Part shown: in pieces, positions 1-64,000 of the stretch | Numbering within the stretch: position 1 is the first letter of the stretch | How the letters are laid out: each line of letters opens with the position of its first letter | IMG/VR virus record: IMGVR_UViG_3300033121_001789 | Span: 45,853-109,852 of that record | Source of the DNA: a virus | Taxonomy: Duplodnaviria > Caudoviricetes | Strand: one strand, 5' to 3' | Length of the DNA: 64,000 nt | Position numbers and translations under genes: made by a program | The notes under the pieces: model-generated | Database searches by the model: none | The model's input: the letters and a program-made list of their open reading frames with translations, nothing else | Told to the model about the DNA's origin: nothing

Positions 1-299
1 TGTTCACAATAATAATTATCTTTACCTTTCAAATCATTAATAGATTCATAGGTATTAATGTATTGATCTTGTAATATTTTTGAATTTGTTATAATGTCTA
101 TTTTAGCACCTCCATTAACATTCTTTAAATACCAATCAGATATCATTAAAGCTAGGTGTGATTTACCTACACCAACTGGTAAATCAAGTAAATAAAATTT
201 ATTTTCCTTATTAGATTTATATGACTCATCTATAAAATTAAGACAATTTTTTTGCTCTTCTCTTGGGGTATATTTTAAAAGATCCGATTTTAATGACAT
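1..299 (-). CDS. DinG/XPD-family SF2 helicase, N-terminal part (runs off window)
   Basis: Manual translation MSLKSDLLKYTPREEQ...LDLPVGVGKSH...ITNSKILQDQY...LKGKDNYYC. Shows a Q motif, Walker A and the LKG(R/K)xNYxC signature of DinG/Rad3 helicases. Not in ORF track. Confidence 0.8.
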   Translation of the reverse strand, partial: MSLKSDLLKYTPREEQKNCLNFIDESYKSNKENKFYLLDLPVGVGKSHLALMISDWYLKNVNGGAKIDIITNSKILQDQYINTYESINDLKGKDNYYCE

Positions 300-330
300 T
301 TATTTGGTTTATTTTATAAAGATACAAAAA

Positions 331-633
331 TCAATTGATTATACCATCAATTTTTATATCTCTTTTATTAGCAGTTAGTTGTGGAAGATATAATATGGCT
401 AAATGACATGCCATAGAAAATGTATTACCTGAATGATCATTGCTAATTAAGGGCACTAATGATTTTTGATCATCCCAACTGGCCTTACTAAATGTAATGA
501 TCATATCTTTAGTCTGTAAAGTTTCAGCGATTAATATACCCTCAGAAATGGCGAATAAATTATATTTAGCTCCAAATCCACCATCTATATCAAATCCGAT
601 ATTTTTAAAAAATTCTAAATCTTCTTCTCTCAT
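331..633 (-). CDS. hypothetical protein with C-terminal RDxKI motif
   Basis: 100-aa ORF, ATGA-coupled to the polymerase gene; ends KRDIKIDGIIN. Confidence 0.7.
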   Translation of the reverse strand: MREEDLEFFKNIGFDIDGGFGAKYNLFAISEGILIAETLQTKDMIITFSKASWDDQKSLVPLISNDHSGNTFSMACHLAILYLPQLTANKRDIKIDGIIN

Positions 634-2135
634 AATTCAGCTTCAATTTGTTTTATTTCATCAAGAACTTTTTTGAGTTCTTCTTTTTTTGCCATCATGA
701 TATTTTTATTCTTCTTTCTGTCAGCATAGACATCATCTAACATTTTAAGTGTTGGTGAGTATCTTTTCTCAAAAACAACACCATTAACACAAACAACATG
801 TATAGATTTATCAATCTTTATCTTCTTTGATCCATTGATGCAATAGTCAGGATCATCCTCAATAGTAACACCAACAAATGTTTCTGGAGCAATAAAAAAT
901 TGCAATTGTGTAGTTGGGTATAATGATGCAAAATCATATATAACACACCACTTATTCATACCAACAACTGGATCTTTAACCCATCCACCAGCAATACCAT
1001 CACCAGCATCACGTACAGCATTTTCATCCTTAAAGAGTATTATATCCTCCATCTCACGGAAGCGATTTCTCAATACACCCTCGGTTATTGCTAACGATCC
1101 AAGTGCATTATTTATTTGAGAAACAATATCAACAACCTTAATTTGTGCTAAAGAAGATATAGCAAATATTATTGATATATAATTTCTTGACTCATGAATC
1201 TTTTGAACAAGAACGGAGTCAACTGCGTTGTAATACATAAATGTCTCAAAATCGTCTTCATATAATTTTTGCAAAGATCCTGCATATTTTATTTTCTCAA
1301 CACCAACCAATTTATTAGAAACATAATCTAATGATGATGATTCTTTAACTTTTATGGAAGTATCACATATTTCATATAATTGCATATAGTCAAATATCAT
1401 TCTATGTGCCGGAACTTCATAGTTAGTGGACCATATCTTATTCATTCGTTTGGTAAAAGATGATACGTTTGGATCTATTCTTATTTCCTGACCATTTACC
1501 CATTTAGTTATTTTTCTAGCTCTATTGACCAAATATAACCAGTCATATTGCAAGAAATTCCATCCAGTTATGAGAGGCATTTTTGGAACCATTTTATTAA
1601 AAAAAGACCAAACCATATCAAATTCATCATCATATTTAATGTATTTAAATTTATAATCAGAATCAAACTTTTTAAAATATTTATTAGTGTTTTCTCTAAT
1701 TCTATCTTGCATATCCTGTGGCATGTCTTTCAATCCCATTAATATGATTTTATCATCATAAACAACAGATATAGATAAAACTCTTGTTGGAGCAGTTTCA
1801 GCATCTGGGAAACCATCTATTATTTCAGTTTCAATATCCACAAAGTATATTTTGGGTAAATTAAAATCAAAAATTTCTTGTTTTTCTTTGGGTGGCAATT
1901 GATCTAAAAATTCATAAATTGAATATCTGTCAGGGTGATTAACTTCAATTTGCTTGACACACTTACCATCCCAAGATTTAAATTTTGGATGTCTATCTGG
2001 GTCATTAAAGTCACAAGTTATATATTTAAGTGGGTTTTCTAAAGCATAGTATTTTAATTTTATCTCACCGCTTTTATCAACATAACTAACAACTAACTTT
2101 TTTGTATTTGGTAAGTATTGTGTATCGACTAACAT
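630..2135 (-). CDS. family B DNA polymerase, N-terminal subunit (3'-5' exonuclease + palm motif A); split gp43-like
   Basis: ExoI DIETE, ExoII GWNFLQYD, ExoIII YNAVDS and motif A DFASLYP present. Ends in the fingers helix with no KxxxNSxYG or YGDTDS. Likely start MLVDTQ at 2135. Confidence 0.9.
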   Translation of the reverse strand: MLVDTQYLPNTKKLVVSYVDKSGEIKLKYYALENPLKYITCDFNDPDRHPKFKSWDGKCVKQIEVNHPDRYSIYEFLDQLPPKEKQEIFDFNLPKIYFVDIETEIIDGFPDAETAPTRVLSISVVYDDKIILMGLKDMPQDMQDRIRENTNKYFKKFDSDYKFKYIKYDDEFDMVWSFFNKMVPKMPLITGWNFLQYDWLYLVNRARKITKWVNGQEIRIDPNVSSFTKRMNKIWSTNYEVPAHRMIFDYMQLYEICDTSIKVKESSSLDYVSNKLVGVEKIKYAGSLQKLYEDDFETFMYYNAVDSVLVQKIHESRNYISIIFAISSLAQIKVVDIVSQINNALGSLAITEGVLRNRFREMEDIILFKDENAVRDAGDGIAGGWVKDPVVGMNKWCVIYDFASLYPTTQLQFFIAPETFVGVTIEDDPDYCINGSKKIKIDKSIHVVCVNGVVFEKRYSPTLKMLDDVYADRKKNKNIMMAKKEELKKVLDEIKQIEAEL

Positions 2136-2178
2136 ATTTATTTTACTAATAAAAATTATTTTGTTTAATATATAGATA

Positions 2179-3672
2179 ATGGATATTAAAAAATATAACA
2201 ATTTTCTAATTGATCAAAAATTATATGAAATAATAAATGAATCAATATTAAATGAATCAATGATTCATTATAAAGAAGAATTTAGAAAAGTATTAACTAA
2301 AATGAGTTCTCCAATATCTAAAGATATTTTAGACTTAGAAAATAAAGACATTAAAACAAATTTTAATCTTATCGACACATCAAAAGATGGATACTTATCA
2401 TTTATCTCCTCAAAAACTACTTTAAAATATAAAATAACTGATAATGATTGGACATATGAAGATTGGCCGGAATTATTCAGATCTGTTGGCGAAACTGAAG
2501 ATGAATATCCCACATTACCAGATGGGACTGTCGGTGAAATAATATCTATAATTAGTGATAAAAATTTTTCAGAAATGCCAAAAGATGGTAGAGAAATAGC
2601 TTATTTTCGATCAGATTCGGGTGAAATTTGTTTCATAGATAAAAGAGGTTTAGATTTAATAACCAAAGCAAATACACAAGAAGTAAAAATAGGAAGATTA
2701 GCATCACAACTATTACAGAATGTAAAAAATAAATATTCTGATAAAGAAATAGAAAATTTTGTCAATGAATTTAAATCAAGATTAGATATAATTCGAGATA
2801 AATTTCGACTATTTGAATTGGTAAGTGGAGATCAAATAAGACATTTTTATAATGAAAAACAATATGATACTAAAAAAATGGGACCTCTACACTCTAGTTG
2901 TATGAGATATCAAAAATGTCAAGTATTCTTTGGAATATACACGGATAATCCAAGCGTTTGTCAACTTTTAATACTTAAAAGTGAGGATGAAGAAGATAAA
3001 ATAGTCGGTAGAGCATTAATTTGGAAATTAATAGATGGTACTTATTTCATGGATAGAATCTACTATGTAAATGATTCACAAGTAAATCTATTTAAAGAAT
3101 ATGCAATATCAAAGGGATGGTGTTATAAAATTAGACAAGAATCAAGTGATTCAACCCCCGTAGAATTTAGTAAAGATGTTTTTTATACTGATGATATAAC
3201 AGTCAAATTAGAAAAATCTGTTTTCAAAAAATATCCGTACATGGATACTCTAAAATATCTAGATGAGGGCTCTAATATACTTTCAAATAACTCTAAATAT
3301 TCTGATATTGAATTGGAATCCACAGAAGGATCAAGGGGTGAAGACTGTGGTAGATGTGATGGGGAAGGGACTGTCGAGTGTCCAGAATGTGGAGGTGACG
3401 GGACTAGAGAATGTTATAACTGTTATGGTAATGGTACTGTTGATTGTATCGAATGTGATGATGGAAATATTGAGTGTGGAGAATGTGATGGAACTGGATA
3501 TAATGATGATGAAAAATGTGATAACTGTAAGGGATCTGGTGAGGTTGAATGCTCAAAATGTGAAGGAAGAGCTGATATAGAATGTGATAGATGTGATGGA
3601 AGAGGAGAAAGAACTTGTGGGGATTGTGATGGAGATGGTACTGTTTCTTGTCCAGAATGCAATGGAGACTAA
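2179..3672 (+). CDS. phage protein with SCM-containing domain and C-terminal array of about 10 CxxCxGxG zinc-finger repeats
   Basis: SSCMRY...GRALIW...MDRIY core followed by repeats CGRCDGEG, CPECGGDG...CPECNGD; no J-domain HPD. Confidence 0.75.
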   Translation: MDIKKYNNFLIDQKLYEIINESILNESMIHYKEEFRKVLTKMSSPISKDILDLENKDIKTNFNLIDTSKDGYLSFISSKTTLKYKITDNDWTYEDWPELFRSVGETEDEYPTLPDGTVGEIISIISDKNFSEMPKDGREIAYFRSDSGEICFIDKRGLDLITKANTQEVKIGRLASQLLQNVKNKYSDKEIENFVNEFKSRLDIIRDKFRLFELVSGDQIRHFYNEKQYDTKKMGPLHSSCMRYQKCQVFFGIYTDNPSVCQLLILKSEDEEDKIVGRALIWKLIDGTYFMDRIYYVNDSQVNLFKEYAISKGWCYKIRQESSDSTPVEFSKDVFYTDDITVKLEKSVFKKYPYMDTLKYLDEGSNILSNNSKYSDIELESTEGSRGEDCGRCDGEGTVECPECGGDGTRECYNCYGNGTVDCIECDDGNIECGECDGTGYNDDEKCDNCKGSGEVECSKCEGRADIECDRCDGRGERTCGDCDGDGTVSCPECNGD

Positions 3673-4148
3673 AAATCCACATCCAAATACTCATAAACTT
3701 GCTGTGTTCTTGTATTTCTAAATTCCAAATCAACTCTTCGATATACCTGATATTCAAAGTACTTCGATGTTTTAAACAATGAACGAATAAATGGAATCTC
3801 ATTCGATTCGAGTTGTGACTCATCAACCATTAAGCAAAGAATTTTAGTATCATCCTCAGGATCATAATTAATAACAGCGTTATCTAAATCTCTATTTAGA
3901 TTCTTCTTACCAAATGCTATAAATTTAGATGTTATTTTTTCTTTTTTGGGTAAATATGTTATTTCAAAATCATCACCAGTTTGTAAGTCTTCGACAACAT
4001 CCTTTAATAGGATTCTTATCCAAAGATAAACCTTTTGCTTTTCTATTTCCCTTACCTGTAAATCATTATCAGTATTATATGATAATTCATCAGTATCAAG
4101 ATTTCTTATTTGATTAAGAATATCCTCGTATATTCCAATTTTTTCCAT
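3669..4148 (-). CDS. hypothetical protein
   Basis: 159-aa ORF with normal composition. Confidence 0.7.
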   Translation of the reverse strand: MEKIGIYEDILNQIRNLDTDELSYNTDNDLQVREIEKQKVYLWIRILLKDVVEDLQTGDDFEITYLPKKEKITSKFIAFGKKNLNRDLDNAVINYDPEDDTKILCLMVDESQLESNEIPFIRSLFKTSKYFEYQVYRRVDLEFRNTRTQQVYEYLDVDF

Positions 4149-4162
4149 TTCTATTATTATTT

Positions 4163-4372
4163 TTATCCAGGAAAGGCAGCAACAACAATTCCTTTCAATA
4201 CCCTAAAGTTAATTCTATTTCCCTTAACTGACATGTCCAACATTTTAACGTCTCCATCCTCCTCAACGATTCTTGTTATAAATCCACCATTCTCGGCATA
4301 TTTAGTAGCTTCTTGTAATGTTAATCCTTTGTAATCGGATTCTCTTACCATTCCATTATTTCTTAATTCCAT
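4163..4372 (-). CDS. small protein, possible potato-inhibitor/I78-like protease inhibitor fold
   Basis: YKGLTLQEA...RIVEEDG...LDMSVKGNRINFRV..GIVVAAFPG pattern. Confidence 0.45.
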   Translation of the reverse strand: MELRNNGMVRESDYKGLTLQEATKYAENGGFITRIVEEDGDVKMLDMSVKGNRINFRVLKGIVVAAFPG

Positions 4373-4455
4373 TTTTATTATTATTTTTTAATTATATATT
4401 TAAAAAAAATAAATGTTTATTAAAAGGGAAACCCAACCATATAATATATATTATC

Positions 4456-5283
4456 ATGAATAATTCCGGAATTTATAAAATAATATGTTTAATAGATTAT
4501 AAAATTTATATAGGATCTGCCAAAAATTTAGACAAGAGATGGAGAAGACATTTAAACGATCTAAAATCAGGTAAACATATAAATATTCATCTACAAAGGG
4601 CCTTTAATAAATATGGAATTGAAAATTTTCGATTTGAAATTTTAGAAATTTGTGATTATGATAGCATATTACAACGAGAACAATTTTACTTAGATAAATT
4701 TAGACCATTCGAAATTGGATTCAATATAGGATCAAAATCTTCTGGAGGTGACAATCTAACTAATAATCCAAATAGAGAAAAAATTATTCTAAAAATAAAA
4801 AACTCTATAAATAAAAATATTTCTAAAATGTCAAAAGAAGAAAGGAAGAGAAAGTGGTCCAATCCAGGAAAATTTAATCCGAATTTTAGAAAAAAATGGT
4901 CAGAAGAACAAAAAAATAAAGCGTCTGAGAATCAAAAAAATAACCCAAATAACCACTTCAAACTGAATAAAAATAAAACAAATATAGAAATATATGGAAA
5001 GGATAAGGCTATGGAAATAAGCAAAAAGTTATCCAATCATGCCTCTACCAGGACAGGTGAAAAAAATCCATTTTTTAACAAAAAACATTCAAAAGAAAGT
5101 AAAGATAAAATTAGTAAAAGCCGAAAAGGGAAAAAGCCAACAAATAGGAAAAAAATTTCAATTAAAGAAATTATATATGAATCGTATGCTGATGCTTCGA
5201 AATCATTAAATATACCTATTGTGACTATAAGATGGAGATGCTTATCAAAAAATTCTAAATTTGAATCGTATAAACTAATTTGA
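4456..5283 (+). mobile_element. free-standing GIY-YIG homing endonuclease with NUMOD3-like motifs
   Basis: MNNSGIYKI...IYIGSAKNLDKRW, NPFFNKKHSKESKDKISKS; convergent with thyA. Confidence 0.9.
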
Positions 5284-6390
5284 TAATTCTGCTCTAATTG
5301 CATGTGATGATTTATAACCCAAAATCTTAATATCCTCAAAAGATATATCAAAAATTGGCTTTTTGCTTATTTCAATATAAGGTAATTTAAAAGTTTCTTG
5401 AGTTAATTGTAATTTAGCCTGTTCAATATGATTTGTGTAGAGATGAGCGTCTCCAATTGATAATATTAGATCACATGGTGACATATTGACTTCATTAGAT
5501 AATAAGTGTAGCAATAATGCATAGGAAGCTATATTAAAAGGACAACCTAAAAATATATCATTTGATCTGATTGTGACTTTTAAACTCAATTTTCTTTTTG
5601 GAAAGTTAAGTTTATCGAGATTTTCATGTGTCATATCTTCACCATATGAGATATTTTTATTTATGGATTTACACCACCTCTGTACTCGTTCCGATAAATT
5701 CATTTCAGATGTATAACATTGAAATCCATAGTGACAAGGTGGAAGAACCATTTTATCTAAATCACCGACATTCCAAGCATTGACCATCAATCGCCTAGAA
5801 TCAGGACTTAATTTAAGATCATTAATCAAATTTGATATTTGATCTATTCCATTAGTATTTTTGATATACCTCTCGAATCCATAACTTTCATCTAAACTTT
5901 TGTGATACCCATCCCAATTTCTCCACTGTTTTCCATAAACTGGTCCTAACTCTCCCCACTTTTTAGAAAATTCATAGTCAGTTTTTATTTTTTGAATGAA
6001 TTCCTCCTGTGAATAATGAATATAATTAGGATATCCGCTATTAAATTCGATACCATCCGCCTTAAAATGTTTTTGTCTTTCTGAAAGAACAATCGAATCT
6101 ATATTTGTACTAACATATTTTTTATAGGCATCCCCATCCCAAATATGCACATCATTATCGACTAGATATTTAATATTTGTATCTCCCCTTAAAAACCATA
6201 TGAGCTCATGTATTATTCCTTTGGTGAACATTTTCTTGGATGTTAGTAGTGGAAATCCCTCATCCATATTAAACTTCATTGTATGATCAAAAATAGATAT
6301 CGTGCCAGTTCCGGTTCTATCCATTTTGGTCACTCCATTTTTTAAAATTTTCCTAACCAAATCAAAATATTGTTTATCCGCATTATTCAT
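5275..6390 (-). CDS. thyA: thymidylate synthase
   Basis: DRTGTGT, ELIWFLRG, LGPVYGKQWR, PDSRR, LPPCH, RSNDIFLGCPFN, GDAHLY. Confidence 0.97.
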   Translation of the reverse strand: MNNADKQYFDLVRKILKNGVTKMDRTGTGTISIFDHTMKFNMDEGFPLLTSKKMFTKGIIHELIWFLRGDTNIKYLVDNDVHIWDGDAYKKYVSTNIDSIVLSERQKHFKADGIEFNSGYPNYIHYSQEEFIQKIKTDYEFSKKWGELGPVYGKQWRNWDGYHKSLDESYGFERYIKNTNGIDQISNLINDLKLSPDSRRLMVNAWNVGDLDKMVLPPCHYGFQCYTSEMNLSERVQRWCKSINKNISYGEDMTHENLDKLNFPKRKLSLKVTIRSNDIFLGCPFNIASYALLLHLLSNEVNMSPCDLILSIGDAHLYTNHIEQAKLQLTQETFKLPYIEISKKPIFDISFEDIKILGYKSSHAIRAELSN

Positions 6391-6547
6391 TAGTATTATT
6401 AATTTTTGTCTCTAATTGTTTAATTCTATGTACTACTTTTTTTATCTTATCAAGTCTGCTGCCCTTTCCTAAGATAGATTTTATAATTTCCCTATCTATA
6501 GCAATCTCTTTTGATAATAAATCAATTAGTTCTTTCTCTGAGTCCAC
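6383..6547 (-). CDS. 54-aa protein resembling the gp23 backbone helix
   Basis: Manual translation from GTG: MDSEKELIDLLSKEIAIDREIIKSILGKGSRLDKIKKVV...; fills the gap and overlaps both neighbours. Confidence 0.5.
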   Translation of the reverse strand: MDSEKELIDLLSKEIAIDREIIKSILGKGSRLDKIKKVVHRIKQLETKINNTNE

Positions 6548-7313
6548 TTTCTATCTTCCATTTTGAATCGAACCAAAATGTCCGATTATTAGAATCTTTT
6601 ATTGAAGATCCTTTTTGGTAAAAAACCCATTTATCAAATTCATCAGAATCACCATCAAATGGATTTTTCCAATCTTTTATTTGACCACCATTAAAGTTAT
6701 AAGCTGTCAATGCCACATCACGACACATATCAATGATAGATTCATTTTGATTTATAGCCTCCCTACCAGATATAAAGGGATTAATATCGGCATAATAAAT
6801 TATAGTACTACGAAGATAATTCCCTATTCCATTAAAATATTTCTGATTCAACAAAACCTCATAGATAGGTTTGTCAAAATCTTTATTTTTCAAATTTTTT
6901 AATATATTAGACTTAAAATTATCAAAATCATCTACTGGATCAGGTCCTCTTTTTGTACCCTTAAAAGGATATTGTACCGAGTATTTTGGACCCATATAAC
7001 CACCATATAAAAGAAGTGAATTTCCAGTTTCATCATCTATTCTTAATCTAACAAACTTAGTACGACTCCATTCATCGGTAGAAACATATGTCCAATTACC
7101 ACTCATTCCCATAAAAACATAAATTGATAAACTATCAAGATTAAGTATCAATTCCTTACCAATAGACTTTGAATTAATTCTAAAATTACACAAATTATCA
7201 AACTCTTGTGGGATATTACCCTTTTTGACATGAAAGGCTTTTGTAAATTTTTTGTCTTTGGAACAATGATTTATAAATTTAGACATGATCCGAAGTTCAG
7301 GTAATTCTGGCAT
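6522..7313 (-). CDS. Fpg/Nei-family DNA glycosylase, NEIL1-like (zincless finger)
   Basis: MPELPE N-terminus, GKEL, GMSG, H2TH LLNQKYFNGIGNYLR, C-terminal NRTFWF without a Cys finger. Confidence 0.9.
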   Translation of the reverse strand: MPELPELRIMSKFINHCSKDKKFTKAFHVKKGNIPQEFDNLCNFRINSKSIGKELILNLDSLSIYVFMGMSGNWTYVSTDEWSRTKFVRLRIDDETGNSLLLYGGYMGPKYSVQYPFKGTKRGPDPVDDFDNFKSNILKNLKNKDFDKPIYEVLLNQKYFNGIGNYLRSTIIYYADINPFISGREAINQNESIIDMCRDVALTAYNFNGGQIKDWKNPFDGDSDEFDKWVFYQKGSSIKDSNNRTFWFDSKWKIESGLRERTN

Positions 7314-7343
7314 GTATATTATAATTAAATTGAAATAGTAAGT

Positions 7344-7649
7344 TTATAAAAGAATATCAATGACAATGTCTCTTTTTATTTGGACATCTATTGGATAGAA
7401 TTTTTCTATCTCTGTGATAATTTCTACTTCTTGTAAGGTATTTAATTTATGTGAAGCATAAATATATTTTTCTGATGCAAAACAAAAATCAACATAATAA
7501 ACATCCTTTGGATGTTTCAATAAATTTGGATTTGACCATTGCTTGGGTATGACATCTATAATTAACTGATTGTATATAAATCGGTTTTTATTTTCTGATA
7601 GTGAAAATCCGAGCTTAAATAGTATATTAAATAACTTACTCTTCTCCAT
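7344..7649 (-). CDS. hypothetical protein with C-terminal RDxxI motif
   Basis: ends KRDIVIDILL. Confidence 0.65.
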   Translation of the reverse strand: MEKSKLFNILFKLGFSLSENKNRFIYNQLIIDVIPKQWSNPNLLKHPKDVYYVDFCFASEKYIYASHKLNTLQEVEIITEIEKFYPIDVQIKRDIVIDILL

Positions 7650-7983
7650 GTATAATACACAATTTGTTGATTATTCTATTATTAATACCCCAATACTGAT
7701 TATTATCAGATTTCGGACAAGAGCATTTTGGTATATTATACCAATCATGTTTGGTTGAATCCAACTTAAATCCCCAAAGTCTCTGCAATTGATAATTTAT
7801 TTGTGTAATAATATTAGAATAGTTTCTAAGTTGCGTCTTATCATCTGTTACTTCCATTATATCATAAAAACAACATCGAATTTTTTGTAACTTTTCTATC
7901 TTTAACCTAGTATTAATATCAATCCCTTTCGCCCTTAAAAGAGATTGATTAATACCATTATATTTATGTTTTCCAAAAATCAT
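7636..7983 (-). CDS. phage hypothetical protein (Cys/His motif)
   Basis: LQRLWGF...PKCSCPKSDN...CIIHG. Confidence 0.7.
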   Translation of the reverse strand: MIFGKHKYNGINQSLLRAKGIDINTRLKIEKLQKIRCCFYDIMEVTDDKTQLRNYSNIITQINYQLQRLWGFKLDSTKHDWYNIPKCSCPKSDNNQYWGINNRIINKLCIIHGEE

Positions 7984-8522
7984 ATTGAGAAGTCTATAAT
8001 TTCATGTTCATCAATAGGCTTTCTATTTTCATTAGAAATTAAGTTAAATCTCTTACACTGATCTAAAATATATTTAGAGTGATCTAAATATTTTTCATTT
8101 ACATATCCTAAGGTTAAGTGTAAACCAAAATAAGGATCTCTACTTAAACCCATAGCCTCTCTGATATTTTCACTATCTGGAGAGTGTGCTCTTAACCACC
8201 AATGTTGGCCATTAGATCTTGGTTCAATTTCTAAATAAAAATCGATTTCTTTATTATTGAAAACTTTAGCAGCTTGACTAAAAACATCCTTATCAAGTCT
8301 ATCATTAATAAATGTTATGTGAGTTCTTCTTAAATTTTTATTTAACTCTAAATTAAATCTCTTCTTTAAGAACCAAGCATAATACCTATCAAGATCGCAA
8401 TCGGTTTTAATAATGGCAACTCTCTTCCAAACAGATTGAGATCTATGTTTCCTGGTTTTATCCTCAGGACTAAATTCTAATATGCCTCTATATTTAATTA
8501 ACATTTGAGTGTAAAAATACAA
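7980..8522 (-). CDS. 2H phosphoesterase family protein
   Basis: Two HxT motifs (THITF, LHLTLG) about 67 aa apart; true start probably MLIKY. Confidence 0.7.
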   Translation of the reverse strand: MYFYTQMLIKYRGILEFSPEDKTRKHRSQSVWKRVAIIKTDCDLDRYYAWFLKKRFNLELNKNLRRTHITFINDRLDKDVFSQAAKVFNNKEIDFYLEIEPRSNGQHWWLRAHSPDSENIREAMGLSRDPYFGLHLTLGYVNEKYLDHSKYILDQCKRFNLISNENRKPIDEHEIIDFSI

Positions 8523-8571
8523 AAAAATCGAAAAAAATCAAAAGAAAAACAGATTTTAATATATATAGCTA

Positions 8572-8964
8572 ATGATACTAATAATAATTTTATCTTATAT
8601 TTTTTGGATTCTTTATTCCTTTATTGAGGGTATTCGAGAAGCAAATCTTAGAAAAAACGCACCGAAATCTGAGGTAAAACTCAAAATGTATAATCTACAA
8701 AGAATTGGTGTATTGTTGATGGTATCAATACTATTATATTTCAAAATAAAATTTTTGGCTATATTAGTATTTACATCTATGTTGTTAACATTTCCATATA
8801 TACATAACGGAACATATTTTTCAACAAGAAATAGACTATCTCCAATAGAAGGATTTTGTAAAGATAGTGATGATGAAAAACTATCAATACATTTTAATTA
8901 TAAAATAAGATCAAGATTGATAATAATCGGAATTGCATTAATTATTCTATCATGTTTTATATAA
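8572..8964 (+). CDS. membrane protein
   Basis: 3-4 hydrophobic segments; preceded by TAATATATA. Confidence 0.65.
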   Translation: MILIIILSYIFWILYSFIEGIREANLRKNAPKSEVKLKMYNLQRIGVLLMVSILLYFKIKFLAILVFTSMLLTFPYIHNGTYFSTRNRLSPIEGFCKDSDDEKLSIHFNYKIRSRLIIIGIALIILSCFI

Positions 8965-8979
8965 AAAATAATAATAATT

Positions 8980-9159
8980 ATGGGCGACTTAATTAAAAAA
9001 ACTACTTTGTCTGATGAGGAAATTTCCTTACTAAGAGAAAAATTTCTGGTTGAATATTCTAAGAAAAAAGGATGGAATCCTAAAGAATTATCAACAACAC
9101 AAATGTTAGAAATAGCTACTCAGAAAGAGTACAAAAATCCAGGTTTAATATTAGGATAA
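8980..9159 (+). CDS. 59-aa hypothetical protein
   Basis: Manual translation MGDLIKKTTLSDEEISLLREKF...KNPGLILG; below the ORF-track cutoff. Confidence 0.65.
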   Translation: MGDLIKKTTLSDEEISLLREKFLVEYSKKKGWNPKELSTTQMLEIATQKEYKNPGLILG

Positions 9160-10197
9160 TCTAAAAATTAGATCTAGATCTGATACCGGTATATTTTCTA
9201 ATTCCTCAATAAGGTACATTAAATCTTCTCTATCTCCTAAATGTTCTGAAATGCCATCATGTTCAACTATACAGGTTTTACCATCCCACTTAATGCCTGT
9301 TAGATTGTAATAGCAATCCTGTCTTAGGATCCAAGAATAAATAAAAGATCTTTCCTCCAAAAGTCTCTCATGTGAAAGTTTTGCCTTCCATTTTTCCTCT
9401 CCTATCCAAACATTTATTGTTGATGATTCAGGTGAATCATATGATACCTTATATCTATCATAATCATATTTAATATGCGGATCTCTCATAATAGGAAGAG
9501 AATTCCAATCGACTTTAACCACCGCTTCACAAAGTTGTGATAAAAATAAAATATCTTGCTTTTCACAAAATTGATGTTCGTTAAAATAACCAACAGATAT
9601 ATTTGTACACTCTGGGATAACTTCCATAAATGATGCGGAATCTGTAAAAACTCCTGTGCTATCCGGACGATAGTCAAATGATAAATTAGCTTTATTCAAA
9701 GATTTTGATAATTCCTTAGCGAATTCATCTGAGCAGCAAGGACCATATAATTGTTCAGTTATAACCGAATTATAACCTCGTCTATCAAAAGAGACACACT
9801 TATTATACCCCATAAAAAATGGGGAATCCGCAACAGCAGAGGACCCAAGACCACCTACTTCTTCACCAAGGAAGAAATAATAAAGACCTGGTACTTTATT
9901 ATGAATCATATAAAGCATGATCGTTACACCAGCTTTATCATCAGCTCCTAATATTGTTTTACCATCTGTTTTAATGAAACGACTTCCAATATGGTGTTTA
10001 ACTTTCTCAAATTTAGTACAACAAGTATCTAAATGTGATGTAAATAATGTATCACTATCTCCAATTTTTAAATAGTAATTTCCAAAATCATCCTCTCTTA
10101 TCCCCTTAGGGAGTAAATCTTTGAGTTTATACTCAGTTTCATACGGATATGTATATTTTGTAAGTTGTAAGAATGTTTCTCGTATATTCATACACAA
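9151..10197 (-). CDS. M28/M20-clan zinc peptidase (paralog 1)
   Basis: SHLDT, GADDKAG, GEEVG, SFDRRG, NEH metal-ligand pattern. Confidence 0.85.
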   Translation of the reverse strand: MCMNIRETFLQLTKYTYPYETEYKLKDLLPKGIREDDFGNYYLKIGDSDTLFTSHLDTCCTKFEKVKHHIGSRFIKTDGKTILGADDKAGVTIMLYMIHNKVPGLYYFFLGEEVGGLGSSAVADSPFFMGYNKCVSFDRRGYNSVITEQLYGPCCSDEFAKELSKSLNKANLSFDYRPDSTGVFTDSASFMEVIPECTNISVGYFNEHQFCEKQDILFLSQLCEAVVKVDWNSLPIMRDPHIKYDYDRYKVSYDSPESSTINVWIGEEKWKAKLSHERLLEERSFIYSWILRQDCYYNLTGIKWDGKTCIVEHDGISEHLGDREDLMYLIEELENIPVSDLDLIFRLS

Positions 10198-10202
10198 ATA
10201 TA
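10195..10202 (-). promoter_or_regulatory. Bacteroidota sigma70-type -7 element TATATTTG
   Basis: Matches TAnnTTTG just upstream of the peptidase ATG; same element at 24187-24194 and 30099-30106. Confidence 0.6.
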
Positions 10203-10208
10203 CGAAAT

Positions 10209-10751
10209 TTAATTAATATTTCCTAATAAATTGTCTAATTTAAAATCCCTAATATATTGTGTTTTAAGAGATTCTAAGTCGGTTTCCCAACCATCTACTA
10301 ATGACTTAATCATATAATTTTTATTGGATAAAAAGTTACCATCAGTAATAATAGTATCAAATTGATATATTGTATCGAATCTACAAGTAGCATCAAATAC
10401 TCTACCCTTTTTTAAAAATCCATCTCTTTTCTCACGAATAAAATAATCATGAGTATCTTCAATAATAAATATTATATCAATATTTGGCACAATTTTTCTA
10501 ATTTCCCTTAAATACCATTTAACGTCGTATGGGTAGATAATTGCGATAATGTCAATATTATAAAGATGATCTTTTATTTCATCCAACACCTTATTAATTT
10601 GAATGTTTTTTGTAACTCCGATATCTTTTCCGATACCAAGTATATTCTTGCCTAAAAGTTCTTGAAAATCAAGAACTCTTTTTATGCCGTATATAGAAGA
10701 GGCATCAGTTTTTACAAAAAGATTATTAGATTTGAGTTTTATCACAAACAA
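10209..10751 (-). CDS. hypothetical protein with C-terminal RDxKL motif
   Basis: ends IRDFKLDNLLGNIN. Confidence 0.65.
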   Translation of the reverse strand: MFVIKLKSNNLFVKTDASSIYGIKRVLDFQELLGKNILGIGKDIGVTKNIQINKVLDEIKDHLYNIDIIAIIYPYDVKWYLREIRKIVPNIDIIFIIEDTHDYFIREKRDGFLKKGRVFDATCRFDTIYQFDTIITDGNFLSNKNYMIKSLVDGWETDLESLKTQYIRDFKLDNLLGNIN

Positions 10752-10790
10752 AAGTTTATTATATAAATATAATTAAAAAAAAATTATAAG

Positions 10791-11555
10791 TTGTCAAGTT
10801 CATACATATTTAGTTTCATAATAGCCTATCGACATAAATCAGATAGAATCACAAATCTTAAAAGAGTAATTGATTGGGTACTTGGTTTCAACGGTGTTGA
10901 ATTAATAATTGTTGAGCAAGACTCTTCACCAAAACTTCCCCCATTTTCACTTAGAGGATTTAAATATATTTTCACTAAATCAAATTTGCCATTTAATAAA
11001 TCTTGGGCATTTAATGTAGGAACTAAACATGCAACAACAAATGCTATCATATTCGGAGATTCTGATTTAATAATGGATCCGAATGAATTTATTGGTTGCT
11101 TAAAATTACTCGAAAATTATGAATCTGTCAATCCTTATAGTAAGGTAATTGATTTATTAGTTCAGGAAAATGGACTCACAATAGATCAACTAAAATCTAT
11201 AAATAGACCAGGAAGGGGAGAAACAGACATACAAAAAACCCCAATAGCAGGAGGTATAATCATGTTTAGAAAAGATGCCTTAATAAAAATTGGCGGATGG
11301 TCTGAAGACTTTATTGGTTGGGGAGGAGAAGATAATTACCAATCACACAAAATAAAACAACTATTAAATTGGACTGAGATGCCAAACAGATGTTACCATT
11401 TATATCATGAAAAAGTTAGACCTGATAATCTGTTTTATCAAAGGAATTTACAACTACTAAACAAACTAATTAATTTCCCAATAGAGGAGACAAAAAAGTA
11501 TATTAATTCATCAGCTCCAAAAAATGGAATGAAGAATAAATATCACGATAAATAA
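10791..11555 (+). CDS. GT-A fold glycosyltransferase (GT2/GT7-like)
   Basis: IIVEQ, FNKSWAFNVG, DSD, GGWSEDFIGWGGED, HLYH. Confidence 0.85.
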   Translation: MSSSYIFSFIIAYRHKSDRITNLKRVIDWVLGFNGVELIIVEQDSSPKLPPFSLRGFKYIFTKSNLPFNKSWAFNVGTKHATTNAIIFGDSDLIMDPNEFIGCLKLLENYESVNPYSKVIDLLVQENGLTIDQLKSINRPGRGETDIQKTPIAGGIIMFRKDALIKIGGWSEDFIGWGGEDNYQSHKIKQLLNWTEMPNRCYHLYHEKVRPDNLFYQRNLQLLNKLINFPIEETKKYINSSAPKNGMKNKYHDK

Positions 11556-12092
11556 TTAAACAGGAATTCTAACCTTATTATATTTTATCAATAATCGATA
11601 CATTTTCTCAAATTCGGATTCTGGATCAGTAATTTTTCTTTCTATCCACTTATTATTATTAAATGTCTCAACTATCATGCCCTCCTTAAAATCCTCTTTC
11701 TTTTTTGGGAAAAAATATAATTGTTTTTCAATAAATGAAAAGGATGTTCCCTCATAAATATATGATTTATTATCGAAATCAGTATTATAGAACAAAACCC
11801 CAAGTGGATGTTCTCCACCATTTCCGTATATCCTCTTAGGAGACGATTCTTCAGAATATTTAATAATAAGAGATTCTTGTCCAAAATTTTCTATTAGATG
11901 CATAGCATCTTTTCGTATTTCATCATTAGATAATTTTGTAAATGCAATAAAGGAATTTTCAAAAACCCCCTTGTGAAAAGATTTCATATCAATTAAGTAA
12001 TAATCTCTAGAATATAAATATGATGTAATTCCAGAAATATTATCTGAAGAAGATATAATGTAAGATAGTTTCGGATCTTTTAAATTTAACAT
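11556..12092 (-). CDS. hypothetical protein
   Basis: 178-aa ORF preceded by TAATATATA. Confidence 0.7.
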   Translation of the reverse strand: MLNLKDPKLSYIISSSDNISGITSYLYSRDYYLIDMKSFHKGVFENSFIAFTKLSNDEIRKDAMHLIENFGQESLIIKYSEESSPKRIYGNGGEHPLGVLFYNTDFDNKSYIYEGTSFSFIEKQLYFFPKKKEDFKEGMIVETFNNNKWIERKITDPESEFEKMYRLLIKYNKVRIPV

Positions 12093-12144
12093 TTGTTTAT
12101 ATATTAAAATTGATTATTTCAATAAAATATTTAATATATAAGAA

Positions 12145-15100
12145 ATGAAAAACCTCAGACTATTTGAAGAAATGGATACGGAAATAGGGGCAGAAAAGCC
12201 AAAACAAAAAAATTCCGAGAAAACAAAGACTCCAATTTTAGATGCTATTGGAAAAGATTTAACAAAATTAGCGGCTGAAGAAAAATTAGAGCCAGTACAA
12301 GGGAGAGAAGAAGAGATTCAAGAAGTACTTCTAATATTAGGTAGGAAAACAAAAAATAATCCAGTTATAATTGGTGAGCCAGGAGTTGGTAAAACTGCCA
12401 TAGTTGAGGGAATTGCTCAAATGATAGCTAGCAAAAAGTGTCCTCGTGCAATTCAAGGCAAAAGGATTATATACGTTGATATGGGATCTTTAATTGCTGG
12501 AGCTTCTAAACAAGGTGAATTTGAAATGCGTATTAAATCGCTGTTAGAGGAATTAGAAAAAAATAAAGATATACTATTATTTATAGATGAAATTCATATG
12601 ATGGTCAATCCAAATATGTCAATTGATGCTGCAAACATGTTTAAACCAGCTTTGGCTCGTGGTGATATGAGATTGATTGGAGCTACAACTCTAAATGAAT
12701 TTAGAAATTCAATTGAGAAAGATGGTGCACTTGACAGGAGATTTCAAAAAGTTATTATTGAAGAACCAACAAATGAACAAACATTAGCAATTTTAAATCG
12801 AATTAAAAGTAGATATGAAGACTATCATTTAGTTAAATATACTGATGACGCAATACTAGCATGTGTTAAATTAAGTGGGAAATACATAACTGATAGATTT
12901 TTTCCAGATAAGGCTATCGATTTAATGGATGAGGTTGGATCTAAAGCTAGATTATTAGCTCCGGACAATGAGCCTGAGGAAATAGTTAAGTTGGCAAAAA
13001 AAGTTGACGAATTAAAAGCTGAGATCATGGTAAAGACAAAGGCTCAGGATTACCAAAAAGCTGTAGAATTAAGACAAGTTGAAAAAAGACTATCTGAAGA
13101 ATTAGCAGATAAAAGAAGTAAATTAGATATACCAAAGGTCGAAGTAAATAAAAATGATGTTGCCAAAATAATATCTAAAAAAATAGGAGTACCAGCTGAG
13201 AAAATAACATCTGATGAAGGAGAAAAACTTCTAAAAATGGAAGATGATTTAAAATTACAAATAATAGGACAAGATGAAGCGGTTTCCAAAATATCTAAAT
13301 GCATTCGTAGAAGTCGAGCTGGACTAAGAGACCCAAAAAAACCAGCAGTATTTTTATTCTTAGGATCAACAGGGACAGGTAAATGTCATGGAAGAGGGAC
13401 AAAAATACTAATGTATGATGGATCTATTAAAAATGTTGAAGATATTAAAGTAGGAGATCAATTAATGGGTGACGATTCTAAACCTAGAAATGTTCTTTCA
13501 TTAGCCACAGGCAAAGACAATATTTACAAGATAAAATATAAATCTGGTAGCTTTACTTGCAATTCTGAACATATTTTATCACTAAAAGAAACTGGAAAAT
13601 ATAACATAATCAATATACCATTAAATGAATATTTGAAAAAAAATAAAACATTTAAACACACACACAAATTATGGAGCACTAAAGTTGAATTTGAAGAATC
13701 AAAAATAACAATTGATCCTTATATGATCGGACTTTGGCTAGGAGATGGTGATAAAAATAGAGTTTCTATAACAACTGCTGATTCTGAGATAGTGAACTAT
13801 TTGGAAAATACAGCTAAAAATTATAACCTAAAAGTTTATAAAAACAATTTGAAAAATAACAAGAGTGATGTATATTGTCTAACTGGAGAAAACTGGACAA
13901 ACAATAAAAATGAATTACTAAATGAATTTAGGAATTATGGACTAATAGACAAAAATAAAAATTATACCAAATTCATACCCGATATTTATCTACATAATTC
14001 AATAGAAAATAGGAAAAAATTGTTATCTGGACTAATTGATAGTGATGGATATATTTCCAACAATTGTTATCTAATAACCACAAAATATAGTGAACTAGCT
14101 GATCAAATAGTTTATCTATGCAAATCTCTTGGATATATGGCAACAAAGTCAAAAAAAGATGTTAAGAAATATCCAAAAAATACTTATTATAATATAAACA
14201 TATCTGGAGATTTTGATTTAAATTCTTATATTCTTTTAGATAGGAAAAAACACAAATCAAGAAATCAAAAAAAGAATGTTAATTTATTCTCCTTTGATGT
14301 AGAACATATCGGATATGATGACTACTTTGGATTTGAATTAGATGGCAATCATCTATATTTGTTGCAAGATTTTGTTGTAACACATAATACACATACCGTA
14401 AAAACATTAGCTAAATATTTATTTGGATCTGAAGATGCGATGATAAGATTTGATATGAGTGAGTATGGAGAGAAACATAATGTTTCGAGATTAATTGGCT
14501 CCCCTCCAGGATATGTAGGATATGGTGAAGGAGGACAACTAACCGAGAAAGTTAGAAGAAAGCCATATTGTATAATATTATTAGATGAGTTAGAAAAAGC
14601 TCACCCAGAAGTATTAAATGTATTACTACAAGTTTTTGATGATGGACAATTAACTGATGGACAAGGAAGAAAAGTTAATTTCAAAAATACTATTATAATA
14701 ATGACATCCAATATAGGAAGTTCGGCAGTCAAAGATATGAGAATGCCAATGGGGTTCAATGCATCGAAAATTTCTAGAAACGATAATATGAAAGATCTAA
14801 TCAAAAAAGAATTAAAGAAAAAATTAGCTCCAGAATTTATTAATAGAATCGATGATATAATTATATTCTCACAATTACCTAAAGAAAGTATATACAAAAT
14901 TATTGATATTGAAATAAATAAATTATCAAAAAGAGTTGAAGAAATGGGTTATCATATCAGTATAACTGACAATGTTAGAAAATTAATAATGGATAATGGT
15001 TATGATGAGGAAATGGGGGCTAGACCGCTTAAAAGAGCTATTGAAACACTAATAGAAGATCCTATATCTGAAGAAATTTTAAGAGGTGCTATAAAAGATG

Positions 15101-15231
15101 CCATAAATGTTGACTACGATCCACAAACTAAAAATTTAAGTATTAATGGGAATGTTATTAAAGAATCTTTAAAATTTATAAAGAAATTCAGAATGATAAT
15201 TGAGAAAAAATTTCAGAAATTTAAATACTAA
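12145..15231 (+). CDS. ClpC/ClpE-like Hsp100 AAA+ ATPase lacking the N-domain, intein-containing
   Basis: NBD1 GEPGVGKT/LFIDEIH/ALDRRFQ, UVR-like M-domain, NBD2 GSTGTGK[intein]T, SRLIGSPPGYVGY, LDELEK, PMGF loop, GARPL. Confidence 0.93.
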   Translation: MKNLRLFEEMDTEIGAEKPKQKNSEKTKTPILDAIGKDLTKLAAEEKLEPVQGREEEIQEVLLILGRKTKNNPVIIGEPGVGKTAIVEGIAQMIASKKCPRAIQGKRIIYVDMGSLIAGASKQGEFEMRIKSLLEELEKNKDILLFIDEIHMMVNPNMSIDAANMFKPALARGDMRLIGATTLNEFRNSIEKDGALDRRFQKVIIEEPTNEQTLAILNRIKSRYEDYHLVKYTDDAILACVKLSGKYITDRFFPDKAIDLMDEVGSKARLLAPDNEPEEIVKLAKKVDELKAEIMVKTKAQDYQKAVELRQVEKRLSEELADKRSKLDIPKVEVNKNDVAKIISKKIGVPAEKITSDEGEKLLKMEDDLKLQIIGQDEAVSKISKCIRRSRAGLRDPKKPAVFLFLGSTGTGKCHGRGTKILMYDGSIKNVEDIKVGDQLMGDDSKPRNVLSLATGKDNIYKIKYKSGSFTCNSEHILSLKETGKYNIINIPLNEYLKKNKTFKHTHKLWSTKVEFEESKITIDPYMIGLWLGDGDKNRVSITTADSEIVNYLENTAKNYNLKVYKNNLKNNKSDVYCLTGENWTNNKNELLNEFRNYGLIDKNKNYTKFIPDIYLHNSIENRKKLLSGLIDSDGYISNNCYLITTKYSELADQIVYLCKSLGYMATKSKKDVKKYPKNTYYNINISGDFDLNSYILLDRKKHKSRNQKKNVNLFSFDVEHIGYDDYFGFELDGNHLYLLQDFVVTHNTHTVKTLAKYLFGSEDAMIRFDMSEYGEKHNVSRLIGSPPGYVGYGEGGQLTEKVRRKPYCIILLDELEKAHPEVLNVLLQVFDDGQLTDGQGRKVNFKNTIIIMTSNIGSSAVKDMRMPMGFNASKISRNDNMKDLIKKELKKKLAPEFINRIDDIIIFSQLPKESIYKIIDIEINKLSKRVEEMGYHISITDNVRKLIMDNGYDEEMGARPLKRAIETLIEDPISEEILRGAIKDAINVDYDPQTKNLSINGNVIKESLKFIKKFRMIIEKKFQKFKY
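13384..14388 (+). mobile_element. intein (335 aa) with LAGLIDADG homing endonuclease inserted in Walker A of NBD2
   Basis: GK|CHGRGTKILMYDG ... IGLWLGDG ... LSGLIDSDG ... VVTHN|T. Confidence 0.95.
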
Positions 15232-16423
15232 AATATTCGGATATTTTTGATTGAAAAATATCATTAACAAAATCCTTCCATTGTTTTGAAACAATTATCG
15301 AGTCATGTACTGTTATAATCTTAATTTCTGGATTAATTAACATAATTGTTTTAACGACATCATTAAATATTAAATTAGATTCCATTTTCTGTAATTCATA
15401 AGCCAATGTCCTATAATCACCCTTCTCTTTCTTAAAGCTTTTAATAAAATCATAAATGCTTGGAAAAATCCTATGAAAATATTTATCCCATTTTGAATTT
15501 TTATGATTTTTCCCAAAAAAGACCTTATATGTTAGTTCTTTTGCCTGTGATTTATCTTTTAGTTTTAAATTATCCATTAGAAATTGATAATAATTGCCAT
15601 TCTGAACTAAAATTGAAAATAAATTAAATTCAGATTGATCAATTGGATAATTTAAATCTTGTATTAATTTTGATAAAAATAATGGTTGACTATTTGGTAT
15701 ATCAATTTCACAAGTTTCCGTACCCTCGATTAAAAGACAGTTTTTTCGTATAAATGATTTTAAAATTGTGAAATTAGAATGCATTCTACCATAAGTATCA
15801 AAATGATGAAATATGTAACCCTCATTAATTGAGTCCACCGAATATCTATTCCGAGTATAAATTGAATCTCCTTTTAGGGTATCTAAATAAAATATTGTTT
15901 TATCATATTGTATCTTAACAGAATATAGATCAGAAACAAGTTTTTCCCTAACCATAATATCAATAAGATTATTTTCAATTTGATACTTATTGTAAATTTT
16001 TTTAATAAGAATTTTATCAAAATTCTTATATCGTATTATCTCATTTGAAATAATATCTTTATTCAAAATATAAGTTCTCGATATTTTTCCCTTTAAATAG
16101 TTTTTCTTCAACACAATAACTCCATTATCCACTAAATATTGTATATAATAGTTGTATTGATGACCATATTTATCTTTCAATACTGTTGAATTTAACACAA
16201 ATAAATTATCTTTTTTAAAGTAGTACTTCAATATTAAATTATGTACTATATCAATGATATAGTCACTTTTTAGGGAGATTTCCTTATATGTGATTTTCTT
16301 TTTATTCGATAAGTAAGATAGAGAAGAGGGCAAAAATTGTAAGGAATACGAGATTCGTCGATTCTCCTTATTTTTTTTTAAAGTCGATTGTAGCATTAAA
16401 TTTTGAGGTAAAGTTTCTATCAT
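15221..16423 (-). CDS. small PolA/T7-RNAP-superfamily polymerase-like protein
   Basis: GRMHS, EIDIPNSQP (motif A), AKELTYKVFFG (motif B), LQKMES, TVHDSI (motif C). Confidence 0.6.
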   Translation of the reverse strand: MIETLPQNLMLQSTLKKNKENRRISYSLQFLPSSLSYLSNKKKITYKEISLKSDYIIDIVHNLILKYYFKKDNLFVLNSTVLKDKYGHQYNYYIQYLVDNGVIVLKKNYLKGKISRTYILNKDIISNEIIRYKNFDKILIKKIYNKYQIENNLIDIMVREKLVSDLYSVKIQYDKTIFYLDTLKGDSIYTRNRYSVDSINEGYIFHHFDTYGRMHSNFTILKSFIRKNCLLIEGTETCEIDIPNSQPLFLSKLIQDLNYPIDQSEFNLFSILVQNGNYYQFLMDNLKLKDKSQAKELTYKVFFGKNHKNSKWDKYFHRIFPSIYDFIKSFKKEKGDYRTLAYELQKMESNLIFNDVVKTIMLINPEIKIITVHDSIIVSKQWKDFVNDIFQSKISEYFSI

Positions 16424-16468
16424 ATCTATTATAGAAAAAAATAGACTTTCGGGTGAGATGGATTAAAT

Positions 16469-16497
16469 AAAAAAGTCCGAAAATTTCGGACTTTATT
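16469..16497. terminator. intrinsic terminator hairpin
   Basis: AAAGTCCGAA-AAT-TTCGGACTTT with flanking A/T runs. Confidence 0.75.
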
Positions 16498-16521
16498 TTA
16501 TTTCTTAATCTTTTATATTTC

Positions 16522-16833
16522 TTAATCTTTTATTAACTTATTCAACTTTCTATGACGTAAATAAGCCTGATGTATTTCATTAAACTCACTAAGAGAATCT
16601 GGATATATGATTTCACCTTCCTTTCTGTAATAAATTCTATGTTTATGAATATAAACGCCTTTTGTTGAATCTGATTTTACTCTTCGAAAGTAATACCTTT
16701 TTTTGAATATTACCAACTTTCTTATTTTATCATATCGACTTAAAAAAGAAAAAATTTCATAAATTCTAGAATCATATTTGGTTTGCGCATAAACTGGTTG
16801 ACGAAGTTGTGAGAAAGGTTTAATGTCTTCCAC
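16522..16833 (-). CDS. hypothetical protein with C-terminal RxxKL motif
   Basis: ends LRHRKLNKLIKD. Confidence 0.6.
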   Translation of the reverse strand: MEDIKPFSQLRQPVYAQTKYDSRIYEIFSFLSRYDKIRKLVIFKKRYYFRRVKSDSTKGVYIHKHRIYYRKEGEIIYPDSLSEFNEIHQAYLRHRKLNKLIKD

Positions 16834-16834
16834 T

Positions 16835-17122
16835 TTATGATAAAGTTCTTTTTAAAGCTTTACTTGTACTAGACCAGAAATCATTCCAGAAGTCATTTAT
16901 TTGACCATCAAAGTCGTATAAACCAAGAGATTCTAATTGTGCCCACACCAAAGAGAATAACAACTTAATCATTTTCTTTTTCTCTTGTTCAGAAGATGAA
17001 GATATAAATTCCTTATAAAAAATGTGGTCTGAATTAAGTCTAATTATAAGTTTAGTATTTTGTCGTGTTATATCCCAAAACTCACCTGTTTCTCCCCCAT
17101 TATAGAGATTTATATCTAACAA
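16835..17122 (-). CDS. hypothetical protein
   Basis: 95-aa ORF containing IRLNSDHIFY. Confidence 0.55.
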   Translation of the reverse strand: MLDINLYNGGETGEFWDITRQNTKLIIRLNSDHIFYKEFISSSSEQEKKKMIKLLFSLVWAQLESLGLYDFDGQINDFWNDFWSSTSKALKRTLS

Positions 17123-17201
17123 ATTTTTATCGTAGTGTAAATTATCTCTTTTTAAAAATTTTTGTTTTAGGGACTAATAATATACTAATATATACAAGTA
17201 T

Positions 17202-17351
17202 ATGAAAGCTAAAGAAGTGATGGAAAAGTATGACATAAGTAGAAACACTCTATCAACATGGGTTAAAAAAGGTTGGATTCAAGTAGAAATTCTCCCATCT
17301 GGAAGATATAGATATAAAATAATTGAAAGAAAAAATGTTCAAAGCAAGTAA
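17202..17351 (+). CDS. 49-aa MerR/IS607-TnpA-like HTH protein
   Basis: Manual translation MKAKEVMEKYDISRNTLSTWVKKGWIQVEILPSGRYRYK... Confidence 0.7.
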   Translation: MKAKEVMEKYDISRNTLSTWVKKGWIQVEILPSGRYRYKIIERKNVQSK

Positions 17352-18249
17352 AGAAAAGTTATTAAATAATTTTATTGAGAAATGTATGAAAATACACGGA
17401 GATAAATATGACTACTCTTTGGTCAAATATACAAATAACAAAACAAAGGTTAAAATTATTTGTAAAGAACATGGAATTTTTGAACAAAGACCAGATTGTC
17501 ATACACATCAAGGATGTCCTCGTTGTAGCGGGAATGTGAAAATAACAAATAATGAATTCATTTTAAGAGCTAATCAAAAACACCAAATCAAATACGACTA
17601 TTCACTAACAAACTATAAAAATAATAGCACAAAAGTGAAAATAATCTGCCAACAACATGGAATATTTGAACAAAGTCCGAAAGACCATATTAGAGGAATA
17701 GGATGTTGGAAATGTAAGAAGAATTATCCACTAACACAATATGATTTTCTGAGTAAAGCAAAAGAAATACATGGTGATAATTATGATTATTCTAAAAGTG
17801 AATACATATCAGCACTGACTAAATTAACAATAATTTGCAAAAGACATGGTGAGTTTAAACAAACTCCAAATAAACACTTAACACTAGAACAAGGATGTCC
17901 AAGGTGTAAAAAGAGTAAAAAAATGAATGAAATATGCCTAATTTTAGAAAAAAATAATATTTATTATGAAAATGAAAAAACAATTAAAGGATGTGTTTCG
18001 AAAAATAACAAACTATTATATTTCGACATTTTTATAGAAAGTAAGAATTTAGCAATAGAATACGATGGTGAGCAACATTTTAGACCGGTAGAAAACTGGG
18101 GAGGTGAAAAATCACTCAAAGAGGTAAAAGAGAGAGATGCGATAAAAAATCAATTCTGTAAAAATAATAATATAGAATTAATTAGAATATCTTATAGTGA
18201 AAAGATTGAAGAAAGAATGAAAGAAATTATTTCTCAATATCTTTCTTGA
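17323..18249 (+). mobile_element. putative homing endonuclease: three Zn-ribbon repeats + C-terminal PD-(D/E)xK/Vsr-like domain
   Basis: 3x (HGDKYDYS..Y....KVKIIC..HG.F.Q...H..G.GC..C); FDIFI...AIEYDGEQHF...D..KN..C. Confidence 0.85.
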
Positions 18250-19531
18250 TACCCTTTTTGCTCTTTTTTTCTGAACTCATTTTTTGAAATTCATCATAAA
18301 AATCCATCGGATAAACATCACCAGCAGCGTCTGTATCATACTGAATATCAAAGAAGTCTCCAAAGTCCAATAGTCCTGCTTGTGTTACCTGAACTTCTCT
18401 AATTTTATTCAAATAATTATCAATTAAAATTGATATTTTATCAACAAAATGATTAAAAAGAACTATTGTATTTTCAGTAAAAATACCGATTGGTTTCTTT
18501 CTTTTTTTATTAAAAGATCCTAAAATGACCTTAAAACAATATTCTAATTTTTCAGACTCCTCAATTATCTCAAGTGTTAATTTATTATCTATTAACTCTC
18601 GATTTATTTTAAATTTTTCCTTATCAAAAAACTCAGGAACGGCAAAGTCAAAATTTAGAATGTCCTCCTTAACATCAGAAACATACATATTAAATAACTT
18701 TTCTATTAAATAAATATAGATAGAATCCCTCTTATCTCCTTTTAGCTTAATATCATCTAAACTTATAGATTGGCAAAATGTTAAAAAATTTAATAATATT
18801 AAAGTATATACATCAGTGAAATCAGTGGAGTTTTCAGAACTAATTCTTTGATATAGTGGATTTAAAATCTCAAAAGAAATATCCTTATCTTTAACTCTGA
18901 TAATAATCTTCTCCAAGTTTTCCTGAAATGAATCTTTCATTAAGAATGATGATTCAGACTGTGGATTTAATATTTTATAGAAGAAAAATGAAAATGATTG
19001 CTCACCAAATACATATTCTAAATCCTTCTCAGAAGTATTTAAAAAATATTGAATCGCCTCTTTCATTGTATCAGATAATTTACCTTCAAATATTATTGGG
19101 AGTGAGTCAACATTAAATAATCTAGCATATTCAATTAGTTCATCAGTAGTAAATTCATATTTACCGTTTTTATTTATTGATGTAAGAACTAATCCATTTT
19201 TTGGCATTCTTTGATATTGAATGTTAGCTGGAGTCTCATCTGGAAAATATTCAAATAAAAAACTCCAATTTTTAGGCATCAATCCCTTTACTCTTAAATC
19301 AAATGTATTAAAATAATTTATTGCAGGATTATAGTAGTTCTGCATAGCCAAATCTATCAAATTAATAGGATCATTATTTAAACTCTTAGGTATAATTTTA
19401 AATTCTTTTCCATTCCAATTAACCCAAATTTTTGATCCTTGAATATCCTCAAACACAATAATATCATTATCAAAAATATCTGATAAGATATTTGTATCCT
19501 CAACTCCGTTCAATGTGACAATTTTAGCCAT
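18227..19531 (-). CDS. RNA ligase (Rnl2)-like fold protein, motif I lysine absent
   Basis: FEDIQGSKI in place of EKxDGxN, LFEYF, LPIIFEG, LEKIIIR. Confidence 0.5.
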   Translation of the reverse strand: MAKIVTLNGVEDTNILSDIFDNDIIVFEDIQGSKIWVNWNGKEFKIIPKSLNNDPINLIDLAMQNYYNPAINYFNTFDLRVKGLMPKNWSFLFEYFPDETPANIQYQRMPKNGLVLTSINKNGKYEFTTDELIEYARLFNVDSLPIIFEGKLSDTMKEAIQYFLNTSEKDLEYVFGEQSFSFFFYKILNPQSESSFLMKDSFQENLEKIIIRVKDKDISFEILNPLYQRISSENSTDFTDVYTLILLNFLTFCQSISLDDIKLKGDKRDSIYIYLIEKLFNMYVSDVKEDILNFDFAVPEFFDKEKFKINRELIDNKLTLEIIEESEKLEYCFKVILGSFNKKRKKPIGIFTENTIVLFNHFVDKISILIDNYLNKIREVQVTQAGLLDFGDFFDIQYDTDAAGDVYPMDFYDEFQKMSSEKKSKKGIKKDIEK

Positions 19532-19560
19532 ATAATTATAATCTGTTTTAATAATTTGTT

Positions 19561-20358
19561 TTAAAAATATATTTCTGAAAAATCTAATTCGATAAAATGA
19601 TCACCATCATCTATTATATCATCATATTCAATATTAAATTTTGACGATATCCAATTTTTATACATTTTCTTAAAATTATCATAATCTTTATTTGTTAAGT
19701 GATCAATCATAATATAAAAAAATCTATCGAAAAGTATTCTTACCACACCATTATTATTTATAATTAACTCACCTTCTTCTTTTAGCTCCTTAAAAATATC
19801 TTTTGTATAAAATCCATGTTCTATAACAAATTGTTTTAATAAATTTTCAAATATTAAGTCATAATAATCTGAAATACTTCCCCAACATTGTTTTATATAA
19901 ATTCTTCCATATGTCGTTTCATGATATCCATATGAATATTTAACGAATGCTTCCTCTGGACTCGTATCATGAAACGATCCGGAAACTTCATATGTATTAT
20001 CCAAATTATAAAGTAAAATATCAACCACAGCCCCTATTGAAGAATAGGTATCAATATTTTGAAATATTATATCCCTATTTTCTTTAATCTGACCCATAGA
20101 AAGATTATGAATTTTTAAATTTTTATCTATATCATACCAAATTTCCTCCGAATCTACCCTAGTGCCTCTCTTAGAAATTTGTGACCAATTAGAAAACCAA
20201 ACGTCATCACATAAACTATTTATAAATGAATGAAACTTCGAAAAAAAATCTTTATTTTCCTCATACAAATCATCACCAATATTTTCAATAGTAGATTCTT
20301 TCAAATCATCATATCTATATGATTCCTTAATGAAATCTAAAAAACTCTTTTTAATCAT
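19561..20358 (-). CDS. hypothetical protein with CTS-like N-terminus
   Basis: MIKKSFLDFIKES; late-promoter-like motif upstream. Confidence 0.7.
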   Translation of the reverse strand: MIKKSFLDFIKESYRYDDLKESTIENIGDDLYEENKDFFSKFHSFINSLCDDVWFSNWSQISKRGTRVDSEEIWYDIDKNLKIHNLSMGQIKENRDIIFQNIDTYSSIGAVVDILLYNLDNTYEVSGSFHDTSPEEAFVKYSYGYHETTYGRIYIKQCWGSISDYYDLIFENLLKQFVIEHGFYTKDIFKELKEEGELIINNNGVVRILFDRFFYIMIDHLTNKDYDNFKKMYKNWISSKFNIEYDDIIDDGDHFIELDFSEIYF

Positions 20359-20402
20359 TCATTTATGTCTTTTAATATATATATTAAAATACTCTTATAA
20401 GA

Positions 20403-21512
20403 ATGCATATTCAAAAATACTTTGAATTTAAAAAATCTGATCTTAGTCCTATTTCATCATTTCGTATAAAGGATGAACTTAATCCTAAAATTTGGTCAGA
20501 TTTCATCCTTGATGTGGATATAAGAAAGGACTTACTAAAAATAGGAGAAGATTTCTATCACTCAACAGAATTAAAAGCTGAAGTAGTTGACATAATACTA
20601 TGTGGATCTCTTTGTAACTATAACTGGTCGGAAAAATATTCCGACTATGATTTACATATTATAATTAATTTTAAACAAATAAATGAAGATTTAGAATTGG
20701 TTGAAAAATTATGTGATCTATCCAAAAAAATATGGAACCAACAACATAATATAAAAATAAAAGGATATGACGTTGAGGTGGCAATACAAGATAGATCTGA
20801 TTTAAGAAATTCAATAAATGGTGGTAGAATGGGTGGAGTATATTCACTACTAAAAGATAAATGGATAAAAAAACCAGAGAAAGTAGAATTTATACCGGAT
20901 GAAAAATTAATATCAGAGAAAGCAAAAACAATAATGCTAGAGATTGATGATATAATTGAATCGAAAAATATAGATTATGAAGAATTGAGATCACGTATAA
21001 AAATTGTATGGGATAAAATAAAAAAGCTAAGAGAAAGATCTCTCGAAGAAGAAGGTGAATATGGTATTGGAAATTTAGTGTTCAAACTACTTAGAAGAAA
21101 TAATTATCTTGGTAAGATAATGGATCTAAAAAAGAATGCATATGATAAACAATTTGAATCTAAATCCTTTAGTTTTTTCAGATTTGACGAAGAATATACT
21201 GAGGAATCTATACTAAATTTTCTCTATAAAATAGAGAAATTAAATAATGAACTACCAAGTGATGAGAGTTGGTCACAGTATATAAATTATACCATAGATG
21301 AGGATAATTTTAAAATAAAGGTAGAGATGGGTGCTTCAGGATATTCTGAAGGATGGTCAGAGGATTGGAATATTGATTATTCTGATCCTGAATATATAGT
21401 AGTTGATAGATTTGCATCACAATCGGGACCGTACGGAAGTTCAGAAGATAAAAAAGAATTTAAATTTCATTCATTTAATGAGTTATATAATGAGATAAAA
21501 GAAAATTTTTAA
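20403..21512 (+). CDS. Pol-beta superfamily nucleotidyltransferase
   Basis: LCGSLCNYNWSEKYSDYDLHI (GS...DxD) plus third acidic residue YDVEV. Confidence 0.8.
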   Translation: MHIQKYFEFKKSDLSPISSFRIKDELNPKIWSDFILDVDIRKDLLKIGEDFYHSTELKAEVVDIILCGSLCNYNWSEKYSDYDLHIIINFKQINEDLELVEKLCDLSKKIWNQQHNIKIKGYDVEVAIQDRSDLRNSINGGRMGGVYSLLKDKWIKKPEKVEFIPDEKLISEKAKTIMLEIDDIIESKNIDYEELRSRIKIVWDKIKKLRERSLEEEGEYGIGNLVFKLLRRNNYLGKIMDLKKNAYDKQFESKSFSFFRFDEEYTEESILNFLYKIEKLNNELPSDESWSQYINYTIDEDNFKIKVEMGASGYSEGWSEDWNIDYSDPEYIVVDRFASQSGPYGSSEDKKEFKFHSFNELYNEIKENF

Positions 21513-21513
21513 A

Positions 21514-22206
21514 ATGATAACAATACAAGAAATAGAACAAACATTCAAAGATATATTTGAAGAAGAAGAGGGTCTGGTACAATCAGTCGAAACTGTATAT
21601 GAATTATCAGATAATGAAGAGTTTTATAGACTAGTTATATCAATACATGGATTATCCATTGAAGACACGTCGATAATACACACTAAATTTATATTTAAAA
21701 CGGACTTAGATAAAAGAAATATAATTGATGAATCGTTCATATATTTATTTGATATAAATTGTATATATCATCGTCTTGAGTTTAAAAATGTGATAGATTT
21801 AAAAGAAAAAATCGAAAACATATTAGAGTCTGGCAATTTCGGAGAGGATATAAAAATACTATCAGACTTCATAGAAGCACCAGCCATGTTTCTTAATTAC
21901 TATATGAGAAGGTACCATATAACAGATTACTCTGTATTTGATGTAAAGTATGAACCAAAATTCAAAACAACACCATGTGATAAAACAACATTTGATTTTG
22001 AAATTGACATAAATAATAATTATAAAATATCACTATCAATTCACAAAATAGACCGTGAGAGTGATGATGAAGATCATACGGATACATATAAATTTCAATT
22101 TAAATTCATGGATGAAATATCCACATCAGAATCGGACACACTTGAAAATATACACTATTTTATAGGACAAAATATTGCAGGAATATTAGATAAAAAATTA
22201 AAATAA
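21514..22206 (+). CDS. hypothetical protein
   Basis: 230-aa acidic ORF in operon. Confidence 0.75.
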   Translation: MITIQEIEQTFKDIFEEEEGLVQSVETVYELSDNEEFYRLVISIHGLSIEDTSIIHTKFIFKTDLDKRNIIDESFIYLFDINCIYHRLEFKNVIDLKEKIENILESGNFGEDIKILSDFIEAPAMFLNYYMRRYHITDYSVFDVKYEPKFKTTPCDKTTFDFEIDINNNYKISLSIHKIDRESDDEDHTDTYKFQFKFMDEISTSESDTLENIHYFIGQNIAGILDKKLK

Positions 22207-22988
22207 TGAGATATATTAAAGATATTAGAGAGGCTTTTAATCACAAATGGTCAAAAAATGATGATTTGATACTTCCAATATGGAATATATCGGAAAATGA
22301 TTTATTTGATGCATTCTCAGATTTAGAAGACGACTTTGAAGTTGAAATAACATGTGATTTTCTTCTAAAAAGTCCCAAAGGTCATTTATTTAATCTGAAA
22401 GAAGAAAACAAAGAAATAATTGAAAGTTATGCTGCCGCTGGATTTGAACCAATAATTCAAGTAAAAATATCCAGTCAGTATCCATTAGCAACAACCGGTG
22501 ATATGCGTGCAATACAATCAACAATGATGGATTGTATAATGAATTTAGATGGATATTATTTATCACATGTATCTAAGTTTAGAACTTATTTTGAAATTCA
22601 GTTAATGCAAGAGAAAGACGGCAATGAAAAGATAAAATACCACAAAAAATCGAATGTATATTTTTCAAAATATGCCAAACCAATCAAGGATCTTGGTTAT
22701 AAATTTATAATTAATAAAATATTTGAAATAGGTGATAAAAAGTATATAAAATTACCAGAAAAATTTGCTGGACAAAAGGTGTATATAATTTTAATAGAAA
22801 AGGAATATGTAAATCCCATTGATATTAACCTCATAGATAATATCTACGAGGTTAAAAATGTTTTTCAATCCATAGAAAGTGAAATTTCCAATTCTAAGGA
22901 TTTCAAATCCACCAATGGTCAGCTTGAAATAAATAATGAAGATGGGAAAGTATTCATAAGATTTATTCTAAGAATAGTCGAAGAATAA
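22206..22988 (+). CDS. hypothetical protein
   Basis: 260-aa ORF starting MRYIKDIREAF. Confidence 0.7.
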   Translation: MRYIKDIREAFNHKWSKNDDLILPIWNISENDLFDAFSDLEDDFEVEITCDFLLKSPKGHLFNLKEENKEIIESYAAAGFEPIIQVKISSQYPLATTGDMRAIQSTMMDCIMNLDGYYLSHVSKFRTYFEIQLMQEKDGNEKIKYHKKSNVYFSKYAKPIKDLGYKFIINKIFEIGDKKYIKLPEKFAGQKVYIILIEKEYVNPIDINLIDNIYEVKNVFQSIESEISNSKDFKSTNGQLEINNEDGKVFIRFILRIVEE

Positions 22989-22991
22989 AAA

Positions 22992-23672
22992 TTAACACAA
23001 TAATTCTATTTTACCTCTTGAAAATTCCTTGAAAGAGCATTGCTTATTAGTGGAATGATCAATAACTAAATCTTCTTTAATACGATAAGATCTTTTTTTA
23101 TCCGATCGAGAACCCATACCAATTTGGTGTAATCGATTTCTATATTCTTTTTCGTCCCATTTTTCTTGTTCAATAGACTTTAACTTTTCCTCTAACCTTT
23201 TCCAAGCCAATTCTTCATTTTTCAATTGATCTCGAGTATCCTGGCATTTTATTTGAATTCCAGATGGTCTATGTGTCAAGATAACACAACTTGATACCTT
23301 ATTAACATTTTGTCCACCCTTGCCACTACTTCTAGTATATTGTCTATCTACATCATTTCGATTTAAATGAAAGTGTAATTGATTATCCGGATCAATTAAA
23401 GCAACTGTAATAATAGAAGTTTGTGTCCTTCCTCTTTTTTCTGTCGATGGTACTCTTATCCATCTATGTGGACCAATTTCATTTTTAAATAGATTTGAAA
23501 CATTTTTCCCACTCAGTCAAATTGAGGCAAATCCATTCCTATCTTCAATAATATCATATTTTAATCCATGATTTCTTGCAGTTTTAACATAAATATTTCT
23601 AAGATCCTCAACTAACATCTTAGAATCTAATCCGCCCTCAGCGGCTCTAATTTCTATAATGATTTTTTCCAT
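22992..23672 (-). CDS. class I peptide chain release factor, RF1-type (PxT), lacking domain 1, with in-frame TGA at codon 52
   Basis: Single frame from ATG 23672: MEKIIIEIRAAEGGLDS...FASI*LSGK...EIGPHRWIRVPSTEKRGRTQTS...SGKGGQNVNK...CQDTRDQLKN...RSDKKRSY; TGA at 23517-23519. Confidence 0.9.
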
Positions 23673-23708
23673 AATTATTAATTTTTATTTTTGAGCAATA
23701 AATTGTTA

Positions 23709-23759
23709 TTGTGATTGAATAATCACAAACCGCTAATAATTATGTATTCTAAATTTCAT
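23709..23759 (-). promoter_or_regulatory. putative leader peptide (MKFRIHNY-TAG, 23733-23759) followed by an 8-bp hairpin (23709-23728)
   Basis: ATG AAA TTT AGA ATA CAT AAT TAT TAG, then TTGTGATT-ATTC-AATCACAA, upstream of the release factor ATG. Confidence 0.45.
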
Positions 23760-23777
23760 TTCATTATATATTATAAT

Positions 23778-24182
23778 TCAAAATAAAAGTTCTTTTAAAA
23801 TGAAGTTTCTCTTAACCTCACCAGGTAATATGTCTAATATTCCTCTCTTACTGACTATTAACTTATTATCTCTACTATAAGAACTATAAATAGTTTTCAA
23901 TCTATCTCTTTTTGTACTATTACAATCTTCCATCCATATTGTTGATAGTGAATGATTGACCAATAACGCCCAAAATATGTAGTTATTCTCATAATTCATA
24001 ACCCAGAAAGAATTGGACTTTGGATGTTCCTTAATGACTTCTTTTTTATTTCTATTAGAATCATATTTTATCTCTGTAATATCCAATACCATGGTTGGGT
24101 AATGATCAATCGGATGATTACCTGGTTTATGAAAAGATGTTTTCTTAAACCCCAAAGTTTTTAATTTCTTATGAATATTCAT
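23778..24182 (-). CDS. hypothetical protein with C-terminal RxxIL motif
   Basis: ends KRNFILKELLF; TATATTTG upstream. Confidence 0.65.
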   Translation of the reverse strand: MNIHKKLKTLGFKKTSFHKPGNHPIDHYPTMVLDITEIKYDSNRNKKEVIKEHPKSNSFWVMNYENNYIFWALLVNHSLSTIWMEDCNSTKRDRLKTIYSSYSRDNKLIVSKRGILDILPGEVKRNFILKELLF

Positions 24183-24231
24183 ATTGCAAATATAATTAAA
24201 AAAAGTGATTTTCTAATTAAATATATATTGT

Positions 24232-24477
24232 ATGTATAAAGATACAACTCCAACATTCAATTCCGGAAATCGAAAGATTGTCAATTATAAAGACTTTATT
24301 CAAAATATTGATAAAGAAAAAGAAGAATTGAAAACTGTTAAAAAGTCATTCTCTAAAAATGAATTAGAGATTGGTTTAAAACAGCATAAATATAAATATA
24401 ATAAAGTCACTCACAAATTAGATGACTTGACACCAGACGAAGTAGATGATAAATTAGATAACTTAGAAGAGAATTAA
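24232..24477 (+). CDS. hypothetical protein
   Basis: 81-aa ORF after AAATATATA. Confidence 0.6.
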   Translation: MYKDTTPTFNSGNRKIVNYKDFIQNIDKEKEELKTVKKSFSKNELEIGLKQHKYKYNKVTHKLDDLTPDEVDDKLDNLEEN

Positions 24478-24842
24478 AAATCATAACTCTCATCTAATAA
24501 ATTATTAATTCTCAATTGTCTATTTACCTTACCAGTTATATCACCAAGTGATTCTATCTTTGATAGATATGCCTCATCTTTTGTATCTATCCACTTCTTT
24601 AAAATCTTATTATTTTTAAAATACCAAGAATTAAATTCATCAAAAACAATATCTAAAGCTGAAAGAAAAGTATAATCAGCAGTTAAAGGATGTGTGTAAA
24701 TTAAGACAAAAACATCCTCAGTGAGTGAAAGTTCCTCTGAAGAAAAATCCTCATATATAATGGTGATATCTCGACCCCAGCTCAAATTCAGTGTAAATCC
24801 CAATTTGATTATCCTGTCCAGTTTTGAAACGTCCATCTTCAT
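24474..24842 (-). CDS. hypothetical protein with C-terminal RxxRI motif
   Basis: ends NRQLRINNLLDESYDF. Confidence 0.65.
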   Translation of the reverse strand: MKMDVSKLDRIIKLGFTLNLSWGRDITIIYEDFSSEELSLTEDVFVLIYTHPLTADYTFLSALDIVFDEFNSWYFKNNKILKKWIDTKDEAYLSKIESLGDITGKVNRQLRINNLLDESYDF

Positions 24843-25524
24843 TTACTATATAGTCAATTTTACGATCTCTTTGCTCTGAAATATATTCATTATACCCATA
24901 CATATAGTCATCCTCAAAGATAAATATAACCTCCGGATAGAAAACCTCAAACTTTAAATCACAAGTAATTGATGTATATCCGGTAACTGATCCAGGTCTA
25001 AAAGTATCATTAAAATGTTGTATATTTGATATATCAACATTAATAGACTTAAATGATACTATGTGATTTGACTTCCAAGTCTCAAATGGATTAACATAGA
25101 CATCAATATAATCAAATTTTCCTATCGGATAAATCGTTTTACCATTCAAATTACTTAGCGAATTATGTGTGAAATGTAAAGAATCTTGTAAATCTGCTGC
25201 TATTCTAGCTCCAGAAACAATTTTCGAGTTTTTGTCTAATGTAGGTATTAAATATAAATTATCAAATTTAGAAGGATTGTGTGATTTTCCTCTAAAATCT
25301 AAAAATCTCTTCTTACCATGATTGAAAATAGATGCAAATATCTTTTTCTCAATACACTGTGAAATTTCATCAATCAAAATTTGATTGAAATATGATTCAA
25401 CATCAATATTAAAAAATTGAGAAGCTACAGGATTAGAAACTGAAACTTGTACTCTTTCGGGCATAACCCCTGATACAATTGATTTATTAAAACAAGAAAA
25501 CTTAAAGTTATCACTTGATATCAT
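24751..25524 (-). CDS. truncated, divergent paralog of the major capsid protein
   Basis: NQILIDEISQCIEKKIF, IVSGARIAADL and IYPIGKFDYIDVYVNPF align by eye to gp23 of this window. Confidence 0.65.
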   Translation of the reverse strand: MISSDNFKFSCFNKSIVSGVMPERVQVSVSNPVASQFFNIDVESYFNQILIDEISQCIEKKIFASIFNHGKKRFLDFRGKSHNPSKFDNLYLIPTLDKNSKIVSGARIAADLQDSLHFTHNSLSNLNGKTIYPIGKFDYIDVYVNPFETWKSNHIVSFKSINVDISNIQHFNDTFRPGSVTGYTSITCDLKFEVFYPEVIFIFEDDYMYGYNEYISEQRDRKIDYIVNEDGRFKTGQDNQIGIYTEFELGSRYHHYI

Positions 25525-25906
25525 TTATTTCATTTATTTTATTAGTTGTTGAATATCCTCCTATTTTGCTAAAAAATATAATATTCGGCACATTTTCAGA
25601 TCCAATGACTTTTTTGTCCTTATAATCATCCCCTAGTATTATATAATGCGGATTCCATAATTTAATTTGATCCTCTAATTCTTTATCTGTGCCAAAACTA
25701 ACAACAGAATCAACATATTTAATACTTTCCATCATTACTATTCTATCAGATAATTTATTAATAGGTCTAGATGTACCTTTAAGTTCTTTAACTCTATTGT
25801 CTTTATCAATACCAACACGAACAGTCCCATATGAGTTTGCGAATTTTAATAACTCGATGTGTCCTCGATGTAAAATATCAAAAGTACCATTTACCCAAAC
25901 TCTCAT
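25511..25906 (-). CDS. cytidylyl/adenylyltransferase (RfaE domain II / TagD-like)
   Basis: NGTFDILHRGH, KGTSRPIN, GDDY, YSTT. Confidence 0.9.
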   Translation of the reverse strand: MRVWVNGTFDILHRGHIELLKFANSYGTVRVGIDKDNRVKELKGTSRPINKLSDRIVMMESIKYVDSVVSFGTDKELEDQIKLWNPHYIILGDDYKDKKVIGSENVPNIIFFSKIGGYSTTNKINEINDIK

Positions 25907-26280
25907 ATTTGTGAATCTCCTTTAAAAATTCTATAAGAATCACTATCAAAATGTTGTGTTGATACTTCAAAAACAACACCATCTGTAATAGCCTCCAATT
26001 GATGTGGCTGACCTGGATATTGTCGAACAGAATCACCCACATTTAATAGAACCTCACAAATAGTAGCTTTATCTGTATCTATATAACGATAAATAAATTG
26101 ACCCTCATTTACATACCAAGTCTCATCCTTTATCATATGATAATGCATTGAAAATTTACAACCTTTTTTAAAAACAAGTAATTTCCCACAATAGAGGTTG
26201 TTATTTGCTATAATAATTTCATGTCCCCATCCCTTAGGAACCTTACACTCATCACATTTTATAATCTTTGGTAATTCCAT
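25903..26280 (-). CDS. cupin (sugar isomerase-like)
   Basis: VPKGWGHE, SMHYHMIKDETW, PHQL, FEVSTQH. Confidence 0.85.
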   Translation of the reverse strand: MELPKIIKCDECKVPKGWGHEIIIANNNLYCGKLLVFKKGCKFSMHYHMIKDETWYVNEGQFIYRYIDTDKATICEVLLNVGDSVRQYPGQPHQLEAITDGVVFEVSTQHFDSDSYRIFKGDSQI

Positions 26281-26283
26281 AAT

Positions 26284-27231
26284 TTATATTTTATTAAAAT
26301 TTTCATCATAATTCATTATCAGTAATTCAGTTCCTTTTAATTGTTCTCCTTTTAGTTGGTGATTATTTCCACCCATCGCCGATCTGCGCACAACATCTCT
26401 TTGAATCCATCTATATTTCTCTCTTGGTAGTAATTCATCCAAAAGAGGAAAGTAATAATATGATAATGACCATTTTGATTTGGTTGTTTTAATTAATTCT
26501 ATTAATCTTCTATGTGATGCCGGTCCAAAAACACCATCAGCATCAGCACCATACCAAAATAATCTTTTAGAATCATCATCTTTTTCACCATTAAATCTAG
26601 CATATGGCGGGTCCAAATAAATATATGTACTTTCAGAATCATATTTTTTTATTAATTCCTCGAAGTCTGTACTATACCAATGTGTGATAGAATTTAATTT
26701 ATCAGTATAAGTATTTTTCTTTAATTTATTAATTAATACACTTAATTTAAGTTTATCTTGTTTTTTAATATACCCGGAGAATCCGCCACCCCTAGGATAA
26801 ACTGAGGAAAAACTCGAAGTTATTAAAAAAGCATATATAGCTGCCCTTTCAAAGTCTCCTAATTCGAAATCCTTATTATCAAGAAAATCATTTTTTGTAT
26901 ATTCCCTATAAACAGATTTATAAAAATCCCATTTCAAATTTACATCTGTTTCATTAGTATATAAAATTCCCCCAGTAGACAATAATTTATTAATTGAATC
27001 TAATAATTTATCTGGTGTAGCGGCGCACTTATATAAGTTTGCTTGATGTTTATTAATATCATTAAAAATTACATTTTCAAAAACCATATCAGGATCATCC
27101 ATAAATGTTGCAAAACTACCTGAAAATGGCTCAATATATGTTTTGATATTATTCTTTGGGATGTTTGGATTTATAAGATGTTTGACAAAGTCATTAGAAG
27201 ATTTAGATCCGAAGTAAGATATTAAAGACAT
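26284..27231 (-). CDS. Dam-like (D12 class) DNA adenine methyltransferase
   Basis: SYFGSKS, YIEPFSGS, FNDIN, YLDPPY, ELLIMNY. Confidence 0.9.
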   Translation of the reverse strand: MSLISYFGSKSSNDFVKHLINPNIPKNNIKTYIEPFSGSFATFMDDPDMVFENVIFNDINKHQANLYKCAATPDKLLDSINKLLSTGGILYTNETDVNLKWDFYKSVYREYTKNDFLDNKDFELGDFERAAIYAFLITSSFSSVYPRGGGFSGYIKKQDKLKLSVLINKLKKNTYTDKLNSITHWYSTDFEELIKKYDSESTYIYLDPPYARFNGEKDDDSKRLFWYGADADGVFGPASHRRLIELIKTTKSKWSLSYYYFPLLDELLPREKYRWIQRDVVRRSAMGGNNHQLKGEQLKGTELLIMNYDENFNKI

Positions 27232-27314
27232 AATTAAAGTTTAGAAATTATAGATTAAAAAATAAATATGTTTAGGTAATCAATGGGAAGACAAATTGAT
27301 TTAATATATAAAAT

Positions 27315-27974
27315 ATGATAATTTATAAAATAACAAATTTAATTAATAACAAAGTATATATAGGACAAACAACCGAAAGTCTTCAAAAAAGATGGAAAAG
27401 ACATACATCCGAATACCATGAAAAAAATATGTATATATCAAGAACAATATCTAAATATGGCGAAAAAAATTTTATTATAGAAAAGATATGTGAATGTTAT
27501 TCTTTACAAGAATTAAATGAAAAAGAAATTTTTTATATAAATGAATATGATTCTCTATCACCGAATGGGTACAATCTTGTTGTAGGTGGTAATAATAGTA
27601 AAATGAGCGATGAAACAAAATTAAAAATATCCAATAGCCACAAAAAAAGATATCTAGATGGTAAAGTTATCTCTGAAGAAACTAGGAAAAAATTGTCAGA
27701 ATCACATAAAGGATGGATTCCATCAGAAGAAACTCGTCAAAAATGGAGAGATGCCTTCTCTGGAAAAAAACCATCCGAGAAAACAAGAATCGGTGCCATA
27801 TCACATCATCAAAAAACATATACCTTTGAAAGTCCAGATGGTGAAATAATTACTTTTACAAATATGAAAGATTTTTGTAAAAAAAATAATTTATGCAATT
27901 CTAAATTATGTTTGGTCGCATCTGGTAAAAGAAACCACCATAAAGGATGGAAATTACACAAATCACATTTGTAA
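27315..27974 (+). mobile_element. GIY-YIG homing endonuclease with NUMOD3 repeats
   Basis: MIIYKITNLINNKVYIGQT, SEETRKKLSESHKG. Confidence 0.9.
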
Positions 27975-28436
27975 TTTTTTAATATCATTACGAATCCTCA
28001 TTAGAAGATTACCTAAGTTGTTTTCTCCTTTATTATTACACTTATTACAAGTGCAAACTCCCCACCAGGTATCGTGCCAATAATTTCCCTCAATTAACAT
28101 CTCATCTCCTGTCTGCAATAATAGTTCTTGTAGGTTTTTAATCTTGAATTTTTCTCTTAATCCAAATTCCATAACCTTTAGACGAATTGAGTCCCAATCT
28201 GGTCTTAATTTAAAACCTCTACCCATTCTTTTAACCTGACCCGGAGTTAGAACTTTCGATACTAATTGTCGAGTATCTTCAAGTGTATAAAATTGACCAT
28301 CAATTATTTGTCCTTCTTTTATTTTCATAGCAACATAATAATGTTCCACAGATGGATAAACAATACCCTGATAAGTTATCTCACAAGGATAAAAATTTGA
28401 TAAAAAAAACCATCGACCTTTAAATGAATCTATCAT
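27963..28436 (-). CDS. NADAR family protein (YbiA-like)
   Basis: FLSNFY, SVEHYY, DWD, KF...LLLQTG...LIEGN...WG...GENNLG.LLM.IR. Confidence 0.9.
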   Translation of the reverse strand: MIDSFKGRWFFLSNFYPCEITYQGIVYPSVEHYYVAMKIKEGQIIDGQFYTLEDTRQLVSKVLTPGQVKRMGRGFKLRPDWDSIRLKVMEFGLREKFKIKNLQELLLQTGDEMLIEGNYWHDTWWGVCTCNKCNNKGENNLGNLLMRIRNDIKKLQM

Positions 28437-28482
28437 AATAATTTTATATCTTTAATTAATAATAATGTTTAATATATAATTA

Positions 28483-29643
28483 ATGACAAAAGAAGAATTC
28501 AAAAATATATTCATAGAATTAACAAACTACACAATTCCATTTGGAAAAGAAAAATTATTAGAAAAACATCTACCAAAGGGATTTAAGAAAGATAATATTG
28601 GAAATTACTACTATGAAATAGGAAATTCTGAAACATTATTTACATCACATTTAGATACATTTTCAAAAAAATACGAAAAGGTTAATCATGTAATTGACGA
28701 AGATGATCCATATATTATATCCACAGACGGTAAAACTATCTTAGGTGGGGATAATAAATTAGGATGTACTATTTTGTTTGGCATGATTAAAAATTCTATA
28801 CCAGGAACTTATTACTTTTTTCTTGGAGAAGAGCCAATTTTAAGTGGTGGATTATGGGGTTCAAGAAATGCATTAGAAAGTAATTTTGAATATTTCAAAA
28901 AATTTAAAAGATGTATCGCATTCGATAGAAAGCAGTATGGATCAATTGTTGTTCGTCAAATGGGTCGTATGTGTTGTTCTAAAGAATTCGCTAGTGAAAT
29001 TGCCAAACAATTAAAAATTGGTGGAATTAATTGGGACGAATCTGTTGGATTTGGATATTATACAGATACCGCCGTTTTCATGGATGTAATACCAGAATGT
29101 ACAAACATATCAGCAGGTGGATTTAATGAACATTATAAGAGTGAATGGGTCGATCTAAATTATACATATAATGTTTATAAGTCAGCATTAAAAATTAAAT
29201 GGGAGGAACTACCGACTAATAGAAAGTTAGAAGTTAGATTTTCAGATGAGGAAAAAGAAACAATAAATAAAGACTTCAAGAAATTTCAACAAATAAAGAT
29301 ATATAAAGAAATAGAATCTATGACAGAATTAGTAGATCTATCCAAAACGAGAGACATATCTAAAAATGGAGAAAGATATTTAACATTCTCAAAATGGCTT
29401 GAAGATTATGACTTGGATATAACTTTGTCAAATAGTAAAATTATTATAAATGGTAAAGAATTATCAATGAATCAGTTAAAAAGATTAATTCTTACAGAAT
29501 TCAGGGAAGATATACTCGATCAAATAAAGTATTATATAGAAATGAAAGAAAAAAAGGAATTAGATAAGATACTTTATATCTTTGGATTCAAAACAATACC
29601 AGAAATAATTAAATTTCTTAAAACAAAAAAAAGAGGAAAATAA
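28483..29643 (+). CDS. M28/M20-clan zinc peptidase (paralog 2)
   Basis: SHLDT, GGDNKLG, GEEP, AFDRK, NEH. Confidence 0.8.
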   Translation: MTKEEFKNIFIELTNYTIPFGKEKLLEKHLPKGFKKDNIGNYYYEIGNSETLFTSHLDTFSKKYEKVNHVIDEDDPYIISTDGKTILGGDNKLGCTILFGMIKNSIPGTYYFFLGEEPILSGGLWGSRNALESNFEYFKKFKRCIAFDRKQYGSIVVRQMGRMCCSKEFASEIAKQLKIGGINWDESVGFGYYTDTAVFMDVIPECTNISAGGFNEHYKSEWVDLNYTYNVYKSALKIKWEELPTNRKLEVRFSDEEKETINKDFKKFQQIKIYKEIESMTELVDLSKTRDISKNGERYLTFSKWLEDYDLDITLSNSKIIINGKELSMNQLKRLILTEFREDILDQIKYYIEMKEKKELDKILYIFGFKTIPEIIKFLKTKKRGK

Positions 29644-29656
29644 TTTCCTCTTTTTT
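29626..29656. terminator. bidirectional terminator between peptidase and tmRNA
   Basis: AAAAAAGAGGAAA-ATAA-TTTCCTCTTTTTT. Confidence 0.7.
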
Positions 29657-29659
29657 GAT

Positions 29660-29712
29660 AAACCGTTCAGATATTTACCCTGTTTAAAACTGTTCAGATA
29701 TTTACCCTGTCT
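29660..29712. repeat. 27-bp-period tandem duplication (core GTTCAGATATTTACCCTGT x2)
   Basis: Identical 19-mers at 29665-29683 and 29692-29710. Confidence 0.85.
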
Positions 29713-29721
29713 ATCGTTTGG

Positions 29722-30089
29722 TGGTGGAGGCGGAGGGTTCGAATCCTCGTCTTCCTCAGTTAGATACAACCAATCATTTACAAGCTTAGTTAATTTTTCT
29801 AAACTAACAAAATAATAAATTTTTTCGACTCAAAAAATATTTATAAAAAACTATCACGATTTTTATCTGTTGGATTCAGAGGTAAATTTCTTGAAATATC
29901 AATTAAGCCATTTCAAACTCATTCACCATGAGTAAGTTGTTTTGTAGGGCAGCTACTAAATCTTCACTGGTTCCCACTTCGTTTGTTTTGCCGATTACGA
30001 CATTCGCCATTTAATTTTTAATCGGTTATATGACAATCCGATACTTGCTCAATTACACCTAGGACCGCGAATCAATACATTACGCCCCC
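29722..30089 (-). ncRNA. ssrA: tmRNA, 368 nt; tag (A)GKTNEVGTSEDLVAALQNNLLMVNEFEMA*
   Basis: 5' GGGGGCG pairs with 3' CGCCUCC-ACCA with G3:U. T-arm GAGG-AUUCGAAC-CCUC. pk1-like pseudoknot (UCGG/CCGA; UUGUCAU/AUGGCGA). Resume context UAAUC-GGC 11 nt later. Tag ORF 29992-29903. Confidence 0.92.
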
Positions 30090-30140
30090 ATATTTCTACA
30101 AAGATACAATTATATATTAAATTATCAAAATGTTTTTTTT

Positions 30141-31940
30141 CTAAAATGGAGCAGAATCATCAAATTTATCCACAAGTGAGTATCTATCATCATCCTCATC
30201 GTCGTCATCAGAATAATCTTCCTCAGCATCTTCCCAAGTAAATGAAAATTTCAATATTGGGAAACCATCCTTACTTTCATACAACTCCACCTCAACATTA
30301 TACTTTGAAAGTAATTCTTCTTTAACACGACCAACAACATCAAATGCTTTTAAAAGTGTTGAAATTTTCTCTCGGTGTTTTAAAAATGTATAAACATTCA
30401 AATCATATTCTTCAGATGTTACATTAACATCTAATCCATTAGAAACAAACATTTGTTCAACCCAATAACATAATTCCTCAATATCATCTTTAAATCCACC
30501 TGATTCCTCCAAAGAATGTAATGATTCATATGTAGTATCATCATCAACACCATAATAGTCATGATATTTTTTAAAAACAGGATCAACTGTTAATTCAATC
30601 TTAATTATACTATCATCAAATGTGAGTGTCGGATCCATACTATGTATATTAAACATCTCACTTAAATTTAAAAAATCATCCTGTACTAATTCTACATCGG
30701 ATTCGTCCATATCTATTTTAAGAAATTCTATTCCATAAGATGACATCAATTTTATATCTAAATTAAAAGCACATGACCGAAAATCATTTAAAAAATCCTT
30801 AAAATAATGTAAAAATAAATCACTAAATCCAATCTTTCTCTTAACTGTTAAATTCTCCCAATCAACCCCAACAGAAGCTTTTGCGAGCCTTTCAAGGAAA
30901 GAAATATTCTGAGATTCTCTATTTGTATGTTCATCAAAATATCCAACAGATATATTTGTACACTCTGGTATTTGGTCAATAAAAGATGCAGAGTCGGTAT
31001 AAATTCCAGTATCGTCCAAATTAAATTTCATTCCATTTTTAGAATATTCAGCCGCTAATGAATGTGCAAATTCATCTGAACAACATTCTGCAAACATTTG
31101 TGATGTAATAATTGAATAATAATTTCTCCTATCAAATGATACGCATTTTTTCAATCCTTTAAGATGCTCAAATGATTCAAATTCTTTTGAGACTTTACCA
31201 GATCCAATTCCACCTCTTTCTTCACCAATAAAGAAATAATAAACACCAGGTACATTATGAGCAATCATGTACAATAGTACAGTAACTCCTGATTTATCAT
31301 CGGCTCCTAAGATAGTTGTACCATCGCTAACAATATGCTCTTGTCCATCTATCATTCTGCTATATAAAACCACATTTGTTTGCTTCCTATCTGCGGTATC
31401 AAGGTGACAAGTAAACATAGTTGTTGATTTACCTACTATTTTATAATAGTTTCCAAATTTATCTTTTGTTAGACCTATCTGTGATATCAAAGGATAAACA
31501 TCATCTTCTTGTGGATGTGGATATGTTTTAGTCACCAATGATATGAAAGTATCTCGAACATTTTTAGGATTAAACTTAAATTCTGGAACCACAATTAACG
31601 TTGAATTACCAAAAGACTTGATTGGTTTTTTTTGTTTTTTTGCCTTTAATGTATTATACTTGATTGTAAATTTTTTGATCTCATCTTCAGTAAATTGATC
31701 AGGAAAAAATTTACGAATCATATATCCAACTTTTATCGGATTATACTTCCCACCTATTTTAGCATTAAATGACCAATCATGTCTCGACATATCTAATTGC
31801 TCAATTCCCAAAGTGTCTGCGGCAATTGAAATATCATTCTCAACTCTCATAAGTTTATCTGATATCTTATCCTCTATATCATCAAAAATATCATACAAAT
31901 CATCAGTATATTTTATGGGCATTGGTCTATTCTTAATCAT
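30141..31940 (-). CDS. M28/M20-clan zinc peptidase (paralog 3) with N- and C-terminal extensions
   Basis: CHLDT, GADDKSG, GEERG, SFDRR, DEH; acidic tail. Confidence 0.85.
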   Translation of the reverse strand: MIKNRPMPIKYTDDLYDIFDDIEDKISDKLMRVENDISIAADTLGIEQLDMSRHDWSFNAKIGGKYNPIKVGYMIRKFFPDQFTEDEIKKFTIKYNTLKAKKQKKPIKSFGNSTLIVVPEFKFNPKNVRDTFISLVTKTYPHPQEDDVYPLISQIGLTKDKFGNYYKIVGKSTTMFTCHLDTADRKQTNVVLYSRMIDGQEHIVSDGTTILGADDKSGVTVLLYMIAHNVPGVYYFFIGEERGGIGSGKVSKEFESFEHLKGLKKCVSFDRRNYYSIITSQMFAECCSDEFAHSLAAEYSKNGMKFNLDDTGIYTDSASFIDQIPECTNISVGYFDEHTNRESQNISFLERLAKASVGVDWENLTVKRKIGFSDLFLHYFKDFLNDFRSCAFNLDIKLMSSYGIEFLKIDMDESDVELVQDDFLNLSEMFNIHSMDPTLTFDDSIIKIELTVDPVFKKYHDYYGVDDDTTYESLHSLEESGGFKDDIEELCYWVEQMFVSNGLDVNVTSEEYDLNVYTFLKHREKISTLLKAFDVVGRVKEELLSKYNVEVELYESKDGFPILKFSFTWEDAEEDYSDDDDEDDDRYSLVDKFDDSAPF

Positions 31941-31950
31941 TTCTTATATA

Positions 31951-32337
31951 TTAAATATTAATATTAATTTCTTCAGCGTTCTTATAATCAACTTTTACCT
32001 GTCCAATATTCATTTCTGGTAATTTCTTAACGAATTTTGACTTACAACAAATAACTATACAATTTCCAGTAACTTTTGAATTTTTAGCAACAATTTCAGC
32101 TGCTTTATGTTTCACCTCTTTTGTTATCAATCTATCTTTTTGTCTAATAATAGCATGACACCCTGGTTTTCCCTTAACATGGAACCATAAATCCTCAGGA
32201 TCTGCCATAATTGTTGTTAAATAATCATTTGATTTCCCATCCCTACCAAAAATTAGTGTATAATCATCTATAATTATCGTTCTTAAATTTGGAAATTTAT
32301 CCTTGGACTCGTTAAAAGAAATAAAATTCTTTATCAT
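31951..32337 (-). CDS. stand-alone NFACT-R (DUF814) RNA-binding domain protein
   Basis: GRDGKSNDYLT...DLWFHVKGKPGCHAII...AAEIVAKNSK...KFVKK...GQV. Confidence 0.85.
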   Translation of the reverse strand: MIKNFISFNESKDKFPNLRTIIIDDYTLIFGRDGKSNDYLTTIMADPEDLWFHVKGKPGCHAIIRQKDRLITKEVKHKAAEIVAKNSKVTGNCIVICCKSKFVKKLPEMNIGQVKVDYKNAEEININI

Positions 32338-32361
32338 ATAAATTATATATTAATTTTTAGC

Positions 32362-32399
32362 AATAAAAAAAGAGGCTATAATTAGCCTCTTTTTTTATT
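32362..32399. terminator. intrinsic terminator
   Basis: AAAAAAAGAGGCTA-TAAT-TAGCCTCTTTTTTT. Confidence 0.85.
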
Positions 32400-32413
32400 T
32401 AAAAACAATTAAA

Positions 32414-33034
32414 TTATACTGTAAATCCAACCGTATCAACCGTTCCAAATCCACCACTAGATAAACTAACTAAATATGTTGTAGAACCTCCGGAAAAAGA
32501 AGCTCCTTGTGAAAATGTAAAAGAACCTAACCCAGCTTGTTTATCAACAGTAACAGAATATCCATTGTAATATACACCGGATGGAGCTGAAAATACTAAT
32601 GAATTTCCACTTATAGCTGCTGAAAAACCAGAACTACCAAATGACATTGTAGCCAATAAAGTTGTCAAAGCTGCAGAAGTACTCTGTGTAGCTGAGAATG
32701 TATATCCACCAGCACCAAAGACTTTAACAGATCCAGGTAGTGTAAATCCAACATTTGTATTTACAGATGCAGTTCCACTAAATGTAATAGTAGCAGTTGA
32801 TGCAACAGTTGAATTTGACGTTGATTGAGTGGAAGCATCTAACATTGATGAAAATGTAAATGTAGAATTATATGTTCCAATAGCACTTAAAGATACTGTT
32901 AATGTAGATGTAGTTCCTCCGGTTATGGAGAAGCTTGATTGTCCTCTTAATCTAAGAGCTGTTATATCTAGGGTAACTATATCTGTTGTATAGCTATAAG
33001 TTGCCGAATTAATTTTTAAATATGGTCTTGACAT
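32414..33034 (-). CDS. Ser/Thr/Gly-rich virion (decoration-like) protein
   Basis: Beta-rich S/T/G composition; directly downstream of the capsid gene. Confidence 0.6.
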   Translation of the reverse strand: MSRPYLKINSATYSYTTDIVTLDITALRLRGQSSFSITGGTTSTLTVSLSAIGTYNSTFTFSSMLDASTQSTSNSTVASTATITFSGTASVNTNVGFTLPGSVKVFGAGGYTFSATQSTSAALTTLLATMSFGSSGFSAAISGNSLVFSAPSGVYYNGYSVTVDKQAGLGSFTFSQGASFSGGSTTYLVSLSSGGFGTVDTVGFTV

Positions 33035-33088
33035 TTCTTTTAATTATTTTCTTTTATATATTATATTTTAAAAGTCATTTTTTGTAAA

Positions 33089-33126
33089 AATTAAAAAACC
33101 TTCCAATAATGGAAGGTTTTTTAATT
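33089..33126 (-). terminator. terminator after the major capsid gene
   Basis: TTAAAAAACCTTCCA-ATAA-TGGAAGGTTTTTTAA. Confidence 0.85.
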
Positions 33127-33138
33127 TAATTAATACTA

Positions 33139-34884
33139 TTAGTTTAAGTATTGTCTTGTGTCAGTAACAACAATTGTCATATACTGTTTTTGTGGGAAGA
33201 ATCCTACATCAGCAAGAGCGTATCTTGAACGTAACAACATTCTTGGTGCGAAAGTTGCTTCGGAAATTACACTAATAGACTGTGCCATTAAGTAAGGTAC
33301 GAAGATAAGACCTGGTTGGTCTGGGTTATTCTTTCTACCCAATACGATTCTGTTGTCGCTATATCTCATATATGGATCAACGTAGATTTGGATATCACCT
33401 ATTGTTCCAACTGGATATAATTGTCCTTGACCGTTAACTTTAGATTTAACCGGGTTAATTGTATAACCAGATATATCCATAAGAGCTGCCGCAAGACCTC
33501 CATTTGTAATAGCGAATTGAGCTGGACCAACTCTACCTTCAGTAGCTATATAGTTAGAAGCGTGAGCCATCTTAGTTATAAGCTTTCTCTGAACAGCGTG
33601 AGTTGTTTCACCACCGATACCACCACCGTATGTAACATAGTTTGTGTCTAAGTCAAAGATAGTAGATGCAGTTGTACCAGGAACAGTTGTACCTAAACTT
33701 GCGTTTAAAGGTGCATTTTGTCTGTTAGATTCACCAAGTGCAAATATTTTTTGAACGATTTGTTTAGAAATTGTTTGAGACAATTCATTTACAAGGATAG
33801 ATTCCATCTTTTGAACGATATCCATACCTGTATTAGCTTTAATGTCTTCAATTTCTGTTCTTCTTAAAGCAGTTGATACTTCAATTGTACCCACAGCTAT
33901 TGATTTAGAAGAAATTTTTGGACCAATAACACCTGAATAAGTATTATCATCTGTTTGTCTATCCATTGGATAGTCTCCTGATGAAAGAGATGCTGCCCAG
34001 TTTGCAGAGAAACCTGGAAGTTGATCTTCAAGTGCAGATACTAATTCAATTGTAGCAGAAGCAGTTACACCAACAGTACCAATATAGTTGATTTGAGCAA
34101 CCATAGATGCAGTAGCATTGAATGTATTATACTCTGGAGCAAAATTAAATGGACTTGTGTTAGCACCACCATAAACATTTTGAGAGTTTGCTTGTCTGTA
34201 AGCTCTGAACATTGGAGCTCCATCAATTCTTGAGAATCCTAAGAATTCAAGAACGTTTGTTTTTGTACTTGGTTCAGTTGAAACAAGTGCTGTAGACGAG
34301 CTGATATTAGCAACGAATACTCTTGCTCCTTGGATACCACCTGTTGTTAGTGTTCCAGATGCTGCAGTAACCTCAGTAGTTAAAGCTGCTTTCATAGCTG
34401 CTAATGCACCAGCACCAGCTGCAGTGATTTTAAATACTTGTGGACGACCAGTTGTTCCACCATTTGTTAAATCATCATATTGAAAATCAATATAAAGAAG
34501 GTCGATTTTTGGACCTGGAGTTGGTTTTACAGCAACTAAATCAAGACCAATTGTTTGAGCTGCAATTTTCATCGCAACTGGCAAAAGATTTTGACCTAAA
34601 TCACCAGAACCAAGAACACCAGCAGCACCACCGTATTGAGTTGGAAGTGAACCTCCACCAAAACCAGCACCACCACCAAGGTAACCAGGCAAACCAGCTA
34701 CTGAAGGTGCTACTACTGAGCCCATACCAGCTGTTGTTGCGTTAGCGTAAGCGTTCTCATTGATTGAGTGAAATTCAGCATATTCTGCTAACCATTCAAC
34801 TCTGTCAGAAGATACACCCATGTTTTCCAATACAGGACCCCATTTCTTAACCGCTTTTTGTTTGTCTATTCTAATGTGTGACAT
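33139..34884 (-). CDS. gp23: major capsid protein (T4 gp23-like)
   Basis: KKWGPVLE, IGLDLVAVKP, ILVNELSQTI, VGTI..IQIYVDPY, GLIFVPY, TFAPRMLLRSRYAL; strong codon bias. Confidence 0.95.
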   Translation of the reverse strand: MSHIRIDKQKAVKKWGPVLENMGVSSDRVEWLAEYAEFHSINENAYANATTAGMGSVVAPSVAGLPGYLGGGAGFGGGSLPTQYGGAAGVLGSGDLGQNLLPVAMKIAAQTIGLDLVAVKPTPGPKIDLLYIDFQYDDLTNGGTTGRPQVFKITAAGAGALAAMKAALTTEVTAASGTLTTGGIQGARVFVANISSSTALVSTEPSTKTNVLEFLGFSRIDGAPMFRAYRQANSQNVYGGANTSPFNFAPEYNTFNATASMVAQINYIGTVGVTASATIELVSALEDQLPGFSANWAASLSSGDYPMDRQTDDNTYSGVIGPKISSKSIAVGTIEVSTALRRTEIEDIKANTGMDIVQKMESILVNELSQTISKQIVQKIFALGESNRQNAPLNASLGTTVPGTTASTIFDLDTNYVTYGGGIGGETTHAVQRKLITKMAHASNYIATEGRVGPAQFAITNGGLAAALMDISGYTINPVKSKVNGQGQLYPVGTIGDIQIYVDPYMRYSDNRIVLGRKNNPDQPGLIFVPYLMAQSISVISEATFAPRMLLRSRYALADVGFFPQKQYMTIVVTDTRQYLN

Positions 34885-34921
34885 TTTTAAATTTTCTTTT
34901 TTTTGATCTACTGCCCGTAGA

Positions 34922-37042
34922 TTAAAGGTTTTTAAATCTCTCCATGATTGCAGTTAATTCTTTATCAGATATTTTATCTTCTTGAATTAATGCGTCATGT
35001 GCTACTAATTTCTTAGTAACTGATTCGTTTTTCTTGAGATTTCTAGTCAACCAGAAATGTTCAACCTGAGATTCAGTTTTGATAACATCTTCTGGATAAA
35101 GTCTAGCTTGTGAAAGTATTGACTTTCTAGCATTCTCATTTAATTGATTCCAAATTGGCTTGATGTTTTCAGGCATCAATCGGATCACTCTTTCTTCAAG
35201 AGTTTCGTTTTTAGAACTTAACGCCTCAGAAATTAACTTCAATACATCTTGTGTACTAAAGAAACTTTTTTCGCTTACATAAAGTTTAACAGTTTCTTGT
35301 TCTTCACTTGTTAGTGAGTAGAAACTATCAACCTGAGATTTGTTTAAAAACTTTAAAAAGTGTAGATCGGATGTTTCAGCGGCTTTTCGTTTTTTAGCCT
35401 CTTCGATCAATTTATCAATAGATTGTGATAATTCACTATCAGATTCACCAGATGTTTCAAATTCTGGTTCTTCTTCGTTTCCATAGTCTTCACCATGTAC
35501 TTCTTCTTCCTCTTCAGAAACAACATCATCTGTCATTTCAACCGGAGTTTCTTCAGCTGTAGGAACGTCTGTTTCATCATTCCATGCTTTTTCTTCTTCT
35601 TCCTCTTCCTCATCAACTACGTCAAAACCTGCTGATTGTAGTGTAGGGAATTTTTCTTCTCCTTCCAAATATTCATTAATTTTTCCACTACCATTTAATT
35701 TCTCAGAAATTAAACCAGCATAAGAAATTGATTTGTCAAGATTTTCTGCGATATATTCAGAATATGCAATATTATCATCGAGATTTTCTGCGATATATTC
35801 AGAATATGCAATGTTTCCTTCAACGTGTTCTGCTAAATACTCAGAATATGCAATAGAATTATCTAAATGTTCTGCTAAGTATTCACCATAAGAAATTGAT
35901 TTGTCAAGATTTTCTGCGATATATTCAGAATATGCAATGTTTTTGTCAAGATTTTCTGCGATATATTCAGAATATGCAATGTTTTTGTCAAGATTTTCTG
36001 CTAAATATTCACCATAAGAAATTGATTTGTCAAGATTTTCTGCTAAATATTCACCATAAGAAATTGATTTGTCAAGATTTTCTGCGATATATTCAGAATA
36101 TGCAATGTTTTTATCAAGATTTTCTGCGATATATTCAGAATAGTTAATAGCCTTTTCAAGGTTTTCTGCTAAATAATCATTATGCTTGATAAGCTTTTCT
36201 GCTGTAGATTTTAATGAGTTGTTTTCTTTAACAACAACTTGAACTTTATCTGCTAAATAGTCTAAGTATTTAACTATTTGTGAATTGGTTTTATTCAATT
36301 CTTCATAATACTCAAGTAATTGATCCATTTTTTTAGGGGTAAGATTTCCCTTTGTCATAGCTGACTTAACTTCCTTTTTAGTGGAAGCTAATTCATTAAC
36401 CAAATATTTAGAATAATCAGTTAATTGTTTTTTTGTTACGAAGTCGTTAGCGTTCATATTAAATAAATCATTAATTTTTGAATCATCAGACATTTCATAA
36501 ATTCTAAAATTAGCCTTGTTGTTATAACCCAAAGATTCGTTAAGAGTCTTCATTGTCATTTTAGCTGAGGCAAATCCAGGATCTGCTACGATGTCATATG
36601 TGAATAATTTTTTCAAAGTAACTGTTCCATCAGATTCGGTAACTCCCGCTGCTCTTGACGAAACAAATATTGGACAGCCATCATTTACAAGAGCTTTAGC
36701 TTCTTTACCCCAATAGGTATTTAAAAGTCTTATTTCCCCCTCAACTCTATTAGACTCTTTAATAAAAGATGCCTTTTTAATTATGTGTGAGGATCTTGAT
36801 AATGATGTATCAAATACATCAGGATGGTCAAATTCACCATATACAACACCGAAGTCATTCATTCTCTCATTTAATTCATTTAAACAAGGAAGAAATTTCT
36901 CAGCAGTATAAACTCTATCATTTCGATTTTTTACATCGAATTCAGTGAATACTCCACCTAAAATATATTTATCATTTTGACTATCGTTTTCATTAATTGA
37001 TAACGGGTTCGTCATGTTTTCTACAATTAGGACTGATTTCAT
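34922..37042 (-). CDS. gp21: fused prohead protease (gp21) + core/scaffold (gp22-like)
   Basis: KNRNDRVY, GEFDHP, VSSRAAG, YDIVADPGF, then coiled coil, repeats and acidic linker; likely start MKSVLIVE. Confidence 0.9.
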   Translation of the reverse strand: MKSVLIVENMTNPLSINENDSQNDKYILGGVFTEFDVKNRNDRVYTAEKFLPCLNELNERMNDFGVVYGEFDHPDVFDTSLSRSSHIIKKASFIKESNRVEGEIRLLNTYWGKEAKALVNDGCPIFVSSRAAGVTESDGTVTLKKLFTYDIVADPGFASAKMTMKTLNESLGYNNKANFRIYEMSDDSKINDLFNMNANDFVTKKQLTDYSKYLVNELASTKKEVKSAMTKGNLTPKKMDQLLEYYEELNKTNSQIVKYLDYLADKVQVVVKENNSLKSTAEKLIKHNDYLAENLEKAINYSEYIAENLDKNIAYSEYIAENLDKSISYGEYLAENLDKSISYGEYLAENLDKNIAYSEYIAENLDKNIAYSEYIAENLDKSISYGEYLAEHLDNSIAYSEYLAEHVEGNIAYSEYIAENLDDNIAYSEYIAENLDKSISYAGLISEKLNGSGKINEYLEGEEKFPTLQSAGFDVVDEEEEEEEKAWNDETDVPTAEETPVEMTDDVVSEEEEEVHGEDYGNEEEPEFETSGESDSELSQSIDKLIEEAKKRKAAETSDLHFLKFLNKSQVDSFYSLTSEEQETVKLYVSEKSFFSTQDVLKLISEALSSKNETLEERVIRLMPENIKPIWNQLNENARKSILSQARLYPEDVIKTESQVEHFWLTRNLKKNESVTKKLVAHDALIQEDKISDKELTAIMERFKNL
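35700..36180 (-). repeat. about 11-12 tandem 42-bp (14-aa) coding repeats Y[SG]EY[IL]AE[NH]LD[KND][NS]I[AS]
   Basis: Visible in both DNA and translation. Confidence 0.95.
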
Positions 37043-37211
37043 TAATTGATTTGTCTTTATTTTGATATATATATCCAACCGTGAAAAACCGAAAAAATAA
37101 ATGGTGGATTTTTTATAAGATACACTAAAACACCATATTTTATTAGACTTGAAGAATATTTAAAATGGAGTGTGTACAAATTAATATATAATTAAAATTT
37201 TATGGTTTTTT

Positions 37212-37565
37212 ATGATAATAACCCGCGAAATTAAAATTAAAGTCATTGAATCGAATTATCAATATCTCGATGATATGGGTTATGATATATCTATTGGTGA
37301 TACACTAAGTATACCAGTTGAATTATTATCCAAAGGATCACATCACAAAATAAAATGCAAATGTGATGGATGTGGGGTAGAAAAAGATGTTATTTTTAAA
37401 AATTATGTCAAGTATGATAATAAATGGGGTTTTTATTATTGTAGAAAATGCTCTGAAAAGAAAAGAAAGGAATCTTTACAAAAAACTTATGGGGTTGAAT
37501 ACCCAATTCAAAATAAGAATATTTATAAAAAAATGAAACTAACTTTATCTGAAAGAAAAAAATAG
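37212..37565 (+). CDS. Zn-finger DNA-binding fragment of a homing-endonuclease-type protein
   Basis: KGSHHKIKCKCDGCG...CRKC...KTYGVEYPIQ; no nuclease domain. Confidence 0.6.
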   Translation: MIITREIKIKVIESNYQYLDDMGYDISIGDTLSIPVELLSKGSHHKIKCKCDGCGVEKDVIFKNYVKYDNKWGFYYCRKCSEKKRKESLQKTYGVEYPIQNKNIYKKMKLTLSERKK

Positions 37566-37579
37566 TGTAAATTTACACG

Positions 37580-37969
37580 ATGAAATCCACAATAGTAGAG
37601 ATAGACAAAAAATATTCTAAACTTGAGAATTTTAAAAAATTATTTGATAACGAAAAATCAGTTAAACGTGATTTTATAATTTCCAATCTACTAGGCGAAT
37701 CCGAAATTCAAATTATAACATCAATTTTGTGTGCGTTCTCAACTGACGAATATACAACTTTAATAACAGACACCGCATTAGTCATTAAAAAGATGAAATT
37801 TGATGTCGATAGTAATTATAATATTCTAAAATTGAATGTATATTTTGATATACTAAATAATAGAAATGGAAAATTAGTTAAAGAAATGATGAAGTATTCT
37901 GAATTAAAAATAAAACCAAAAATAGAACCATCTAGTTTCAATGTATTGGGATTTTATATATCCTTTTAG
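37580..37969 (+). CDS. hypothetical protein (internal RDxxI motif)
   Basis: KRDFIISNLLGE. Confidence 0.6.
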   Translation: MKSTIVEIDKKYSKLENFKKLFDNEKSVKRDFIISNLLGESEIQIITSILCAFSTDEYTTLITDTALVIKKMKFDVDSNYNILKLNVYFDILNNRNGKLVKEMMKYSELKIKPKIEPSSFNVLGFYISF

Positions 37970-39687
37970 AATTCGAATTCTCCGCCACCACCTGCTTCTT
38001 CTCCACCACCTTCTGTTCCAGCAGGGGGAGTTTCTGGCGACCCAGTATCTCCACCTCCGAATTCTCCACCAGTATCTCCACCTCCGAATTCTCCGCCGCC
38101 TCCAAATTCACCACCACCAGCTCCTTCCTCACCAGGAACTCCAGTTCCAGCACCAGCTGCCGCATCCTTAATCCAATATTTTTTGTTTTCTTCTTTTTCC
38201 TCGGGCGTTAACTTCAATACATGATCGATTAAATATTCAATATGAAAATATGGTTTACCATCAGGAGTTTGAATACCTGTTAATGTTCCAAGTATTTCTG
38301 CCTTCTTGTTAAGATTTCCTAACTTTTTCCATTCTTCAAATAATTGATTGGATAAGAATTGTATATCAACCTCATTTAAAAATTTTTCATCATCTTTTAA
38401 TTCCGGAAATTCAACCAACATCTGTAATTTAAGTGGCTTAACCACAATTTCTTTAAAATTAGCTCTCAATCTCATTACAAAATTTCCAAATTTAGCCTCA
38501 TCTCTTGTTATCTCTGATGCGTCAGAAAAAACATTACCACCACCATTCTCATCTGATTGAAATCTTTGCATAGGAATTCGAGAAGCTCTTTTTAAAATAT
38601 TAAAAAACCATTTTAAAATATCATCCTCATTTAAGTTATGACCAACACCACCTTGATTCATTATCTCAACTTGAGGAGTTCCACCCTCTCCCTCAGGAAA
38701 CCAAAATTGCTTATTGTAAGGTAGGTGTTTTTGACCATTGATTCTTAATGTACCAAGTGTGTCATCCCATTCTATTTCCTCAGAATAATCTTGTATTAAT
38801 TGACCTATTTGCTCTTCTGCTTTTTGACGACCCAATCCTTTAATTGGAATTGTAAATTTTTGATACAATGTCGCATTAATAATATTAAACATTATTTTTG
38901 TTTGCTCAATTATCTTAACCTGATTATATGGTTTTATTAATCCCTCGATGTAGGAAGTTTCAGAATAGTCATTTTGACTCGAATATGAAATGAAAACAAT
39001 TTGAGAATCTAAAAATATCCTTCTAAGTTGAGGATCCTCTGGATACTGAATCCAGAGATGACCAATAGAAGGTTCAAATGCCGGGACTAATGTTTCTGGG
39101 CGTAATCTATTAAATCCAATTATATTTTTCTTCTTATCGTCCCATATAATCTCTTGAGCAATGTATCCATCAATTAAAAAATCCTTCATCAACATCCAAG
39201 CACTAACAGAATCAGAAAATCCATATCTATTATAAATCTTTTCAAAATATTCTTGATATTTATCCTTTATATCCTGTGAATAGTCACTTGATAACATTTT
39301 AGGAGAACAGAAATCCTTATCACTATAAATAATACATTCATCACAAACAGTTGAAACAAAATCTCTTAATTCATCTTTTATTGAATATTCTCTTAATATT
39401 CTTCTTTTATCAGCATAACTCCTATCTAAGTATGGTATAGACTTTCTATTTAAAATTGAAGCAACAGCTCTTTTTGAAAAGAAATCATACATGGAATTTC
39501 CTTGTTGTGAATAGGGATCTTCATTTATACCAACACCAACTTGATTACGCATTATCATATCATCATATGCCATACCCCAAGTTGATAAATTTCTAAGAAT
39601 TCTTGAAAATAAACCACGGTTCTCAACCGCGCCATTCATGTTATATTGGAATTGCCCCTGATTATTATTAGGATTATAAGAAGCCAT
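37966..39687 (-). CDS. gp20: portal protein (T4 gp20-like) with Gly-rich tail
   Basis: FLIDG, KPYNQVKIIE, FWFP..EGG, DDILKWF...ASRIP..RF, EITRDEAKF..FV.RLR. Confidence 0.93.
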   Translation of the reverse strand: MASYNPNNNQGQFQYNMNGAVENRGLFSRILRNLSTWGMAYDDMIMRNQVGVGINEDPYSQQGNSMYDFFSKRAVASILNRKSIPYLDRSYADKRRILREYSIKDELRDFVSTVCDECIIYSDKDFCSPKMLSSDYSQDIKDKYQEYFEKIYNRYGFSDSVSAWMLMKDFLIDGYIAQEIIWDDKKKNIIGFNRLRPETLVPAFEPSIGHLWIQYPEDPQLRRIFLDSQIVFISYSSQNDYSETSYIEGLIKPYNQVKIIEQTKIMFNIINATLYQKFTIPIKGLGRQKAEEQIGQLIQDYSEEIEWDDTLGTLRINGQKHLPYNKQFWFPEGEGGTPQVEIMNQGGVGHNLNEDDILKWFFNILKRASRIPMQRFQSDENGGGNVFSDASEITRDEAKFGNFVMRLRANFKEIVVKPLKLQMLVEFPELKDDEKFLNEVDIQFLSNQLFEEWKKLGNLNKKAEILGTLTGIQTPDGKPYFHIEYLIDHVLKLTPEEKEENKKYWIKDAAAGAGTGVPGEEGAGGGEFGGGGEFGGGDTGGEFGGGDTGSPETPPAGTEGGGEEAGGGGEFEF

Positions 39688-39728
39688 AAATTTTTAAAAT
39701 TTTAAGTATATATAAAAAATCCGCCTCC

Positions 39729-40058
39729 CTATTCTTTTGGGAATTCATTTAGAAAAGATAATAACTCCTCTCTAAATGATTGGTAGCCGGGAACCCTGTT
39801 TAAATCATTGGTAAGTCCAGTAATAACCTTATCAACAATAACTTTACGGCTTTGTACTGCTCCGGGTCCTGATATATCAAATTCTTCGTCTCTTTTTTTC
39901 TTATCATCCATCAATTTAGGTAAATACTTACCAGATGTTTCTTTTCGAATTTTCTCTATTTGTTCACTCCTATCTTTATCAATTTCCCTTCTTAGATTAT
40001 TTTCGGCTTCTATTTGACCTCTATAATCCAAGTCCTCAAATGTTTTAATATGCTTCAT
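39729..40058 (-). CDS. hypothetical protein with CTS-like N-terminus
   Basis: MKHIKTFED. Confidence 0.7.
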   Translation of the reverse strand: MKHIKTFEDLDYRGQIEAENNLRREIDKDRSEQIEKIRKETSGKYLPKLMDDKKKRDEEFDISGPGAVQSRKVIVDKVITGLTNDLNRVPGYQSFREELLSFLNEFPKE

Positions 40059-40095
40059 AATATGATTAATTTTAATGTATATATTAACTTAAATT

Positions 40096-40791
40096 TTAAG
40101 ATTTTCCATATTTCTCATAACTATCCTGCAATCTCGATATATGCTCTTTTAATGCCTGATATTGATCAGATATTTCCTTATTAATTTCATAGAAATCGCT
40201 CAAAACTGAAGATATAATCTCACGATGTCTTTCTTCTTTAGTTTCTAACTTGGTTTTCCATATTTCTAATAATTTTTTTGGATCATATGTATTTTTTGGA
40301 TAAGAAGAATATAGAAACCTAGGAAGTAAATTTAAATCTATTTGATGTATAATCTTAATTTGTGCAACGTTATATTCCTGAATTGAATAATCAAATCCAT
40401 ATCTTAATAATTCAGAATACATTCCTTTAAAATCAACTTCCAAAATATCATTATTTTTCATGTTATTCTCTGTAATAAATTTATCAAAAATAGAAACTCG
40501 CAATTCGAGTGGGATAAAATTAAAATTAACACCAAGTATAACTATCATATTCTTAAATCTTCTATAATCGCAACAAAAAATTGGAGACCATCTCATCCAA
40601 TTAGAATCGTCGAGATAATGTAAAAAATAAAATCTACCGACTTGTATATCCTCCTTATTAATTGATAAACAGTCTTTATCAGATTTTTTATATTTTTCAT
40701 ACATGTGTGATGTATTCTTTCGATAGAAATCAACAATGTCTCTTCCAAAAACTTTCTGATCCAGTTCCAATTTATCTTTTAGAGCTCCCAT
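40096..40791 (-). CDS. DNA end protector (T4 gp2-like)
   Basis: GRFYFLHY...WSPIF...LGVNFNFIP..LR; divergent from gp4. Confidence 0.6.
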   Translation of the reverse strand: MGALKDKLELDQKVFGRDIVDFYRKNTSHMYEKYKKSDKDCLSINKEDIQVGRFYFLHYLDDSNWMRWSPIFCCDYRRFKNMIVILGVNFNFIPLELRVSIFDKFITENNMKNNDILEVDFKGMYSELLRYGFDYSIQEYNVAQIKIIHQIDLNLLPRFLYSSYPKNTYDPKKLLEIWKTKLETKEERHREIISSVLSDFYEINKEISDQYQALKEHISRLQDSYEKYGKS

Positions 40792-40809
40792 AAGAATATA
40801 TATAAATAT

Positions 40810-41346
40810 ATGATAAATTCAACTCCAAATAATTCTAATTACCATCAAGGAAATTTTATTCCAAAAAATAAAGAAAAAGTAATCAAATTAAACTCCAAAG
40901 GAGGTGTTTACTACCGAAGCTCTTGGGAGTTAAAAATAATGACATGGTTAGATATAAATTCAAAAATAACTAAATGGGGAGCAGAATGTATTAGTATACC
41001 ATATCAATTAACACACTTTTCAAAAAATGGAGATATAGATATTAAGAGTCATAACTATTATCCAGATTTCTATTATGAACTATATGATGGTGAGACACTG
41101 AAAAAGGTAATAGCCGAAGTGAAACCAATGAAAGAATATCTGATGGTACAAAAAATACAAAACTCACAAGTTTCTATTCCTGAAAATGCAAGCATGAAAA
41201 AAATGAAAAATTTAGAATATGATATGAAAATGGCACATAAAAATAAAAATAAATGGGAAACAATGATTAAATTTTGTGACAAAAAAGGGTGGGAATTTAT
41301 AATAATAACCGAAGATATACTTAAAAAGATGGGTATGTTATCGTAA
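40810..41346 (+). CDS. gp4: head completion nuclease (T4 gp4-like)
   Basis: YHQG.F.PKN..K, YRSSWE, WGAE...IPY, YYPDF, EVKP, KW...F.IITE. Confidence 0.88.
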   Translation: MINSTPNNSNYHQGNFIPKNKEKVIKLNSKGGVYYRSSWELKIMTWLDINSKITKWGAECISIPYQLTHFSKNGDIDIKSHNYYPDFYYELYDGETLKKVIAEVKPMKEYLMVQKIQNSQVSIPENASMKKMKNLEYDMKMAHKNKNKWETMIKFCDKKGWEFIIITEDILKKMGMLS

Positions 41347-41650
41347 TCAATCCTAAAATTTTAATAGATGAGTATATCATTTCTATAAAATGTATTCTCT
41401 TATATTTATACCTTATAATGGATATTAATATCCATATAGATATAAAAAATAATGAAAATTTATAATTTGAAAAAAGTAATATTATTACCCAAAATGGGTA
41501 TATTAATTCTATAACATAATATAGAATATCTACCAATATAAAAGTTTTGCTACTATATCTTTTTAATTTTCCTTCAATTCCATCTTCCAGATGTGAATAG
41601 TTCAGTATAAAATATAAAGTTGAAATTATAAATAGAATCGGAAAAAACAT
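41321..41650 (-). CDS. small multi-pass membrane protein
   Basis: Highly hydrophobic 109-aa ORF. Confidence 0.55.
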   Translation of the reverse strand: MFFPILFIISTLYFILNYSHLEDGIEGKLKRYSSKTFILVDILYYVIELIYPFWVIILLFSNYKFSLFFISIWILISIIRYKYKRIHFIEMIYSSIKILGLITITYPSF

Positions 41651-41667
41651 ACTTCAAAAATATTTTT

Positions 41668-42033
41668 CTACAAAGAATGTAATCCATGTCCATCATTTGA
41701 TCCCTCTAGTGATATTAACTTAACTAAATTATCAGAATCTCCTTTCTTCTTATATAATTCATTAAATCCCTTAGCTATACCTCTCTTAAAAACTTCAGTA
41801 AAGTAAGCAAAAGCATTTACAGATTTTTCCTCATTAAAATTATACCAATTTTGATACATGTCCAATAGTCCAGATTGATAACAATCAAGCTTATCATCAT
41901 TGTTCCAGTATCTCATTTTTTTTATTGTTTCCTTTCCGAGGATTTCTAACATTTTTTCTGCTTTTCGGGTTAATTTTCCCTGTGATTTCGAAACTAAAAT
42001 TTCGACATACAAATCTCTGTTATTTAAATACAT
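41668..42033 (-). CDS. late sigma factor, T4 gp55-like (short)
   Basis: YLNNRDLY..., D...G...NF.EEKS.NAFAYFTE. Confidence 0.75.
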   Translation of the reverse strand: MYLNNRDLYVEILVSKSQGKLTRKAEKMLEILGKETIKKMRYWNNDDKLDCYQSGLLDMYQNWYNFNEEKSVNAFAYFTEVFKRGIAKGFNELYKKKGDSDNLVKLISLEGSNDGHGLHSL

Positions 42034-42094
42034 TAATAAGATTAATTTTTGCCTTTTTAAGGTTTCATGTTATATGAAATCTTATATACATAAG

Positions 42095-42130
42095 TTTAAA
42101 AAACCTCGAAAAATTTCGAGGTTTTTTAAA
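42095..42130. terminator. intrinsic terminator
   Basis: TTTAAAAAACCTCGAAA-AA-TTTCGAGGTTTTTTAAA. Confidence 0.85.
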
Positions 42131-43411
42131 TTAGATTTTTACTTTATCGTTGGATTGTATTTCTTTAACAGCCAGTAATTCATTATCTAATACTCCTGCT
42201 CTTTTTTCCAGATTAGTTAAAGCTTCTTTTAAAATTTTTGTATTTCCTAATATTTGCATAGAAGATTTTATTTTACTTATATTGAATTTAACATCTTCTA
42301 ATTTCAATGTTATTTCTCTTTCTTTATCTTCTAATTTCTTTCTTGTAACTATTTCTTTATTTAATTTATTTTCATAAAAATATGTCAAATCATAATTTAA
42401 TTCATTTCGAACCTCGTTAACAAGTTCGATGGCAGATTCATATTTAAAAAATGAATATCCGTATCTCTCATCACAACGATAAATAAATAAATTATTTTTA
42501 TAATTGAAAGCATAAACCTCCAAAGTTGGGTTTATAAGATTAGTAACTCTTTTAACAACATCTAATTCAACGAAACTATCTAAGTTGTTGTGAACTTCCA
42601 TAATTAATGGATAGAAATTTTTATTTACAATTGGTATAATTGGAGACGAAAAAATGTTTTCTAATGTAGATTCCTCATTTAATTCATCCTCATTTATATA
42701 TAGACTTCCGTTGGAAACTCCCAACCCAACTGTCAAATATTCAGATATTCTGAAATCAATTCTCGATTCCGAAATAACACAATATTGTAAAGCTGTTTGT
42801 AATGTTCTTAGACATCTAAATCTTTCTTCATCCTTAACATGATTTTCAAGTAATGTTTTTTCTATAACACCATCCGTTAAAATGAACCAAGAATCTTTTA
42901 TAAAAGATAAATGACCATCCTCAACCTGTTCAACAATGGTATATACAGATTCTGCCTTACCACCATTTAATAAGTTATTTCTCTTTTCAGGGGATTTAGT
43001 TAAATTATGAACAAATAATTTTATTTCTGGAACCCAGTCATATATTGCCAATTCGTTTAATATTTTTGAAAGTCTATCTTGATCTGTTTCAAGGTTTATA
43101 GTCTGTAATAAAACATTTATTGGTTGACGATAAAGTTCTCCTTGGTTTTTAGTATTTAAAACATTATACAAACTTTTTAATTCATATAATAATTGATATT
43201 GAGCGACATCATTGTTAAGACTTTCCAAGAATAACTTAACATCCTTATCATAAGTAAATGGTGTCAATCTTTCATTAAGTGATTGAATAATTTGCTTTTC
43301 TGCAAAATCAACATAATTATTAAGAAAGCCCTCAATAATATAAGACACGTCAGACTGATCAAAAGTTAGTGACTTTTTAAAGTTGAAAAGCTCAAGTTTT
43401 AGATTCTTCAT
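42131..43411 (-). CDS. hypothetical protein, probably virion/late
   Basis: 426 aa with C-terminal coiled coil; late-promoter-like motif upstream. Confidence 0.7.
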   Translation of the reverse strand: MKNLKLELFNFKKSLTFDQSDVSYIIEGFLNNYVDFAEKQIIQSLNERLTPFTYDKDVKLFLESLNNDVAQYQLLYELKSLYNVLNTKNQGELYRQPINVLLQTINLETDQDRLSKILNELAIYDWVPEIKLFVHNLTKSPEKRNNLLNGGKAESVYTIVEQVEDGHLSFIKDSWFILTDGVIEKTLLENHVKDEERFRCLRTLQTALQYCVISESRIDFRISEYLTVGLGVSNGSLYINEDELNEESTLENIFSSPIIPIVNKNFYPLIMEVHNNLDSFVELDVVKRVTNLINPTLEVYAFNYKNNLFIYRCDERYGYSFFKYESAIELVNEVRNELNYDLTYFYENKLNKEIVTRKKLEDKEREITLKLEDVKFNISKIKSSMQILGNTKILKEALTNLEKRAGVLDNELLAVKEIQSNDKVKI

Positions 43412-43477
43412 ATATTAAAAATATTTTTTTTATATACTATATATTACATATAAAATGTCACTTTTAGTCACTTTTTA

Positions 43478-44248
43478 TTATGAATTATTAGATAAATTAT
43501 TATTACTATTTGTATTATTCGGAAAAGGACTTTTCGTTCTAAGTGAAATAATATTGTTAAACCACTTTGTCCTAAAAGGCTTTATTTCTTCACCATCATT
43601 TACAATAAATGACGGATAGAAAGTCTGTACTTCTAAAGATGCAGTTATCTTTATTGTATTATCAGATTTTAGATTTTTTTCTCGAACAATCTCAATTCCT
43701 GTATTGTCAGGTTGTGTCATAACAGCATCAATATTCATATAATTATGTTCAAAGTACATAAATTTATATAACCACAACGTATTCATAACTGACTGCGAAC
43801 ACTTAAAAACATCAACCTCTGATTTGAGCAAAATTACCAAATCATATGTGGCAGTGATAGGTATTGCTCTAACTTTATTTAATGTTCTACGAACCTCTAC
43901 ATTGTCCTCTGTGACATTTCTAAGCCAAACATTTGGATTTCTAAACTCATCCGATCTTATAACCCAATTTGTAAGAGTAATGTGTCCTCTTGGAATTATA
44001 TCCGTATTAAGATCAACAAATCTATTTGAGGAAACTACATCATCACTAAAGCTGTCCAATAGGAATCTCTCATCACCCGTCATTGAATAATAAAAGGGAA
44101 CTAAAACATCAACATCACCAGAGGAAAATCGATTTTTCCACTTAACACGTCCTTCCAATGTATCCAATACACACATTGTTAAATCTCTGAGGAAAACCTC
44201 ATCATAATTAAACTTATCTCCTATCATTACCCTATATATTAAAACCAT
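43478..44248 (-). CDS. tail terminator / sheath stabilizer (gp15-like)
   Basis: VPFYY...ERF, IPRG, AIPITATYDL; true start probably MIGDKF. Confidence 0.65.
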   Translation of the reverse strand: MVLIYRVMIGDKFNYDEVFLRDLTMCVLDTLEGRVKWKNRFSSGDVDVLVPFYYSMTGDERFLLDSFSDDVVSSNRFVDLNTDIIPRGHITLTNWVIRSDEFRNPNVWLRNVTEDNVEVRRTLNKVRAIPITATYDLVILLKSEVDVFKCSQSVMNTLWLYKFMYFEHNYMNIDAVMTQPDNTGIEIVREKNLKSDNTIKITASLEVQTFYPSFIVNDGEEIKPFRTKWFNNIISLRTKSPFPNNTNSNNNLSNNS

Positions 44249-44273
44249 TCTCTACCAAAAAAATATAATATAG

Positions 44274-45233
44274 ATGGAAATTAACAATTTACTACTCTGG
44301 GAGAAATATCGACCAAGAAATATCAACGAAATTATACTACCTGAAAGAATTAAGAAAAATTTTCATTTGGGTGTTAATAAAAATTATATTTTCTACGGAA
44401 ATTATGGAACGGGCAAAACATCACTAGCTAGGATATTAATTGGTAAATACTCAAAGGATAAGGCTTATCTTGAAATAAACTCATCACTATATACATCAAT
44501 TGATACTCTACGAAGCGAAATAGAGAAATTTTGCAAAACTGTTCCTATCTTTGAATCTGAAGATCCACTTAAATATATTTTTTTAGACGAGTTTGAAAGG
44601 GTTTCTCCACAATATCAAGATGCATTAAAAGCATTTATTGAACAGTATCATAAAAATGTTCGATTTATATTAACAACTAACCATTTTAACAAAATATCTG
44701 ATGGGATTAAATCAAGATTTACATCAATAAATTTTGACTGTGATGCGACAGAGGAAAAGCAAGTCAAAACGGATATCTATAAAAGAATAATGGATGATAT
44801 TGTTTTAAAAGAAGAGATTAAAATTGAAAAAGATTTATTGATATCAATAATTAATAAAAAATTTCCAGATATAAGATCAATATTCGTCGAACTTCAAAAT
44901 ATTAAAGATACTGGTTCTGCGTCCAACACACAAACTATAAATACTAAACTAAAATTAGATACTTATAATATAATATACGATAAATCAGCAACTTATGAGG
45001 ATATCTATCATTTTCTGATGACATCATATGGTCCCGAAAAAATAGATTCCTTATTTCAAATATTGGGAAAATATTTTATCGAATGGTCAATAAAAGAAAA
45101 GAAAAACATTAATAATTTATTTAAGTGTAATTATGTAATATCCGACTACAGATCAAAATTGGAATCTCAAACCGATCCTATTATTTTAGGAATGACAGTA
45201 ATTGGCAAATTTCGAGATATATTGAATTCTTAA
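44274..45233 (+). CDS. gp44: clamp loader subunit (gp44/RFC small)
   Basis: LWEKYRP, GNYGTGKT, FLDEFE, RFILTTN, SRF, FPDIR. Confidence 0.92.
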   Translation: MEINNLLLWEKYRPRNINEIILPERIKKNFHLGVNKNYIFYGNYGTGKTSLARILIGKYSKDKAYLEINSSLYTSIDTLRSEIEKFCKTVPIFESEDPLKYIFLDEFERVSPQYQDALKAFIEQYHKNVRFILTTNHFNKISDGIKSRFTSINFDCDATEEKQVKTDIYKRIMDDIVLKEEIKIEKDLLISIINKKFPDIRSIFVELQNIKDTGSASNTQTINTKLKLDTYNIIYDKSATYEDIYHFLMTSYGPEKIDSLFQILGKYFIEWSIKEKKNINNLFKCNYVISDYRSKLESQTDPIILGMTVIGKFRDILNS

Positions 45234-45245
45234 TATATATAAGAT

Positions 45246-45623
45246 ATGGCAGAATTTGATTTTAAAGATATTTATATCGGATATAAAGGACATCCAAAAT
45301 TTAGTATAAATAAAATTATTGTAGATGATATAATAAGAACAATTGTTCAAAAATATGAAATGATTTTATTTACTAATAAAGGAGATCTTTTAGGAGATCC
45401 AGATTTTGGATGTGATATACAAAATTTACTATATCAGACAAAAATATCAGCATATGCAGTAAAGAATATAATTATAAATCAGATAAACACATATATACCT
45501 GAATTATCCAGTATCAACTACTCTCTTGAAGTATTATTTGAGGAGGATCCTGAAAATTTTCAAGATGTTATGATAATTAATTTCACAATAGCTGATTATG
45601 AAGTTAATGCTATTATATCTTAA
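45246..45623 (+). CDS. gp25: baseplate wedge protein gp25-like
   Basis: LFTNKGD..GDPDFGC...I..YIP. Confidence 0.8.
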   Translation: MAEFDFKDIYIGYKGHPKFSINKIIVDDIIRTIVQKYEMILFTNKGDLLGDPDFGCDIQNLLYQTKISAYAVKNIIINQINTYIPELSSINYSLEVLFEEDPENFQDVMIINFTIADYEVNAIIS

Positions 45624-48600
45624 GGTCTAACTGTTGACAATACAATATCGTTATATCTTTTAGAAGTTAGATTAGTATAAGATTCCAATTCTCGTATATC
45701 TAATATTCCACGAATTTCATAGTTTTTCTTATCCCTATAAATAGCACCATATCCATTTTGTGATGTTACCTCAATAACTAAATATGGATCTATATTAGAA
45801 TCAATAGTAAAATTGAAGGAATATAAATTATCAATATACCTACGCTCAACTATTTTTTGAATTGGAACCAAATCAATTTCCTTCCACTCCGTTATATTTA
45901 TCCAATTATTGCTATCAACAAAAGGAGTAATTACTGAATATGTAATCGAATCAAGTCCGGAATATATGTAAAAATTACTATCATACTTTACCACATCAGA
46001 AACATTATATAATGTTCCATAATTCCAATTGGAAATATCTTCATACTTTCGAGGATTATTTGTTTGATTATTATCTATAACTGATTCATAAACCTTATCA
46101 TAATAAATTACTCTATCACCTATCATGTAGTTTTTAAATGGATACCACTCTCGATATATCTCATATGTTCTAATATTTACATCATACATATCTGGCAATG
46201 ATTGTGTTGATGATATATAAAAATCTAAAACGCAGTTATAAACTGTCGATCCATTATTAACAGGCATAAGATATAATTCATTCAGCTTAAATGAAACAGG
46301 TGTAAATTCCTCTGTCGTTTTTATGATCTTCACATCACGAACAATATGACCAATGGATGTTGAGTGTACAAAATCCGCTCTTCCTGTTATATCCAATATC
46401 TTATGTGTTATTGGTATAATATTTTTCTGCAACCAATACTTCAAACCCTGCAATTTTATCTGAACCTCTTCTAAAGAATATGTCAATAGATTATTACCCT
46501 CTCTATCCGTAATTCTATATGTTAGATTAAATAAATTGGTGTCCTCATAATTATCATTTGGGAATACATGTTTAATAAAATCATTATCTGTCCAACCCTC
46601 GACAGTATTATCAAATATATCAGGTATCTCCACTTTAAATAGTTTTCGATAGTTCGAAGATATATAATTTATATTTCTATAATACTCATTTAATTCTAGG
46701 TCATTATACCCAAAATAATTAATAGCGTTAATGATTGATTTATAACTACCAACATAAGGATAAATTAAATTTTTCATCATCATCATTTCCTTTCGTTTAC
46801 GATTCAGATATGTCCAATCAATCCCCTCTTCTTTAATATCATACTCTTTGAAGATATAAACATCATCAGATGATATCAACTTACCGACATTTCCTAATTC
46901 CGTTTCAAATCTTATATCTTCTATCTCAGTTTGTCCATATAAATTAAATCTTCCCAATTCCCTATCCCAAATCTTAAATCGAACAGATAAATATGTTGTG
47001 CTTCCAGATTTTGGATAATCAGATATAATTGTAGTTTCTGAATCAAATCTATCAACAGATTTAAAAAAGTCCACTTTTATTGATTTAAAAAACACCTCTC
47101 TTATTCTAACTAAATATCCATTATTATTAGAGATATACTGTTTTCTATTGTTGGACTCATCTTTTATAAAAATAGCCAAGTGTTGTCCAGGTCTAAATCC
47201 TCTATAATTACCCAAATCATCTGTTATGAAATTGCTACTTGACATTAAACCTAATTTAATAAGTCCATATCTATCATTACCATCTAAAACAGTCTCAAAT
47301 GAAATTTCATTTGTAGAATCTAATAAAGTATTAATTGAGAAGTCAATGTCTTCTTTTAAATAAAGTTGAAGAATACTTCTTATTCCTCCCTCCATTTGTG
47401 AATTAAACCCAATAAATGTTTCTATTGGTTCTGGTACGGATGATGTGTCCTCATCATCATCAAAATAATTTAATCTGTGTCCAATAACCGGGAAAATTGT
47501 TTGTTGATATTCTGGATCATTTACTTTTTCCAAATTTCGATTGGCGTTTCTATTTAGATAAACAGTTGTTAATGGCTTTGGGCCGGTATAAGCCAAAACA
47601 CCATCAGTTGGTAATAAATCTCCTGAAAAATCATATAAGAAAAATTCAGGAACGTTATCTGAAAACCATTTCCAATAAAGAGATGCTTCTGGATATCCTA
47701 CATAATTATATCTCGGTCTTCTAATGAAGTCTTTGGTATGCAACCAAAGATAGTTCCTGTGCGTATAATCAGGTGACAAACTACCATAATTATTCTCCTC
47801 CATATATGAGTATGTAGGTGTTATATTATAAAAAGAGAAATCTACAATCGGAACAACTTCAATAATAGTATTTGTATTTGGTTGTATAGCCCATATGCTA
47901 TTTCTATCAGGGTTATAAATCATTTGTGTTGTTGGATTACCAACAGGTAGTACAATTATTTCAGTAATATTGCCAGTATATCCATCAAATACCCATATTC
48001 CTGGTAAAGTTGGATCTTGATTTGATAGATAAGTATCACCATCATACATATTTATTTGAAGATATCCCCATATACTTGAAAATGAGTGATTAAATAAATA
48101 GGTATCTGTTGAATCATCCAATAGACTAAATTGTGGAGAATCCGTTGATATATTAATACCAGACTGCAAATTATTAAAAATAATATTATTAAATGAAGAT
48201 GATGATATTAATATTGTTGAAACGATACCATATTGAATTTTATTTAGATTTGTTCCCCAAACATAAATTGATTGTGTTATATTATCATATACCATTATAT
48301 CTGATGTCAATCCGGTTATTACATATATGACACTAATTGAAAGACTCATACCATCAATTCTCAATACAGAAGATCCATCTCGACAACTAACATACATATC
48401 ACCATCATACTCATTAAAAATTAAATTATAGGAACCAGAATAAGGTATTGTCGAAATGGTAGATATTAATACTCCAAGATTAAATATCTTAACATTTTGA
48501 TCTGTTGATACATAAATATATCCAGTATTTTTATCATATGCTAAGCTATAGGCGTCTTCGGCTATTGAAATTGAGTTAACAACAATATTAGAAAATGGGT

Positions 48601-51382
48601 CTACCTGCCATAAAATGTTCTTCGATAATGCCCATAAATAGTTATTAACATCATCAAATATCATCTCTATACTATCGACATTAGATGGTAAATAAATTCG
48701 CGCAATTTCAGATTTGGAAATTGAATCATAAACAGCAATATCTTTATCATCAGATGCCTCACCAAAAACAAATACTGAATTAGAAGGCTGAATATAAATA
48801 ATGTCTATCATATTATCAATAGATGGAATATCTGAAATGCTATATGTTGTGGTATTTCCATTTGTAATACTAAAGGAATTACTGAATTGTGAAATATCAA
48901 ACATACCACCACTTGATGCGGTTGTTGAATCTGGACAAGCTGATTGTGAAAATCCAATGTCAAAAGATACAATGCTAAATGGAGATGACGTACAAATAGC
49001 ATTTGTCAAACCCCAAAAAGGTCCTTCGTAACTTAAATTGATTGTTCCAGGAGAAAGATATAAAACATTATATTCAACATCCTGTAATGGATAGACTGTG
49101 CCATTTATGCCAGTTATCATACCAGTTGAAAATCCAGTTGTCTCTAAAGATATTGAAGAATATGTCGCTAATATTATCTCATTAGATGTCAAAAGTGCCC
49201 CATGATTACCTGTCATCTTATTAATTATCTTATAATTTCTGTCACCAGGCAAAACAGAGGATCCAACCTTAATTGATATATCACATCTTTGGTTTTGATT
49301 TTTAACATTAAATTTTAAAGATGATGCTGAGTTACTAACATATATTCCATAGTTGTCCAATATATCCGCATAATCATCAACCCAATTTTGAAGTGTTTGT
49401 GATATTGTGGAATATGGATTCGGAAGAGAATGTGTTACTCCATAAGAATTCCCATTGATGTTAATATCAATATAATTTCCTAAACTATAAGAAGCCCCTG
49501 GATATGATGGAACTATTGTTAGCGCTTGTTGAGATGGTTCATAAAATATAACCTGTGATTTTTCAATGAAAAAATTTGCAGTAGTGCCGACATCAACTCT
49601 AAATGATAACGGAATATTTGGATATTCTGTTCTTAAATTTATTGAATTATAATAAGGAGAAACAGTATTAATTGTCTGTAAGCTACATATAATACCCAAA
49701 GCCAAAAGATCAACTCCATTATTAACTAACCAAGCTCTTAGAGTTTTATCAATACTTCTTTCCATATCAATAACACCCGAAACATATACCGGTTGAAACT
49801 CCTGTTGATAATTTTGCTTATTAATTTTTAATATTATTCCAAAATTATCTATATCTGTAAAAAATATATTATAACTAAAATTAGAACTATAATCTACATT
49901 TGTTTCCTTTGAAAGTGTCTCTTCGATTTCAATAGCTCTCTCATAAACTAAATTATATCCTCCTATCGGAGATGACGTAAAAGATAATGAATTTGTAGAT
50001 CCGTAAAAATTAACAATAGCATAAGATGTTGGATACAAAAGATCAGCATATATTATAGAATTATCATAATATAAATCAATATTAAGAGATTGTAAATCAG
50101 ATTTAAATTTCTCCGCTGCTGACGCTAATGTTATTTGAGAAGATTGCGTAAACGGCTGAACATAATAAAAATGATCCTTTGTTAAGTACAAATCAACCAA
50201 TAATAAATCCTCATATATTGGAGTTTGACTTAAAGGTAAATATGTCGGAAGACCCCAATATGAAGTATCATCGGGGGTTATGGACGATGTTGCTGTCCAA
50301 ACATATTGTTGTACACACTGGTATATTTTATTATTCCAAAGAACTTGTTGACCCTCATTATATGTTACAAGATTAGCGTTTCCGATAAAAGTTGGAATAT
50401 ATGAAATGGTGAAAAATTGCTTATTTAAGATAGAATTCGGTATTTTGAACTCAACTCCGGGTTTAAGAGATTCAGGAACAACACTAGAAAAAGACAAAAC
50501 ATTTGAATATGTAGAAGATCCAATCGATAAAACGGTTGTACTGTCATAAAATACTAAATGTCCAGTATAAATTATAGGAAGATCTGTTTTTAGTATAACC
50601 TCTATATACAAATCATTATCGACTTGTAAATTTGTTCCATAATATTCATAATGATTAATGTCTATTAAATTCTCATTCTTAACAGTAACCACAGTGGAGT
50701 CAATGTATTTATTGCTATATTTATAAGAGTCATTTTTATCAGTATTAACTATATTAATTTTTCTATTTTTATAAATTCTATCATAGAAATTCCTCTCATT
50801 CCAAGGGGATAAATTTTCAGATAAATCAATTGAATTAACATAATTATAAATTCCAATAATGTTTAGAGATGATACAGTCTCCGTATAAGAATACGATGAC
50901 CATGGATATAAAGAGTTAAAAGTAGAGTTATCAATTGATGATATTATTAATATAGCATCCTTTTTAGTTGATACTACCGTATATGTCTTATCAACATTTA
51001 AAAATTCAAAAATTGGCGAATTGAATCTTATTTGTGTGCCAAGTGGAAACTTTCTATGAAAATTAGAACCATATATCCACTTTGAATAGAATGTACTATC
51101 AAAGTTTGAAGGTTCAATTTTTATAATTACCTCCTCAATATACGCAGAGGAATAGAAATTAAATCCATACTCATTGAATAATTGCCATCTTGATAGTGTT
51201 AGATCGGATATATTCTCAAACTCAAAAGATTTTATCTTTTCAAATAAATAAAGTGCTTGTGTTTTAAATGTATCATTTGAATTTTCAGGAAAAATAAGAT
51301 CTCCCTCATATCTCTCCAGAACATCATTATAATTAAAATTTAAAAAGTTACCTTCCTTATCATAAAAAACCAAATTATTCAT
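45620..51382 (-). CDS. large baseplate/tail structural protein with beta-propeller and Trp-containing carbohydrate-binding-like modules
   Basis: 1920 aa; YVTN-like repeats; YNEGQQVLWNNKIYQC..W and WYPFKNYMIGDRVIY modules; YPYVGSYKSIINAINYFGY. Confidence 0.7.
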   Translation of the reverse strand: MNNLVFYDKEGNFLNFNYNDVLERYEGDLIFPENSNDTFKTQALYLFEKIKSFEFENISDLTLSRWQLFNEYGFNFYSSAYIEEVIIKIEPSNFDSTFYSKWIYGSNFHRKFPLGTQIRFNSPIFEFLNVDKTYTVVSTKKDAILIISSIDNSTFNSLYPWSSYSYTETVSSLNIIGIYNYVNSIDLSENLSPWNERNFYDRIYKNRKINIVNTDKNDSYKYSNKYIDSTVVTVKNENLIDINHYEYYGTNLQVDNDLYIEVILKTDLPIIYTGHLVFYDSTTVLSIGSSTYSNVLSFSSVVPESLKPGVEFKIPNSILNKQFFTISYIPTFIGNANLVTYNEGQQVLWNNKIYQCVQQYVWTATSSITPDDTSYWGLPTYLPLSQTPIYEDLLLVDLYLTKDHFYYVQPFTQSSQITLASAAEKFKSDLQSLNIDLYYDNSIIYADLLYPTSYAIVNFYGSTNSLSFTSSPIGGYNLVYERAIEIEETLSKETNVDYSSNFSYNIFFTDIDNFGIILKINKQNYQQEFQPVYVSGVIDMERSIDKTLRAWLVNNGVDLLALGIICSLQTINTVSPYYNSINLRTEYPNIPLSFRVDVGTTANFFIEKSQVIFYEPSQQALTIVPSYPGASYSLGNYIDININGNSYGVTHSLPNPYSTISQTLQNWVDDYADILDNYGIYVSNSASSLKFNVKNQNQRCDISIKVGSSVLPGDRNYKIINKMTGNHGALLTSNEIILATYSSISLETTGFSTGMITGINGTVYPLQDVEYNVLYLSPGTINLSYEGPFWGLTNAICTSSPFSIVSFDIGFSQSACPDSTTASSGGMFDISQFSNSFSITNGNTTTYSISDIPSIDNMIDIIYIQPSNSVFVFGEASDDKDIAVYDSISKSEIARIYLPSNVDSIEMIFDDVNNYLWALSKNILWQVDPFSNIVVNSISIAEDAYSLAYDKNTGYIYVSTDQNVKIFNLGVLISTISTIPYSGSYNLIFNEYDGDMYVSCRDGSSVLRIDGMSLSISVIYVITGLTSDIMVYDNITQSIYVWGTNLNKIQYGIVSTILISSSSFNNIIFNNLQSGINISTDSPQFSLLDDSTDTYLFNHSFSSIWGYLQINMYDGDTYLSNQDPTLPGIWVFDGYTGNITEIIVLPVGNPTTQMIYNPDRNSIWAIQPNTNTIIEVVPIVDFSFYNITPTYSYMEENNYGSLSPDYTHRNYLWLHTKDFIRRPRYNYVGYPEASLYWKWFSDNVPEFFLYDFSGDLLPTDGVLAYTGPKPLTTVYLNRNANRNLEKVNDPEYQQTIFPVIGHRLNYFDDDEDTSSVPEPIETFIGFNSQMEGGIRSILQLYLKEDIDFSINTLLDSTNEISFETVLDGNDRYGLIKLGLMSSSNFITDDLGNYRGFRPGQHLAIFIKDESNNRKQYISNNNGYLVRIREVFFKSIKVDFFKSVDRFDSETTIISDYPKSGSTTYLSVRFKIWDRELGRFNLYGQTEIEDIRFETELGNVGKLISSDDVYIFKEYDIKEEGIDWTYLNRKRKEMMMMKNLIYPYVGSYKSIINAINYFGYNDLELNEYYRNINYISSNYRKLFKVEIPDIFDNTVEGWTDNDFIKHVFPNDNYEDTNLFNLTYRITDREGNNLLTYSLEEVQIKLQGLKYWLQKNIIPITHKILDITGRADFVHSTSIGHIVRDVKIIKTTEEFTPVSFKLNELYLMPVNNGSTVYNCVLDFYISSTQSLPDMYDVNIRTYEIYREWYPFKNYMIGDRVIYYDKVYESVIDNNQTNNPRKYEDISNWNYGTLYNVSDVVKYDSNFYIYSGLDSITYSVITPFVDSNNWINITEWKEIDLVPIQKIVERRYIDNLYSFNFTIDSNIDPYLVIEVTSQNGYGAIYRDKKNYEIRGILDIRELESYTNLTSKRYNDIVLSTVRP

Positions 51383-51449
51383 TAATACAATAAATTTTAA
51401 TTATATATTATATTACTCTAACTGGCATTAATATATAATGTACTATAAT

Positions 51450-51935
51450 ATGAAGCACTTAAGAAAATTTAATGAATCCAATATTGATAAATTGGAATTT
51501 GATGATTTCAAAGAAATAATTCTGATAATCTTAGATGACTATAACTATCAATATTCATTTGTTGATTGCACGATTCAAGATGATGACTTTAAATACTATG
51601 ATTGTAAAATCGAAATATCCTGTCCTATGAATTATGCACACTTAAGCTTCGATTTTATAGCAGACAATGGTTTACTTCCCCCATTTGAAGAGCCTCTGGA
51701 TATTAAAGGTTTCTTCGACTCATCAATAAATGGAATCGATAGTAATTTACAACAATTGGAAATTTTAAAATCTAATTTAGATATCATAATCAACACTCAA
51801 AAAGATTTAAAGAAAATTATAAATGATGTTTATAATATAGCAATACCGAGATTTGAAAAATATGATGATTTCCTTTCTTGCAATATTGGATATGATAACG
51901 ATCAACTTAGAATAACTTATGAAATTAATACTTAA
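51450..51935 (+). CDS. hypothetical protein with CTS-like N-terminus
   Basis: MKHLRKFNES. Confidence 0.7.
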   Translation: MKHLRKFNESNIDKLEFDDFKEIILIILDDYNYQYSFVDCTIQDDDFKYYDCKIEISCPMNYAHLSFDFIADNGLLPPFEEPLDIKGFFDSSINGIDSNLQQLEILKSNLDIIINTQKDLKKIINDVYNIAIPRFEKYDDFLSCNIGYDNDQLRITYEINT

Positions 51936-52785
51936 TTATAACTTGTTTAATGAAAATCTTGGAATAGTAGATGGATTAGAAAATATAACCAATGATATAG
52001 TTATTGGATTAGAAAATAAGAAAGAATTTATTTATCAAGGTGAGTACAATAATAAAAATATCACAATAAGATGTATTGTCGCTCCAAGAATTAAAGCTGA
52101 TGCAACATTAATAGTTAATAATTTTAAGGAAAATAAATTCACAATTAAAATTAAAGATAAAAATTCTCCAAAATTAAAATATTTTATTCTACATGAACTA
52201 AAACACTTGGATAGGAAAATGAGAACTGGAAAGTATGACTATGAAACACTCTTAGTTAACTTCCTTAAAATATCGGATGATTATGAATTTTTATTCAAAA
52301 AAAGTGGCAAGGATTTATTATATGGCATCATATATTATACATCACAAGAAGAATTCGAATCATACTACACAAATATCTACTATGAATTAAAAGATATTAT
52401 ATCTGAAAAAATGACAAAAGAAGAAAAAAAGAAAATAATCGATGATTATTTAAATCAACAAGAAATTTTTTCAGTGTTTAAATTACTACACAATAATGAA
52501 TTTGATATAAATACTCTATTTAAAAATAAAAGAAGTCTGAATTTCTTTCTATCAGAAATAGAATCTTTATTTAAATCATTTTCACATGATAGTAATCTTT
52601 TTGGATCATATGTATCTGATTTTAAAAAAATTAAAACATTACTTAAATCTCTCTACTGGTATCTGAAAAATGACAATGATAAAATAAAAATTAATAAAAC
52701 AGCGAATAAAATTAATAACATAGTGAATCTTTCAGTTAAAAAGAATTATAAAAGATTTTATAGATTATATACACTATTGATTTAA
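51919..52785 (+). CDS. putative zincin metalloprotease with CTS-like N-terminus
   Basis: ILHELKHLD (HExxH) with downstream EEFES; starts MKLILNYNLFNEN. Confidence 0.55.
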   Translation: MKLILNYNLFNENLGIVDGLENITNDIVIGLENKKEFIYQGEYNNKNITIRCIVAPRIKADATLIVNNFKENKFTIKIKDKNSPKLKYFILHELKHLDRKMRTGKYDYETLLVNFLKISDDYEFLFKKSGKDLLYGIIYYTSQEEFESYYTNIYYELKDIISEKMTKEEKKKIIDDYLNQQEIFSVFKLLHNNEFDINTLFKNKRSLNFFLSEIESLFKSFSHDSNLFGSYVSDFKKIKTLLKSLYWYLKNDNDKIKINKTANKINNIVNLSVKKNYKRFYRLYTLLI

Positions 52786-53874
52786 CTTTCTATAACTATC
52801 ATTATAAATCTGTATGATTTTATCATACTCAATAATTATACCATCTAATACTTTTTTATCATACTTTTGCAATGAAATATATTCTCGTATGAAATCTTCA
52901 TAGTCTAAATTTATTGATACCTCAGAAGTAACATTATCTTCAACAGACACCTCTCCATTATTAATATCATCCAGATAATCCACTGAGGCAAAATTTCCAG
53001 ATTCTAATAAAGATTCCAATTTTCTACGAACCTTTCGATTATTAATAATAAGGTTATTTGATATGACCAAGTCTATATAATTATTTGAAGATTTCAAAGA
53101 CTCCAAATTTTCTACATCATTGTCATTTTTAATATGCACTTTTGTGAAAATAGGTGATATTTTATTTGGGTAAAATTCTAAATTATCCGTTTCAGTATCC
53201 AAAACAAAAATTCCCTTTTGATCTCCCATGTCATTTCTATCCATCTGAAATAATGATCCAACAAACGTAAAGTTTTTATTATTTTGGACAATGTGAATAT
53301 GTCCGGATATTACTCTTTTGAAAGAGATAAATTCATCAATATCTATTTTATCTGGATTTTTATGGGCAACAGAAGTAAGATGCATTTTACAACCGTTTAA
53401 ATCCGAATGACAAAACAAATAATCACAATCTTTATTCTTTTTTATTAAGGAGATTTGATCTAATCTATTTTCGATATAAGGCATCATTAAAATCCTCTTA
53501 TTATTAAAGTCTAATATTGATGTTCTGTCATATATTGACACGTTTGGAATATACCTAAAAGGTCTCACACTATTAACATCACTTGAGCTTTTAGACCACA
53601 AATCATGATTACCAATTATGATATGTAATGGTGATATTTTAGATATTTCCTCCACTATATCCATACCATAATTTAACAGATTTATTGGAATAACATTTCT
53701 ATTATCAAATAAATCTCCTAGGTGTACAATTATATCATCTTTGGTTACTTTCTCTTTGAGAAAGGGTATTAAAAAGTCGTTAAAATACTGTCTATGTACT
53801 TTAAACCATTTATCAACACTATTTGGATATCCCAATCCAATATGTGTATCTCCTATAAAAAAGATTTTACTCAT
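52774..53874 (-). CDS. gp47: recombination nuclease gp47 (Mre11/SbcD-like)
   Basis: GDTHIG, LGDLFDNR, IGNHD, SGHIH. Confidence 0.92.
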   Translation of the reverse strand: MSKIFFIGDTHIGLGYPNSVDKWFKVHRQYFNDFLIPFLKEKVTKDDIIVHLGDLFDNRNVIPINLLNYGMDIVEEISKISPLHIIIGNHDLWSKSSSDVNSVRPFRYIPNVSIYDRTSILDFNNKRILMMPYIENRLDQISLIKKNKDCDYLFCHSDLNGCKMHLTSVAHKNPDKIDIDEFISFKRVISGHIHIVQNNKNFTFVGSLFQMDRNDMGDQKGIFVLDTETDNLEFYPNKISPIFTKVHIKNDNDVENLESLKSSNNYIDLVISNNLIINNRKVRRKLESLLESGNFASVDYLDDINNGEVSVEDNVTSEVSINLDYEDFIREYISLQKYDKKVLDGIIIEYDKIIQIYNDSYRKLNQ

Positions 53875-53909
53875 TAAATGTTATATACTGTGACGTGATT
53901 TTGTTGGCA

Positions 53910-53942
53910 TAAAAAAACCCCACAAAAGTGAGGTTTTTTTTA
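53910..53942 (-). terminator. terminator after tail tube gene
   Basis: AAAAAAACCCCAC-AAAA-GTGAGGTTTTTTT. Confidence 0.75.
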
Positions 53943-54566
53943 TTAATATCCTGCCACAAATGGAGGCTGAATTGTAAAGTTATTATCAATGAATTCATCC
54001 ACCCAATAGTCAAATACCCATTTAGCGGCACAAGATTCCCAAATTCCTTGACCTGACCAATCCATATCTGGTGATGAAACCGATGTCAATTGACAGTTTT
54101 GGAAAGTTACTCTTCTCAAAACAAGACCCTTTTTGTCATGTTGATTAACAATAATAGTTCCAATTAAATCTGCTTTATAGTGTAAATATCCATTTTGTGA
54201 ATTCCAAGCCAAATCATACCATGCCCTAAGTGTATTCCAAGTTTCCATGGAACCCTGGTTGTTAACATTTATATTGAAATCCAAGTCTAATTCACCATGT
54301 GATTTGTCTGGACCAGCATTAACAAATGCTCTTGTTGAGTATTTAAATCTTTGATCTGATGTTCCTAAATCTTTGTTAGTAACATTGAGACTCACTTTCT
54401 TAGCCTGTTGCAATAAAAGCAACGGATCTCTGCCTTGAGCCTGTAAAATTGTCGGTAAAACAAATGTTATCTCAAATAGGTTTGAGTATACCGGCTCTTG
54501 TGGCTGGGTTCCAGGTCCACCTGGAGAACCAGTCATTTGAAGTTGTGTAAAATGAGGAAGGGGCAT
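53943..54566 (-). CDS. gp19: tail tube protein (gp19-like)
   Basis: EPVYSNLFEITF, LRAWYD, YKAD, W.FDYW; near the sheath gene. Confidence 0.85.
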   Translation of the reverse strand: MPLPHFTQLQMTGSPGGPGTQPQEPVYSNLFEITFVLPTILQAQGRDPLLLLQQAKKVSLNVTNKDLGTSDQRFKYSTRAFVNAGPDKSHGELDLDFNINVNNQGSMETWNTLRAWYDLAWNSQNGYLHYKADLIGTIIVNQHDKKGLVLRRVTFQNCQLTSVSSPDMDWSGQGIWESCAAKWVFDYWVDEFIDNNFTIQPPFVAGY

Positions 54567-54688
54567 ATTTTTAAAAATTATTTTTTGTTAATATATTATA
54601 TATTTTATTAATAAAGTCCCTTATTTAACTATAATAAAATATGTTATAAAAAATGCCCTTTCCATCTTTAATATCTTATATATAATTA

Positions 54689-55516
54689 GTGAAATGTCAA
54701 TATAGATATTGTAATAAAGAGATAAAATTTGGTAGACCTGATAGAAAATTTTGCAATGAATCATGTAAAGGCAAAGAAAATCAAGTTGTTAAAGAATTAA
54801 AATCTTTAATTATAAAAGTTGAAAAAACAAAAAAATTCATAGAAAGGTGTAAGAAAATACATAATAATAAATATAAATATGATTTGGTCGTATATGAAAA
54901 TTGTAGGAAAAAAATTAACATAATATGCCCAATTCATGGAATATTCCAACAAACAGCTAGTAACCATTTGTATAATAAATATGGGTGTGATATGTGTTCA
55001 AGAGATATCCATAAACTCTCATTTTTATCTGAAAAGAGATTGGAAAAATTAAAAAAAATTCATAATAATAAATATTATTATACTGATTTATCTGTTAATA
55101 AGGGATTTATCAACATAATATGTCCATCACATGGATCATTTAAACAGTATTTATATTTTCATGAATATGGACATGGATGCTCAGAATGTAATTCATCATC
55201 AAGAGGTGAGAACTTCATAAAAGAATATCTGGATAGAAAAAATATCAAATATAAAAGAAACTTTATATTTAAGGAATGTAAGAATGAAAGAGGACTTAGA
55301 TTTGATTTCTACCTATATGAAAATAATATTATAATAGAATATGATGGCGAACATCATTTCATGGAAAATAAATATTTTGGAATCGGTAATTTAAATTATA
55401 TACAAAAAAATGATGAGATAAAAAACAAATTCTGTCTTAATAATAATATATCCATTATTCGAATTCCTTATTTTGAATTTAATAGAATAGAAGAAATATT
55501 AGATAGATGTCTATGA
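54689..55516 (+). mobile_element. putative homing endonuclease (Zn-ribbon repeats + Vsr-like domain), paralog of 17323..18249
   Basis: IICPIHGIFQQ, SRGENFI, LRFDFYL...IEYDGEHHF. Confidence 0.85.
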
Positions 55517-55569
55517 AACCACACAAGGGAAAAATTATATAAGTATATATATTAAAAATAAAACATTTT

Positions 55570-56508
55570 ATGGCAGAGACAACTGAGGAAGAATTCCTAA
55601 AAAAACACATAGATAGTATAGAATCTAATGAAAAGAATAATCAAATATTTGATGCTGTAGTTCAACCAACTATGAATACATCTCGTACAACTGATTTACA
55701 GTTTTTGAGTTTGGATATTAATGAATTGCCTTGTGGTAAATTCTACCCACAAGGAACTGCACTGATGGTTCGAGCAGCGCAAGTTCGTGAAATTCAATCG
55801 TACTCAATGGTAGATGATAACAATTTCTATGATATAGTTGAAAAAATGAATGATATGTTACAAGCATGTGTTCGCGTAAAATATCCAGATGGTAAAATTG
55901 GAACATATCTTGATATAAAAGATCAGGATAGAATTTATTTAATATTTTTAATACGAGAATTAACGTTCCAACAAGGAAATGCTCTAACTGTTAAAGTTAA
56001 ATGTAGTTGTGGTAGTGAAAATACAATTGAATTAGCGAGGAAAAATTTTAGATTTCATGAAATTGATGAAAAGGTATTGCAGTTTTATGATAGAGGTAAA
56101 AATGCATTTGTATTTAACACAATAAATAATAAACAATTTGAAATAACCCCACCAAATATTGGATTACAAAAATCATTTACAGAATATATTATAAGAGAAA
56201 ATAATGAAAAAAGATCTCCAAATCTATCATTCTTAAAAATAGTTCCATATATGTTAAATGGAAAAAATTCCATATCCTATGAAGGAATAAAAGTGAAATT
56301 AAATGAGTTTGAAGATCCAAATGTAACTGATGATATATCCTTTCAATTCTTAAATGCGGCTGTTAGTAAAATGACATTTGGTATAAAGGAATTATCTAAA
56401 TTATGTAGTTCGTGTGGAGTGGAGGTCCACACTGAAATGACATTTCCCAACGGAGCGTCAGGTATTTTCCTTGTGGATTCTTCCTTTGAGGCCTTTATTA
56501 AAAAATAA
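55570..56508 (+). CDS. baseplate hub / tail assembly chaperone (gp26-like)
   Basis: LPCGKFY, DRIYLIFLIRELT, two CxC/CxxC pairs. Confidence 0.65.
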   Translation: MAETTEEEFLKKHIDSIESNEKNNQIFDAVVQPTMNTSRTTDLQFLSLDINELPCGKFYPQGTALMVRAAQVREIQSYSMVDDNNFYDIVEKMNDMLQACVRVKYPDGKIGTYLDIKDQDRIYLIFLIRELTFQQGNALTVKVKCSCGSENTIELARKNFRFHEIDEKVLQFYDRGKNAFVFNTINNKQFEITPPNIGLQKSFTEYIIRENNEKRSPNLSFLKIVPYMLNGKNSISYEGIKVKLNEFEDPNVTDDISFQFLNAAVSKMTFGIKELSKLCSSCGVEVHTEMTFPNGASGIFLVDSSFEAFIKK

Positions 56509-56725
56509 ATTATTGCTTCAAAAACATTTTAATGTTATAGAAAGTGACATAGATCAATGGCCTTTTTGGATGTTTGAAGAAAACATATCTATTGTGAATG
56601 AATTAACTGAGGAAGAAGAAAAACAAAGAAAAAAAGAGGAGGAAAAACAACAAATGAACACTCCTAATTTTAATCCTGGGTCCTATATGAGAGATATAGG
56701 TAATATCTCCAATAAATTCAAATAG
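56471..56725 (+). CDS. small tail-assembly protein overlapping the gp26-like gene (gp51/GT-like)
   Basis: LLLQKHF...IDQWPFW..E; only TTG starts. Confidence 0.55.
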   Translation: MWILPLRPLLKNKLLLQKHFNVIESDIDQWPFWMFEENISIVNELTEEEEKQRKKEEEKQQMNTPNFNPGSYMRDIGNISNKFK

Positions 56726-56747
56726 TTAAATACACTTTACAACGTTT

Positions 56748-56790
56748 AAAAAATAAAACCTAAGATAATTCATCTTGGGTTTTTATTTTT
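56748..56790. terminator. bidirectional terminator
   Basis: AAAATAAAACCTAAGAT...ATCTTGGGTTTTTATTTT. Confidence 0.75.
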
Positions 56791-56849
56791 TTAGTTTTCA
56801 ATATTTTAAACACCAATCTTTTCTAAATAACTTAATTACATTTTTTAAA

Positions 56850-58550
56850 CTAAAAGTCATTTTTGAAAATCCATTTTTTATTTCCTGCATTGTAGATTCT
56901 ATAAAATCCCCAATCCTCCATAATCTCATGTTCGGTTTTATTCATATCAGCTCCAAGTTTTTTTAATTTTGATTTACGCCAGTTGAATCTATGTTCTCTT
57001 TTCTTATCTATAACATACCAATATCCTGGAGTTGAGGTATGTTTATAGGAAAACCCAAGTGTTTGGTACATATTACCATCGGAGATTAAATTATCAGAAT
57101 AAGTTTCAACCGAAATAGGAGTATATTTTTTAAGAAAATAATTGAATAATTTAGACGATCCACCAACAACAGTTGTAAATGTTTTATTACAAAATCGAGT
57201 TAACTCATAAGATCCTTCCTGATTTTTACCACCCAGTGGTAATCTTAATTTTGAGAAAGTCATAAGCGAAACCAATTCATCTTCAAAAAATAGACCCAAT
57301 CTAATTGATGATTTACAATCTCCCTGAAAATGGTTTTTATCCAAAAAATATTTTGAAGTATTGTAATTAACATCTTTTATTTGACACTTCCTCGCCATAA
57401 TTTTCTTAGATTTTCCTAATTTATTCAAAATAAATGATTTACATATATCTCGTTTAATATTCCAATCGTCCTCCCAAATTGTTAGAAGTTTAATTCCATT
57501 TTTAGTAGCCAATTCTCTCTTCGTTAGATGATAATTCTCATCTTTGAATTTATAGGAATGCCAAAACAACCCGTTAAATTCAAATCCAATTTTTAAATCT
57601 GGAATATAAATATCAATTTCAAATGGTAAAATTGATTTTTTATCATCCATCAAAATCTCACCAGAGTAATTTTCTTTAATAAAATTAAATATCTCAATCT
57701 GTGATATGGAAGCATTTTCTGAAATCGGAAAACAACTTGTGCATATACTGAGATTTGAATTTACTCTATGATAAAATTGAGAAGTTGACATTTTAAAATC
57801 TTTTTCACATTTATTACAATAAAATAATAAGTTAGTTGATATCCTTTTTTCAAATCCCAAAAAAGTAAATTCCAACTCATCTATTTTTTGTAAAATTCTT
57901 TCTTTATAATCATGATAAAAAAAGTCAATTGTTTTTGAATGTATTTCTTTCTTCATCCATGGGTGTTCAACTCCATATTTTCGGAGAGAGGTTTTTTTAT
58001 AGGATTCTTTATATTTATCAATATTTAATTTAAACGAATCAACTCTTTTTTCCACTATTTCTTTCGATTTATTTGGATTATCAACTCCGTAATTTTTCAT
58101 CAGAGTTTGTTTAGACTTATTTCGAATCTCTTCAGAGCACATAGCAGAATTAGCACCATATTTTAATTGATTTGTTTGAATTATCTTATCTTTTACTAAT
58201 TTTGATTCTGCGGGGGTTTTGGTTCCGAATTTCTGTATTGATTTCTCTTCTTTCATCTTTTTAATATTTGGATCGGAGGAAATACATTTAATTGAACAAT
58301 ATTCTCTAAAACCCAAAGTTGAATTTATGAATTTGACAAAATTACCACAATTGGGATTTTTACATTTAGGAATACTATCAAAATTATTGATCACTAAATA
58401 AACTTTTTCTTTGAAAGGTATATCCAACATTTTATTATTTTGACAATAATCTATTATATAATCATATTCTTCTCTGTGATTTTTTAGAAGGTAAGATTCT
58501 TTATTCATTTTACCTGATGGATCTGAAAGATTAAATATTTCTAAATTCAT
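56850..58550 (-). mobile_element. Hef-like putative homing endonuclease (KYGV repeats, Vsr-like domain, C-terminal extension)
   Basis: KFGTKTP/KYGANS/NYGVDNP/KYGVEHP repeats; EIDIYIP..KIGFEFNGLFWHS; IWEDDW; ELTRFC. Confidence 0.8.
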
Positions 58551-58604
58551 AAAACATATCAGTTTTACATATATATTAAATACTCCTACTTCTGTTTAAC
58601 AAAA

Positions 58605-58630
58605 AACCCCAGATATTTCTATCTGGGGTT
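58605..58630 (-). terminator. terminator after sheath gene
   Basis: AACCCCAGATA-TTTC-TATCTGGGGTT with A-run. Confidence 0.8.
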
Positions 58631-58654
58631 AATTTTAATTTTAATTACAATTTA

Positions 58655-61600
58655 TTAAGATGTTATAAACCCACCTGCTTGAATTGCTCCGGTTCTAAGT
58701 ATTGTAATGTTATTTACGATAATACCCATACCCTTAATTGGTTCAACATATGTATCAAGTACCCCTATCTGGTTATCGATGATTTCGGATGTATTATTCT
58801 CCTCATCACATTTATTAAAGTAATTGTATAGTCCATTTTTAGAAACATAAGTTTCGCAAATAACGTCTGCTCTTAATTTAATCTCAGCTCTTATTTCTGG
58901 AGTATTAAATTTCCATTGGAAGTCTAACAACATTCTTGATAATTCTCTTTCCAATTCTATAAGCACCTCTCTTACATGTATATAAGACAATGCTGATTTA
59001 TACAAAGTTTGAGCTGTATTTTCTGTCTCAATAATGTATCCTCTATTTCTTTTGAATACAATTGGATTCATTTGTGCTTGGTTTAACCATTCGATATCTT
59101 CTGGTACAAAGTCATGCTCTAATCCAGCAATGTTTGTAATTCTACCATTTGTGACACCAGCTGCTATTGTCCAAGGAACAATTGAAGTAAGTGTTGAATT
59201 GTGTTTTCTCATATAAGTCAACCCTACATATGCTGATGGTGGAACATCTATCGGTCTACCATTATCATTTACTGTTACATATGGAGCAAAATAACCAACT
59301 GCAGAAACACCACGACCATCACCAAATGAGTACAAGAATGCTGGATTGCTCTCAGGATCGCCTCCCTTAGCAATAAACTCAGCCTGTAAAACTCCATTAC
59401 TATCAACAAAGGATGGTGAGCTAGAGTTTTTAAATGATCTCATAGAAGGCATATTTAATATACCAAAACAATCCAATCTTTCCCCACATATATCAACAAG
59501 TGGTTGTTTGCTTCTTTCAGTTAATCCTAATCCAAAAGAGTCTACTAAATATCTAAAATCGAATGATTCTTTATTAGTTATAGCTTTGAATAAAGGTGTC
59601 CCTTTAGAAACAAGATCCAATATATTAGATTGCTTACTTTCGGTACCATCAGGCATTGAATCTTGACGTATTCTAAATCCTTTTAAGCTAATAGCTTTAT
59701 ATGTAGAAACATAATCATCTATCGATGTATATCTAAACGTTTGTCTATCACCATCTCCAAAATCACTAATTTTAATTTCAGCATCACAGGAAATTTCAAC
59801 CAAACTACTATCACCTGACCAAACTTTCTTAGAAAGAATTCTTGTTAATTTCTTTGGCATTTGATCTGATTCCAAAACATCAGATGCTGTTCCATAAACC
59901 GCTTCAAGATAGTCACCAACCTTAACTTCTGTATATCGTGCTCCACGAACAAGTATTTTGTTTGGAAGTCTTGTGTAGTTAGCAGGCTCCTCTATCTCAA
60001 TAGATTGTTTATAGTTAGAATCAAGTGATTTAACATAAATTGTATTGTTTGACCAAAGTGGTTCAGGAGACAAACTTGTAGCTATTCCAGCCAAAGGAAC
60101 TTCTGATTGTAGCAAATAGTCCTCAAAGTTTATCTTCAGATTATTTTTGCTATCAATATGAGCATCTATATAAATAGGTCTGTCATCAAATGAATCACTA
60201 TATGCAAATAAATTAACAACATTAGATAAAAACTCATCACTCACAGATTGTTCAATTTCAAAAGCATAATAGCTATATGTAGCGGATGCTGAGAATCCAT
60301 AAACATTTCCACTAAGAGCATCTAGTATATAAGCTCTATTTGTAGCTCCAGTTGGAAGAGTACCAACATATGATGGATTTTCAGAGGAATCTAACCCCTC
60401 ATCAGTTTTAACTTTAAATGCACCGCTATTTAGAACTCCTGTCATCAAAAATTGATATCCAGCAGACACTTCATCAAATAGTGCATTATTTTGATCTATG
60501 ATATCACTTCTTGTAAATGGTGATGTGAAGTTTTCGCCTATATAATCACTTTCAACTTGATTAACCGCAAATACGATATAATCGTATCCAGCAATAGAAG
60601 CTGTTACTGATTCTCCAGATATAAAATATGCCTGTAATGGAGAGAAATTAGATTTTTGATAAATAACATCTCCACTATTTATAAATCCATCATAGAATTT
60701 TTGATATATTGTTGAGTATCTACCAGCTACTCCATATGTTGCAGCTATAGTACTCTTTGTCTCAACCCCTTCAGTACCAAGGATAAACTCGTCATCCAAT
60801 TTATAAAATACTAAAGGTAAGTTTGCATCAACTAATGATATAACATCCACCTCGGTAGCAAAATAATTATCAACATATCCATCCTCAACAACAACATTTG
60901 ATGTTAAAGCAGTTGAGAAGTTAACATTAATATCAAAGGATCTATTAAGGGTATTAATATCTTTAATATTAGTAATGCTAAAGAAGCTTAAACTTGCCTT
61001 TTCGCTATATCCATATAATGGATATGTATTTGGAATTGGATCTAATAGAAGACATCCCTTATATGAATTTGCAGAATTAGTGTAATCTAATAAACTATTA
61101 AATGTTTTAATTCTTCTATATCTTTCATAATCTCTTGGTGAGATGCTTTGGTTTGTATCATTAAAAGTAACTCTGAATGATGCAGAACCTGTTATGGTAT
61201 ATGAATAATCAACATCAAATACGAGTGATTTAAATGTTGAATCACCTCCAGATGAAGCAACTCTTGTGTTAATTGTCACATCATGGAATGTAAAGTTTGA
61301 AAAAGTATTTCCAAAACAACTAAATGATGCATATCCTAATACTATATCTGTTGCTGCTGGAAGCGGCTTAGTATTATATGATAATGTTTGTAAAACTTTA
61401 ATATCTCCACTATTATCCAAAACAAAAGCTGCATAATATGAGTGTGTCGCTGTAAGAGAATTAGAATAATATGAAGGCTTCAAAACATGTGTACCATTTG
61501 TACCACCATTCAATGCTGTATCTGTTATTTCAATCAATTCTCCACCAATAACACCATATGGGTTTTGTGATGTTGGATCAACATCATAAACGACAGAAAT

Positions 61601-62908
61601 TGTACCTGATGTCATAGAATATGTTCCGAAAATATCGTTAACATATCCTTCTGTAAACCAGTATGTTCTTTCTTTAGATGTAATATATCCTTCCTTAACA
61701 CCACCCTTTACTCCATTTGAATTCATATCTGAACTTAAATAAGAGTGATTTAAAGCGGCACTTGGTTTAGATTGTGTTCCAAATAAAGCCATTACGTTAC
61801 CCGGTCTATCAAGAACTCTCTGTGTAAATGGATTACTTTCAGATATCGTCTCCTTATAAGAAAGGAAGTTAATTTTAACCTCACCATCTGAAGAGTTATC
61901 ATTAGAATCCAAAGATCCGTAATATGTATAGTCAGATGTTGGCGGATTAGATGTCAAATCATCACCAACTAAATTATTTCCTATTAAATCTACCAATCCT
62001 TTAGGATAGTCTGTTTCGAATAAGTCAGAATTAAATGAACAGAATACTCCATGTTGATCAGTTCCTCTATTTATAACAGTTTCGATGAAAATATTGGTTC
62101 CATTTCCATCTCTGAAATAAGGAATTAATGATAATCCATCCAAATATGCCAATGTTGTAACATTCCTATCGTTTGTGAAATTCAAAACTTGATCTTTTCT
62201 TAACCCATCACTTGTAAAATAATTACTAAATCTTGGATCCACAGATAATGATCTATAGTCGGAATAATCACCTGCTATTACAACAACATCTACCAAATAA
62301 TCAGATGCTAAATCTGTTGGGTAAACATAGGGAGGTAATTTTTCAATTCCACCATACCACTCTAACATTGGTCTATCAAATCCAACTTTTTTGGACTTAT
62401 AAACAAATATAGTTACATATTTATCAGATAGGTTTGTAAAGTTCAAAACTCTATTTTCATATCCTAAATTTTCCTTTGTGACATTAATAAAAGACTCAGT
62501 ATCTCTCTTCCAGAATCCTGTTGTATCAAAAAATCTTCTATATGGTGCTAATCTCTCAACATCATTTTGTGCTGTTGTTGAACAAGAAACAGACTGATAT
62601 TCAATTTGATCAAGAGTATCATCTGTTAACAATAAATTGATAGCATAAACTGGAGAAGACTCTAACATTTTAGCTATAGTTCTATGAAAAAATGATCCTT
62701 TTCTTTCCAATTGTCTATCAACAGAACCAAAAATCCTATCTAAATCGCCTAAACTCTTTAATGCAATAGGCGTATTTACAGGTCCTTTTTTGGAGACACC
62801 AATGATTGTGTTTGAAATGCCATCTACAATCGGACTTGAAATTGGTGATTTATCAAACTCCTCAATGAAGATTCCTGGTCTTTTGTATTTACCGATTTGG
62901 ATTGCCAT
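58655..62908 (-). CDS. gp18: contractile tail sheath protein (gp18-like), 1417 aa
   Basis: RPGIFIEEFD, GVSKKGPVNTP, VPPSAYV, WTIAAG..NG, MNPI, SALSYIHVRE, FNTPEIR. Confidence 0.93.
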   Translation of the reverse strand: MAIQIGKYKRPGIFIEEFDKSPISSPIVDGISNTIIGVSKKGPVNTPIALKSLGDLDRIFGSVDRQLERKGSFFHRTIAKMLESSPVYAINLLLTDDTLDQIEYQSVSCSTTAQNDVERLAPYRRFFDTTGFWKRDTESFINVTKENLGYENRVLNFTNLSDKYVTIFVYKSKKVGFDRPMLEWYGGIEKLPPYVYPTDLASDYLVDVVVIAGDYSDYRSLSVDPRFSNYFTSDGLRKDQVLNFTNDRNVTTLAYLDGLSLIPYFRDGNGTNIFIETVINRGTDQHGVFCSFNSDLFETDYPKGLVDLIGNNLVGDDLTSNPPTSDYTYYGSLDSNDNSSDGEVKINFLSYKETISESNPFTQRVLDRPGNVMALFGTQSKPSAALNHSYLSSDMNSNGVKGGVKEGYITSKERTYWFTEGYVNDIFGTYSMTSGTISVVYDVDPTSQNPYGVIGGELIEITDTALNGGTNGTHVLKPSYYSNSLTATHSYYAAFVLDNSGDIKVLQTLSYNTKPLPAATDIVLGYASFSCFGNTFSNFTFHDVTINTRVASSGGDSTFKSLVFDVDYSYTITGSASFRVTFNDTNQSISPRDYERYRRIKTFNSLLDYTNSANSYKGCLLLDPIPNTYPLYGYSEKASLSFFSITNIKDINTLNRSFDINVNFSTALTSNVVVEDGYVDNYFATEVDVISLVDANLPLVFYKLDDEFILGTEGVETKSTIAATYGVAGRYSTIYQKFYDGFINSGDVIYQKSNFSPLQAYFISGESVTASIAGYDYIVFAVNQVESDYIGENFTSPFTRSDIIDQNNALFDEVSAGYQFLMTGVLNSGAFKVKTDEGLDSSENPSYVGTLPTGATNRAYILDALSGNVYGFSASATYSYYAFEIEQSVSDEFLSNVVNLFAYSDSFDDRPIYIDAHIDSKNNLKINFEDYLLQSEVPLAGIATSLSPEPLWSNNTIYVKSLDSNYKQSIEIEEPANYTRLPNKILVRGARYTEVKVGDYLEAVYGTASDVLESDQMPKKLTRILSKKVWSGDSSLVEISCDAEIKISDFGDGDRQTFRYTSIDDYVSTYKAISLKGFRIRQDSMPDGTESKQSNILDLVSKGTPLFKAITNKESFDFRYLVDSFGLGLTERSKQPLVDICGERLDCFGILNMPSMRSFKNSSSPSFVDSNGVLQAEFIAKGGDPESNPAFLYSFGDGRGVSAVGYFAPYVTVNDNGRPIDVPPSAYVGLTYMRKHNSTLTSIVPWTIAAGVTNGRITNIAGLEHDFVPEDIEWLNQAQMNPIVFKRNRGYIIETENTAQTLYKSALSYIHVREVLIELERELSRMLLDFQWKFNTPEIRAEIKLRADVICETYVSKNGLYNYFNKCDEENNTSEIIDNQIGVLDTYVEPIKGMGIIVNNITILRTGAIQAGGFITS

Positions 62909-62972
62909 ATTATATAAATTTATTTTTTATTTATGTTATATATTAATAAAAAAATGCGACTTTTATCTATTT

Positions 62973-63548
62973 CTAAGTCATATTCTTAATTTTCTGCTCC
63001 TCAATTTTCATCTGAGATTCAAAGTTTTTAATTTTTGTTTGATAGTTTTTATCAAACAATCCTAACTCTTTTTTATCATCAATGATTTTTTGTGAGATAT
63101 CCTTAAGATAATTTCTTGTCTTTTCAATCTGTTGTTGTATCTTGACTTTTTGATCATTATCTGATATCTTGTTAAAGTCCTGAGTTAATGAATCTAATTG
63201 TTTCTGTAATTCTGACTTCTTTGATACACTATCTTGTGTTGATAATGACAACTTATCGGCTGATCTTTTTAATCTATAAATACCTTCATATTCAACCAAA
63301 TACTTATTTCTTTTTTTCACATCCTTTTCATTATTATAAACCTTTAATTGCATTTCTTTATTAATTAAATCATCAGATTTATTAATATCCTTAAAAATGT
63401 CAATGACTGATTGTTTTTTAGACTTAAAAAATAATATATCGGACTGAATCATTTTTAATGATTCTTGATTTACTTTATCATTCTCAATTGATACTTCATC
63501 TAATGAATCAGCTTCTAAAAAAAGCTGATATTTCTTAATATATCTCAT
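62973..63548 (-). CDS. coiled-coil protein with CTS-like N-terminus
   Basis: MRYIKKYQLFLEA. Confidence 0.7.
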   Translation of the reverse strand: MRYIKKYQLFLEADSLDEVSIENDKVNQESLKMIQSDILFFKSKKQSVIDIFKDINKSDDLINKEMQLKVYNNEKDVKKRNKYLVEYEGIYRLKRSADKLSLSTQDSVSKKSELQKQLDSLTQDFNKISDNDQKVKIQQQIEKTRNYLKDISQKIIDDKKELGLFDKNYQTKIKNFESQMKIEEQKIKNMT

Positions 63549-63580
63549 ATATCTATATATAAGAATTAAATAAGATTATA

Positions 63581-64000
63581 TTATTTTATTTTACCAGTAT
63601 ATTTAGATTTTACACCTGATATAGCGGAATCATATTCAGATTCATCTATAAGTCCTCTTTTATATTTATCTTGAATTTCCGACAATTCTGATAGAAATGA
63701 CCAAAATATTTGTATTATTTTGGGACTAACTAATGTTTTTCCTTCCTGTCCTCTAATGTCAGATATTAGATGTTTTCCATTTATAGCTAATGAATAGTCA
63801 TTCTCCTTTCTATTTCCCCAGATTTTAGAACTAGTTCTATGCTTTGAATAATTTTTAATTACCGCGATATCGATGTTTTTGGATTTTGGTTTATTTAAAG
63901 ACTTAAAATCTGTTTCTTTTTTTGAAGTTATCTCAGTTCTTTCTGGATTTTTTAATCCTCTTTTCTTAATTCGATAGTTGGGATCTACATCTTCTCTAAC
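63581..64000 (-). CDS. hypothetical protein, C-terminal part (start outside window)
   Basis: 140-codon open frame ending ...SKYTGKIK-TAA. Confidence 0.65.
   Translation of the reverse strand, partial: VREDVDPNYRIKKRGLKNPERTEITSKKETDFKSLNKPKSKNIDIAVIKNYSKHRTSSKIWGNRKENDYSLAINGKHLISDIRGQEGKTLVSPKIIQIFWSFLSELSEIQDKYKRGLIDESEYDSAISGVKSKYTGKIK

What the first reader, a model, noticed from the sequence alone, without database searches (positions are those of the whole stretch)
331..37969. Shared C-terminal peptide tag R-[DN]-x-[KI]-[IL]-x-x-[IL]-[IL] on unrelated small proteins
Seen at protein ends: KRDIKIDGIIN* (331-633), KRDIVIDILL* (7344-7649), IRDFKLDNLLGNIN* (10209-10751), LRHRKLNKLIKD* (16522-16833), KRNFILKELLF* (23778-24182), NRQLRINNLLDESYDF* (24474-24842). 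Also QRDRKIDYIVNE near the end of 24751-25524 and internal KRDFIISNLLGE (37580-37969). The bodies are otherwise dissimilar, and none carries the N-terminal CTS-like motif. Inference: a portable amphipathic docking helix recognised by one hub, such as a protease/unfoldase degron, a localisation signal or an oligomerisation tag. This would be a phage-internal protein-addressing system I do not recognise as characterised.
Basis: partly seen in the sequence, partly recalled or inferred. Interest (0 to 1): 0.8.

Follow-up and report, generated by a model that had tools for sequence, protein, structure and literature searches.

The report
Shared C-terminal address tag in huge phages
About one gene in ten of this huge phage and its closest relatives, mostly small, fast-changing proteins of unknown function, ends in the same short peptide, which looks like an address label read by a partner that is still unknown.

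Summary
The window is part of a 110-kb IMG/VR contig of a Mahaphage-type huge phage. All eight peptides exist.

Enrichment: in the last 16 residues the pattern R-x3-h-x2-h-h occurs in 12 of 158 contig ORFs, against 1.1 expected when only those 16 residues are shuffled. The figures are 127 of 1111, 128 of 1083 and 95 of 1052 ORFs in the 642-, 635- and 636-kb relatives, against 8-11 expected. Inside proteins the pattern is at chance level.

Nature of the tag:
- Codon use at the tag equals genome usage, so selection acts on the peptide.
- The bodies are unrelated: 319 tagged proteins fall into 261 BLAST groups.
- A few bodies are known domains, such as riboflavin kinase, BtpA and DUF6011.
- The flavour shifts by lineage: RDxKIDxIL, RKxIIxELL, RTKLIDKML.
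- The tag is mutually exclusive with a common N-terminal motif.

So it is a portable, selected C-terminal label. Its reader was not identified. A phage ClpC-type unfoldase is my leading but weak candidate, because 75 of the 80 IMG/VR loci kept (of 181 found) that encode a similar unfoldase show no tags nearby.

This scan has noted analogous tags, with other sequences, in other large phages. Five literature searches found no description.

The parts
331..633 (-). Tagged gene, 100 aa. Tag RDIKIDGII is at nt 337-363, with 1 residue after it.
   Evidence: no Pfam or PHROG hit
7344..7649 (-). Tagged gene, 101 aa. Tag RDIVIDILL is at nt 7347-7373 and ends at the stop.
   Evidence: only one homologue (92% identity) among 5.8 billion clusters
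10209..10751 (-). Tagged gene, 180 aa. Tag RDFKLDNLL is at nt 10224-10250, with 4 residues after it. It is the only tagged window gene with a tagged orthologue in LR756502.1.
   Evidence: in a 37%-identical homologue R, D and the L-G after the tag are kept
16522..16833 (-). Tagged gene, 103 aa, GTG start. Tag RHRKLNKLI is at nt 16531-16557, with 2 residues after it.
23778..24182 (-). Tagged gene, 134 aa. Tag RNFILKELL is at nt 23784-23810, with 1 residue after it.
   Evidence: its LR745206.1 orthologue ends ...RDFILADLLNGK
24474..24842 (-). Tagged gene, 122 aa. Tag RQLRINNLL is at nt 24495-24521, with 6 residues after it. It overlaps the next entry by 92 nt.
24751..25524 (-). Paralogue of part of the major capsid protein, 257 aa. 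Tag RDRKIDYIV is at nt 24844-24870, followed by a further 30 residues. The orthologues in LR756502.1 and LR745206.1 stop 5 and 6 residues after their tags.
37580..37969 (+). ORF of 129 aa with an internal tag-like peptide, RDFIISNLL, at nt 37667-37693. No homologue in the relatives. Its status is unresolved; it is one of the roughly 10% of profile hits that are internal.
12145..15231 (+). Candidate reader only (inferred, not shown). ClpC-type two-ring AAA+ unfoldase without the N-domain. It keeps the ClpP-docking M-G-F loop and is interrupted by an intein with a LAGLIDADG endonuclease.
   Evidence: presence/absence; counter-evidence

Best explanation
The peptide is a portable C-terminal address label: a short linear motif, probably one amphipathic helix with an invariant Arg in its hydrophobic face. 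It has been acquired by, and is kept on, about a tenth of the proteins of this phage lineage. These are mostly small, soluble, fast-evolving proteins outside the structural module.

Shown:
- It is selected as a peptide.
- It is locked to the C-terminus.
- It sits on unrelated bodies.
- It is retained in orthologues.
- Its sequence flavour changes by lineage.
- It never co-occurs with the common N-terminal motif.

Inferred: one trans-acting partner, from the phage or its Bacteroidota host, reads the label and handles all these proteins as one class.

This unfoldase lacks the usual adaptor-binding N-domain. The label would then act in one of two ways. It could be a degron that clears early effector proteins on schedule. 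Or it could be a tether, in the manner of the SspB tail (recalled), that plugs small target-binding proteins into the unfoldase.
For: Enrichment and position:
- Enrichment holds with composition-preserving controls.
- It is confined to the C-terminus: 189 of 198 profile-defined tags end within 7 residues of the stop, and 132 of 198 within 2. Internal counts are at expectation.

Protein-level selection:
- Arg codons at position 1 are AGA 192, AGG 44 and CGT 19 of 267, against genome usage of 0.75, 0.13 and 0.06. The same holds for D, K, I and L.
- The tag is present whether the next gene is close and co-directional (216 of 1168), far (53 of 451) or convergent (77 of 678).

Portability:
- 319 tagged proteins fall into 261 BLAST components.
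- No second shared motif in the bodies: best p = 3e-5 over 5662 tests.
- Tags sit on Flavokinase, BtpA and DUF6011 domains and on capsid-protein fragments.
- The contig's DUF6011 protein lacks the tag that both orthologues carry.

Retention: 45 of 49 regex-tagged LR756502.1 proteins with a reciprocal best hit in LR745206.1 keep a tag. Whole-alignment identity averages 42%.

Lineage flavours.

Mutual exclusion with the N-terminal motif: 1 protein with both against 10.6 expected (80-120 aa) and 1 against 14.9 (120-200 aa).

For the Clp reading:
- The unfoldase is present in all four tag-bearing complete genomes and in this contig. It is absent from tag-less LR756500.1, Lak-B5 and MA9V-2.
- It keeps the ClpP loop and lacks the N-domain.
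- ClpP genes are present in three of the four tag-bearing genomes.
Against: - No reader was identified, and nothing here shows binding or instability.
- The presence/absence match rests on what is probably one evolutionary event. 58 other LR756502.1 proteins share the pattern.
- Of the 80 IMG/VR loci kept (of 181 found) that encode a 45-58% identical unfoldase, only the five closest carry tags in the 10-kb flanks. The other 75 loci have 21 hits, about what chance gives, and 13 of those are one repeated protein. The unfoldase is therefore not sufficient.
- LR756501.1 has tags but no ClpP, and its unfoldase seems to keep an N-domain start (my reading of the sequence, not tested).
- The phage's own tmRNA tag does not resemble the motif.
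- Up to 7 mostly polar residues follow the motif, unlike classical terminal degrons.
- Tagged enzymes such as riboflavin kinase are odd candidates for scheduled destruction.
- The helix is inferred, not modelled.
Confidence: 0.4

Rival explanations
1. Virion packaging signal. The label docks cargo to the inside of the procapsid (scaffold, capsid protein or portal), so that many small effectors are packed and injected with the DNA. This would be a C-terminal counterpart of the T4 capsid-targeting sequence, the P22 scaffold's coat-binding helix or encapsulin cargo peptides (all recalled).
For: - The head is T4-type: gp23-like capsid protein, gp21-like protease and portal.
- Two capsid-protein fragments carry the tag.
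- A fast-evolving small-protein arsenal is what injected anti-defence proteins look like.
- One address per protein would explain the exclusion from the N-terminal motif.
- In LR756504.1, 15 of 52 tags are preceded by h-x-E, the T4 protease site type (site type recalled).
Against: - Only 13 of 127 and 10 of 128 tags in the two closest relatives have that site.
- The N-terminal motif resembles the T4 signal more and would already fill this role.
- Over 100 cargo species, including metabolic enzymes, is a lot.
- No tagged gene lies in the window's structural module from 25.5 to 64 kb, apart from the internal match.
Confidence: 0.15
2. No reader at all. The peptide is a generic self-association or stabilising helix (dimeriser, or a cap) that makes young, marginally stable proteins functional.
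For: - It is short and easy to evolve in an AT-rich genome.
- Tagged proteins are strongly depleted in known domains: 3 Pfam families in 100 tagged proteins against 40 in 100 length-matched untagged proteins.
- The charge pattern +,-,+,- could pair between helices.
Against: - Nine to thirteen residues are too few for a stable coiled coil.
- The invariant Arg lies in the middle of the hydrophobic face (my helical-wheel reasoning).
- Concerted flavour shifts between lineages and the strict exclusion from the N-terminal motif are not expected for a generic stabiliser.
- The constraint to the last 0-7 residues is not needed for self-association.
Confidence: 0.15
3. Relic of common descent. All tagged genes belong to one huge, very fast-diverging multigene family whose only surviving conserved part is the C-terminal helix.
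For: - There are small tandem paralogue clusters: sizes 5, 4, 2, 2 in LR756504.1, and arrays in LR756501.1.
- In those genomes the conserved stretch extends about 8 residues upstream.
- Tagged genes are concentrated in arrays at the record ends: 28 of 95 ORFs at 600-640 kb of LR756502.1.
Against: - 123 of 127 and 127 of 128 tagged bodies are BLAST singletons within their genome.
- Lengths run from 57 to 731 aa.
- Tags sit on unrelated Pfam domains and capsid fragments.
- An orthologue trio has and lacks the tag.
- No other shared motif was found.
Confidence: 0.1
4. Sliding-clamp docking motif (PIP-like spacing D-x-x-h-x-x-h-h).
For: - The spacing resembles a PIP box (recalled).
- The position is C-terminal.
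- A gp44-like clamp loader is in the window.
Against: - There are no aromatic residues.
- Separate, conserved ...LDFLF(N/D) tails of the T4 clamp-client type (recalled) end another protein in all three close genomes.
- One LR756502.1 protein carries LDFLF followed by the tag, so the two are distinct signals.
- The clients are proteins of unknown function, not replication proteins.
Confidence: 0.05
5. Nucleotide-level signal (promoter, terminator or translation-coupling region) that only happens to translate into a similar peptide.
For: Tagged genes are somewhat more frequent when a co-directional gene follows within 30 nt (18.5% against 11-12%).
Against: - Synonymous codons vary as in the genome at large.
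- 130 of 346 tagged genes have no close co-directional successor.
- The backward DNA control gives 3 against 43 matches.
Confidence: 0.02

Closest known systems
C-terminal recognition signals of AAA+ proteases and their adaptors (ssrA and MuA-type ClpX signals; the ClpX-binding tail of SspB). Recalled, not tested.
   Same: A short peptide at the extreme C-terminus, transferable between unrelated proteins, read by one machine. The phage encodes a ClpC-type unfoldase and ClpP.
   Different: The sequence is different and longer (9-13 residues, probably helical, with an invariant Arg). Up to 7 residues may follow it. About 10% of a viral proteome carries it. No evidence of degradation or binding.
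Capsid-targeting sequence of T4 internal proteins, and encapsulin cargo-loading peptides (recalled)
   Same: A terminal address peptide on unrelated cargo, in a virus with an HK97/T4-type head. Encapsulin peptides are also C-terminal.
   Different: The T4 signal is N-terminal and is removed at an h-x-E site. Encapsulin peptides are Gly-rich and extended. Here a separate N-terminal motif exists and never accompanies the tag.
PRANC/F-box-like C-terminal module of poxvirus ankyrin proteins (recalled)
   Same: Logic only: a large, diversified viral protein set shares a short C-terminal module that plugs variable bodies into one hub.
   Different: PRANC is a domain of about 30-40 residues on one repeat family and targets a eukaryotic ligase. 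Here the bodies are unrelated and the hub is unknown.
Other lineage-specific C-terminal tags noted by this scan in large phages, and found here in relatives: DPYGEExW on 40 LR756501.1 proteins
   Same: The same phenomenon: many unrelated small phage proteins end in one peptide that differs between lineages.
   Different: The sequences are different. None has an identified reader. Those notes are unchecked AI notes, not publications.

Membership tests
AAA+ protease C-terminal degron (ssrA/MuA type) | Lies at the extreme C-terminus with an accessible end | tested here: met
   189 of 198 tags end within 7 residues of the stop, and 132 of 198 within 2
AAA+ protease C-terminal degron (ssrA/MuA type) | The last residues themselves carry the signal (non-polar ...LAA or basic RRKKAI; recalled) | tested here: not met
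   The conserved block is followed by 0-7 variable, mostly polar residues. The phage tmRNA tag is unlike it.
AAA+ protease C-terminal degron (ssrA/MuA type) | Confers unfoldase-dependent instability when transplanted | not testable with these tools
   Needs reporter stability assays
Sliding-clamp binding motif (T4 gp45 clients, PIP box) | Consensus with paired aromatic residues, on replication or transcription proteins (recalled) | tested here: not met
   The tag is aliphatic only. The clients are of unknown function. A distinct LDFLF tail is present elsewhere, and once next to the tag.
T4-type capsid-targeting sequence | N-terminal, about 10 residues, ending in an h-x-E prohead-protease site (recalled) | tested here: not met
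   The tag is C-terminal. h-x-E sits just upstream in 1 of 12, 13 of 127, 10 of 128 and 15 of 52 tags.
Encapsulin cargo-loading peptide | C-terminal peptide on cargo of an HK97-fold shell | tested here: inconclusive
   The tag is C-terminal and the capsid is T4/HK97-type. But every tailed phage has such a shell, and binding was not tested.
Encapsulin cargo-loading peptide | Gly/Ser-rich extended consensus (recalled) | tested here: not met
   Gly is 0-2.3% and Pro 0-0.5% across positions -2 to +9
Single paralogous protein family | Detectable homology of the bodies | tested here: not met
   261 BLAST components among 319 proteins. No shared body motif. Different Pfam domains. Remote (profile or fold) homology was not tested.
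Known Pfam, PHROG or PDB family containing the tail | Significant profile match | tested here: not met
   No Pfam hit at E<=1 for the 8 window proteins. A profile of 100 tails against PDB gave a best E of 0.56.

The most novel reading that the evidence does not exclude
The largest known phages run a two-label protein addressing code. About a tenth of their proteins carry an N-terminal label and another tenth a mutually exclusive C-terminal label. The C-terminal label plugs a large, rapidly renewed arsenal of small effector proteins into the phage's own N-domain-less ClpC-type unfoldase. The effectors would then either be destroyed on schedule or serve as adaptors that feed host targets to the protease. 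The label and its reader co-evolve, which would explain why each lineage has its own flavour and why sister lineages use quite different tails.
Probability: 0.12. Interest if true: 0.9.

Novelty: new variant of a known kind. Interest (0 to 1): 0.72.

Why it matters
- Most genes of huge phages have no known function. A label shared by roughly 100-130 of them per genome sorts this dark matter into one functional class and gives an experimental handle: a peptide of about 13 residues that can be used as bait.
- If a reader exists, finding it would reveal a virus-encoded protein-sorting or turnover system.
- It would also give a transferable tag for Bacteroidota.
- Different tags in sister lineages, and in other large phages noted by this scan, suggest a general and undescribed feature of large-phage biology.

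Tried and rejected
- DNA-level explanation: rejected (and the backward-pattern control).
- Composition artefact: rejected.
- Shared N-terminal L-x-x-L-G-F. I thought I saw it in four window proteins. It is not enriched: 8 of 267 against 22 of 1315, p = 0.14.
- HicA-like or helix-extended-helix resemblance: no Pfam support.
- Weak DUF2639 hit (E = 0.015): dropped as below threshold.
- tmRNA link. Rfam finds the tmRNA at 29722-30089 (41.7 bits, below the gathering score of 47) and ARAGORN does not. My hand reading of the tag frames shows no R-x3-h-x2-h-h motif.
- Hsp70 as reader. It fits five huge-phage genomes, but Lak-B5 has Hsp70 and no tags.
- ClpP does not follow the tag.
- Gene neighbourhood of the unfoldase. 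A tagged gene lies directly upstream in two genomes only.
- PDB profile search of 100 tails: nothing.
- Homologue searches for two tagged window proteins gave 1 and 3 relatives, too few for profiles.
- Literature. Five full-text searches (listings and abstract starts only) found no description of such a tag. So did three passages of PMC7162821 ('C-terminal' occurs 0 times in its main text). Supplements were not consulted and could hold relevant annotation.
- Limits of the census. ORFs were called mechanically (longest ORFs of at least 40 aa, greedy). Denominators therefore include some spurious ORFs, and percentages are lower bounds.
- Rows I regard as chance matches were kept in the counts. 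Examples are window 51919-52785 and the ORF at window coordinates -35552 to -35379 upstream of the window.

Full report
WHAT THE WINDOW IS. The window is bases 45,853-109,852 of a 109,852-bp IMG/VR virus record with 28% G+C. CheckV estimates it as 20% complete. Its 1920-aa protein is 48% and 47% identical over 99% of its length to the uncultured phages LR756502.1 (642 kb) and LR745206.1 (635 kb). It is about 34-35% identical to LR756504.1 (636 kb) and LR756501.1 (735 kb). These four sizes are those of the four largest genomes of Al-Shayeb et al. 2020. That paper places them in the 'Mahaphage' clade with predicted Bacteroidetes hosts (PMC7162821; three passages seen). The head genes are T4-like. 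The major capsid protein is at 33139-34884, a prohead protease with a long C-terminal extension at 34922-37078, and the portal at 37966-39687.

THE OBSERVATION. Whole-protein shuffles give 0.21 and 0.013, and 0 of 300 shuffles reach the observed values. A looser regex finds 7 in the last 20 residues against 0.06. Four further tagged genes lie upstream of the window on the same contig.

The general pattern R-x3-h-x2-h-h (h = I, L, V, M) then gives 12 observed against 1.1 (maximum 4 of 200 shuffles). In the window itself 6 of 81 ORFs carry a terminal tag. One more carries it 30 residues from the end, and one carries it internally. All terminal tags lie between 331 and 25524. None lies in the structural module beyond 25.5 kb.

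IT IS A PROPERTY OF THE LINEAGE. I fetched the complete records of four relatives and most of two others. The general pattern occurs in the last 16 residues as follows:
- 127 of 1111 ORFs of LR756502.1, against 7.7 expected.
- 128 of 1083 of LR745206.1, against 7.4.
- 95 of 1052 of LR756504.1, against 6.2.
- 21 of 1192 of LR756501.1, against 6.4.
- 3 of 760 of LR756500.1, against 4.2.
- 6 of 320 of Chryseobacterium phage MA9V-2, against 2.3.
- 3 of 556 in the first 400 kb of Lak-B5 read with TAG as sense, against 3.1.

Internal occurrences equal expectation in every genome. It gives 49 against 0.2 and 54 against 0.2 in the two closest genomes. A 19-column profile trained on the contig and the first 300 kb of LR756502.1 finds 84 C-terminal and 9 internal hits of at least 8 bits in LR745206.1, which played no part in its training. 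A degenerate DNA pattern with the tool's built-in backward control gives 43 against 3 and 46 against 4 in the same two genomes.

ANATOMY.
- In the contig and its two closest relatives the consensus is [K/h]-[S/Q]-x-h-R-D-x-K-[I/L]-[N/D]-x-I-L, often followed by Gly or a polar residue.
- A variant ends ...L-G-I: 46 against 4.7 and 34 against 4.4.
- LR756504.1 uses [F/Y]-x-T-h-x-E-[H/Y]-R-K-x-I-I-x-[D/E]-L-[L/I].
- LR756501.1 uses K-N-x-K-R-T-K-L-[I/M]-D-K-M-L-N.
- The Arg and the three hydrophobic positions are common to all.
- Of 198 profile-defined tags, 132 end 0-2 residues before the stop and 189 within 7.
- Across positions -2 to +9, Pro is 0-0.5% (background 3.0%) and Gly 0-2.3% (background 5.9%). 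Gly rises to 7-9% at +10 to +12.
This fits a single helix with a C-cap, but it is an inference.

SELECTION ACTS ON THE PEPTIDE. Codons at the conserved positions follow genome-wide synonymous usage. For Arg the counts are AGA 192, AGG 44 and CGT 19 of 267, against genome fractions of 0.75, 0.13 and 0.06. Asp is GAT 117 against GAC 14, with a genome fraction of 0.87 for GAT. Tags occur whether the next gene follows closely on the same strand (216 of 1168), follows at a distance (53 of 451), or is convergent (77 of 678). A promoter, terminator or translation-coupling signal is therefore excluded as the cause.

THE BODIES ARE UNRELATED, AND THE TAG IS PORTABLE.
- With the tail removed, 319 tagged proteins from four genomes fall into 261 BLASTP components (E < 1e-3). 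Within LR756502.1, 123 of 127 are singletons. Within LR745206.1, 127 of 128 are.
- No gapped tripeptide is enriched in tagged bodies after correction: best p = 2.9e-5 over 5662 tests.
- The N-terminal L-x-x-L-G-F that I thought I saw is not enriched.
- The 8 window proteins have no Pfam hit at E <= 1.
- Of the 100 longest tagged proteins (of 190 that could be referenced), 3 hit Pfam at E <= 1e-4: Flavokinase, DUF6011 and BtpA. One hundred length-matched untagged proteins hit 40 families. PHROGs recognises 5 families in the tagged 100.
- The riboflavin-kinase domain occupies residues 2-128 of a 214-aa protein that ends in the tag.
- The contig's DUF6011 protein lacks the tag that its orthologues in both close relatives carry.
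- Window gene 24751-25524 is a paralogue of part of the capsid protein. Its orthologues stop 5 and 6 residues after the tag, whereas here the frame runs on for 30 residues into the next gene.
- Tagged proteins are small (medians 103-114 aa against 138-159), mostly without hydrophobic segments (25 of 319 against 210 of 1740), and slightly more acidic.

CONSERVATION. Between LR756502.1 and LR745206.1, 36 of 101 profile-tagged proteins have a reciprocal best hit. For all ORFs the figure is 443 of 1111. Median identity is 40.7% for the tagged set against 53.5% for all pairs. With the regex definition, 45 of 49 partners keep a tag. The 4 exceptions include hydrophobic chance matches. Identity is 61% over the nine tag positions, 49% at the five positions the regex leaves free, and 42% over the whole alignments. 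A 37%-identical metagenomic homologue of window gene 10209-10751 keeps R, D and the L-G that follows the tag.

A SECOND LABEL, NEVER ON THE SAME PROTEIN. A motif [K/R]-x-[F/Y]-[E/N]-[E/S] within the first 13 residues, noted by the first stage in another finding, occurs in 105 of 873 ATG-started ORFs of LR756502.1. A control window at residues 31-43 gives 8. In LR745206.1 it occurs in 79 of 835. Pooling the contig and the three tag-rich genomes, proteins with both labels number 1 against 10.6 expected in the 80-120 aa class (p = 9e-5). They number 1 against 14.9 in the 120-200 aa class (p = 1e-6). The two cases are doubtful matches. This argues that the C-terminal peptide is one of two alternative labels rather than a neutral structural feature.

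WHO READS IT? This was not solved.

I screened LR756502.1 proteins that are present in the three other tag-bearing genomes and absent from LR756500.1 and MA9V-2. That gave 62 proteins, and 58 after removing those found in Lak-B5. The list is rich in protein-handling genes:
- The ClpC-type unfoldase (window 12145-15231).
- An M20-like peptidase (30141-31940; weak match to peptidase T).
- Paralogues of 9151-10197.
- A family ending in a DnaJ-type cysteine-rich finger (2179-3672; E = 0.005-0.01).
- Several proteins of unknown function (42131-43411, 20403-22206, 15221-16423).

The unfoldase matches B. subtilis ClpC from residue 156 on, so it lacks the N-domain. It keeps an M-G-F tripeptide aligned with the V-G-F ClpP-docking loop of ClpC, and it carries an intein. 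It is present in all four tag-bearing genomes and absent from LR756500.1, Lak-B5, MA9V-2 and pT24. pT24 was not tested for tags.

Against it:
- The pattern is probably a single evolutionary event.
- LR756501.1 has no ClpP.
- Of the 80 IMG/VR loci kept (of 181 found) that encode a 45-58% identical unfoldase, only the five closest (58%) have tags in the flanks. The other 75 loci have 21 hits, about what chance gives, and 13 of those are one repeated protein.

Other candidates:
- Hsp70 fits five genomes but is present in tag-less Lak-B5.
- The clamp is unlikely. A conserved 133-aa protein ends ...KLDFLF(N/D) in the contig and both close relatives. A 1469-aa protein ends ...FDFLFS. One protein has LDFLF followed by the tag.
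- The phage tmRNA tag does not contain the motif (hand translation).

OTHER TAGS IN RELATIVES. An unbiased search for gapped tripeptides enriched in the last 12 residues recovers the R-tag in LR756502.1. In LR756501.1 it reveals a second, sharper tail, D-P-Y-G-E-E-x-W, on 40 of 1192 ORFs (0.8 expected). It never occurs together with the R-tag and is absent from the other genomes. The 75 tag-less IMG/VR loci share a Gly/Trp tail (about 21 of 1297 distinct ORFs). LR756500.1 shows an N-A-x-D-F-G-like tail (about 12 of 692). Earlier notes of this scan describe analogous tags with yet other sequences in other large phages (unchecked AI notes). Lineage-specific C-terminal labels thus look like a recurrent feature of large phages.

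VERDICT. The peptide is a portable, peptide-level, C-terminus-locked label on about a tenth of the proteome of one branch of the largest known phages. Being a label read in trans is the best-supported reading (my confidence about 0.4 together with the Clp guess; the Clp guess alone about 0.2-0.25). Packaging, self-association and common descent remain open. I found no description in five literature searches or in the main text of the genome paper. Supplementary files were not consulted.

Noticed in passing
window 2179-3672, 12145-15231, 39729-40058, 51438-51935 and others; relatives LR756502.1 and LR745206.1: An N-terminal motif [K/R]-x-[F/Y]-[E/N]-[E/S] in the first 13 residues occurs on 105 of 873 and 79 of 835 ATG-started ORFs of the two close relatives. 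Control windows give 8 and 6. It is mutually exclusive with the C-terminal tag. The ClpC-type unfoldase and the zinc-finger family carry it.
   Followed up: partly
LR756501.1 (loci L084-L093, L135-L166), e.g. record 352240-352509: A second, very sharp C-terminal tail, D-P-Y-G-E-E-x-W, usually followed by 1-3 residues, on 40 of 1192 ORFs (0.8 expected). It never occurs with the R-tag and is absent from the contig and the other genomes.
   Followed up: partly
IMG/VR loci L193-L267; LR756500.1 (L094-L103, L127-L134, L147-L151): Other enriched C-terminal patterns. G-x-G-x3-W / G-W-W-D-like tails occur on about 21 of 1297 distinct ORFs near ClpC-like genes. N-A-x-D-F-G-like tails occur on about 12 of 692 ORFs.
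   Followed up: no
window 12145-15231 (+): ClpC-type unfoldase lacking the N-domain. It has an intein (Hint plus LAGLIDADG endonuclease, residues about 414-748) inserted in the second AAA ring. The relatives' genes have no intein.
   Followed up: partly
contig upstream of the window (window coordinates -19277 to -18876); LR756502.1 267443-267844 and 534749-539158: Proteins ending ...KLDFLF(N/D) or ...FDFLFS. These resemble T4 clamp-client tails (recalled). One LR756502.1 protein (L003:20176-20607) has LDFLF directly followed by the R-tag.
   Followed up: partly
window 24751-25524 and 24474-24842 (-): The capsid-protein-fragment paralogue runs 30 residues past its tag and overlaps the next tagged gene by 92 nt. 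Orthologues stop right after the tag, so the stop may have been lost or the assembly may carry a frameshift.
   Followed up: partly
window 2179-3672 (+): A 497-aa protein ending in a DnaJ-type cysteine-rich finger (weak PDB matches). Several LR756502.1 proteins on the list match this window region.
   Followed up: partly
window 630-2201 (-): The family B DNA polymerase ORF holds only the exonuclease domain and the start of the polymerase domain. The rest is not adjacent. Other first-stage notes on related genomes say the same.
   Followed up: no
window 29722-30089 (-): tmRNA found by Rfam at 41.7 bits, below the gathering score of 47 (E = 4.9e-15), and not found by ARAGORN.
   Followed up: partly
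Lak-B5 MK250024.1 393258-393836 and 395338-396558: The Hsp70 gene matches in two pieces about 1.5 kb apart, suggesting an insertion such as an intron or intein.
   Followed up: no
LR745206.1, locus L033:5768-7966: A 732-aa phage protein with SprB and PKD repeats and a CHU_C type IX secretion signal domain. This fits a Bacteroidota host.
   Followed up: no

Follow-up and report, generated by a model that had tools for sequence, protein, structure and literature searches.

RESULTS

The window (the whole 64-kb stretch of DNA analyzed) is a piece of a 110-kb contig from a Mahaphage-clade megaphage found in wastewater or activated sludge, the host of which we read as Bacteroidota. Its major capsid protein is 65% identical to that of phages LR745206 and LR756502 (630 to 640 kb). 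The genetic code is standard, since TGA ends 19 of the 110 open reading frames (ORFs) of the contig (17%), and about 92% of the contig and of relatives' loci is coding under this code. A reading of the sequence alone had picked out rescue-type parts inside 20 kb, and the release factor (RF), tmRNA, NFACT-R protein, Clp unfoldase, and peptidases that it named are all present, as listed here with their neighbors.

7980..8522 (-), 2H phosphoesterase candidate with two H-x-T-x motifs (THITF and LHLTL)
12145..15231 (+), ClpC-type double-AAA+ unfoldase without N-domain (Pfam AAA_2, 9e-61; AAA_lid_9; ClpB_D2-small)
13384..14385 (+), intein with LAGLIDADG homing endonuclease (Pfam Hom_end_hint, 2.6e-23; Hom_end; LAGLIDADG_3)
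18227..19531 (-), conserved 434-aa protein, possible ligase-like item
22992..23672 (-), RF1-type class I RF without domain 1, 226 codons, UGA gated
23517..23519 (-), in-frame TGA, codon 52 of the RF gene, conserved recoding site (AUU UGA CUG)
27963..28436 (-), NADAR-domain protein (Pfam NADAR, 8.7e-25), conserved tmRNA neighbor
28483..29643 (+), M20/M28-type peptidase paralogue, 386 aa (phrog_4191, ~7.5e-55)
29722..30089 (-), one-piece tmRNA (Rfam RF00023, 41.7 bits, E 1e-13)
29903..29992 (-), tmRNA tag reading frame, GGC resume codon after GUAAUC, 29 codons plus UAA: GKTNEVGTSEDLVAALQNNLLMVNEFEMA
30099..30106 (-), Bacteroidota-type TAnnTTTG promoter box, TATCTTTG, 9 nt before the tmRNA 5' end
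30141..31940 (-), M20 (PepT-like) metallopeptidase, 599 aa (phrog_4191, ~8.9e-62; weak NCBIfam PepT-like match)
31951..32337 (-), stand-alone NFACT-R domain protein, 128 aa (Pfam NFACT-R_1, 1.3e-11, above cutoff)
33139..34884 (-), Gp23-type major capsid protein (Pfam Gp23, 6e-29), anchor of the conserved block

The tmRNA resembles that of the tmRNA/SmpB trans-translation system (RF00023) in its one-piece form, its tRNA-like domain with G3-U70, its resume codon after U-A-A-U-C, and a tag frame closed by UAA; in addition, an SmpB gene is present in complete relatives. It differs in scoring below the Rfam gathering score of 47 and in escaping ARAGORN, which called no tmRNA in the window. The divergent call is nevertheless validated because homologues and covariation support the fold. 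Among 25 distinct homologues, compensatory changes are found in the acceptor and T stems, with acceptor pairs GGGGAUG/CAUCUCC, GGGGGUG/CACCUCC, GGGGGCG/CGCCUCC (the pair of the window, where an ACCA end is encoded), and GGGGAAG/CUUCUCC, and with six T-stem variants, every one paired. G3-U70 is invariant, and on this signature the tmRNA is predicted to carry alanine identity. Further differences are that most tmRNAs of the clade have a noncanonical T-loop (GGCAGUA) and no encoded CCA and that the tag, of 29 codons, ends in ATV, AVA, or EMA instead of LAA; in W05, a distant relative, the tag is short (GNNAEMRMAA).

In 24 of the 25 homologues the tag frame runs for 29 codons without a stop, and in the other, which has an in-frame 3-nt deletion, for 28. 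Third-position changes prevail, other frames are closed, and there are 20 distinct tags; the comparison of sequences shows coding selection on this putative 29-codon frame. Most homologues have a TAnnTTTG box 9 to 23 nt upstream, and hairpins with T-runs follow the 3' ends of homologues. With its host-type box and the terminator hairpins in relatives, the tmRNA is predicted to form an independent transcription unit.

The RF matched the NCBIfam RF1 model (1.6e-54) over profile positions 105 to 332 of 347, with weaker matches to RF2 and PrfH, and its best PDB match was Thermus thermophilus RF1 residues 107 to 316. Since the alignment covers only RF1 residues ~107 to 316, domain 1 is missing; the PST tripeptide and GGQ are retained. 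Full-length RF can be read solely by passing one in-frame UGA, and no other mid-gene TGA occurs on the 110-kb contig. A TGA stands at the equal alignment column in the complete relatives W01, W02, and W04 and in many viral contigs, and it is kept in a divergent 2015 strain contig and in strain variants. A gate is kept in W01 to W04 and in ~85% of 87 viral loci, either as UGA/UAG readthrough or as a CUU-UGA/UAG +1 shift, and the types are intermixed across the RF family tree. This large family, found in phages and Myxococcota, is almost always gated (UGA/UAG readthrough or a prfB-like +1 frameshift); UAG also serves as the gate stop, UAA rarely. No conserved, stimulatory RNA structure was found downstream of the TGA.

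The gate resembles the +1 frameshift of prfB (RF2; SD-N3-CUU-UGA-C) in that an early in-frame stop ties factor synthesis to termination efficiency, and GGAGG-N3-4-CUU-UGA-C cassettes occur in RF family members of other phages and Myxococcota. Unlike RF2, however, the phage factor is of the RF1 type (PxT) and lacks domain 1, its gate in the window is readthrough of an in-frame UGA, no slippery site being present, and other members of its family carry UAG or, rarely, UAA; we know of no prfB gated by UAG. Since UGA is not a codon that a factor of the RF1 type should read, the gate is not obviously autoregulatory. PrfH (RF-H), the domain-1-less RF2 homologue that is paired with RtcB2 and rescues ribosomes in nonstandard states, likewise is a class I RF homologue without domain 1. 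The phage RF is nearer RF1 (185 bits) than PrfH (80 bits; cutoff, 167), retains the PxT tripeptide, and has no RtcB beside it. The gated RF1-type family contrasts with a 2025 survey that reported no such control of RF1, with no programmed frameshift in prfA in >12,000 genomes (PMC12421855).

The NFACT-R gene immediately follows the capsid gene region. Its profile matched the NFACT-R domain of Bacillus subtilis RqcH (1e-18) and CCDC25 (3e-11), and W-F-H53 and G-x-H61 are invariant, in line with the D-x-W-[FL]-H...G-S/C-H motif of RqcH/NEMF and Jlp2/CCDC25. The phage domain is nearer in sequence to that of bacterial RqcH than to CCDC25, and by this measure it is a solo derivative of RqcH. It differs from RqcH in having no NFACT-N, HhH, or coiled coil and is thus unable to Ala-tail as RqcH does. 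As a solo domain it resembles yeast Jlp2, which hydrolyzes peptidyl-tRNA on stalled ribosomes and is described as a release factor (preprint, 10.1101/2025.09.04.673968).

The ClpC-type protein has partial NCBIfam matches to ClpB/ClpA/ClpC-class models. It shares with ClpC/ClpA-ClpP unfoldases two AAA+ modules, a short ClpC-type middle (UVR-like) region, a D2-small domain, and a [LIVM]-G-[FL] ClpP-docking loop; in an alignment with the W01 and W02 orthologues, in which the Walker motifs were also checked, the loop PMGF (aa 877 to 880) occupies the position of ClpA IGL and ClpC VGF. It differs in lacking the N-terminal Clp repeat domain, the binding place of MecA/ClpS-type adaptors, in a D2 P-loop split by an intein, and in the absence of ClpP from this contig. 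The 334-aa intein, overlooked by the sequence-only reading, sits in the D2 Walker A motif (GSTGTGK/C...HN/T); the W01 and W02 orthologues are intein free, and the sequence joins exactly at GK/T.

Two paralogous peptidases flank the tmRNA. Aligned to PepT (3gb0), the 599-aa protein retains H-x-D, GADDK, GEE, and the C-terminal His, while the 386-aa copy is specific to the window's lineage, with no separate copy there in W01, W02, or related contigs. The family is multicopy (at least three in the window, four in W02). The NADAR gene adjoins the tmRNA even in inverted segments (L159, L161, and L176).

Only the order capsid gene, NFACT-R, peptidase, tmRNA, NADAR is conserved, in ~36 viral contigs, with the tmRNA in every block locus that is long enough. 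In W02, the nearest complete relative, the block lies at 225 to 245 kb, the RF at 107 kb, and ClpC at 441 kb, so that RF and ClpC are ~120 and ~200 kb away from it. Genes flanking both insertions in the window lie adjacent in W02; RF and ClpC reached the block by two separate insertions in the window's lineage, where they now lie within 8 to 18 kb of the tmRNA. Pairwise proximity of the parts is mildly enriched across four complete relatives, where 5 pairs lay no more than 8 kb apart versus 1.9 expected (P ~0.04, in a rough post hoc test with a uniform null on related genomes). Near pairs are RF-ClpC (5 kb; W04), SmpB-ClpC (5 kb; W03), RF-ClpP (5 kb; W02), and ClpC-tmRNA (6.5 kb; G003).

SmpB, ClpP, and RtcB, for which the sequence-only reading had proposed a search, were not found on the 110-kb contig, which is part of the genome only. 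SmpB occurs in W01 to W04, ClpP in W01 to W03 and W05, and RtcB in W04 only; counting the genes of complete relatives, both the trans-translation set (SmpB) and the Clp set (ClpP) can be made whole. Among nine complete phages that bear the RF or are related, the combinations of SmpB, ClpC, ClpP, NFACT-R, and RtcB differ: NFACT-R is restricted to the window's subclade, and of four distant complete phages with the RF, two have no SmpB and two have no ClpC. The sequence-only reading had named independent distribution among relatives as evidence against itself, and these varying repertoires go some way in that direction.

DISCUSSION

We think that this stretch is probably part of a distributed set of translation-maintenance genes in a megaphage that infects Bacteroidota, neither one operon nor a co-inherited system, although we hold this with some reserve. 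RFs, tmRNA, and SmpB are known in huge phages (Al-Shayeb et al. 2020, PMC7162821). Together with phage SmpB (assumed from complete relatives, elsewhere in the genome), the tmRNA would free stalled ribosomes and add a 30-residue tag with small hydrophobic residues at its end. Full-length RF would be made only when a ribosome reads through UGA-52; by the logic of prfB, RF supply should rise when UGA termination (RF2 activity) is poor, because the full product needs this readthrough. The short RF, which would miss the domain that contacts the L11 stalk region in canonical factors, would then serve as a peptidyl-tRNA hydrolase. The solo NFACT-R would bind peptidyl-tRNA/ribosome complexes and, by analogy with yeast Jlp2, may release peptides by itself. 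Splicing of the intein would restore the D2 P-loop of ClpC, which, lacking its N-domain, would dock through PMGF on host ClpP or a phage ClpP (assumed from relatives) and unfold substrates without MecA-type adaptors. Cooperation among RF, tmRNA, NFACT-R, and ClpC is plausible, and we offer it as a proposal only.

The sequence-only reading went further and proposed one coordinated countermeasure to host defenses that cut mRNA/tRNA or block termination. In such a scheme, the phage tmRNA/SmpB, gated RF, and solo NFACT-R would between them clear ribosomes stalled in three ways, and ClpC-ClpP together with the peptidases would remove the products. The parts do recall trans-translation, RF-type release, and RQC, as it had noted, and the SmpB and ClpP of complete relatives, the reported RF activity of a solo NFACT-R protein (10.1101/2025.09.04.673968), and a conserved atypical tag that could be a private degron all fit such a system. 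Likewise, two independent relocations beside the tmRNA block, together with differing gene pairs close together in W02, W03, W04, and G003, hint at selection for co-location and at parts possibly more linked than "distributed" implies. The same reading had, however, seen no single operon, and we agree: the genes use both strands and are interleaved with unrelated ones (Dam methylase, cupin, cytidylyltransferase, and homing endonucleases). Moreover, the parts are spread over hundreds of kilobases in W01 to W03, RF and ClpC moved in separately, repertoires are patchy, and the proximity statistic is post hoc and drawn from related genomes. A single coordinated system thus seems unlikely to us.

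Conceivably, NFACT-R and the M20 peptidases, perhaps together with ClpC, act in virion morphogenesis or travel in the particle to be injected, and adjacency to the tmRNA reflects late-gene organization only. In every case the NFACT-R and peptidase genes come after the capsid gene and share its strand, the peptidase family is multicopy, and AAA+ Clp-type chaperones of jumbo phages have been proposed as virion-assembly aids (PMC7824862). Furthermore, NFACT-R orthologues retain an ~10-residue N terminus, MIKKFKSFNE/S, which recurs on many contig proteins and resembles the T4 capsid-targeting sequence with its prohead-protease site. Yet this putative motif is not retained in the W01 and W02 ClpC orthologues, and all other known NFACT-R domains belong to ribosome/tRNA-linked proteins (PMC4075521). 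Packaging and a translation role are not mutually exclusive, but a head function in place of ribosome rescue is, in our judgment, quite improbable.

Finally, the gated RF might be part of a device for stop codon reassignment or timing, of the sort proposed for TGA-recoded phages, and not a rescue factor; it would be made only once a UGA suppressor is active and would then favor UAA/UAG termination. Some RF homologues have two in-frame UGAs, and efficient suppression would therefore be favored over leaky readthrough; one extra UGA appears at what we take, from the E. coli RF1 sequence, to be a conserved Trp position. TGA-recoded Jade phages have code change modules with RF1 (10.1101/2021.08.26.457843). 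We nonetheless judge this very improbable, given the high coding density under the standard code, the frequent use of TGA as a terminator, the restriction of mid-gene TGA to the RF gene, the absence of tRNA-Sup(UCA) and tRNA-Trp among the 46 tRNAs of W02 (ARAGORN), and the +1 frameshift sites or UAG of relatives, which a UGA suppressor would not serve.

Apart from the distributed translation-maintenance set, two lesser items had been proposed. A "ligase-like fold" is at best a weak lead: the best candidate, the 434-aa protein, has protein-atlas feature scores of 0.94 to 0.95 versus viral RNA-ligase (PF09414) clusters but no Pfam or PDB match, its AF2 model is unusable (pLDDT 34), and it has an invariant EDIQGSK and no motif I lysine, the Asp presumably standing where Rnl2 has its catalytic Lys; it is probably not an active ligase. 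A 2H phosphoesterase placed "just upstream" is represented by a candidate with both motifs (Pfam 2H-SAK, E 0.0099, 16.6 bits, below the cutoff of 27), which is not the directly upstream ORF and lies ~3.6 kb upstream of ClpC, outside positions 12145 to 32337.

A release factor gene behind an early stop codon

The release factor (RF) gene appears in the ORF list as just a 95-aa RF-1 domain fragment; its frame extends upstream as far as an ATG at 23672, with one TGA (23517-23519) on the way, and encodes a product of 226 residues with a PST tripeptide (PPT in relatives) and a GGQ motif. This product scores 185 bits against the RF1 model, 130 against RF2, and 79.9 against PrfH, and thus falls below the score of the full-length RF1 (prfA) equivalog (cut-off, 400 bits). 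Since it matches RF1 model positions 105 to 332 only, and its closest solved structure, Thermus thermophilus RF1, only over residues 107 to 316, domain 1 is absent. The UGA is codon 52, in the context AUU UGA CUG, and reading goes on in frame 0. The sequence-only reading of an RF that lacks domain 1 and has a putative readthrough gate is borne out, and the gate, i.e., the early in-frame stop, is conserved.

An alternative genetic code does not explain the gate. ORFs of at least 100 aa cover 93% of the 109,852-base contig under table 11, TGA is the stop of 19 of its 110 long ORFs, and RF is its sole gene with a mid-gene TGA; the standard code is in force. Nor did a suppressor tRNA turn up: the contig has 6 tRNAs and W02, the nearest complete relative, has 46, and none was recognized as a suppressor in a search that unusual tRNAs may escape. 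The 46 W02 tRNAs (ARAGORN) include no UCA-suppressor, Trp, or Cys tRNA. A tRNA cluster of the contig lies well outside the window:

Contig positions 3758-4735 (~41 kb before the window): tRNA cluster with Glu (three), Tyr, and Met genes and an unusual tRNA-like gene with a four-base anticodon call

RF homologues were found in four of the five complete relatives (W01 to W04), every one with an in-frame TGA. Most of these TGAs share one alignment column, A/S-S-I-UGA-L/I, with additional ones at two further columns, and a contig of a divergent strain, taken from a 2015 study, retains the TGA as well. A profile-guided search retrieved 172 RF relatives from viral contigs; 87 loci were scored, namely the best 80 plus seven earlier finds. 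Domain 1 is missing from all 87, each having an N-terminal extension of at most 32 aa, and all are of the PxT type wherever the decoding motif is readable. About 85% carry a gate within the first ~35 to 75 codons, in the form of one or two in-frame UGAs, UGA plus UAG, UAG alone, or a +1 frameshift site (CUU-UGA in 22 loci, CUU-UAG in 7, and also CUU-UAA, often preceded by an AGGGG element). As these kinds are interspersed on the RF tree, the gate has been kept while its form changed.

A readthrough-stimulating RNA structure was dropped, since RNAalifold paired no positions after the UGA in 19 homologues. His-to-Gln and Gln-to-Ile changes at the RF1 decoding residues do not mark factors that read UGA in an autoregulatory gate, as both states occur with UGA, with UAG, and with open frames. 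The RF1-type PxT motif predicts UAA/UAG specificity, and the gate codon is UGA in the window and UGA, UAG, or UAA in relatives. The window RF would be made by readthrough, and its substrate would be peptidyl-tRNA.

The gate resembles the recoding of prfB in that an early in-frame stop is conserved among homologues. In contrast, the Shine-Dalgarno-like element and the CUU-UGA-C +1 site of prfB are not found in the window RF, although other family members have them. The window RF also differs from PrfH (TIGR03072), whose equivalog it does not reach (79.9 versus 166.65 bits) and whose adjacency to RtcB it lacks: the contig has no RtcB, and the RtcB of W04 sits away from RF. The family extends beyond phages: chromosomal or metagenome-assembled RF copies with GGAGG-N3-4-CUU-UGA/UAG-C cassettes (L206-L285) occur in Myxococcota and in a few further phyla, for example, a domain-1-less, PPT-type copy near 5.21 Mb in Minicystis rosea (CP016211). 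In several Patescibacteria the RF frame is open and of the PST type, and the N-terminal extension is absent or only 78 aa long.

In a 2025 survey that covered more than 12,000 bacterial genomes, prfA showed no programmed frameshift and the prfB motif never contained UAG (PMC12421855). A conserved recoding gate on an RF1-type factor goes beyond the release factor genes already known in huge phages, and the literature that we searched contains no description of a gated, domain-1-less RF1 family. The family is present in many phages and in Myxococcota. It offers a testable case both of gene control that senses termination and of RF function without domain 1.

A tmRNA clade that escapes standard detection

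Neither ARAGORN nor Rfam at its gathering score reports a tmRNA in the window. A permissive Rfam search places RF00023 at 29722-30089 on the minus strand (41.7 bits versus a threshold of 47; E, 1e-13). Rfam has no tmRNA match at the corresponding (syntenic) places in W01 and W02, where blastn and nhmmer later recovered homologous RNAs with 68 to 69% identity. Of 36 related viral contigs, 27 contain a homologue, and these are all the loci of sufficient length.

The window RNA has a 7-bp acceptor stem (GGGGGCG/CGCCUCC). Among 25 distinct tmRNAs the acceptor stem takes four covarying forms with an invariant G3-U70, and the T-stem takes six forms, all paired. Most members have the T-loop GGCAGUA and a 3' end ACAA, whereas the corresponding sequences in the window are UUCGAA and an encoded ACCA. 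A tag frame of exactly 29 codons follows GUAA(U/A)C and is open in 24 of the 25; the remaining one has 28 by an in-frame deletion. The 20 distinct yet plainly related tags differ mostly at third positions, and that of the window reads GKTNEVGTSEDLVAALQNNLLMVNEFEMA. Covariation and the conserved frame together substantiate the tmRNA with an atypical tag that had been noticed in the sequence. The tag of the distant relative W05 is short and ordinary. A TAnnTTTG box lies 9 to 23 nt upstream in most homologues, and terminator hairpins lie downstream, which implies that the tmRNA is a separate transcription unit, served by a Bacteroidota-type polymerase.

While tmRNA, SmpB, and release factor genes are already known in huge phages (PMC7162821), this entire clade evades the standard detectors, which means that trans-translation in phages is under-counted. 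The long conserved tag invites a hunt for its protease. SmpB is not encoded on the 110-kb contig and was found in W01 to W04 and in two more distant RF-bearing phages, G001 and G004.

NFACT-R beside the tmRNA

31951-32337, minus strand: solo NFACT-R protein, 128 aa

The stand-alone NFACT-R domain of the earlier reading holds up, with a match to Pfam PF05670 (1.3e-11, 45.5 bits versus a cut-off of 29.8). The best profile match is the NFACT-R domain of Bacillus subtilis RqcH (1e-18), followed by CCDC25 (3e-11). In contrast to RqcH and NEMF, the phage protein is an NFACT-R domain only, without NFACT-N, the HhH region, or the coiled coil needed for Ala-tailing, and it scores 16 bits against the RqcH_arch model (cut-off, 400). 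W-F-H53 and G-x-H61 are invariant in its orthologues. In yeast, the solo NFACT-R protein Jlp2 is reported to cleave peptidyl-tRNA on stalled ribosomes, for which His44 is required (2025-26 preprint, 10.1101/2025.09.04.673968). Judging from motif spacing, H53 probably occupies the position of Jlp2 His44. The report of peptide release by solo NFACT-R proteins gives meaning to an NFACT-R gene that is fixed beside a tmRNA.

The N terminus of this protein is of a kind, M-x-x-[IL]-K-K-[FY]-x-x-F-[NT]-E-[SGA] over ~10 residues, that appears to recur in similar form on many unrelated proteins of the contig. It is kept in NFACT-R orthologues but not in ClpC orthologues, and it bears a likeness to the T4-type capsid-targeting sequence with its prohead-protease site. 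Examples are the following, together with ORFs upstream in the contig:

31951-32337: the NFACT-R protein
39729-40058: ORF with the N-terminal motif
51438-51935: ORF with the N-terminal motif
62973-63548: ORF with the N-terminal motif

ClpC, peptidases, and less certain enzymes

13384-14385, plus strand: intein within the ClpC-like gene, 334 aa, with a LAGLIDADG endonuclease
30141-31940, minus strand: longer peptidase, phrog_4191
28483-29643, plus strand: shorter peptidase, phrog_4191
7980-8522, minus strand: 2H phosphoesterase with THITF and LHLTL motifs, Pfam score under the cut-off
18227-19531, minus strand: ORF w18227, probably the "ligase-like" item of the earlier reading

The ClpC-like unfoldase carries GEPGVGKT and LLFIDE in D1 and, once the intein that separates K from T in the D2 Walker A motif is spliced out, GSTGTGK/T and IILLDE in D2. 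The orthologues of W01 and W02 are free of the intein. As had been read from the sequence, this is a putatively adaptor-less enzyme with a ClpP loop: the loop is PMGF at residues 877 to 880, where ClpA has IGL, and, unlike members of the ClpC/ClpA class, the protein has no N-terminal Clp repeat domain for adaptor binding but begins at the linker preceding D1, with profiles matching only from about position 140 to 150 on. Its middle region is of the ClpC type.

Two peptidases do flank the tmRNA, and they are paralogues. An alignment to PepT (3gb0) shows that the longer one keeps the catalytic and metal-binding residues (FTCHLDT, GADDK, GEE, and DEH); M20 family-level cut-offs are not attained. 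Copies of phrog_4191 number at least three in the window and four in W02.

A 2H phosphoesterase had been placed just upstream of this region. The protein at 7980-8522 has both 2H motifs and fits that description, whereas the ORF at 11556-12092 lacks the HxT motifs and is rejected as a 2H enzyme. The ligase-like fold is not confirmed. w18227 resembles RNA ligases by protein-atlas features only, has no Pfam match, and gave chance matches only in a profile search of PDB sequences; in its invariant EDIQGSK, Asp occupies the place where the motif I Lys (KxxG) would be expected. It is probably not an active Rnl2-type RNA ligase. A single-sequence AF2 model (pLDDT, 34) was unusable. The ORF at 10209-10751, with a KRDG motif, was set aside as a ligase candidate, being too small, outside the region concerned, and without any match.

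One system or separate parts

The sequence-only reading had joined these genes into a coordinated rescue and proteostasis system. The parts are real, as their sequence features, conservation, and covariation attest, and a functional theme is plausible, but gene positions lend it little weight and nothing here argues for an obligate joint system.

W01, W02, and ~36 viral contigs share the order 718-aa protein, capsid protein, (206-aa protein), NFACT-R, peptidase, tmRNA, NADAR, and Dam. Co-directional, contiguous, and co-inherited genes, as expected of an operon, are limited to NFACT-R, peptidase, and tmRNA. Four loci, with L159, L161, and L176 among them and with three distinct arrangements in all, have the tmRNA-NADAR-Dam segment inverted, and in these the tmRNA stays with NADAR. 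The NADAR-domain gene (27963-28436, minus strand) is the steadiest neighbor of the tmRNA.

In contrast, RF and ClpC lie elsewhere in W01 to W03, and repertoires vary. In W02, RF is at 107 kb, the conserved tmRNA block at 225 to 245 kb, and ClpC at 441 kb. The genes that flank ClpC in the window are directly adjacent in W02, as are those that flank the RF cassette, so ClpC and RF were inserted separately in the lineage of the window. L053, a 73%-identical relative, has RF in the same placement as the window.

SmpB, ClpP, and RtcB, for which a search elsewhere had been suggested, are all absent from the 110-kb contig. RF, SmpB, and ClpC occur in all of W01 to W04, ClpP occurs in W01 to W03 and W05 but not in W04, and RtcB occurs in W04 only. 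NFACT-R is limited to W01, W02, and the clade of the window, and W05 has just the tmRNA and ClpP of the set. Among four more distant complete RF-bearing phages, two have SmpB, two have a ClpC-type gene, and three have a tmRNA above the cut-off. Close gene pairs differ from genome to genome; in a simulation of uniform placement for W01 to W04, five independent pairs lie within 8 kb versus 1.9 expected (P of ~0.04), a post hoc figure from related genomes.

In the mechanism that we infer, tmRNA and SmpB would free stalled ribosomes and append the long phage-specific tag, spliced ClpC would unfold substrates and degrade them with ClpP, with no need of N-domain adaptors, the short RF would be made in proportion to failure of UGA termination and then hydrolyze peptidyl-tRNA, and NFACT-R would bind peptidyl-tRNA/ribosome complexes; the parts may be coupled. 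A wider reading is a self-contained rescue-and-disposal pathway in which the gated RF1 and the His-bearing NFACT-R are unconventional peptidyl-tRNA hydrolases for different stalled states, the private 29-residue degron of the tmRNA is recognized by adaptor-independent ClpC-ClpP and recycled by M20 peptidases, and failing termination turns RF synthesis on. We regard this joint proposal as improbable. If it is true, a virus has taken over the three rescue routes of bacteria, and this system-level idea is the attractive part, still a proposal.

Source phage and possible mobile insertions

The contig has a G+C content of 28%. The gp23-type capsid protein encoded on it shares 65% identity with those of LR745206 and LR756502, uncultured phages of 635 to 642 kb, and ~32% with those of Lak phages. 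LR745206 and LR756502 belong to the Mahaphage clade of Al-Shayeb et al. 2020, with Bacteroidetes as the predicted hosts (PMC7162821). Near-identical sequence is present in wastewater and activated-sludge data sets of at least nine studies (2015 to 2025). Logan contigs from metatranscriptomic libraries span the entire window, such contigs being no gauge of transcription, RNA ends, or expression.

Further genes of note in the window are the following:

4318-5283, plus strand: GIY-YIG/NUMOD homing-endonuclease gene
27315-27974, plus strand: GIY-YIG/NUMOD homing-endonuclease gene
17323-18249: treble-clef zinc-finger/DUF2726-like protein
630-2201, minus strand: family-B DNA polymerase fragment
5275-6390, minus strand: thymidylate synthase, 371 aa

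The syntenic block of W02 has neither the two homing-endonuclease genes nor the zinc-finger ORF, a sign that the region may be prone to mobile insertions. The polymerase fragment comprises the exonuclease domain and only the beginning of the polymerase domain, and this gene may be split or interrupted. The thymidylate synthase, at 371 aa, matches a 266-position profile from end to end, which implies an insertion of ~100 residues.

Follow-up and report, generated by a model that had tools for sequence, protein, structure and literature searches.

Recoding in release-factor genes

Release-factor genes provide the textbook example of recoding used for feedback, that of prfB in bacteria. This gene encodes a class I release factor, RF2, and carries an early stop codon in a weak context, with C as the next base, where synthesis of the full-length protein competes with termination. 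The site comprises a CUU, an SD element and a downstream open reading frame in the +1 frame, and its UGA is read by RF2 itself. Prince et al. found TAG in 0 of 8,160 bacterial prfB motifs (bioRxiv 10.1101/2024.09.24.614795). According to the 2016 review by Atkins et al., an early in-frame UGA with a continuation in the same frame was hypothesised for RF2 before its gene was sequenced; such a UGA has never been found in bacterial RF2 genes, a counterpart with UAG in RF1 is unknown, and the sole viral case cited is the eRF1-type factor of Mimivirus (PMC5009743).

That case was reported by Jeudy et al. in 2012, who described the release factor of Mimivirus and Megavirus as produced through one readthrough and one frameshift (PMC3521657). 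Among tailed phages, Al-Shayeb et al. listed release factors in huge phages with no mention of recoding, and Borges et al. placed RF1 in the "code-change module" of the TGA-recoded Jade phages (bioRxiv 10.1101/2021.08.26.457843). A search of largely non-subscription literature found no published phage release factor with an in-frame stop or a frameshift. Phage Q-beta has a leaky UGA between coat and A1, read by the normal tRNA-Trp at a few percent, with neither a dedicated suppressor nor a large RNA structure.

The gene discussed here lies in a 64,000-nucleotide stretch of a tailed phage contig (the window) and encodes an RF1-like factor interrupted by one TGA. As in prfB, a class I release-factor gene has an early stop in a weak context followed by C, and synthesis would compete with termination; unlike prfB, the window has no CUU, no +1 frame continuation and no SD element, and the reading stays in frame 0. 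RF1-type factors, characterized by a PxT motif, do not read UGA. The factor would therefore be unable to read its own UGA, as RF2 does, and the regulatory loop would be crossed rather than closed. Relatives of this phage use CUU UAG C, whereas TAG is absent from the bacterial motifs. The locus shares with Mimivirus and Megavirus a virus-encoded release factor whose translation must pass internal stops by recoding, although theirs is of eRF1 type and belongs to viruses of amoeba, and the one described here is of bacterial RF1 type, with a single readthrough. In Q-beta the stop ends a functional protein, whereas in the phage gene the product made before the stop would be a fragment and the readthrough product alone functional. 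The Jade phages also have an RF1-type factor tied to UGA handling, but they recode TGA in late genes, encode a TGA suppressor tRNA and a TrpRS, and keep their RF1 gene in the standard code; in the window, the genome uses the standard code and the factor gene itself is the only one interrupted by TGA.

Extent and class of the phage factor

The elements of the gene are as follows.

22992..23672, minus strand: whole recoded gene, RF1-like, 226 codons, ending with TAA at 22994-22992
23520..23672, minus strand: codons 1-51, the segment before the candidate gate, with a strand, a helix, a strand and the first half of the strand of residues 48-55
23517..23519, minus strand: in-frame TGA, codon 52, the candidate recoding site (ATT TGA CTG; the base after the stop is C)
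22995..23516, minus strand: codons 53-226, the segment after the candidate gate in the same frame, with PST, GGQ and the long helix of domain 3/4
23457..23459, minus strand: Ile72, at the position of RF1 Gln181 (third-base reader) in the alignment to 4v4r RF1
23442..23450, minus strand: P75-S76-T77, RF1-type PxT codon-reading tripeptide, aligned with P184-V185-T186 of T. thermophilus RF1
23421..23423, minus strand: Gln84, aligned with His193 of 4v4r RF1, the residue that stacks on the second base
23310..23318, minus strand: G119-G120-Q121, catalytic motif, invariant in the homolog alignment

A first-pass annotation made from the letters alone had described a frame of 226 codons interrupted once, by a TGA at codon 52, with EIRAAEGG before it and PST and GGQ after it. 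Translation of the minus strand from 23672 to 22992 bears this out, with TCA ATT TGA CTG AGT as the only internal stop; the three Trp codons of the gene are all TGG. The same annotation had excluded a frameshift of the prfB type, and the +1 frame is indeed shut at once (T GAC TGA). It had also noted that the ORF list is blind to all but the last 95 aa of the factor. These correspond to a TTG-initiated ORF at 22992..23279, because there is no early in-frame start after the TGA, the first ATG, GTG or TTG being codon 132; the only other entry for the locus is a 51-aa ORF at 23517..23672.

In Pfam, the protein matches the C-terminal half of PCRF (profile positions 101-194, residues 3-90) and the full RF-1 domain (residues 100-206), both above cut-off. 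NCBIfam ranks prfA (185 bits) above prfB (128) and prfH (79), all far under the curated cut-offs; for the two prfA models, NF001859 and TIGR00019, whose cut-offs are 400 and 423, the scores are 185 and 175 bits. The prfA alignment covers only positions 105-332 of 347, and its start at position 105 indicates that domain 1 is absent, as the first-pass annotation had it. Thus, the factor lacks the full four-domain architecture of RF1 and keeps PxT and GGQ inside an RF1-like fold of domains 2-4. The top sequence matches in the PDB are RF1 proteins (130 bits, versus 89 for RF2), and the AlphaFold model, with a pLDDT of 85.5, superposes on ribosome-bound RF1 with a TM score of 0.93 and an rmsd of 1.6 Å. 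In this model, residue 52 is midway along a beta strand formed by residues 48-55.

The absence of domain 1 recalls PrfH, a release-factor homolog that also lacks this domain, works with RtcB on damaged ribosomes and, like the phage factor, keeps GGQ. However, the PrfH model TIGR03072 gives the phage factor 78.9 bits, below its cut-off of 166.65, the PrfH fold 9mor_A matches with a TM score of 0.64 against 0.93 for RF1, and the phage tripeptide is of the RF1 PxT type. RtcB (PF01139) has no match on the contig, itself only 20% of the genome.

Conservation of the internal stop

Viral contigs were scanned twice and metagenome contigs once, which yielded 80-odd related loci, 8 of them from the metagenome part; the viral relatives as a whole number roughly 334. 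In the clade of the window, every one of the 26 distinct genes has a stop at the codon-52 column, TGA in 23 and TAG in 3. The neighbouring codons vary synonymously (TCA, TCT, TCC, TCG or AGT, then ATT, ATC or ATA), and pairwise dS in the clade runs from about 0.7 to more than 1.5. Over 5,821 clade codons, in-frame stops occur in three columns only, this one, with 26 genes, and two upstream columns with 6 and 4. For the least saturated pairs, Nei-Gojobori dN/dS is 0.07-0.25 for the part before the stop and 0.05-0.25 for the part after it, and such low values on both sides indicate that both halves are translated as protein. The locus thus combines a conserved stop with a constrained downstream ORF in the same frame, the pattern by which programmed readthrough is recognised.

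Sequencing error and private mutation had been named as what might undo the readthrough interpretation. Two assemblies, X1 and X3, which may derive from the same source sample, span the whole gene and show one difference, at 22944, outside it. The public runs that contain the stretch come from wastewater and activated sludge; the sequences compared from them are contigs, some from RNA libraries, and have no bearing on transcription or readthrough. TGG occurs at the codon-52 column in no DNA locus examined. Many database proteins do show W at the site, these being code 4 gene calls on short AT-rich contigs, and three W-bearing proteins were matched to TGA loci (L007 is P0010; L107 and L108 closely match P0004 and P0014). 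Many others, of 155-170 aa, are code 11 calls that restart past the stop. Relatives with a sense codon at this position have C, R, L, S, Q, T or I, and never W.

On these comparative grounds, the TGA is a conserved programmed recoding site and not an error or a pseudogene lesion, and the homolog alignment, with the stop kept by all 26 distinct genes of the clade and omega at 0.05-0.25 across both flanks, supports the readthrough interpretation first proposed for this gene.

The genetic code of the phage

A further possibility is that UGA is an ordinary sense codon here, through a host with code 4 or 25 or through recoding of the whole phage, so that there would be no gate; the W that gene callers gave at the site in many database homologs would agree with it. 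The window belongs to a 109,852-bp IMG/VR contig of 28% GC, which CheckV estimates to be 20% complete, implying a very large phage. A simple gene call on this contig gave 126 genes with 92% coverage, ending in TAA (82), TGA (23) or TAG (21). The 23 TGA-terminated genes agree with the earlier statement that TGA is a genuine stop elsewhere in this genome. TGG makes up 1.08% of the codons (363 Trp codons), and under table 11 no stop breaks the genes in the window for tail sheath, major head protein, prohead protease, portal and large terminase. Long open frames under this table hold 93-95% of the sequence, and the ORFs gained by taking TGA or TAG as sense are all shorter and spurious. When same-frame pieces joined by a TGA were sought, the factor gene was the only convincing case on the contig.

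The phage uses the standard genetic code. Genome-wide code 4 or 15 was rejected on account of the TGA terminators, the intact structural genes and the purely spurious ORF gains, and the contig has neither TGA inside many genes nor a tRNA(UCA), the two marks of a code 4 phage. The same device also occurs in GC-rich phages that use SD sites. The reading of UGA as an ordinary sense codon is hardly credible.

An SD-like motif precedes only 4 of the 126 genes. This scarcity and the AT-richness would fit a Bacteroidota-like host.

Context of the stop and RNA structure

The first-pass annotation had called UGA-C a weak stop context. In E. coli, C and A after UGA are leaky contexts, as work by Poole and Tate and by Engelberg-Kulka reportedly established. 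The base after the stop is C in 17 and A in 9 of the 26 clade sites, with no T or G, which extends the claim of weakness to the whole clade. After 62 genuine TGA terminators of the contig and of a related genome, G002, the base is T in 28, A in 20, G in 11 and C in 3. Thus, C or A follows 26/26 gate sites and 23/62 genuine terminators (Fisher P 6e-9).

The codon after the stop is CTG (11), CTA (5), CTC (1), ATT (5), ATA (3) or ATG (1), and never TTA, TTG or CTT. Leu at this place is encoded by CTN in 17/17 cases, and elsewhere in the same genes by CTN in 41% (CTG 4%) and by TTR in 59%, an enrichment with P of about 2e-7 when relatedness is ignored. These biases show that a weak termination context at the gate is under selection.

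Several of these codons (CTG, ATT, ATA, ATG) are known weak starts, and this would suit a split protein, in which ribosomes terminate, re-initiate at the adjacent CTG, ATT or ATA and produce two chains that assemble. Nevertheless, CTA and CTC also follow the stop, the sites of a sister clade are followed by GCT, ACT or AAG, the break would fall in the middle of the strand of residues 48-55, and relatives that frameshift necessarily yield a single chain. A split protein is therefore barely tenable.

RNAalifold found no conserved pairs from -30 to +90 around the stop, the fold of the window's own site is no better than that of shuffles (z +0.13), and an Rfam search of the window gave no match. 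The lack of conserved pairs and the z score speak against both a SECIS element and a hairpin that would stimulate readthrough in the clade. A selenocysteine codon, to which the Cys of a few sense-codon relatives might point, is thereby disfavoured, as it is by the diversity of residues in these homologs (C, R, L, S, Q, T, I): neither a SECIS nor a consistent Cys in the non-Sec homologs is present. Because the stop is conserved, both halves are constrained and the assemblies agree, a pseudogene lesion or an assembly error fares no better, and the probability of this group of explanations is negligible.

tRNAs and the question of a suppressor

If a dedicated tRNA reads the UGA, the gate could work as a timer that opens at a set stage of infection. 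Suppressor tRNAs have been proposed to time late genes in stop-codon-recoded phages. In the present case, the tRNA might come from the unsequenced 80% of the genome, from the host or from a co-resident element. This contig represents only 20% of its genome, and huge relatives carry 22-74 tRNAs, some with a CUA suppressor beside the factor gene. Furthermore, in the study of Borges et al. only about 35-40% of the recoded phages had a detected suppressor tRNA, and the authors suspect that those of non-canonical type are overlooked (bioRxiv 10.1101/2021.08.26.457843).

ARAGORN found no tRNA(UCA) among the six tRNAs of the contig (about 20% of the genome). The G002 genome (362 kb, CheckV 100%), whose factor gene shares the TGA of the window, contains 45 tRNAs, among them Trp(CCA) and one CUA suppressor, and no tRNA(UCA). 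In a second relative, G003 (318 kb, 96% complete), the factor gene has TGA at codon 44 and TAG at codon 52, and none of the 22 ARAGORN tRNAs of its tRNA array is a suppressor, Trp(CCA) being present; this search covered the first 26 kb, which contain every listed Rfam tRNA match, out of a count of 26 for the record. Each of these phages has one full factor gene. Within 1.5 kb of the factor loci, tRNA(UCA) is absent at all 80. ARAGORN also reports odd tRNA-like genes with 4-base or 2-base "anticodons" on the contig and in G002.

Against a timer stand, therefore, the absence of tRNA(UCA) from the G002 genome, the G003 array and the surroundings of 80 loci, the fact that no other contig gene needs UGA suppression, and the expectation that a general UGA suppressor would also lengthen the 23 genes ending in TGA. 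A timer thus appears improbable.

The device in the wider phage family

Early recoding, within the first ~55 codons, is present in 69 of 76 distinct family genes, as UGA readthrough, UAG readthrough or a +1 frameshift at CUU-stop, the last in some cases with a prfB-like SD element. A maximum-likelihood tree separates three clades.

All 26 genes of clade A have TGA at about codon 35, exactly aligned with the Trp of the canonical RF1 "GW" motif, and this is the best indication that the UGA is read as Trp. In clade B, 10 of 12 genes are recoded by a prfB-like cassette, CGG AGG GGT CTT followed by TGA (6), TAG (2) or TAA (2), after which the ORF continues in the +1 frame; the CTT occupies the same Trp position. 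Clade C, with 34 genes including that of the window, has TGA or TAG at codon 52, sometimes with a second TGA at codons 37-44. Five clade C genes, on at least four separate branches, instead have the +1 site TGY CTT TAG C one codon downstream, without an SD-like element. The replacement of an in-frame stop by frameshift sites at the adjacent codon indicates selection for a device that competes with termination. Among the relatives with a CUU-stop frameshift, L038-L071 have the SD-like element and L006, L035, L041, L047 and L058 do not.

An SD-like motif precedes the start codon of the factor in none of the clade C genes and in 20 of 27 in clade A, and the same device is also found in GC-rich phages that use SD sites. 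SD-less hosts may favour readthrough or slippage that does not depend on an SD element, and frameshift forms with an SD stimulator may be restricted to phages with SD sites. All family members have a tripeptide of the PxT type, usually PPT; SPT occurs in two genes, PST, PDT, PYT, PAT and PPS in single genes, and L048 has PPN. When the gate codon was tabulated against the decoding residues across the family, no clean rule emerged.

Proposed mechanism

The reading favoured for the window, to which a probability of about six in ten may be assigned, is a programmed UGA readthrough gate in an RF1-like factor without domain 1, cross-regulated by host RF2. At codon 52, ribosomes would come to a UGA whose surroundings, AUU UGA C, make it a weak stop. 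There, either host RF2 would terminate translation and leave a useless 51-residue peptide, or a near-cognate tRNA would decode the UGA and allow the full 226-residue factor to be made. The decoding tRNA would most likely be tRNA-Trp(CCA) of the host or of the phage, which many of these phages also encode, and Trp would by analogy be the most likely residue inserted at codon 52; the absence of W among the sense-codon relatives at this position counts against it. Because a factor of the PxT type should not read UGA, the yield of full-length protein would vary inversely with RF2 activity. The gate would then report RF2 activity by cross-regulation, in place of the self-regulation by factor abundance known from prfB. 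Its purpose would probably be to top up the termination capacity as that of the host declines in a long infection. The three TAG members of the clade and the frameshift relatives with TGA, TAG or TAA indicate that, across the family, the gate is not specifically a sensor of RF2.

One alternative is a fixed throttle, in which the leaky UGA holds a potentially harmful factor at a few percent of initiation and does not respond meaningfully to RF2. The conserved stop and the weak context are equally expected from such a throttle, and low yield could be the common denominator of a family that uses all three stops and two recoding mechanisms. The sequence signature left by a fixed low-yield throttle would be identical. 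However, a weak start site would be a cheaper way to a low yield, and 69 of 76 genes use a device competing with termination that was gained or interconverted several times. Moreover, the competition between RF2 and tRNA by its nature responds to the concentration of RF2, and the precedents for regulation of this kind in release-factor genes are prfB and the Mimivirus factor (PMC3521657). A fixed throttle is thus rather unlikely, and a sensor of RF2 activity would be the better description of the gate.

Codon range of the factor and the leader

The decoding pocket bears on whether the factor could act on its own gene. In T. thermophilus numbering, canonical RF1 has Gln181 and His193, for which the phage factor has Ile72 and Gln84; the whole subclade, 17 members, has I, L or V at the former position and Q at the latter. 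Gln181 forms a hydrogen bond with the third base (PMC3974865). Acceptance of G there depends critically on this residue, whose loss from mtRF1a of algae accompanies the change of UAG to a sense codon; at the second position, it is Thr186 that tells A from G (PMC6821328). On this basis, the phage factor may read UAA only.

The opposite proposal is that the factor reads UGA, or even every stop codon, and when abundant ends its own translation as RF2 does at the UGA of prfB. This would account for relatives with a perfect prfB-like cassette (AGGGG, 3 nt, CUU UGA) before a PPT-type factor, and the non-canonical pocket (Ile for Gln181, Gln for His193) and the SPT of two family members could be cited in its favour. 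The tripeptide, however, is P-S-T or P-P-T, with the Thr186 that distinguishes A from G at the second position (PMC6821328), the sequence and the fold are nearer to RF1 than to RF2 (185 versus 128 bits; TM 0.93), and loss of Gln181 is expected to narrow the codon range, not to widen it. Self-regulation of this kind is very unlikely.

Upstream of the gene, two putative elements may add to cross-regulation by RF2.

23733..23759, minus strand: mini-ORF in the leader, 8 codons long (M K F R I H N Y), with UAG at 23735-23733
23670..23744, minus strand: predicted leader helix, in which 23744-23734 pairs with 23680-23670

One arm of the helix is the last part of the mini-ORF, as far as the UAG, and the other is the start region of the factor including the AUG; the fold of 23780-23655 has -17.7 kcal/mol and a z score of -2.39. 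The motif ACATAAyTAyTAG ... TAATAATTATG is common to the window and to L007, L010, L107 and L108, and the 8-codon mini-ORF ending in UAG is also kept in L107 and L108. The mini-ORF and the pairing of the start codon may provide a further, RF1-dependent input.

If the factor is restricted to UAA, neither the UGA of the gate nor the UAG of the leader would be readable by the factor itself. The gene might then be a two-input sensor, with UGA for RF2 and UAG for RF1, deployed when both host factors falter, and gating by competition with termination might be the rule for class I release factors carried by phages. This extension is doubtful, though not far-fetched. If it were true, the factor would serve the dominant TAA stops of the phage, such as at a late stage of infection or when a host defence attacks termination.

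Implications

Expression of a release factor controlled by recoding would be found here in a novel form, with a regulatory logic that would differ from that of prfB. For annotation, the consequence is that gene callers truncate such genes to 95-170 aa or, under code 4, silently render the TGA as Trp. Natural cases of UGA readthrough, at several positions, of UAG readthrough and of an amber version of the prfB-type frameshift all occur in this phage family. The crossed design, in which the codon of the gate belongs to the other host factor, would make viral monitoring of host termination testable by reporters.

Frameshift Sites in Related Factor Genes

In several relatives, the in-frame stop of the release-factor gene is replaced by a different arrangement, as follows.

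L006:3140-3165, TGY CTT TAG C site in a related factor gene; likewise in loci L035, L041, L047, L058, and L112

In all of these loci the +1 frame carries the ORF onward past the site, and no SD-like element is present at it. Compared with the CUU UGA C shift site of prfB, the CTT TAG C of the relatives is the amber version, which is read by RF1. In the maximum-likelihood tree of the family, the sites are spread over at least four separate branches.

A second type of site occurs in GC-rich phage relatives, at the position of a Trp codon of canonical RF1.

L043, L063, L064, L065, L069, L071, and others, CGG AGG GGT CTT followed by TGA, TAG, or TAA, about 100 nt inside the gene

This is a textbook prfB-like cassette, and the gene in which it resides is of the RF1 type, with a PPT tripeptide.

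tRNA Genes around the Factor Genes

The factor genes of the relatives are very often enclosed by tRNA arrays, whereas that of the window lies outside any such array. Some of the tRNA genes have the CUA (amber suppressor) anticodon, and the factor genes near them bear TGA, not TAG.

L023, L025, L030, and L033, tRNA genes with a CUA anticodon, about 0.9-1 kb past the factor gene
G002:C1:44350-44423, tRNA gene with a CUA anticodon in the complete 362-kb relative
G000:C1:4640-4735, tRNA-like gene of 96 nt, called by ARAGORN on the window's own contig but outside the window; its "anticodon" (gttt) has four bases

The last of these sits at the edge of the tRNA cluster of the contig, and comparably odd ARAGORN calls, with the "anticodons" (agac) and (ga), were obtained in G002.

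Additional Copies and Other Genes

Further release-factor-like sequences were found in the relatives.

G002:C1:51923-52204 (locus L116), minus strand, another ORF bearing an RF-1 domain, in the complete 362-kb relative
L028 and L029, 454-648, partial second copy of the first ~65 codons of the factor, with the main gene ~850 nt farther downstream

In the L116 ORF an unrelated N-terminal part is joined to the RF-1 domain, and a TAA stands in frame two codons ahead of GGQ.

Other genes of the window include the following.

27315-27974, plus strand, homing-endonuclease gene (GIY-YIG and NUMOD3)
56850-58550, minus strand, homing-endonuclease gene (HNH-type)
12145-15231, plus strand, 1,028-aa ORF with fused protease-like and terminase-like parts

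The two homing-endonuclease genes are interspersed with methyltransferase and structural genes. The 1,028-aa ORF consists of an N-terminal AAA/ATP-dependent-protease-like part (residues 17-415; PHROG 4871) and a large-terminase-like part (residues 407-758).

Follow-up and report, generated by a model that had tools for sequence, protein, structure and literature searches.

Introduction

How does a phage set the synthesis of its own release factor when the gene for that factor is interrupted by a stop codon and preceded by a leader that holds others? This question is raised by a locus on the minus strand of an IMG/VR virus record of 109,852 bp, which has a G+C content of 28% and an estimated completeness of about 20%. 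The window that we analysed is a stretch of 64,000 nucleotides of this record (positions 45,853 to 109,852), and coordinates without further specification refer to the window. Huge phages encode release factors (PMC7162821), and the literature describes the RF1 and RF2 genes of phages as code-change genes that are 'encoded in standard code' (10.1101/2021.08.26.457843; PMC10746230). A full-text literature search returned no description of a stop-codon leader before a release-factor gene.

A first-pass annotation of this DNA had proposed that a UAG-ended peptide of eight residues and the hairpin behind it sense termination by RF1, while a UGA within the gene senses RF2. Here, we describe the locus, its predicted RNA structure and its counterparts in related phages. 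The comparison of these loci supports the leader as a real conserved element that is specific to this release-factor gene, with the stop codons as its conserved feature. The key structure is probably a long-range helix over the start codon, which the first-pass annotation had missed; the hairpin is probably an accessory nested inside it. We propose, at a probability of about one half, that ribosome occupancy at the leader stop or stops unmasks the start of the release-factor gene, which would make the leader a termination-sensing riboregulator.

The release-factor gene and its internal stop codons

The gene comprises 226 codons (22992-23672, minus strand), starts at the ATG at 23672-23670 and encodes a class-I release factor of the RF1 type. 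Both the PCRF and the RF-1 domains are matched (PF03462, 2.3e-17; PF00472, 4e-30), and the catalytic GGQ motif is present as SGKGGQNVN. The codon-recognition tripeptide of the window gene is PST, and most relatives have PPT; PxT is the form found in RF1, whereas RF2 has SPF. The protein is nearer to RF1 than to RF2 in NCBIfam (185 versus 128 bits, the RF1 score being set against an equivalog cut-off of 400) and likewise in a comparison with the PDB (RF1 130 bits, RF2 90 and PrfH 88). The alignment to RF1 begins at about residue 105-113 (~107), and hence domain 1 is missing. By its sequence, the product is a domain-1-less relative of RF1 and not a canonical prfA product.

Codon 52 of the gene is an in-frame UGA (23519-23517, minus strand), past which the coding sequence continues in the same frame. 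The annotation of this UGA as an internal gate is borne out across the family: among ~160 related loci, 36 non-redundant ones have TGA at codon 52 and five have TAG, and other loci have a +1 frame change at this position, at CTT TAG C. Codons 37, 39, 44 and 48 are additional sites at which an in-frame TGA is found repeatedly, in many cases in a gene that also has the one at codon 52. Since an internal stop is kept across the family, the TGA at codon 52 is not damage. Many relatives also carry a cassette resembling that of prfB (GGAGGGG-N-CTT TGA C or CTT TAG C) ~15 codons before codon 52. In the window gene, neither the leader nor codon 52 has the CUU or the frame change of a prfB-type +1 site.

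According to a 2025 survey (PMC12421855), recoding autoregulation is known for prfB and not for prfA, and the prfB motif never contains TAG; the phage cassettes with CTT TAG C contrast with bacterial prfB in this respect. Within the short 'PPT' family of phage release factors (L006-L166), recoding gates are found in nearly all members, often as two TGAs per gene. Two in-frame TGAs are also present in L284 (LR756501, 735 kb; codons 39 and 52) and in L285 (LR745206, 635 kb; codons 46 and 54). In one gene (L092), TGA takes the place of the conserved Trp of HRW, which hints that UGA is read as Trp.

Genetic code and general features of the phage

An in-frame TGA could simply mean that TGA is a sense codon throughout the phage (code 4 or 25). 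This was excluded: open reading frames predicted with code 11 span 90-92% of the record, and the remaining candidates with in-frame TGA, in the record and in 100 kb of the related genome LR756502, are antisense shadows of standard reading frames. The release-factor gene is the sole clear case of an in-frame TGA both in the 110-kb record and in the 100 kb of LR756502. A UGA-suppressor (UCA) tRNA is absent from the 110-kb record, from the ~50 tRNAs of LR756502 and from 165 release-factor loci, and a UAG-suppressor tRNA is absent from the complete relative LR756502 and from this record. Among 117 non-overlapping reading frames of the 110-kb record, 80 end in TAA, 19 in TGA and 18 in TAG, so that the description of TAG as the minority stop is right, but only by a single gene.

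By release-factor similarity, the closest GenBank phages are LR756501-04 and LR745206, uncultured genomes of 595-735 kb, which we take to be the genomes above 634 kb of Al-Shayeb et al. The five genomes of >634 kb reported by Al-Shayeb et al. in 2020 all belong to the Mahaphage clade, with predicted hosts in the Bacteroidetes (PMC7162821). A Shine-Dalgarno (SD)-like sequence precedes only one of 110 genes of the phage analysed here, and this near-absence is consistent with Bacteroidetes hosts.

Layout of the leader

The release-factor gene follows a gene of 134 amino acids without an assigned family (23778-24182, minus strand), a homologue of which also precedes the release-factor gene in L002, L088 and L010. 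Its terminal TGA (23780-23778) is in frame with 14 sense codons, which are followed by the leader UAG. Immediately downstream lies a promoter-like gene-start motif, TAATATATAA (23764-23773, minus strand), found in a promoter scan. It overlaps a sigma70-like -10 element, TATAAT (23775-23770), with a -35 element, TTTAAA, from 23799; ten of 12 positions match. At least 15 large genes of the phage have the wider motif tTAATATATAA in front of them, at one of two spacings (13-15 or 26-30 nt from the start of the motif to the ATG); it is probably a phage promoter for leaderless mRNAs or mRNAs with a very short leader. At the short spacing, the transcript would begin at or beside the AUG. Further sites of this motif occur in the window, for example at 12132(+), 27302(+), 28470(+), 31953(-), 51410(-) and 62945(-).

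Two small reading frames follow the motif on the minus strand. The first, a minigene ATG AAA TGA (23756-23764), begins 9 nt from the start of the motif, and transcription may start downstream of its ATG; its UGA overlaps the AUG of the second in an AUGA-type arrangement. The second is the leader reading frame proper, MKFRIHNY (ATG AAA TTT AGA ATA CAT AAT TAT TAG; 23733-23759, with the TAG at 23735-23733). Its ATG stands 14 nt from the start of the motif, as in eight real genes, and thus sits where genuine genes start. A hairpin with perfect 8-bp arms begins 4 nt past the TAG. At the DNA level, the arms are TTGTGATT (23728-23721) and AATCACAA (23716-23709), with ATTC as the loop; as RNA, the hairpin reads UUGUGAUU-AUUC-AAUCACAA (23709-23728, minus strand). 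Its fold energy is -6.7 kcal/mol (z -2.8), and one of 200 shuffled sequences folds equally well. The 116-nt leader as a whole folds with -15.4 kcal/mol (z -1.9).

The promoter-like motif, the minigene, the UAG-ended reading frame and the stem are therefore all present as first annotated. That the leader reading frame shares the frame of the release-factor gene is also correct in the window, where the stop of the upstream gene lies in that frame too, but the relatives have theirs in other frames, and the identity of frame is incidental. There is no intrinsic terminator at 23400-24300 in a terminator scan; two pairs of the stem are G-C, and UAACAAUUUAUUG comes directly after it. No covariance model of Rfam 15 matches the leader on its minus strand down to E=1, and the leader peptides of the window and of the relatives contain no known ribosome-arrest motif.

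A predicted helix over the start codon and its counterparts in related loci

In the minimum-free-energy fold of the whole leader, the hairpin is nested within a long-range helix, P1. The 5' strand of P1, CAUAAUUAUUA (23734-23744, minus strand), spans the three sense codons at the end of the leader reading frame and the UA of its UAG, and the 3' strand, UAAUAAUUAUG (23670-23680, minus strand), consists of the start codon of the release-factor gene and the preceding 8 nt. The two strands are perfectly complementary over 11 nt. The probability that the AUG is paired is about 1.0 in the window and in L010, L002 and L088, and such a degree of start pairing is found in just 1.8% of the genes of the phage.

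The 5' strand of P1 forms the core of a block, T[GA]A-[CA]TACATAA[TC]TATTAG[CT]G (block A), which recurs 66-75 nt upstream of the release-factor start in four other lineages. The release factors of these lineages are 66% (L010), 73% (L002/L003), 66% (L088) and 55% (LR756502, a 642-kb phage) identical to that of the window. Sixteen of the 22 columns of the block are invariant; the coding sequence of the release factor is 46% invariant and has no invariant run longer than 9. Although non-coding, the block matches the best coding segments in conservation. The pairing with the start is kept as the identical 11 bp in L010, and ten of the 11 helix positions are complementary in LR756502. L002 and L088 differ at the release-factor start (AGUCAUGG), and the partner there is CUAUGACU, the end of the little reading frame including its UGA.

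The same layout is built from unrelated sequences in two further types of locus. An IscU-like gene in L012 ends GTT TGA ACT GAT TAC TAG CA, and a 13-nt complement of the release-factor start follows directly (E -11.0); in L004/L011, TGA GCT TTC TTG TAG overlaps the strand that pairs with positions -12 to -2 of the release-factor start. Hairpins of other sequence stand behind the UAG in L010 (-11.3), L088 (-7.9), L002 (-6.6), L004 (-9.8) and LR756502 (16 bp, -14.1, z -8.2), and the hairpin is retained despite sequence change, including swaps from U-A to G-C and from U-A to A-U. L012 has no hairpin, and its helix strands are just 20 nt apart. The leader peptides differ by block type (LHNY/IHNY, AFL/TFL and TDY), and a conserved leader peptide was rejected because none is shared between the types. 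What recurs of the annotated leader is thus the block, the stops and the hairpins, but not the peptide or the frame of the release factor. When IMG/VR was scanned for the block as a sequence pattern, the only matches beyond the known release-factor contigs were chance ones, some of them in coding DNA. Such a leader is missing from about 48 of the 58 AT-rich members of the family and is therefore not required for the release factor as such.

The strength of the pairing was judged against other genes and against shuffled sequences. In the window, the leader:start duplex has an energy of -10.2 kcal/mol, which places it in the top 2% of 111 phage genes (mean -4.8, sd 2.1), and a comparison with shuffles gives p 0.008; taken together, the leader:start duplexes of -9.4 to -10.2 kcal/mol rank in the top 2-3% of the 111 genes of the window phage. 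Dinucleotide shuffles are beaten in four independent groups: p is about 0.01 for the block A pairing, 0.02-0.05 for the alternative register CUAUGACU:AGUCAUGG of L002/L088, 0.004 for L011 and below 0.002 for L012 (over 13 nt). In L013, L089 and L090, the tandem stops are present and the duplex is not significant against shuffles. An RNAalifold consensus returns the same helix as its only structure, but with an energy of only -0.17 kcal/mol. A formal covariation test of P1 on five sequences, which are the whole of the block-A set and mutually related, finds one compensatory pair, no better than shuffles. The total cost of opening the release-factor start is 6.6 kcal/mol, which is ordinary for genes of the phage (mean 5.0, sd 2.8), and total opening energy was dropped as a measure of sequestration because of this unexceptional value. 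Start-site sequestration as a trait of the whole TGA class of the family was likewise rejected, as only about 10% of the class shows it.

Both strands of P1 contain ATAATTAT, an A/U-rich perfect palindrome, and a sequence of this kind makes chance pairing easy. The palindrome also bears on a quite different explanation, in which the element acts as DNA and the two copies of ATAATTAT, the inverted repeat of the hairpin, or both, are operator sites for a phage regulator; the position of the region directly downstream of the promoter-like motif would suit such a role. Yet the flanks of the two copies are complementary and not repeated (C...UA versus UA...G), and the start codon always lies within one arm. 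Moreover, in L002/L088, L011 and L012 the paired sequences are not palindromic and the arms are separated by 20-60 nt, and LR756502 lacks the promoter motif at the block. Operator sites are, on these grounds, a highly improbable account of the leader.

UGA followed by UAG

In all leader-bearing relatives, the reading frame that enters the block ends at UGA, with C or A as the next base, and the next in-frame stop is a UAG 3-4 codons on. The UGA-ended reading frame is a mini-ORF of 3-4 codons in L002, L088 and L010, and a full gene in LR756502, L012 and L013; the UAG-ended octapeptide that the first-pass annotation had emphasized is thus not the conserved feature. The window differs from its relatives at this point by one base. 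In an ungapped alignment, TTT AGA ATA CAT of the window corresponds to TTC TGA ATA CAT of LR756502 and to ATT TGA CTA CAT of L010, and the AGA at 23750-23748 (minus strand) stands at the position of the UGA of the relatives, so that the leader reading frame of the window reads straight to the UAG. A 9-nt deletion as the origin of the window leader was rejected on the basis of the same alignment. The idea of a logic of two stops thus has a counterpart in the leaders of the relatives, which show UGA and then UAG; the leader of the window itself has UAG only.

The order of the stops was examined for all nine stop pairs, counting an ATG-initiated reading frame that ends at the first stop and is followed 2-5 codons further on by the next in-frame stop, in the region from -130 to -20. 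TGA followed by TAG is found upstream of ten of the 58 AT-rich family loci, compared with two of 243 control genes; none of the other eight pairs is enriched in these loci relative to the controls, and in the control genes, which come from the same phages, TGA then TAG is the rarest TGA pair. Start pairing is stronger in loci with the TGA-TAG design than in those without it (median -8.55 versus -5.4 kcal/mol; Mann-Whitney p 0.0014).

These results bear on the view that the leader owes its conservation to common descent and has no present function. The block would then be what is left of the 3' end of an upstream gene in an ancestor, with the hairpin and the complementarity as by-products of an A/U-rich, palindromic sequence. 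The leader peptide (..KFR-IHNY) does resemble the end of the upstream gene of LR756502 plus its extension, and the weak covariation, the ordinary opening energy and the lack of the leader in most family members point in the same direction. Against this, a relic would hardly match the best coding segments in conservation, recur as the same layout from unrelated sequences in L012 and L011, or show an association of tandem stops with start pairing and hairpins that are kept with differing sequences. We consider a functionless relic distinctly unlikely, and we return to the reading in which the ribosome at the leader stop controls access to the start codon.

Proposed gating of the start codon by a terminating ribosome

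The leader is most likely a translation-coupled, riboswitch-like gate of the release-factor mRNA. In a leader free of ribosomes, P1 would hide the release-factor start; in a phage with next to no SD sequences, initiation would need an open A/U-rich start region. A ribosome waiting at the UAG would hold the 5' strand of P1 and the 5' arm of the hairpin in its mRNA channel: with the UAG in the A site, a footprint of ~15 nt upstream and 12-13 nt downstream would take in all of the P1 5' strand and most of the hairpin 5' arm, which agrees with the annotated expectation that a ribosome at the UAG would cover the hairpin. The release-factor start, ~40 nt past the leading edge of this ribosome, would then be free for a second ribosome, and the slower the termination at the leader stop, the more release factor would be made. 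The signal sensed may be termination at UAG by RF1. If the phage factor itself reads UAG, as its RF1-type motif suggests, the outcome would be negative feedback; the loop may thus be a feedback or a readout of host factors. The hairpin would probably keep the strands of the helix close to one another for fast re-closing, or sit at the entry channel of the ribosome.

In the relatives, a leaky UGA 3-4 codons before the UAG would make arrival and dwell at the UAG depend also on termination or readthrough at UGA. In the window, the leader gate would consist of the UAG only, and UGA would still be tested at codon 52 of the gene. These considerations lead to a more specific but tentative version, which we regard as possible and no better than that: the leader would be a meter of two stops in series, UGA (RF2 only) and UAG (RF1 only), ahead of a start hidden by the helix, and the two termination activities of the host would set the synthesis of the phage factor; the UGA at codon 52 would add one more check, and the window would be an AGA variant.

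Constrained folds were computed with a ribosome placed at the leader stop. In each of the seven loci, opening the release-factor start costs 4-6 kcal/mol less with the modelled ribosome in place. For L012, this requires a ribosome parked at the UAG; in the block-A loci, ribosomes parked at the UGA and at the UAG open the start equally, and either stop may be the one that is sensed.

The same folds are compatible with plain translational coupling to any upstream reading frame, in which termination is not sensed and the choice of stops is either incidental or a safeguard against a leaky UGA, as in the model any ribosome at the end of the upstream frame opens the start. It also fits this account that the stop of a full-length upstream gene precedes the 5' helix strand in LR756502, L012 and L013. 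Incidental stops, however, would not explain why UGA then UAG is the one pair enriched (10/58 versus 2/243) although it is the rarest TGA pair in the controls, or why the gene under control should encode a termination factor and carry stop gates of its own. We therefore think that coupling by itself is rather unlikely to be the whole explanation.

The hairpin invites one more alternative. In viruses, structures a few nucleotides downstream of stop codons stimulate readthrough, and a hairpin 0-5 nt past the UAG might likewise promote readthrough or pausing, with an extended leader peptide as the product; in the window, this peptide would run to the in-frame UAA (23708-23706) directly after the 3' arm of the hairpin. 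The base of the hairpin would indeed lie at the ribosome entry channel with the UAG in the A site. Neither the frame nor the next stop past the UAG is conserved in L010 or L002, however, the peptides differ between the block types and L012 has no hairpin at all, so that a readthrough product seems to us a very remote prospect.

Comparison with known systems

A leader reading frame that controls access to a start site is a known general kind of element; what is unusual here is a tandem UGA-UAG before the gene of a termination factor. We know of no RF1-type release factor in bacteria that is regulated by its own substrate, prfB being the textbook case. The +1 frameshift of prfB (RF2) is alike in that the efficiency of termination at a stop on its own mRNA governs how much of a class-I release factor is made, and the prfB cassette is found inside the gene in other members of the phage family. 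There are, nevertheless, clear differences. The first is the place of the sensing element, which in the phage is the 5' leader and not the coding sequence, with no slippery CUU, no SD and no change of frame. The second is the type of factor and of output: the phage gene is of the RF1 type, the stops are UGA and then UAG, and the output would be the unmasking of a start codon.

In leader-peptide translational attenuation (ermC/ermB and secM-secA), as proposed for the phage element, a ribosome parked in a short leader reading frame melts a helix that hides a downstream start. The ribosomes of these systems are parked at a drug- or force-dependent arrest site, whereas in the phage the parking site would be a stop codon without an arrest peptide, and the start that would be masked is A/U-rich and lacks an SD. 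In tnaC, as proposed here, the dwell of a ribosome at the stop of a tiny leader reading frame is the signal. The target of tnaC, with RF2 stalled at UGA, is however Rho-dependent transcription termination, and the system requires tryptophan together with a specific nascent peptide; the phage leader has neither a terminator nor a conserved peptide. Plant eRF1-1 is autoregulated through stop-codon readthrough and NMD (PMC5397192). It likewise reads the level of a release factor through readthrough of a stop on its own mRNA, but it is a eukaryotic system that uses a 3' UTR and mRNA decay, unlike the proposed masking of a start codon by a 5' leader in the phage.

If the proposed gate is real, huge phages have a second and mechanistically different way of coupling release-factor synthesis to termination efficiency. 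It would help to explain how termination by the host is managed while the phage's own release-factor gene carries stop gates. It would also provide a natural part of ~90 nt that reports dwell or readthrough at stop codons, which would be useful for genetic-code expansion.

Codon specificity of the factor and neighbouring translation genes

The specificity of the phage factor itself may deviate from that of RF1. In the clade of the window, the equivalent of Gln181 of RF1 is Ile, Leu or Val (HRWIRVP and HCFVRVP; 23672-23640 and homologues), with Ile in the window, and the equivalent of His193 is Gln; Gln181 is kept in most family members outside this clade. The reading of stop codons, or of their third base, by the factors of the window clade may accordingly be altered.

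tRNA genes flank the release-factor gene in 72 loci. A tRNA(CUA), which reads UAG, lies 1-2.5 kb from it in eleven loci (L025, L027, L029, L036, L038, L049-L052, L083 and L094); such a tRNA is unexpected beside an RF1-type factor and puts the specificity of the factor in question. A tRNA with the four-base anticodon CCUA is present in L042. The window contains a tmRNA-like gene (29722-30089, minus strand), which gives a full-length match to Rfam RF00023 with 41.7 bits (E 3.6e-14; gathering score 47) and was not called by ARAGORN. Outside the window, at G000 C1:4640-4735 (complement), ARAGORN identifies a tRNA-like gene with the four-base anticodon GUUU, which adjoins genes for tRNA-Glu, tRNA-Tyr and tRNA-Met.
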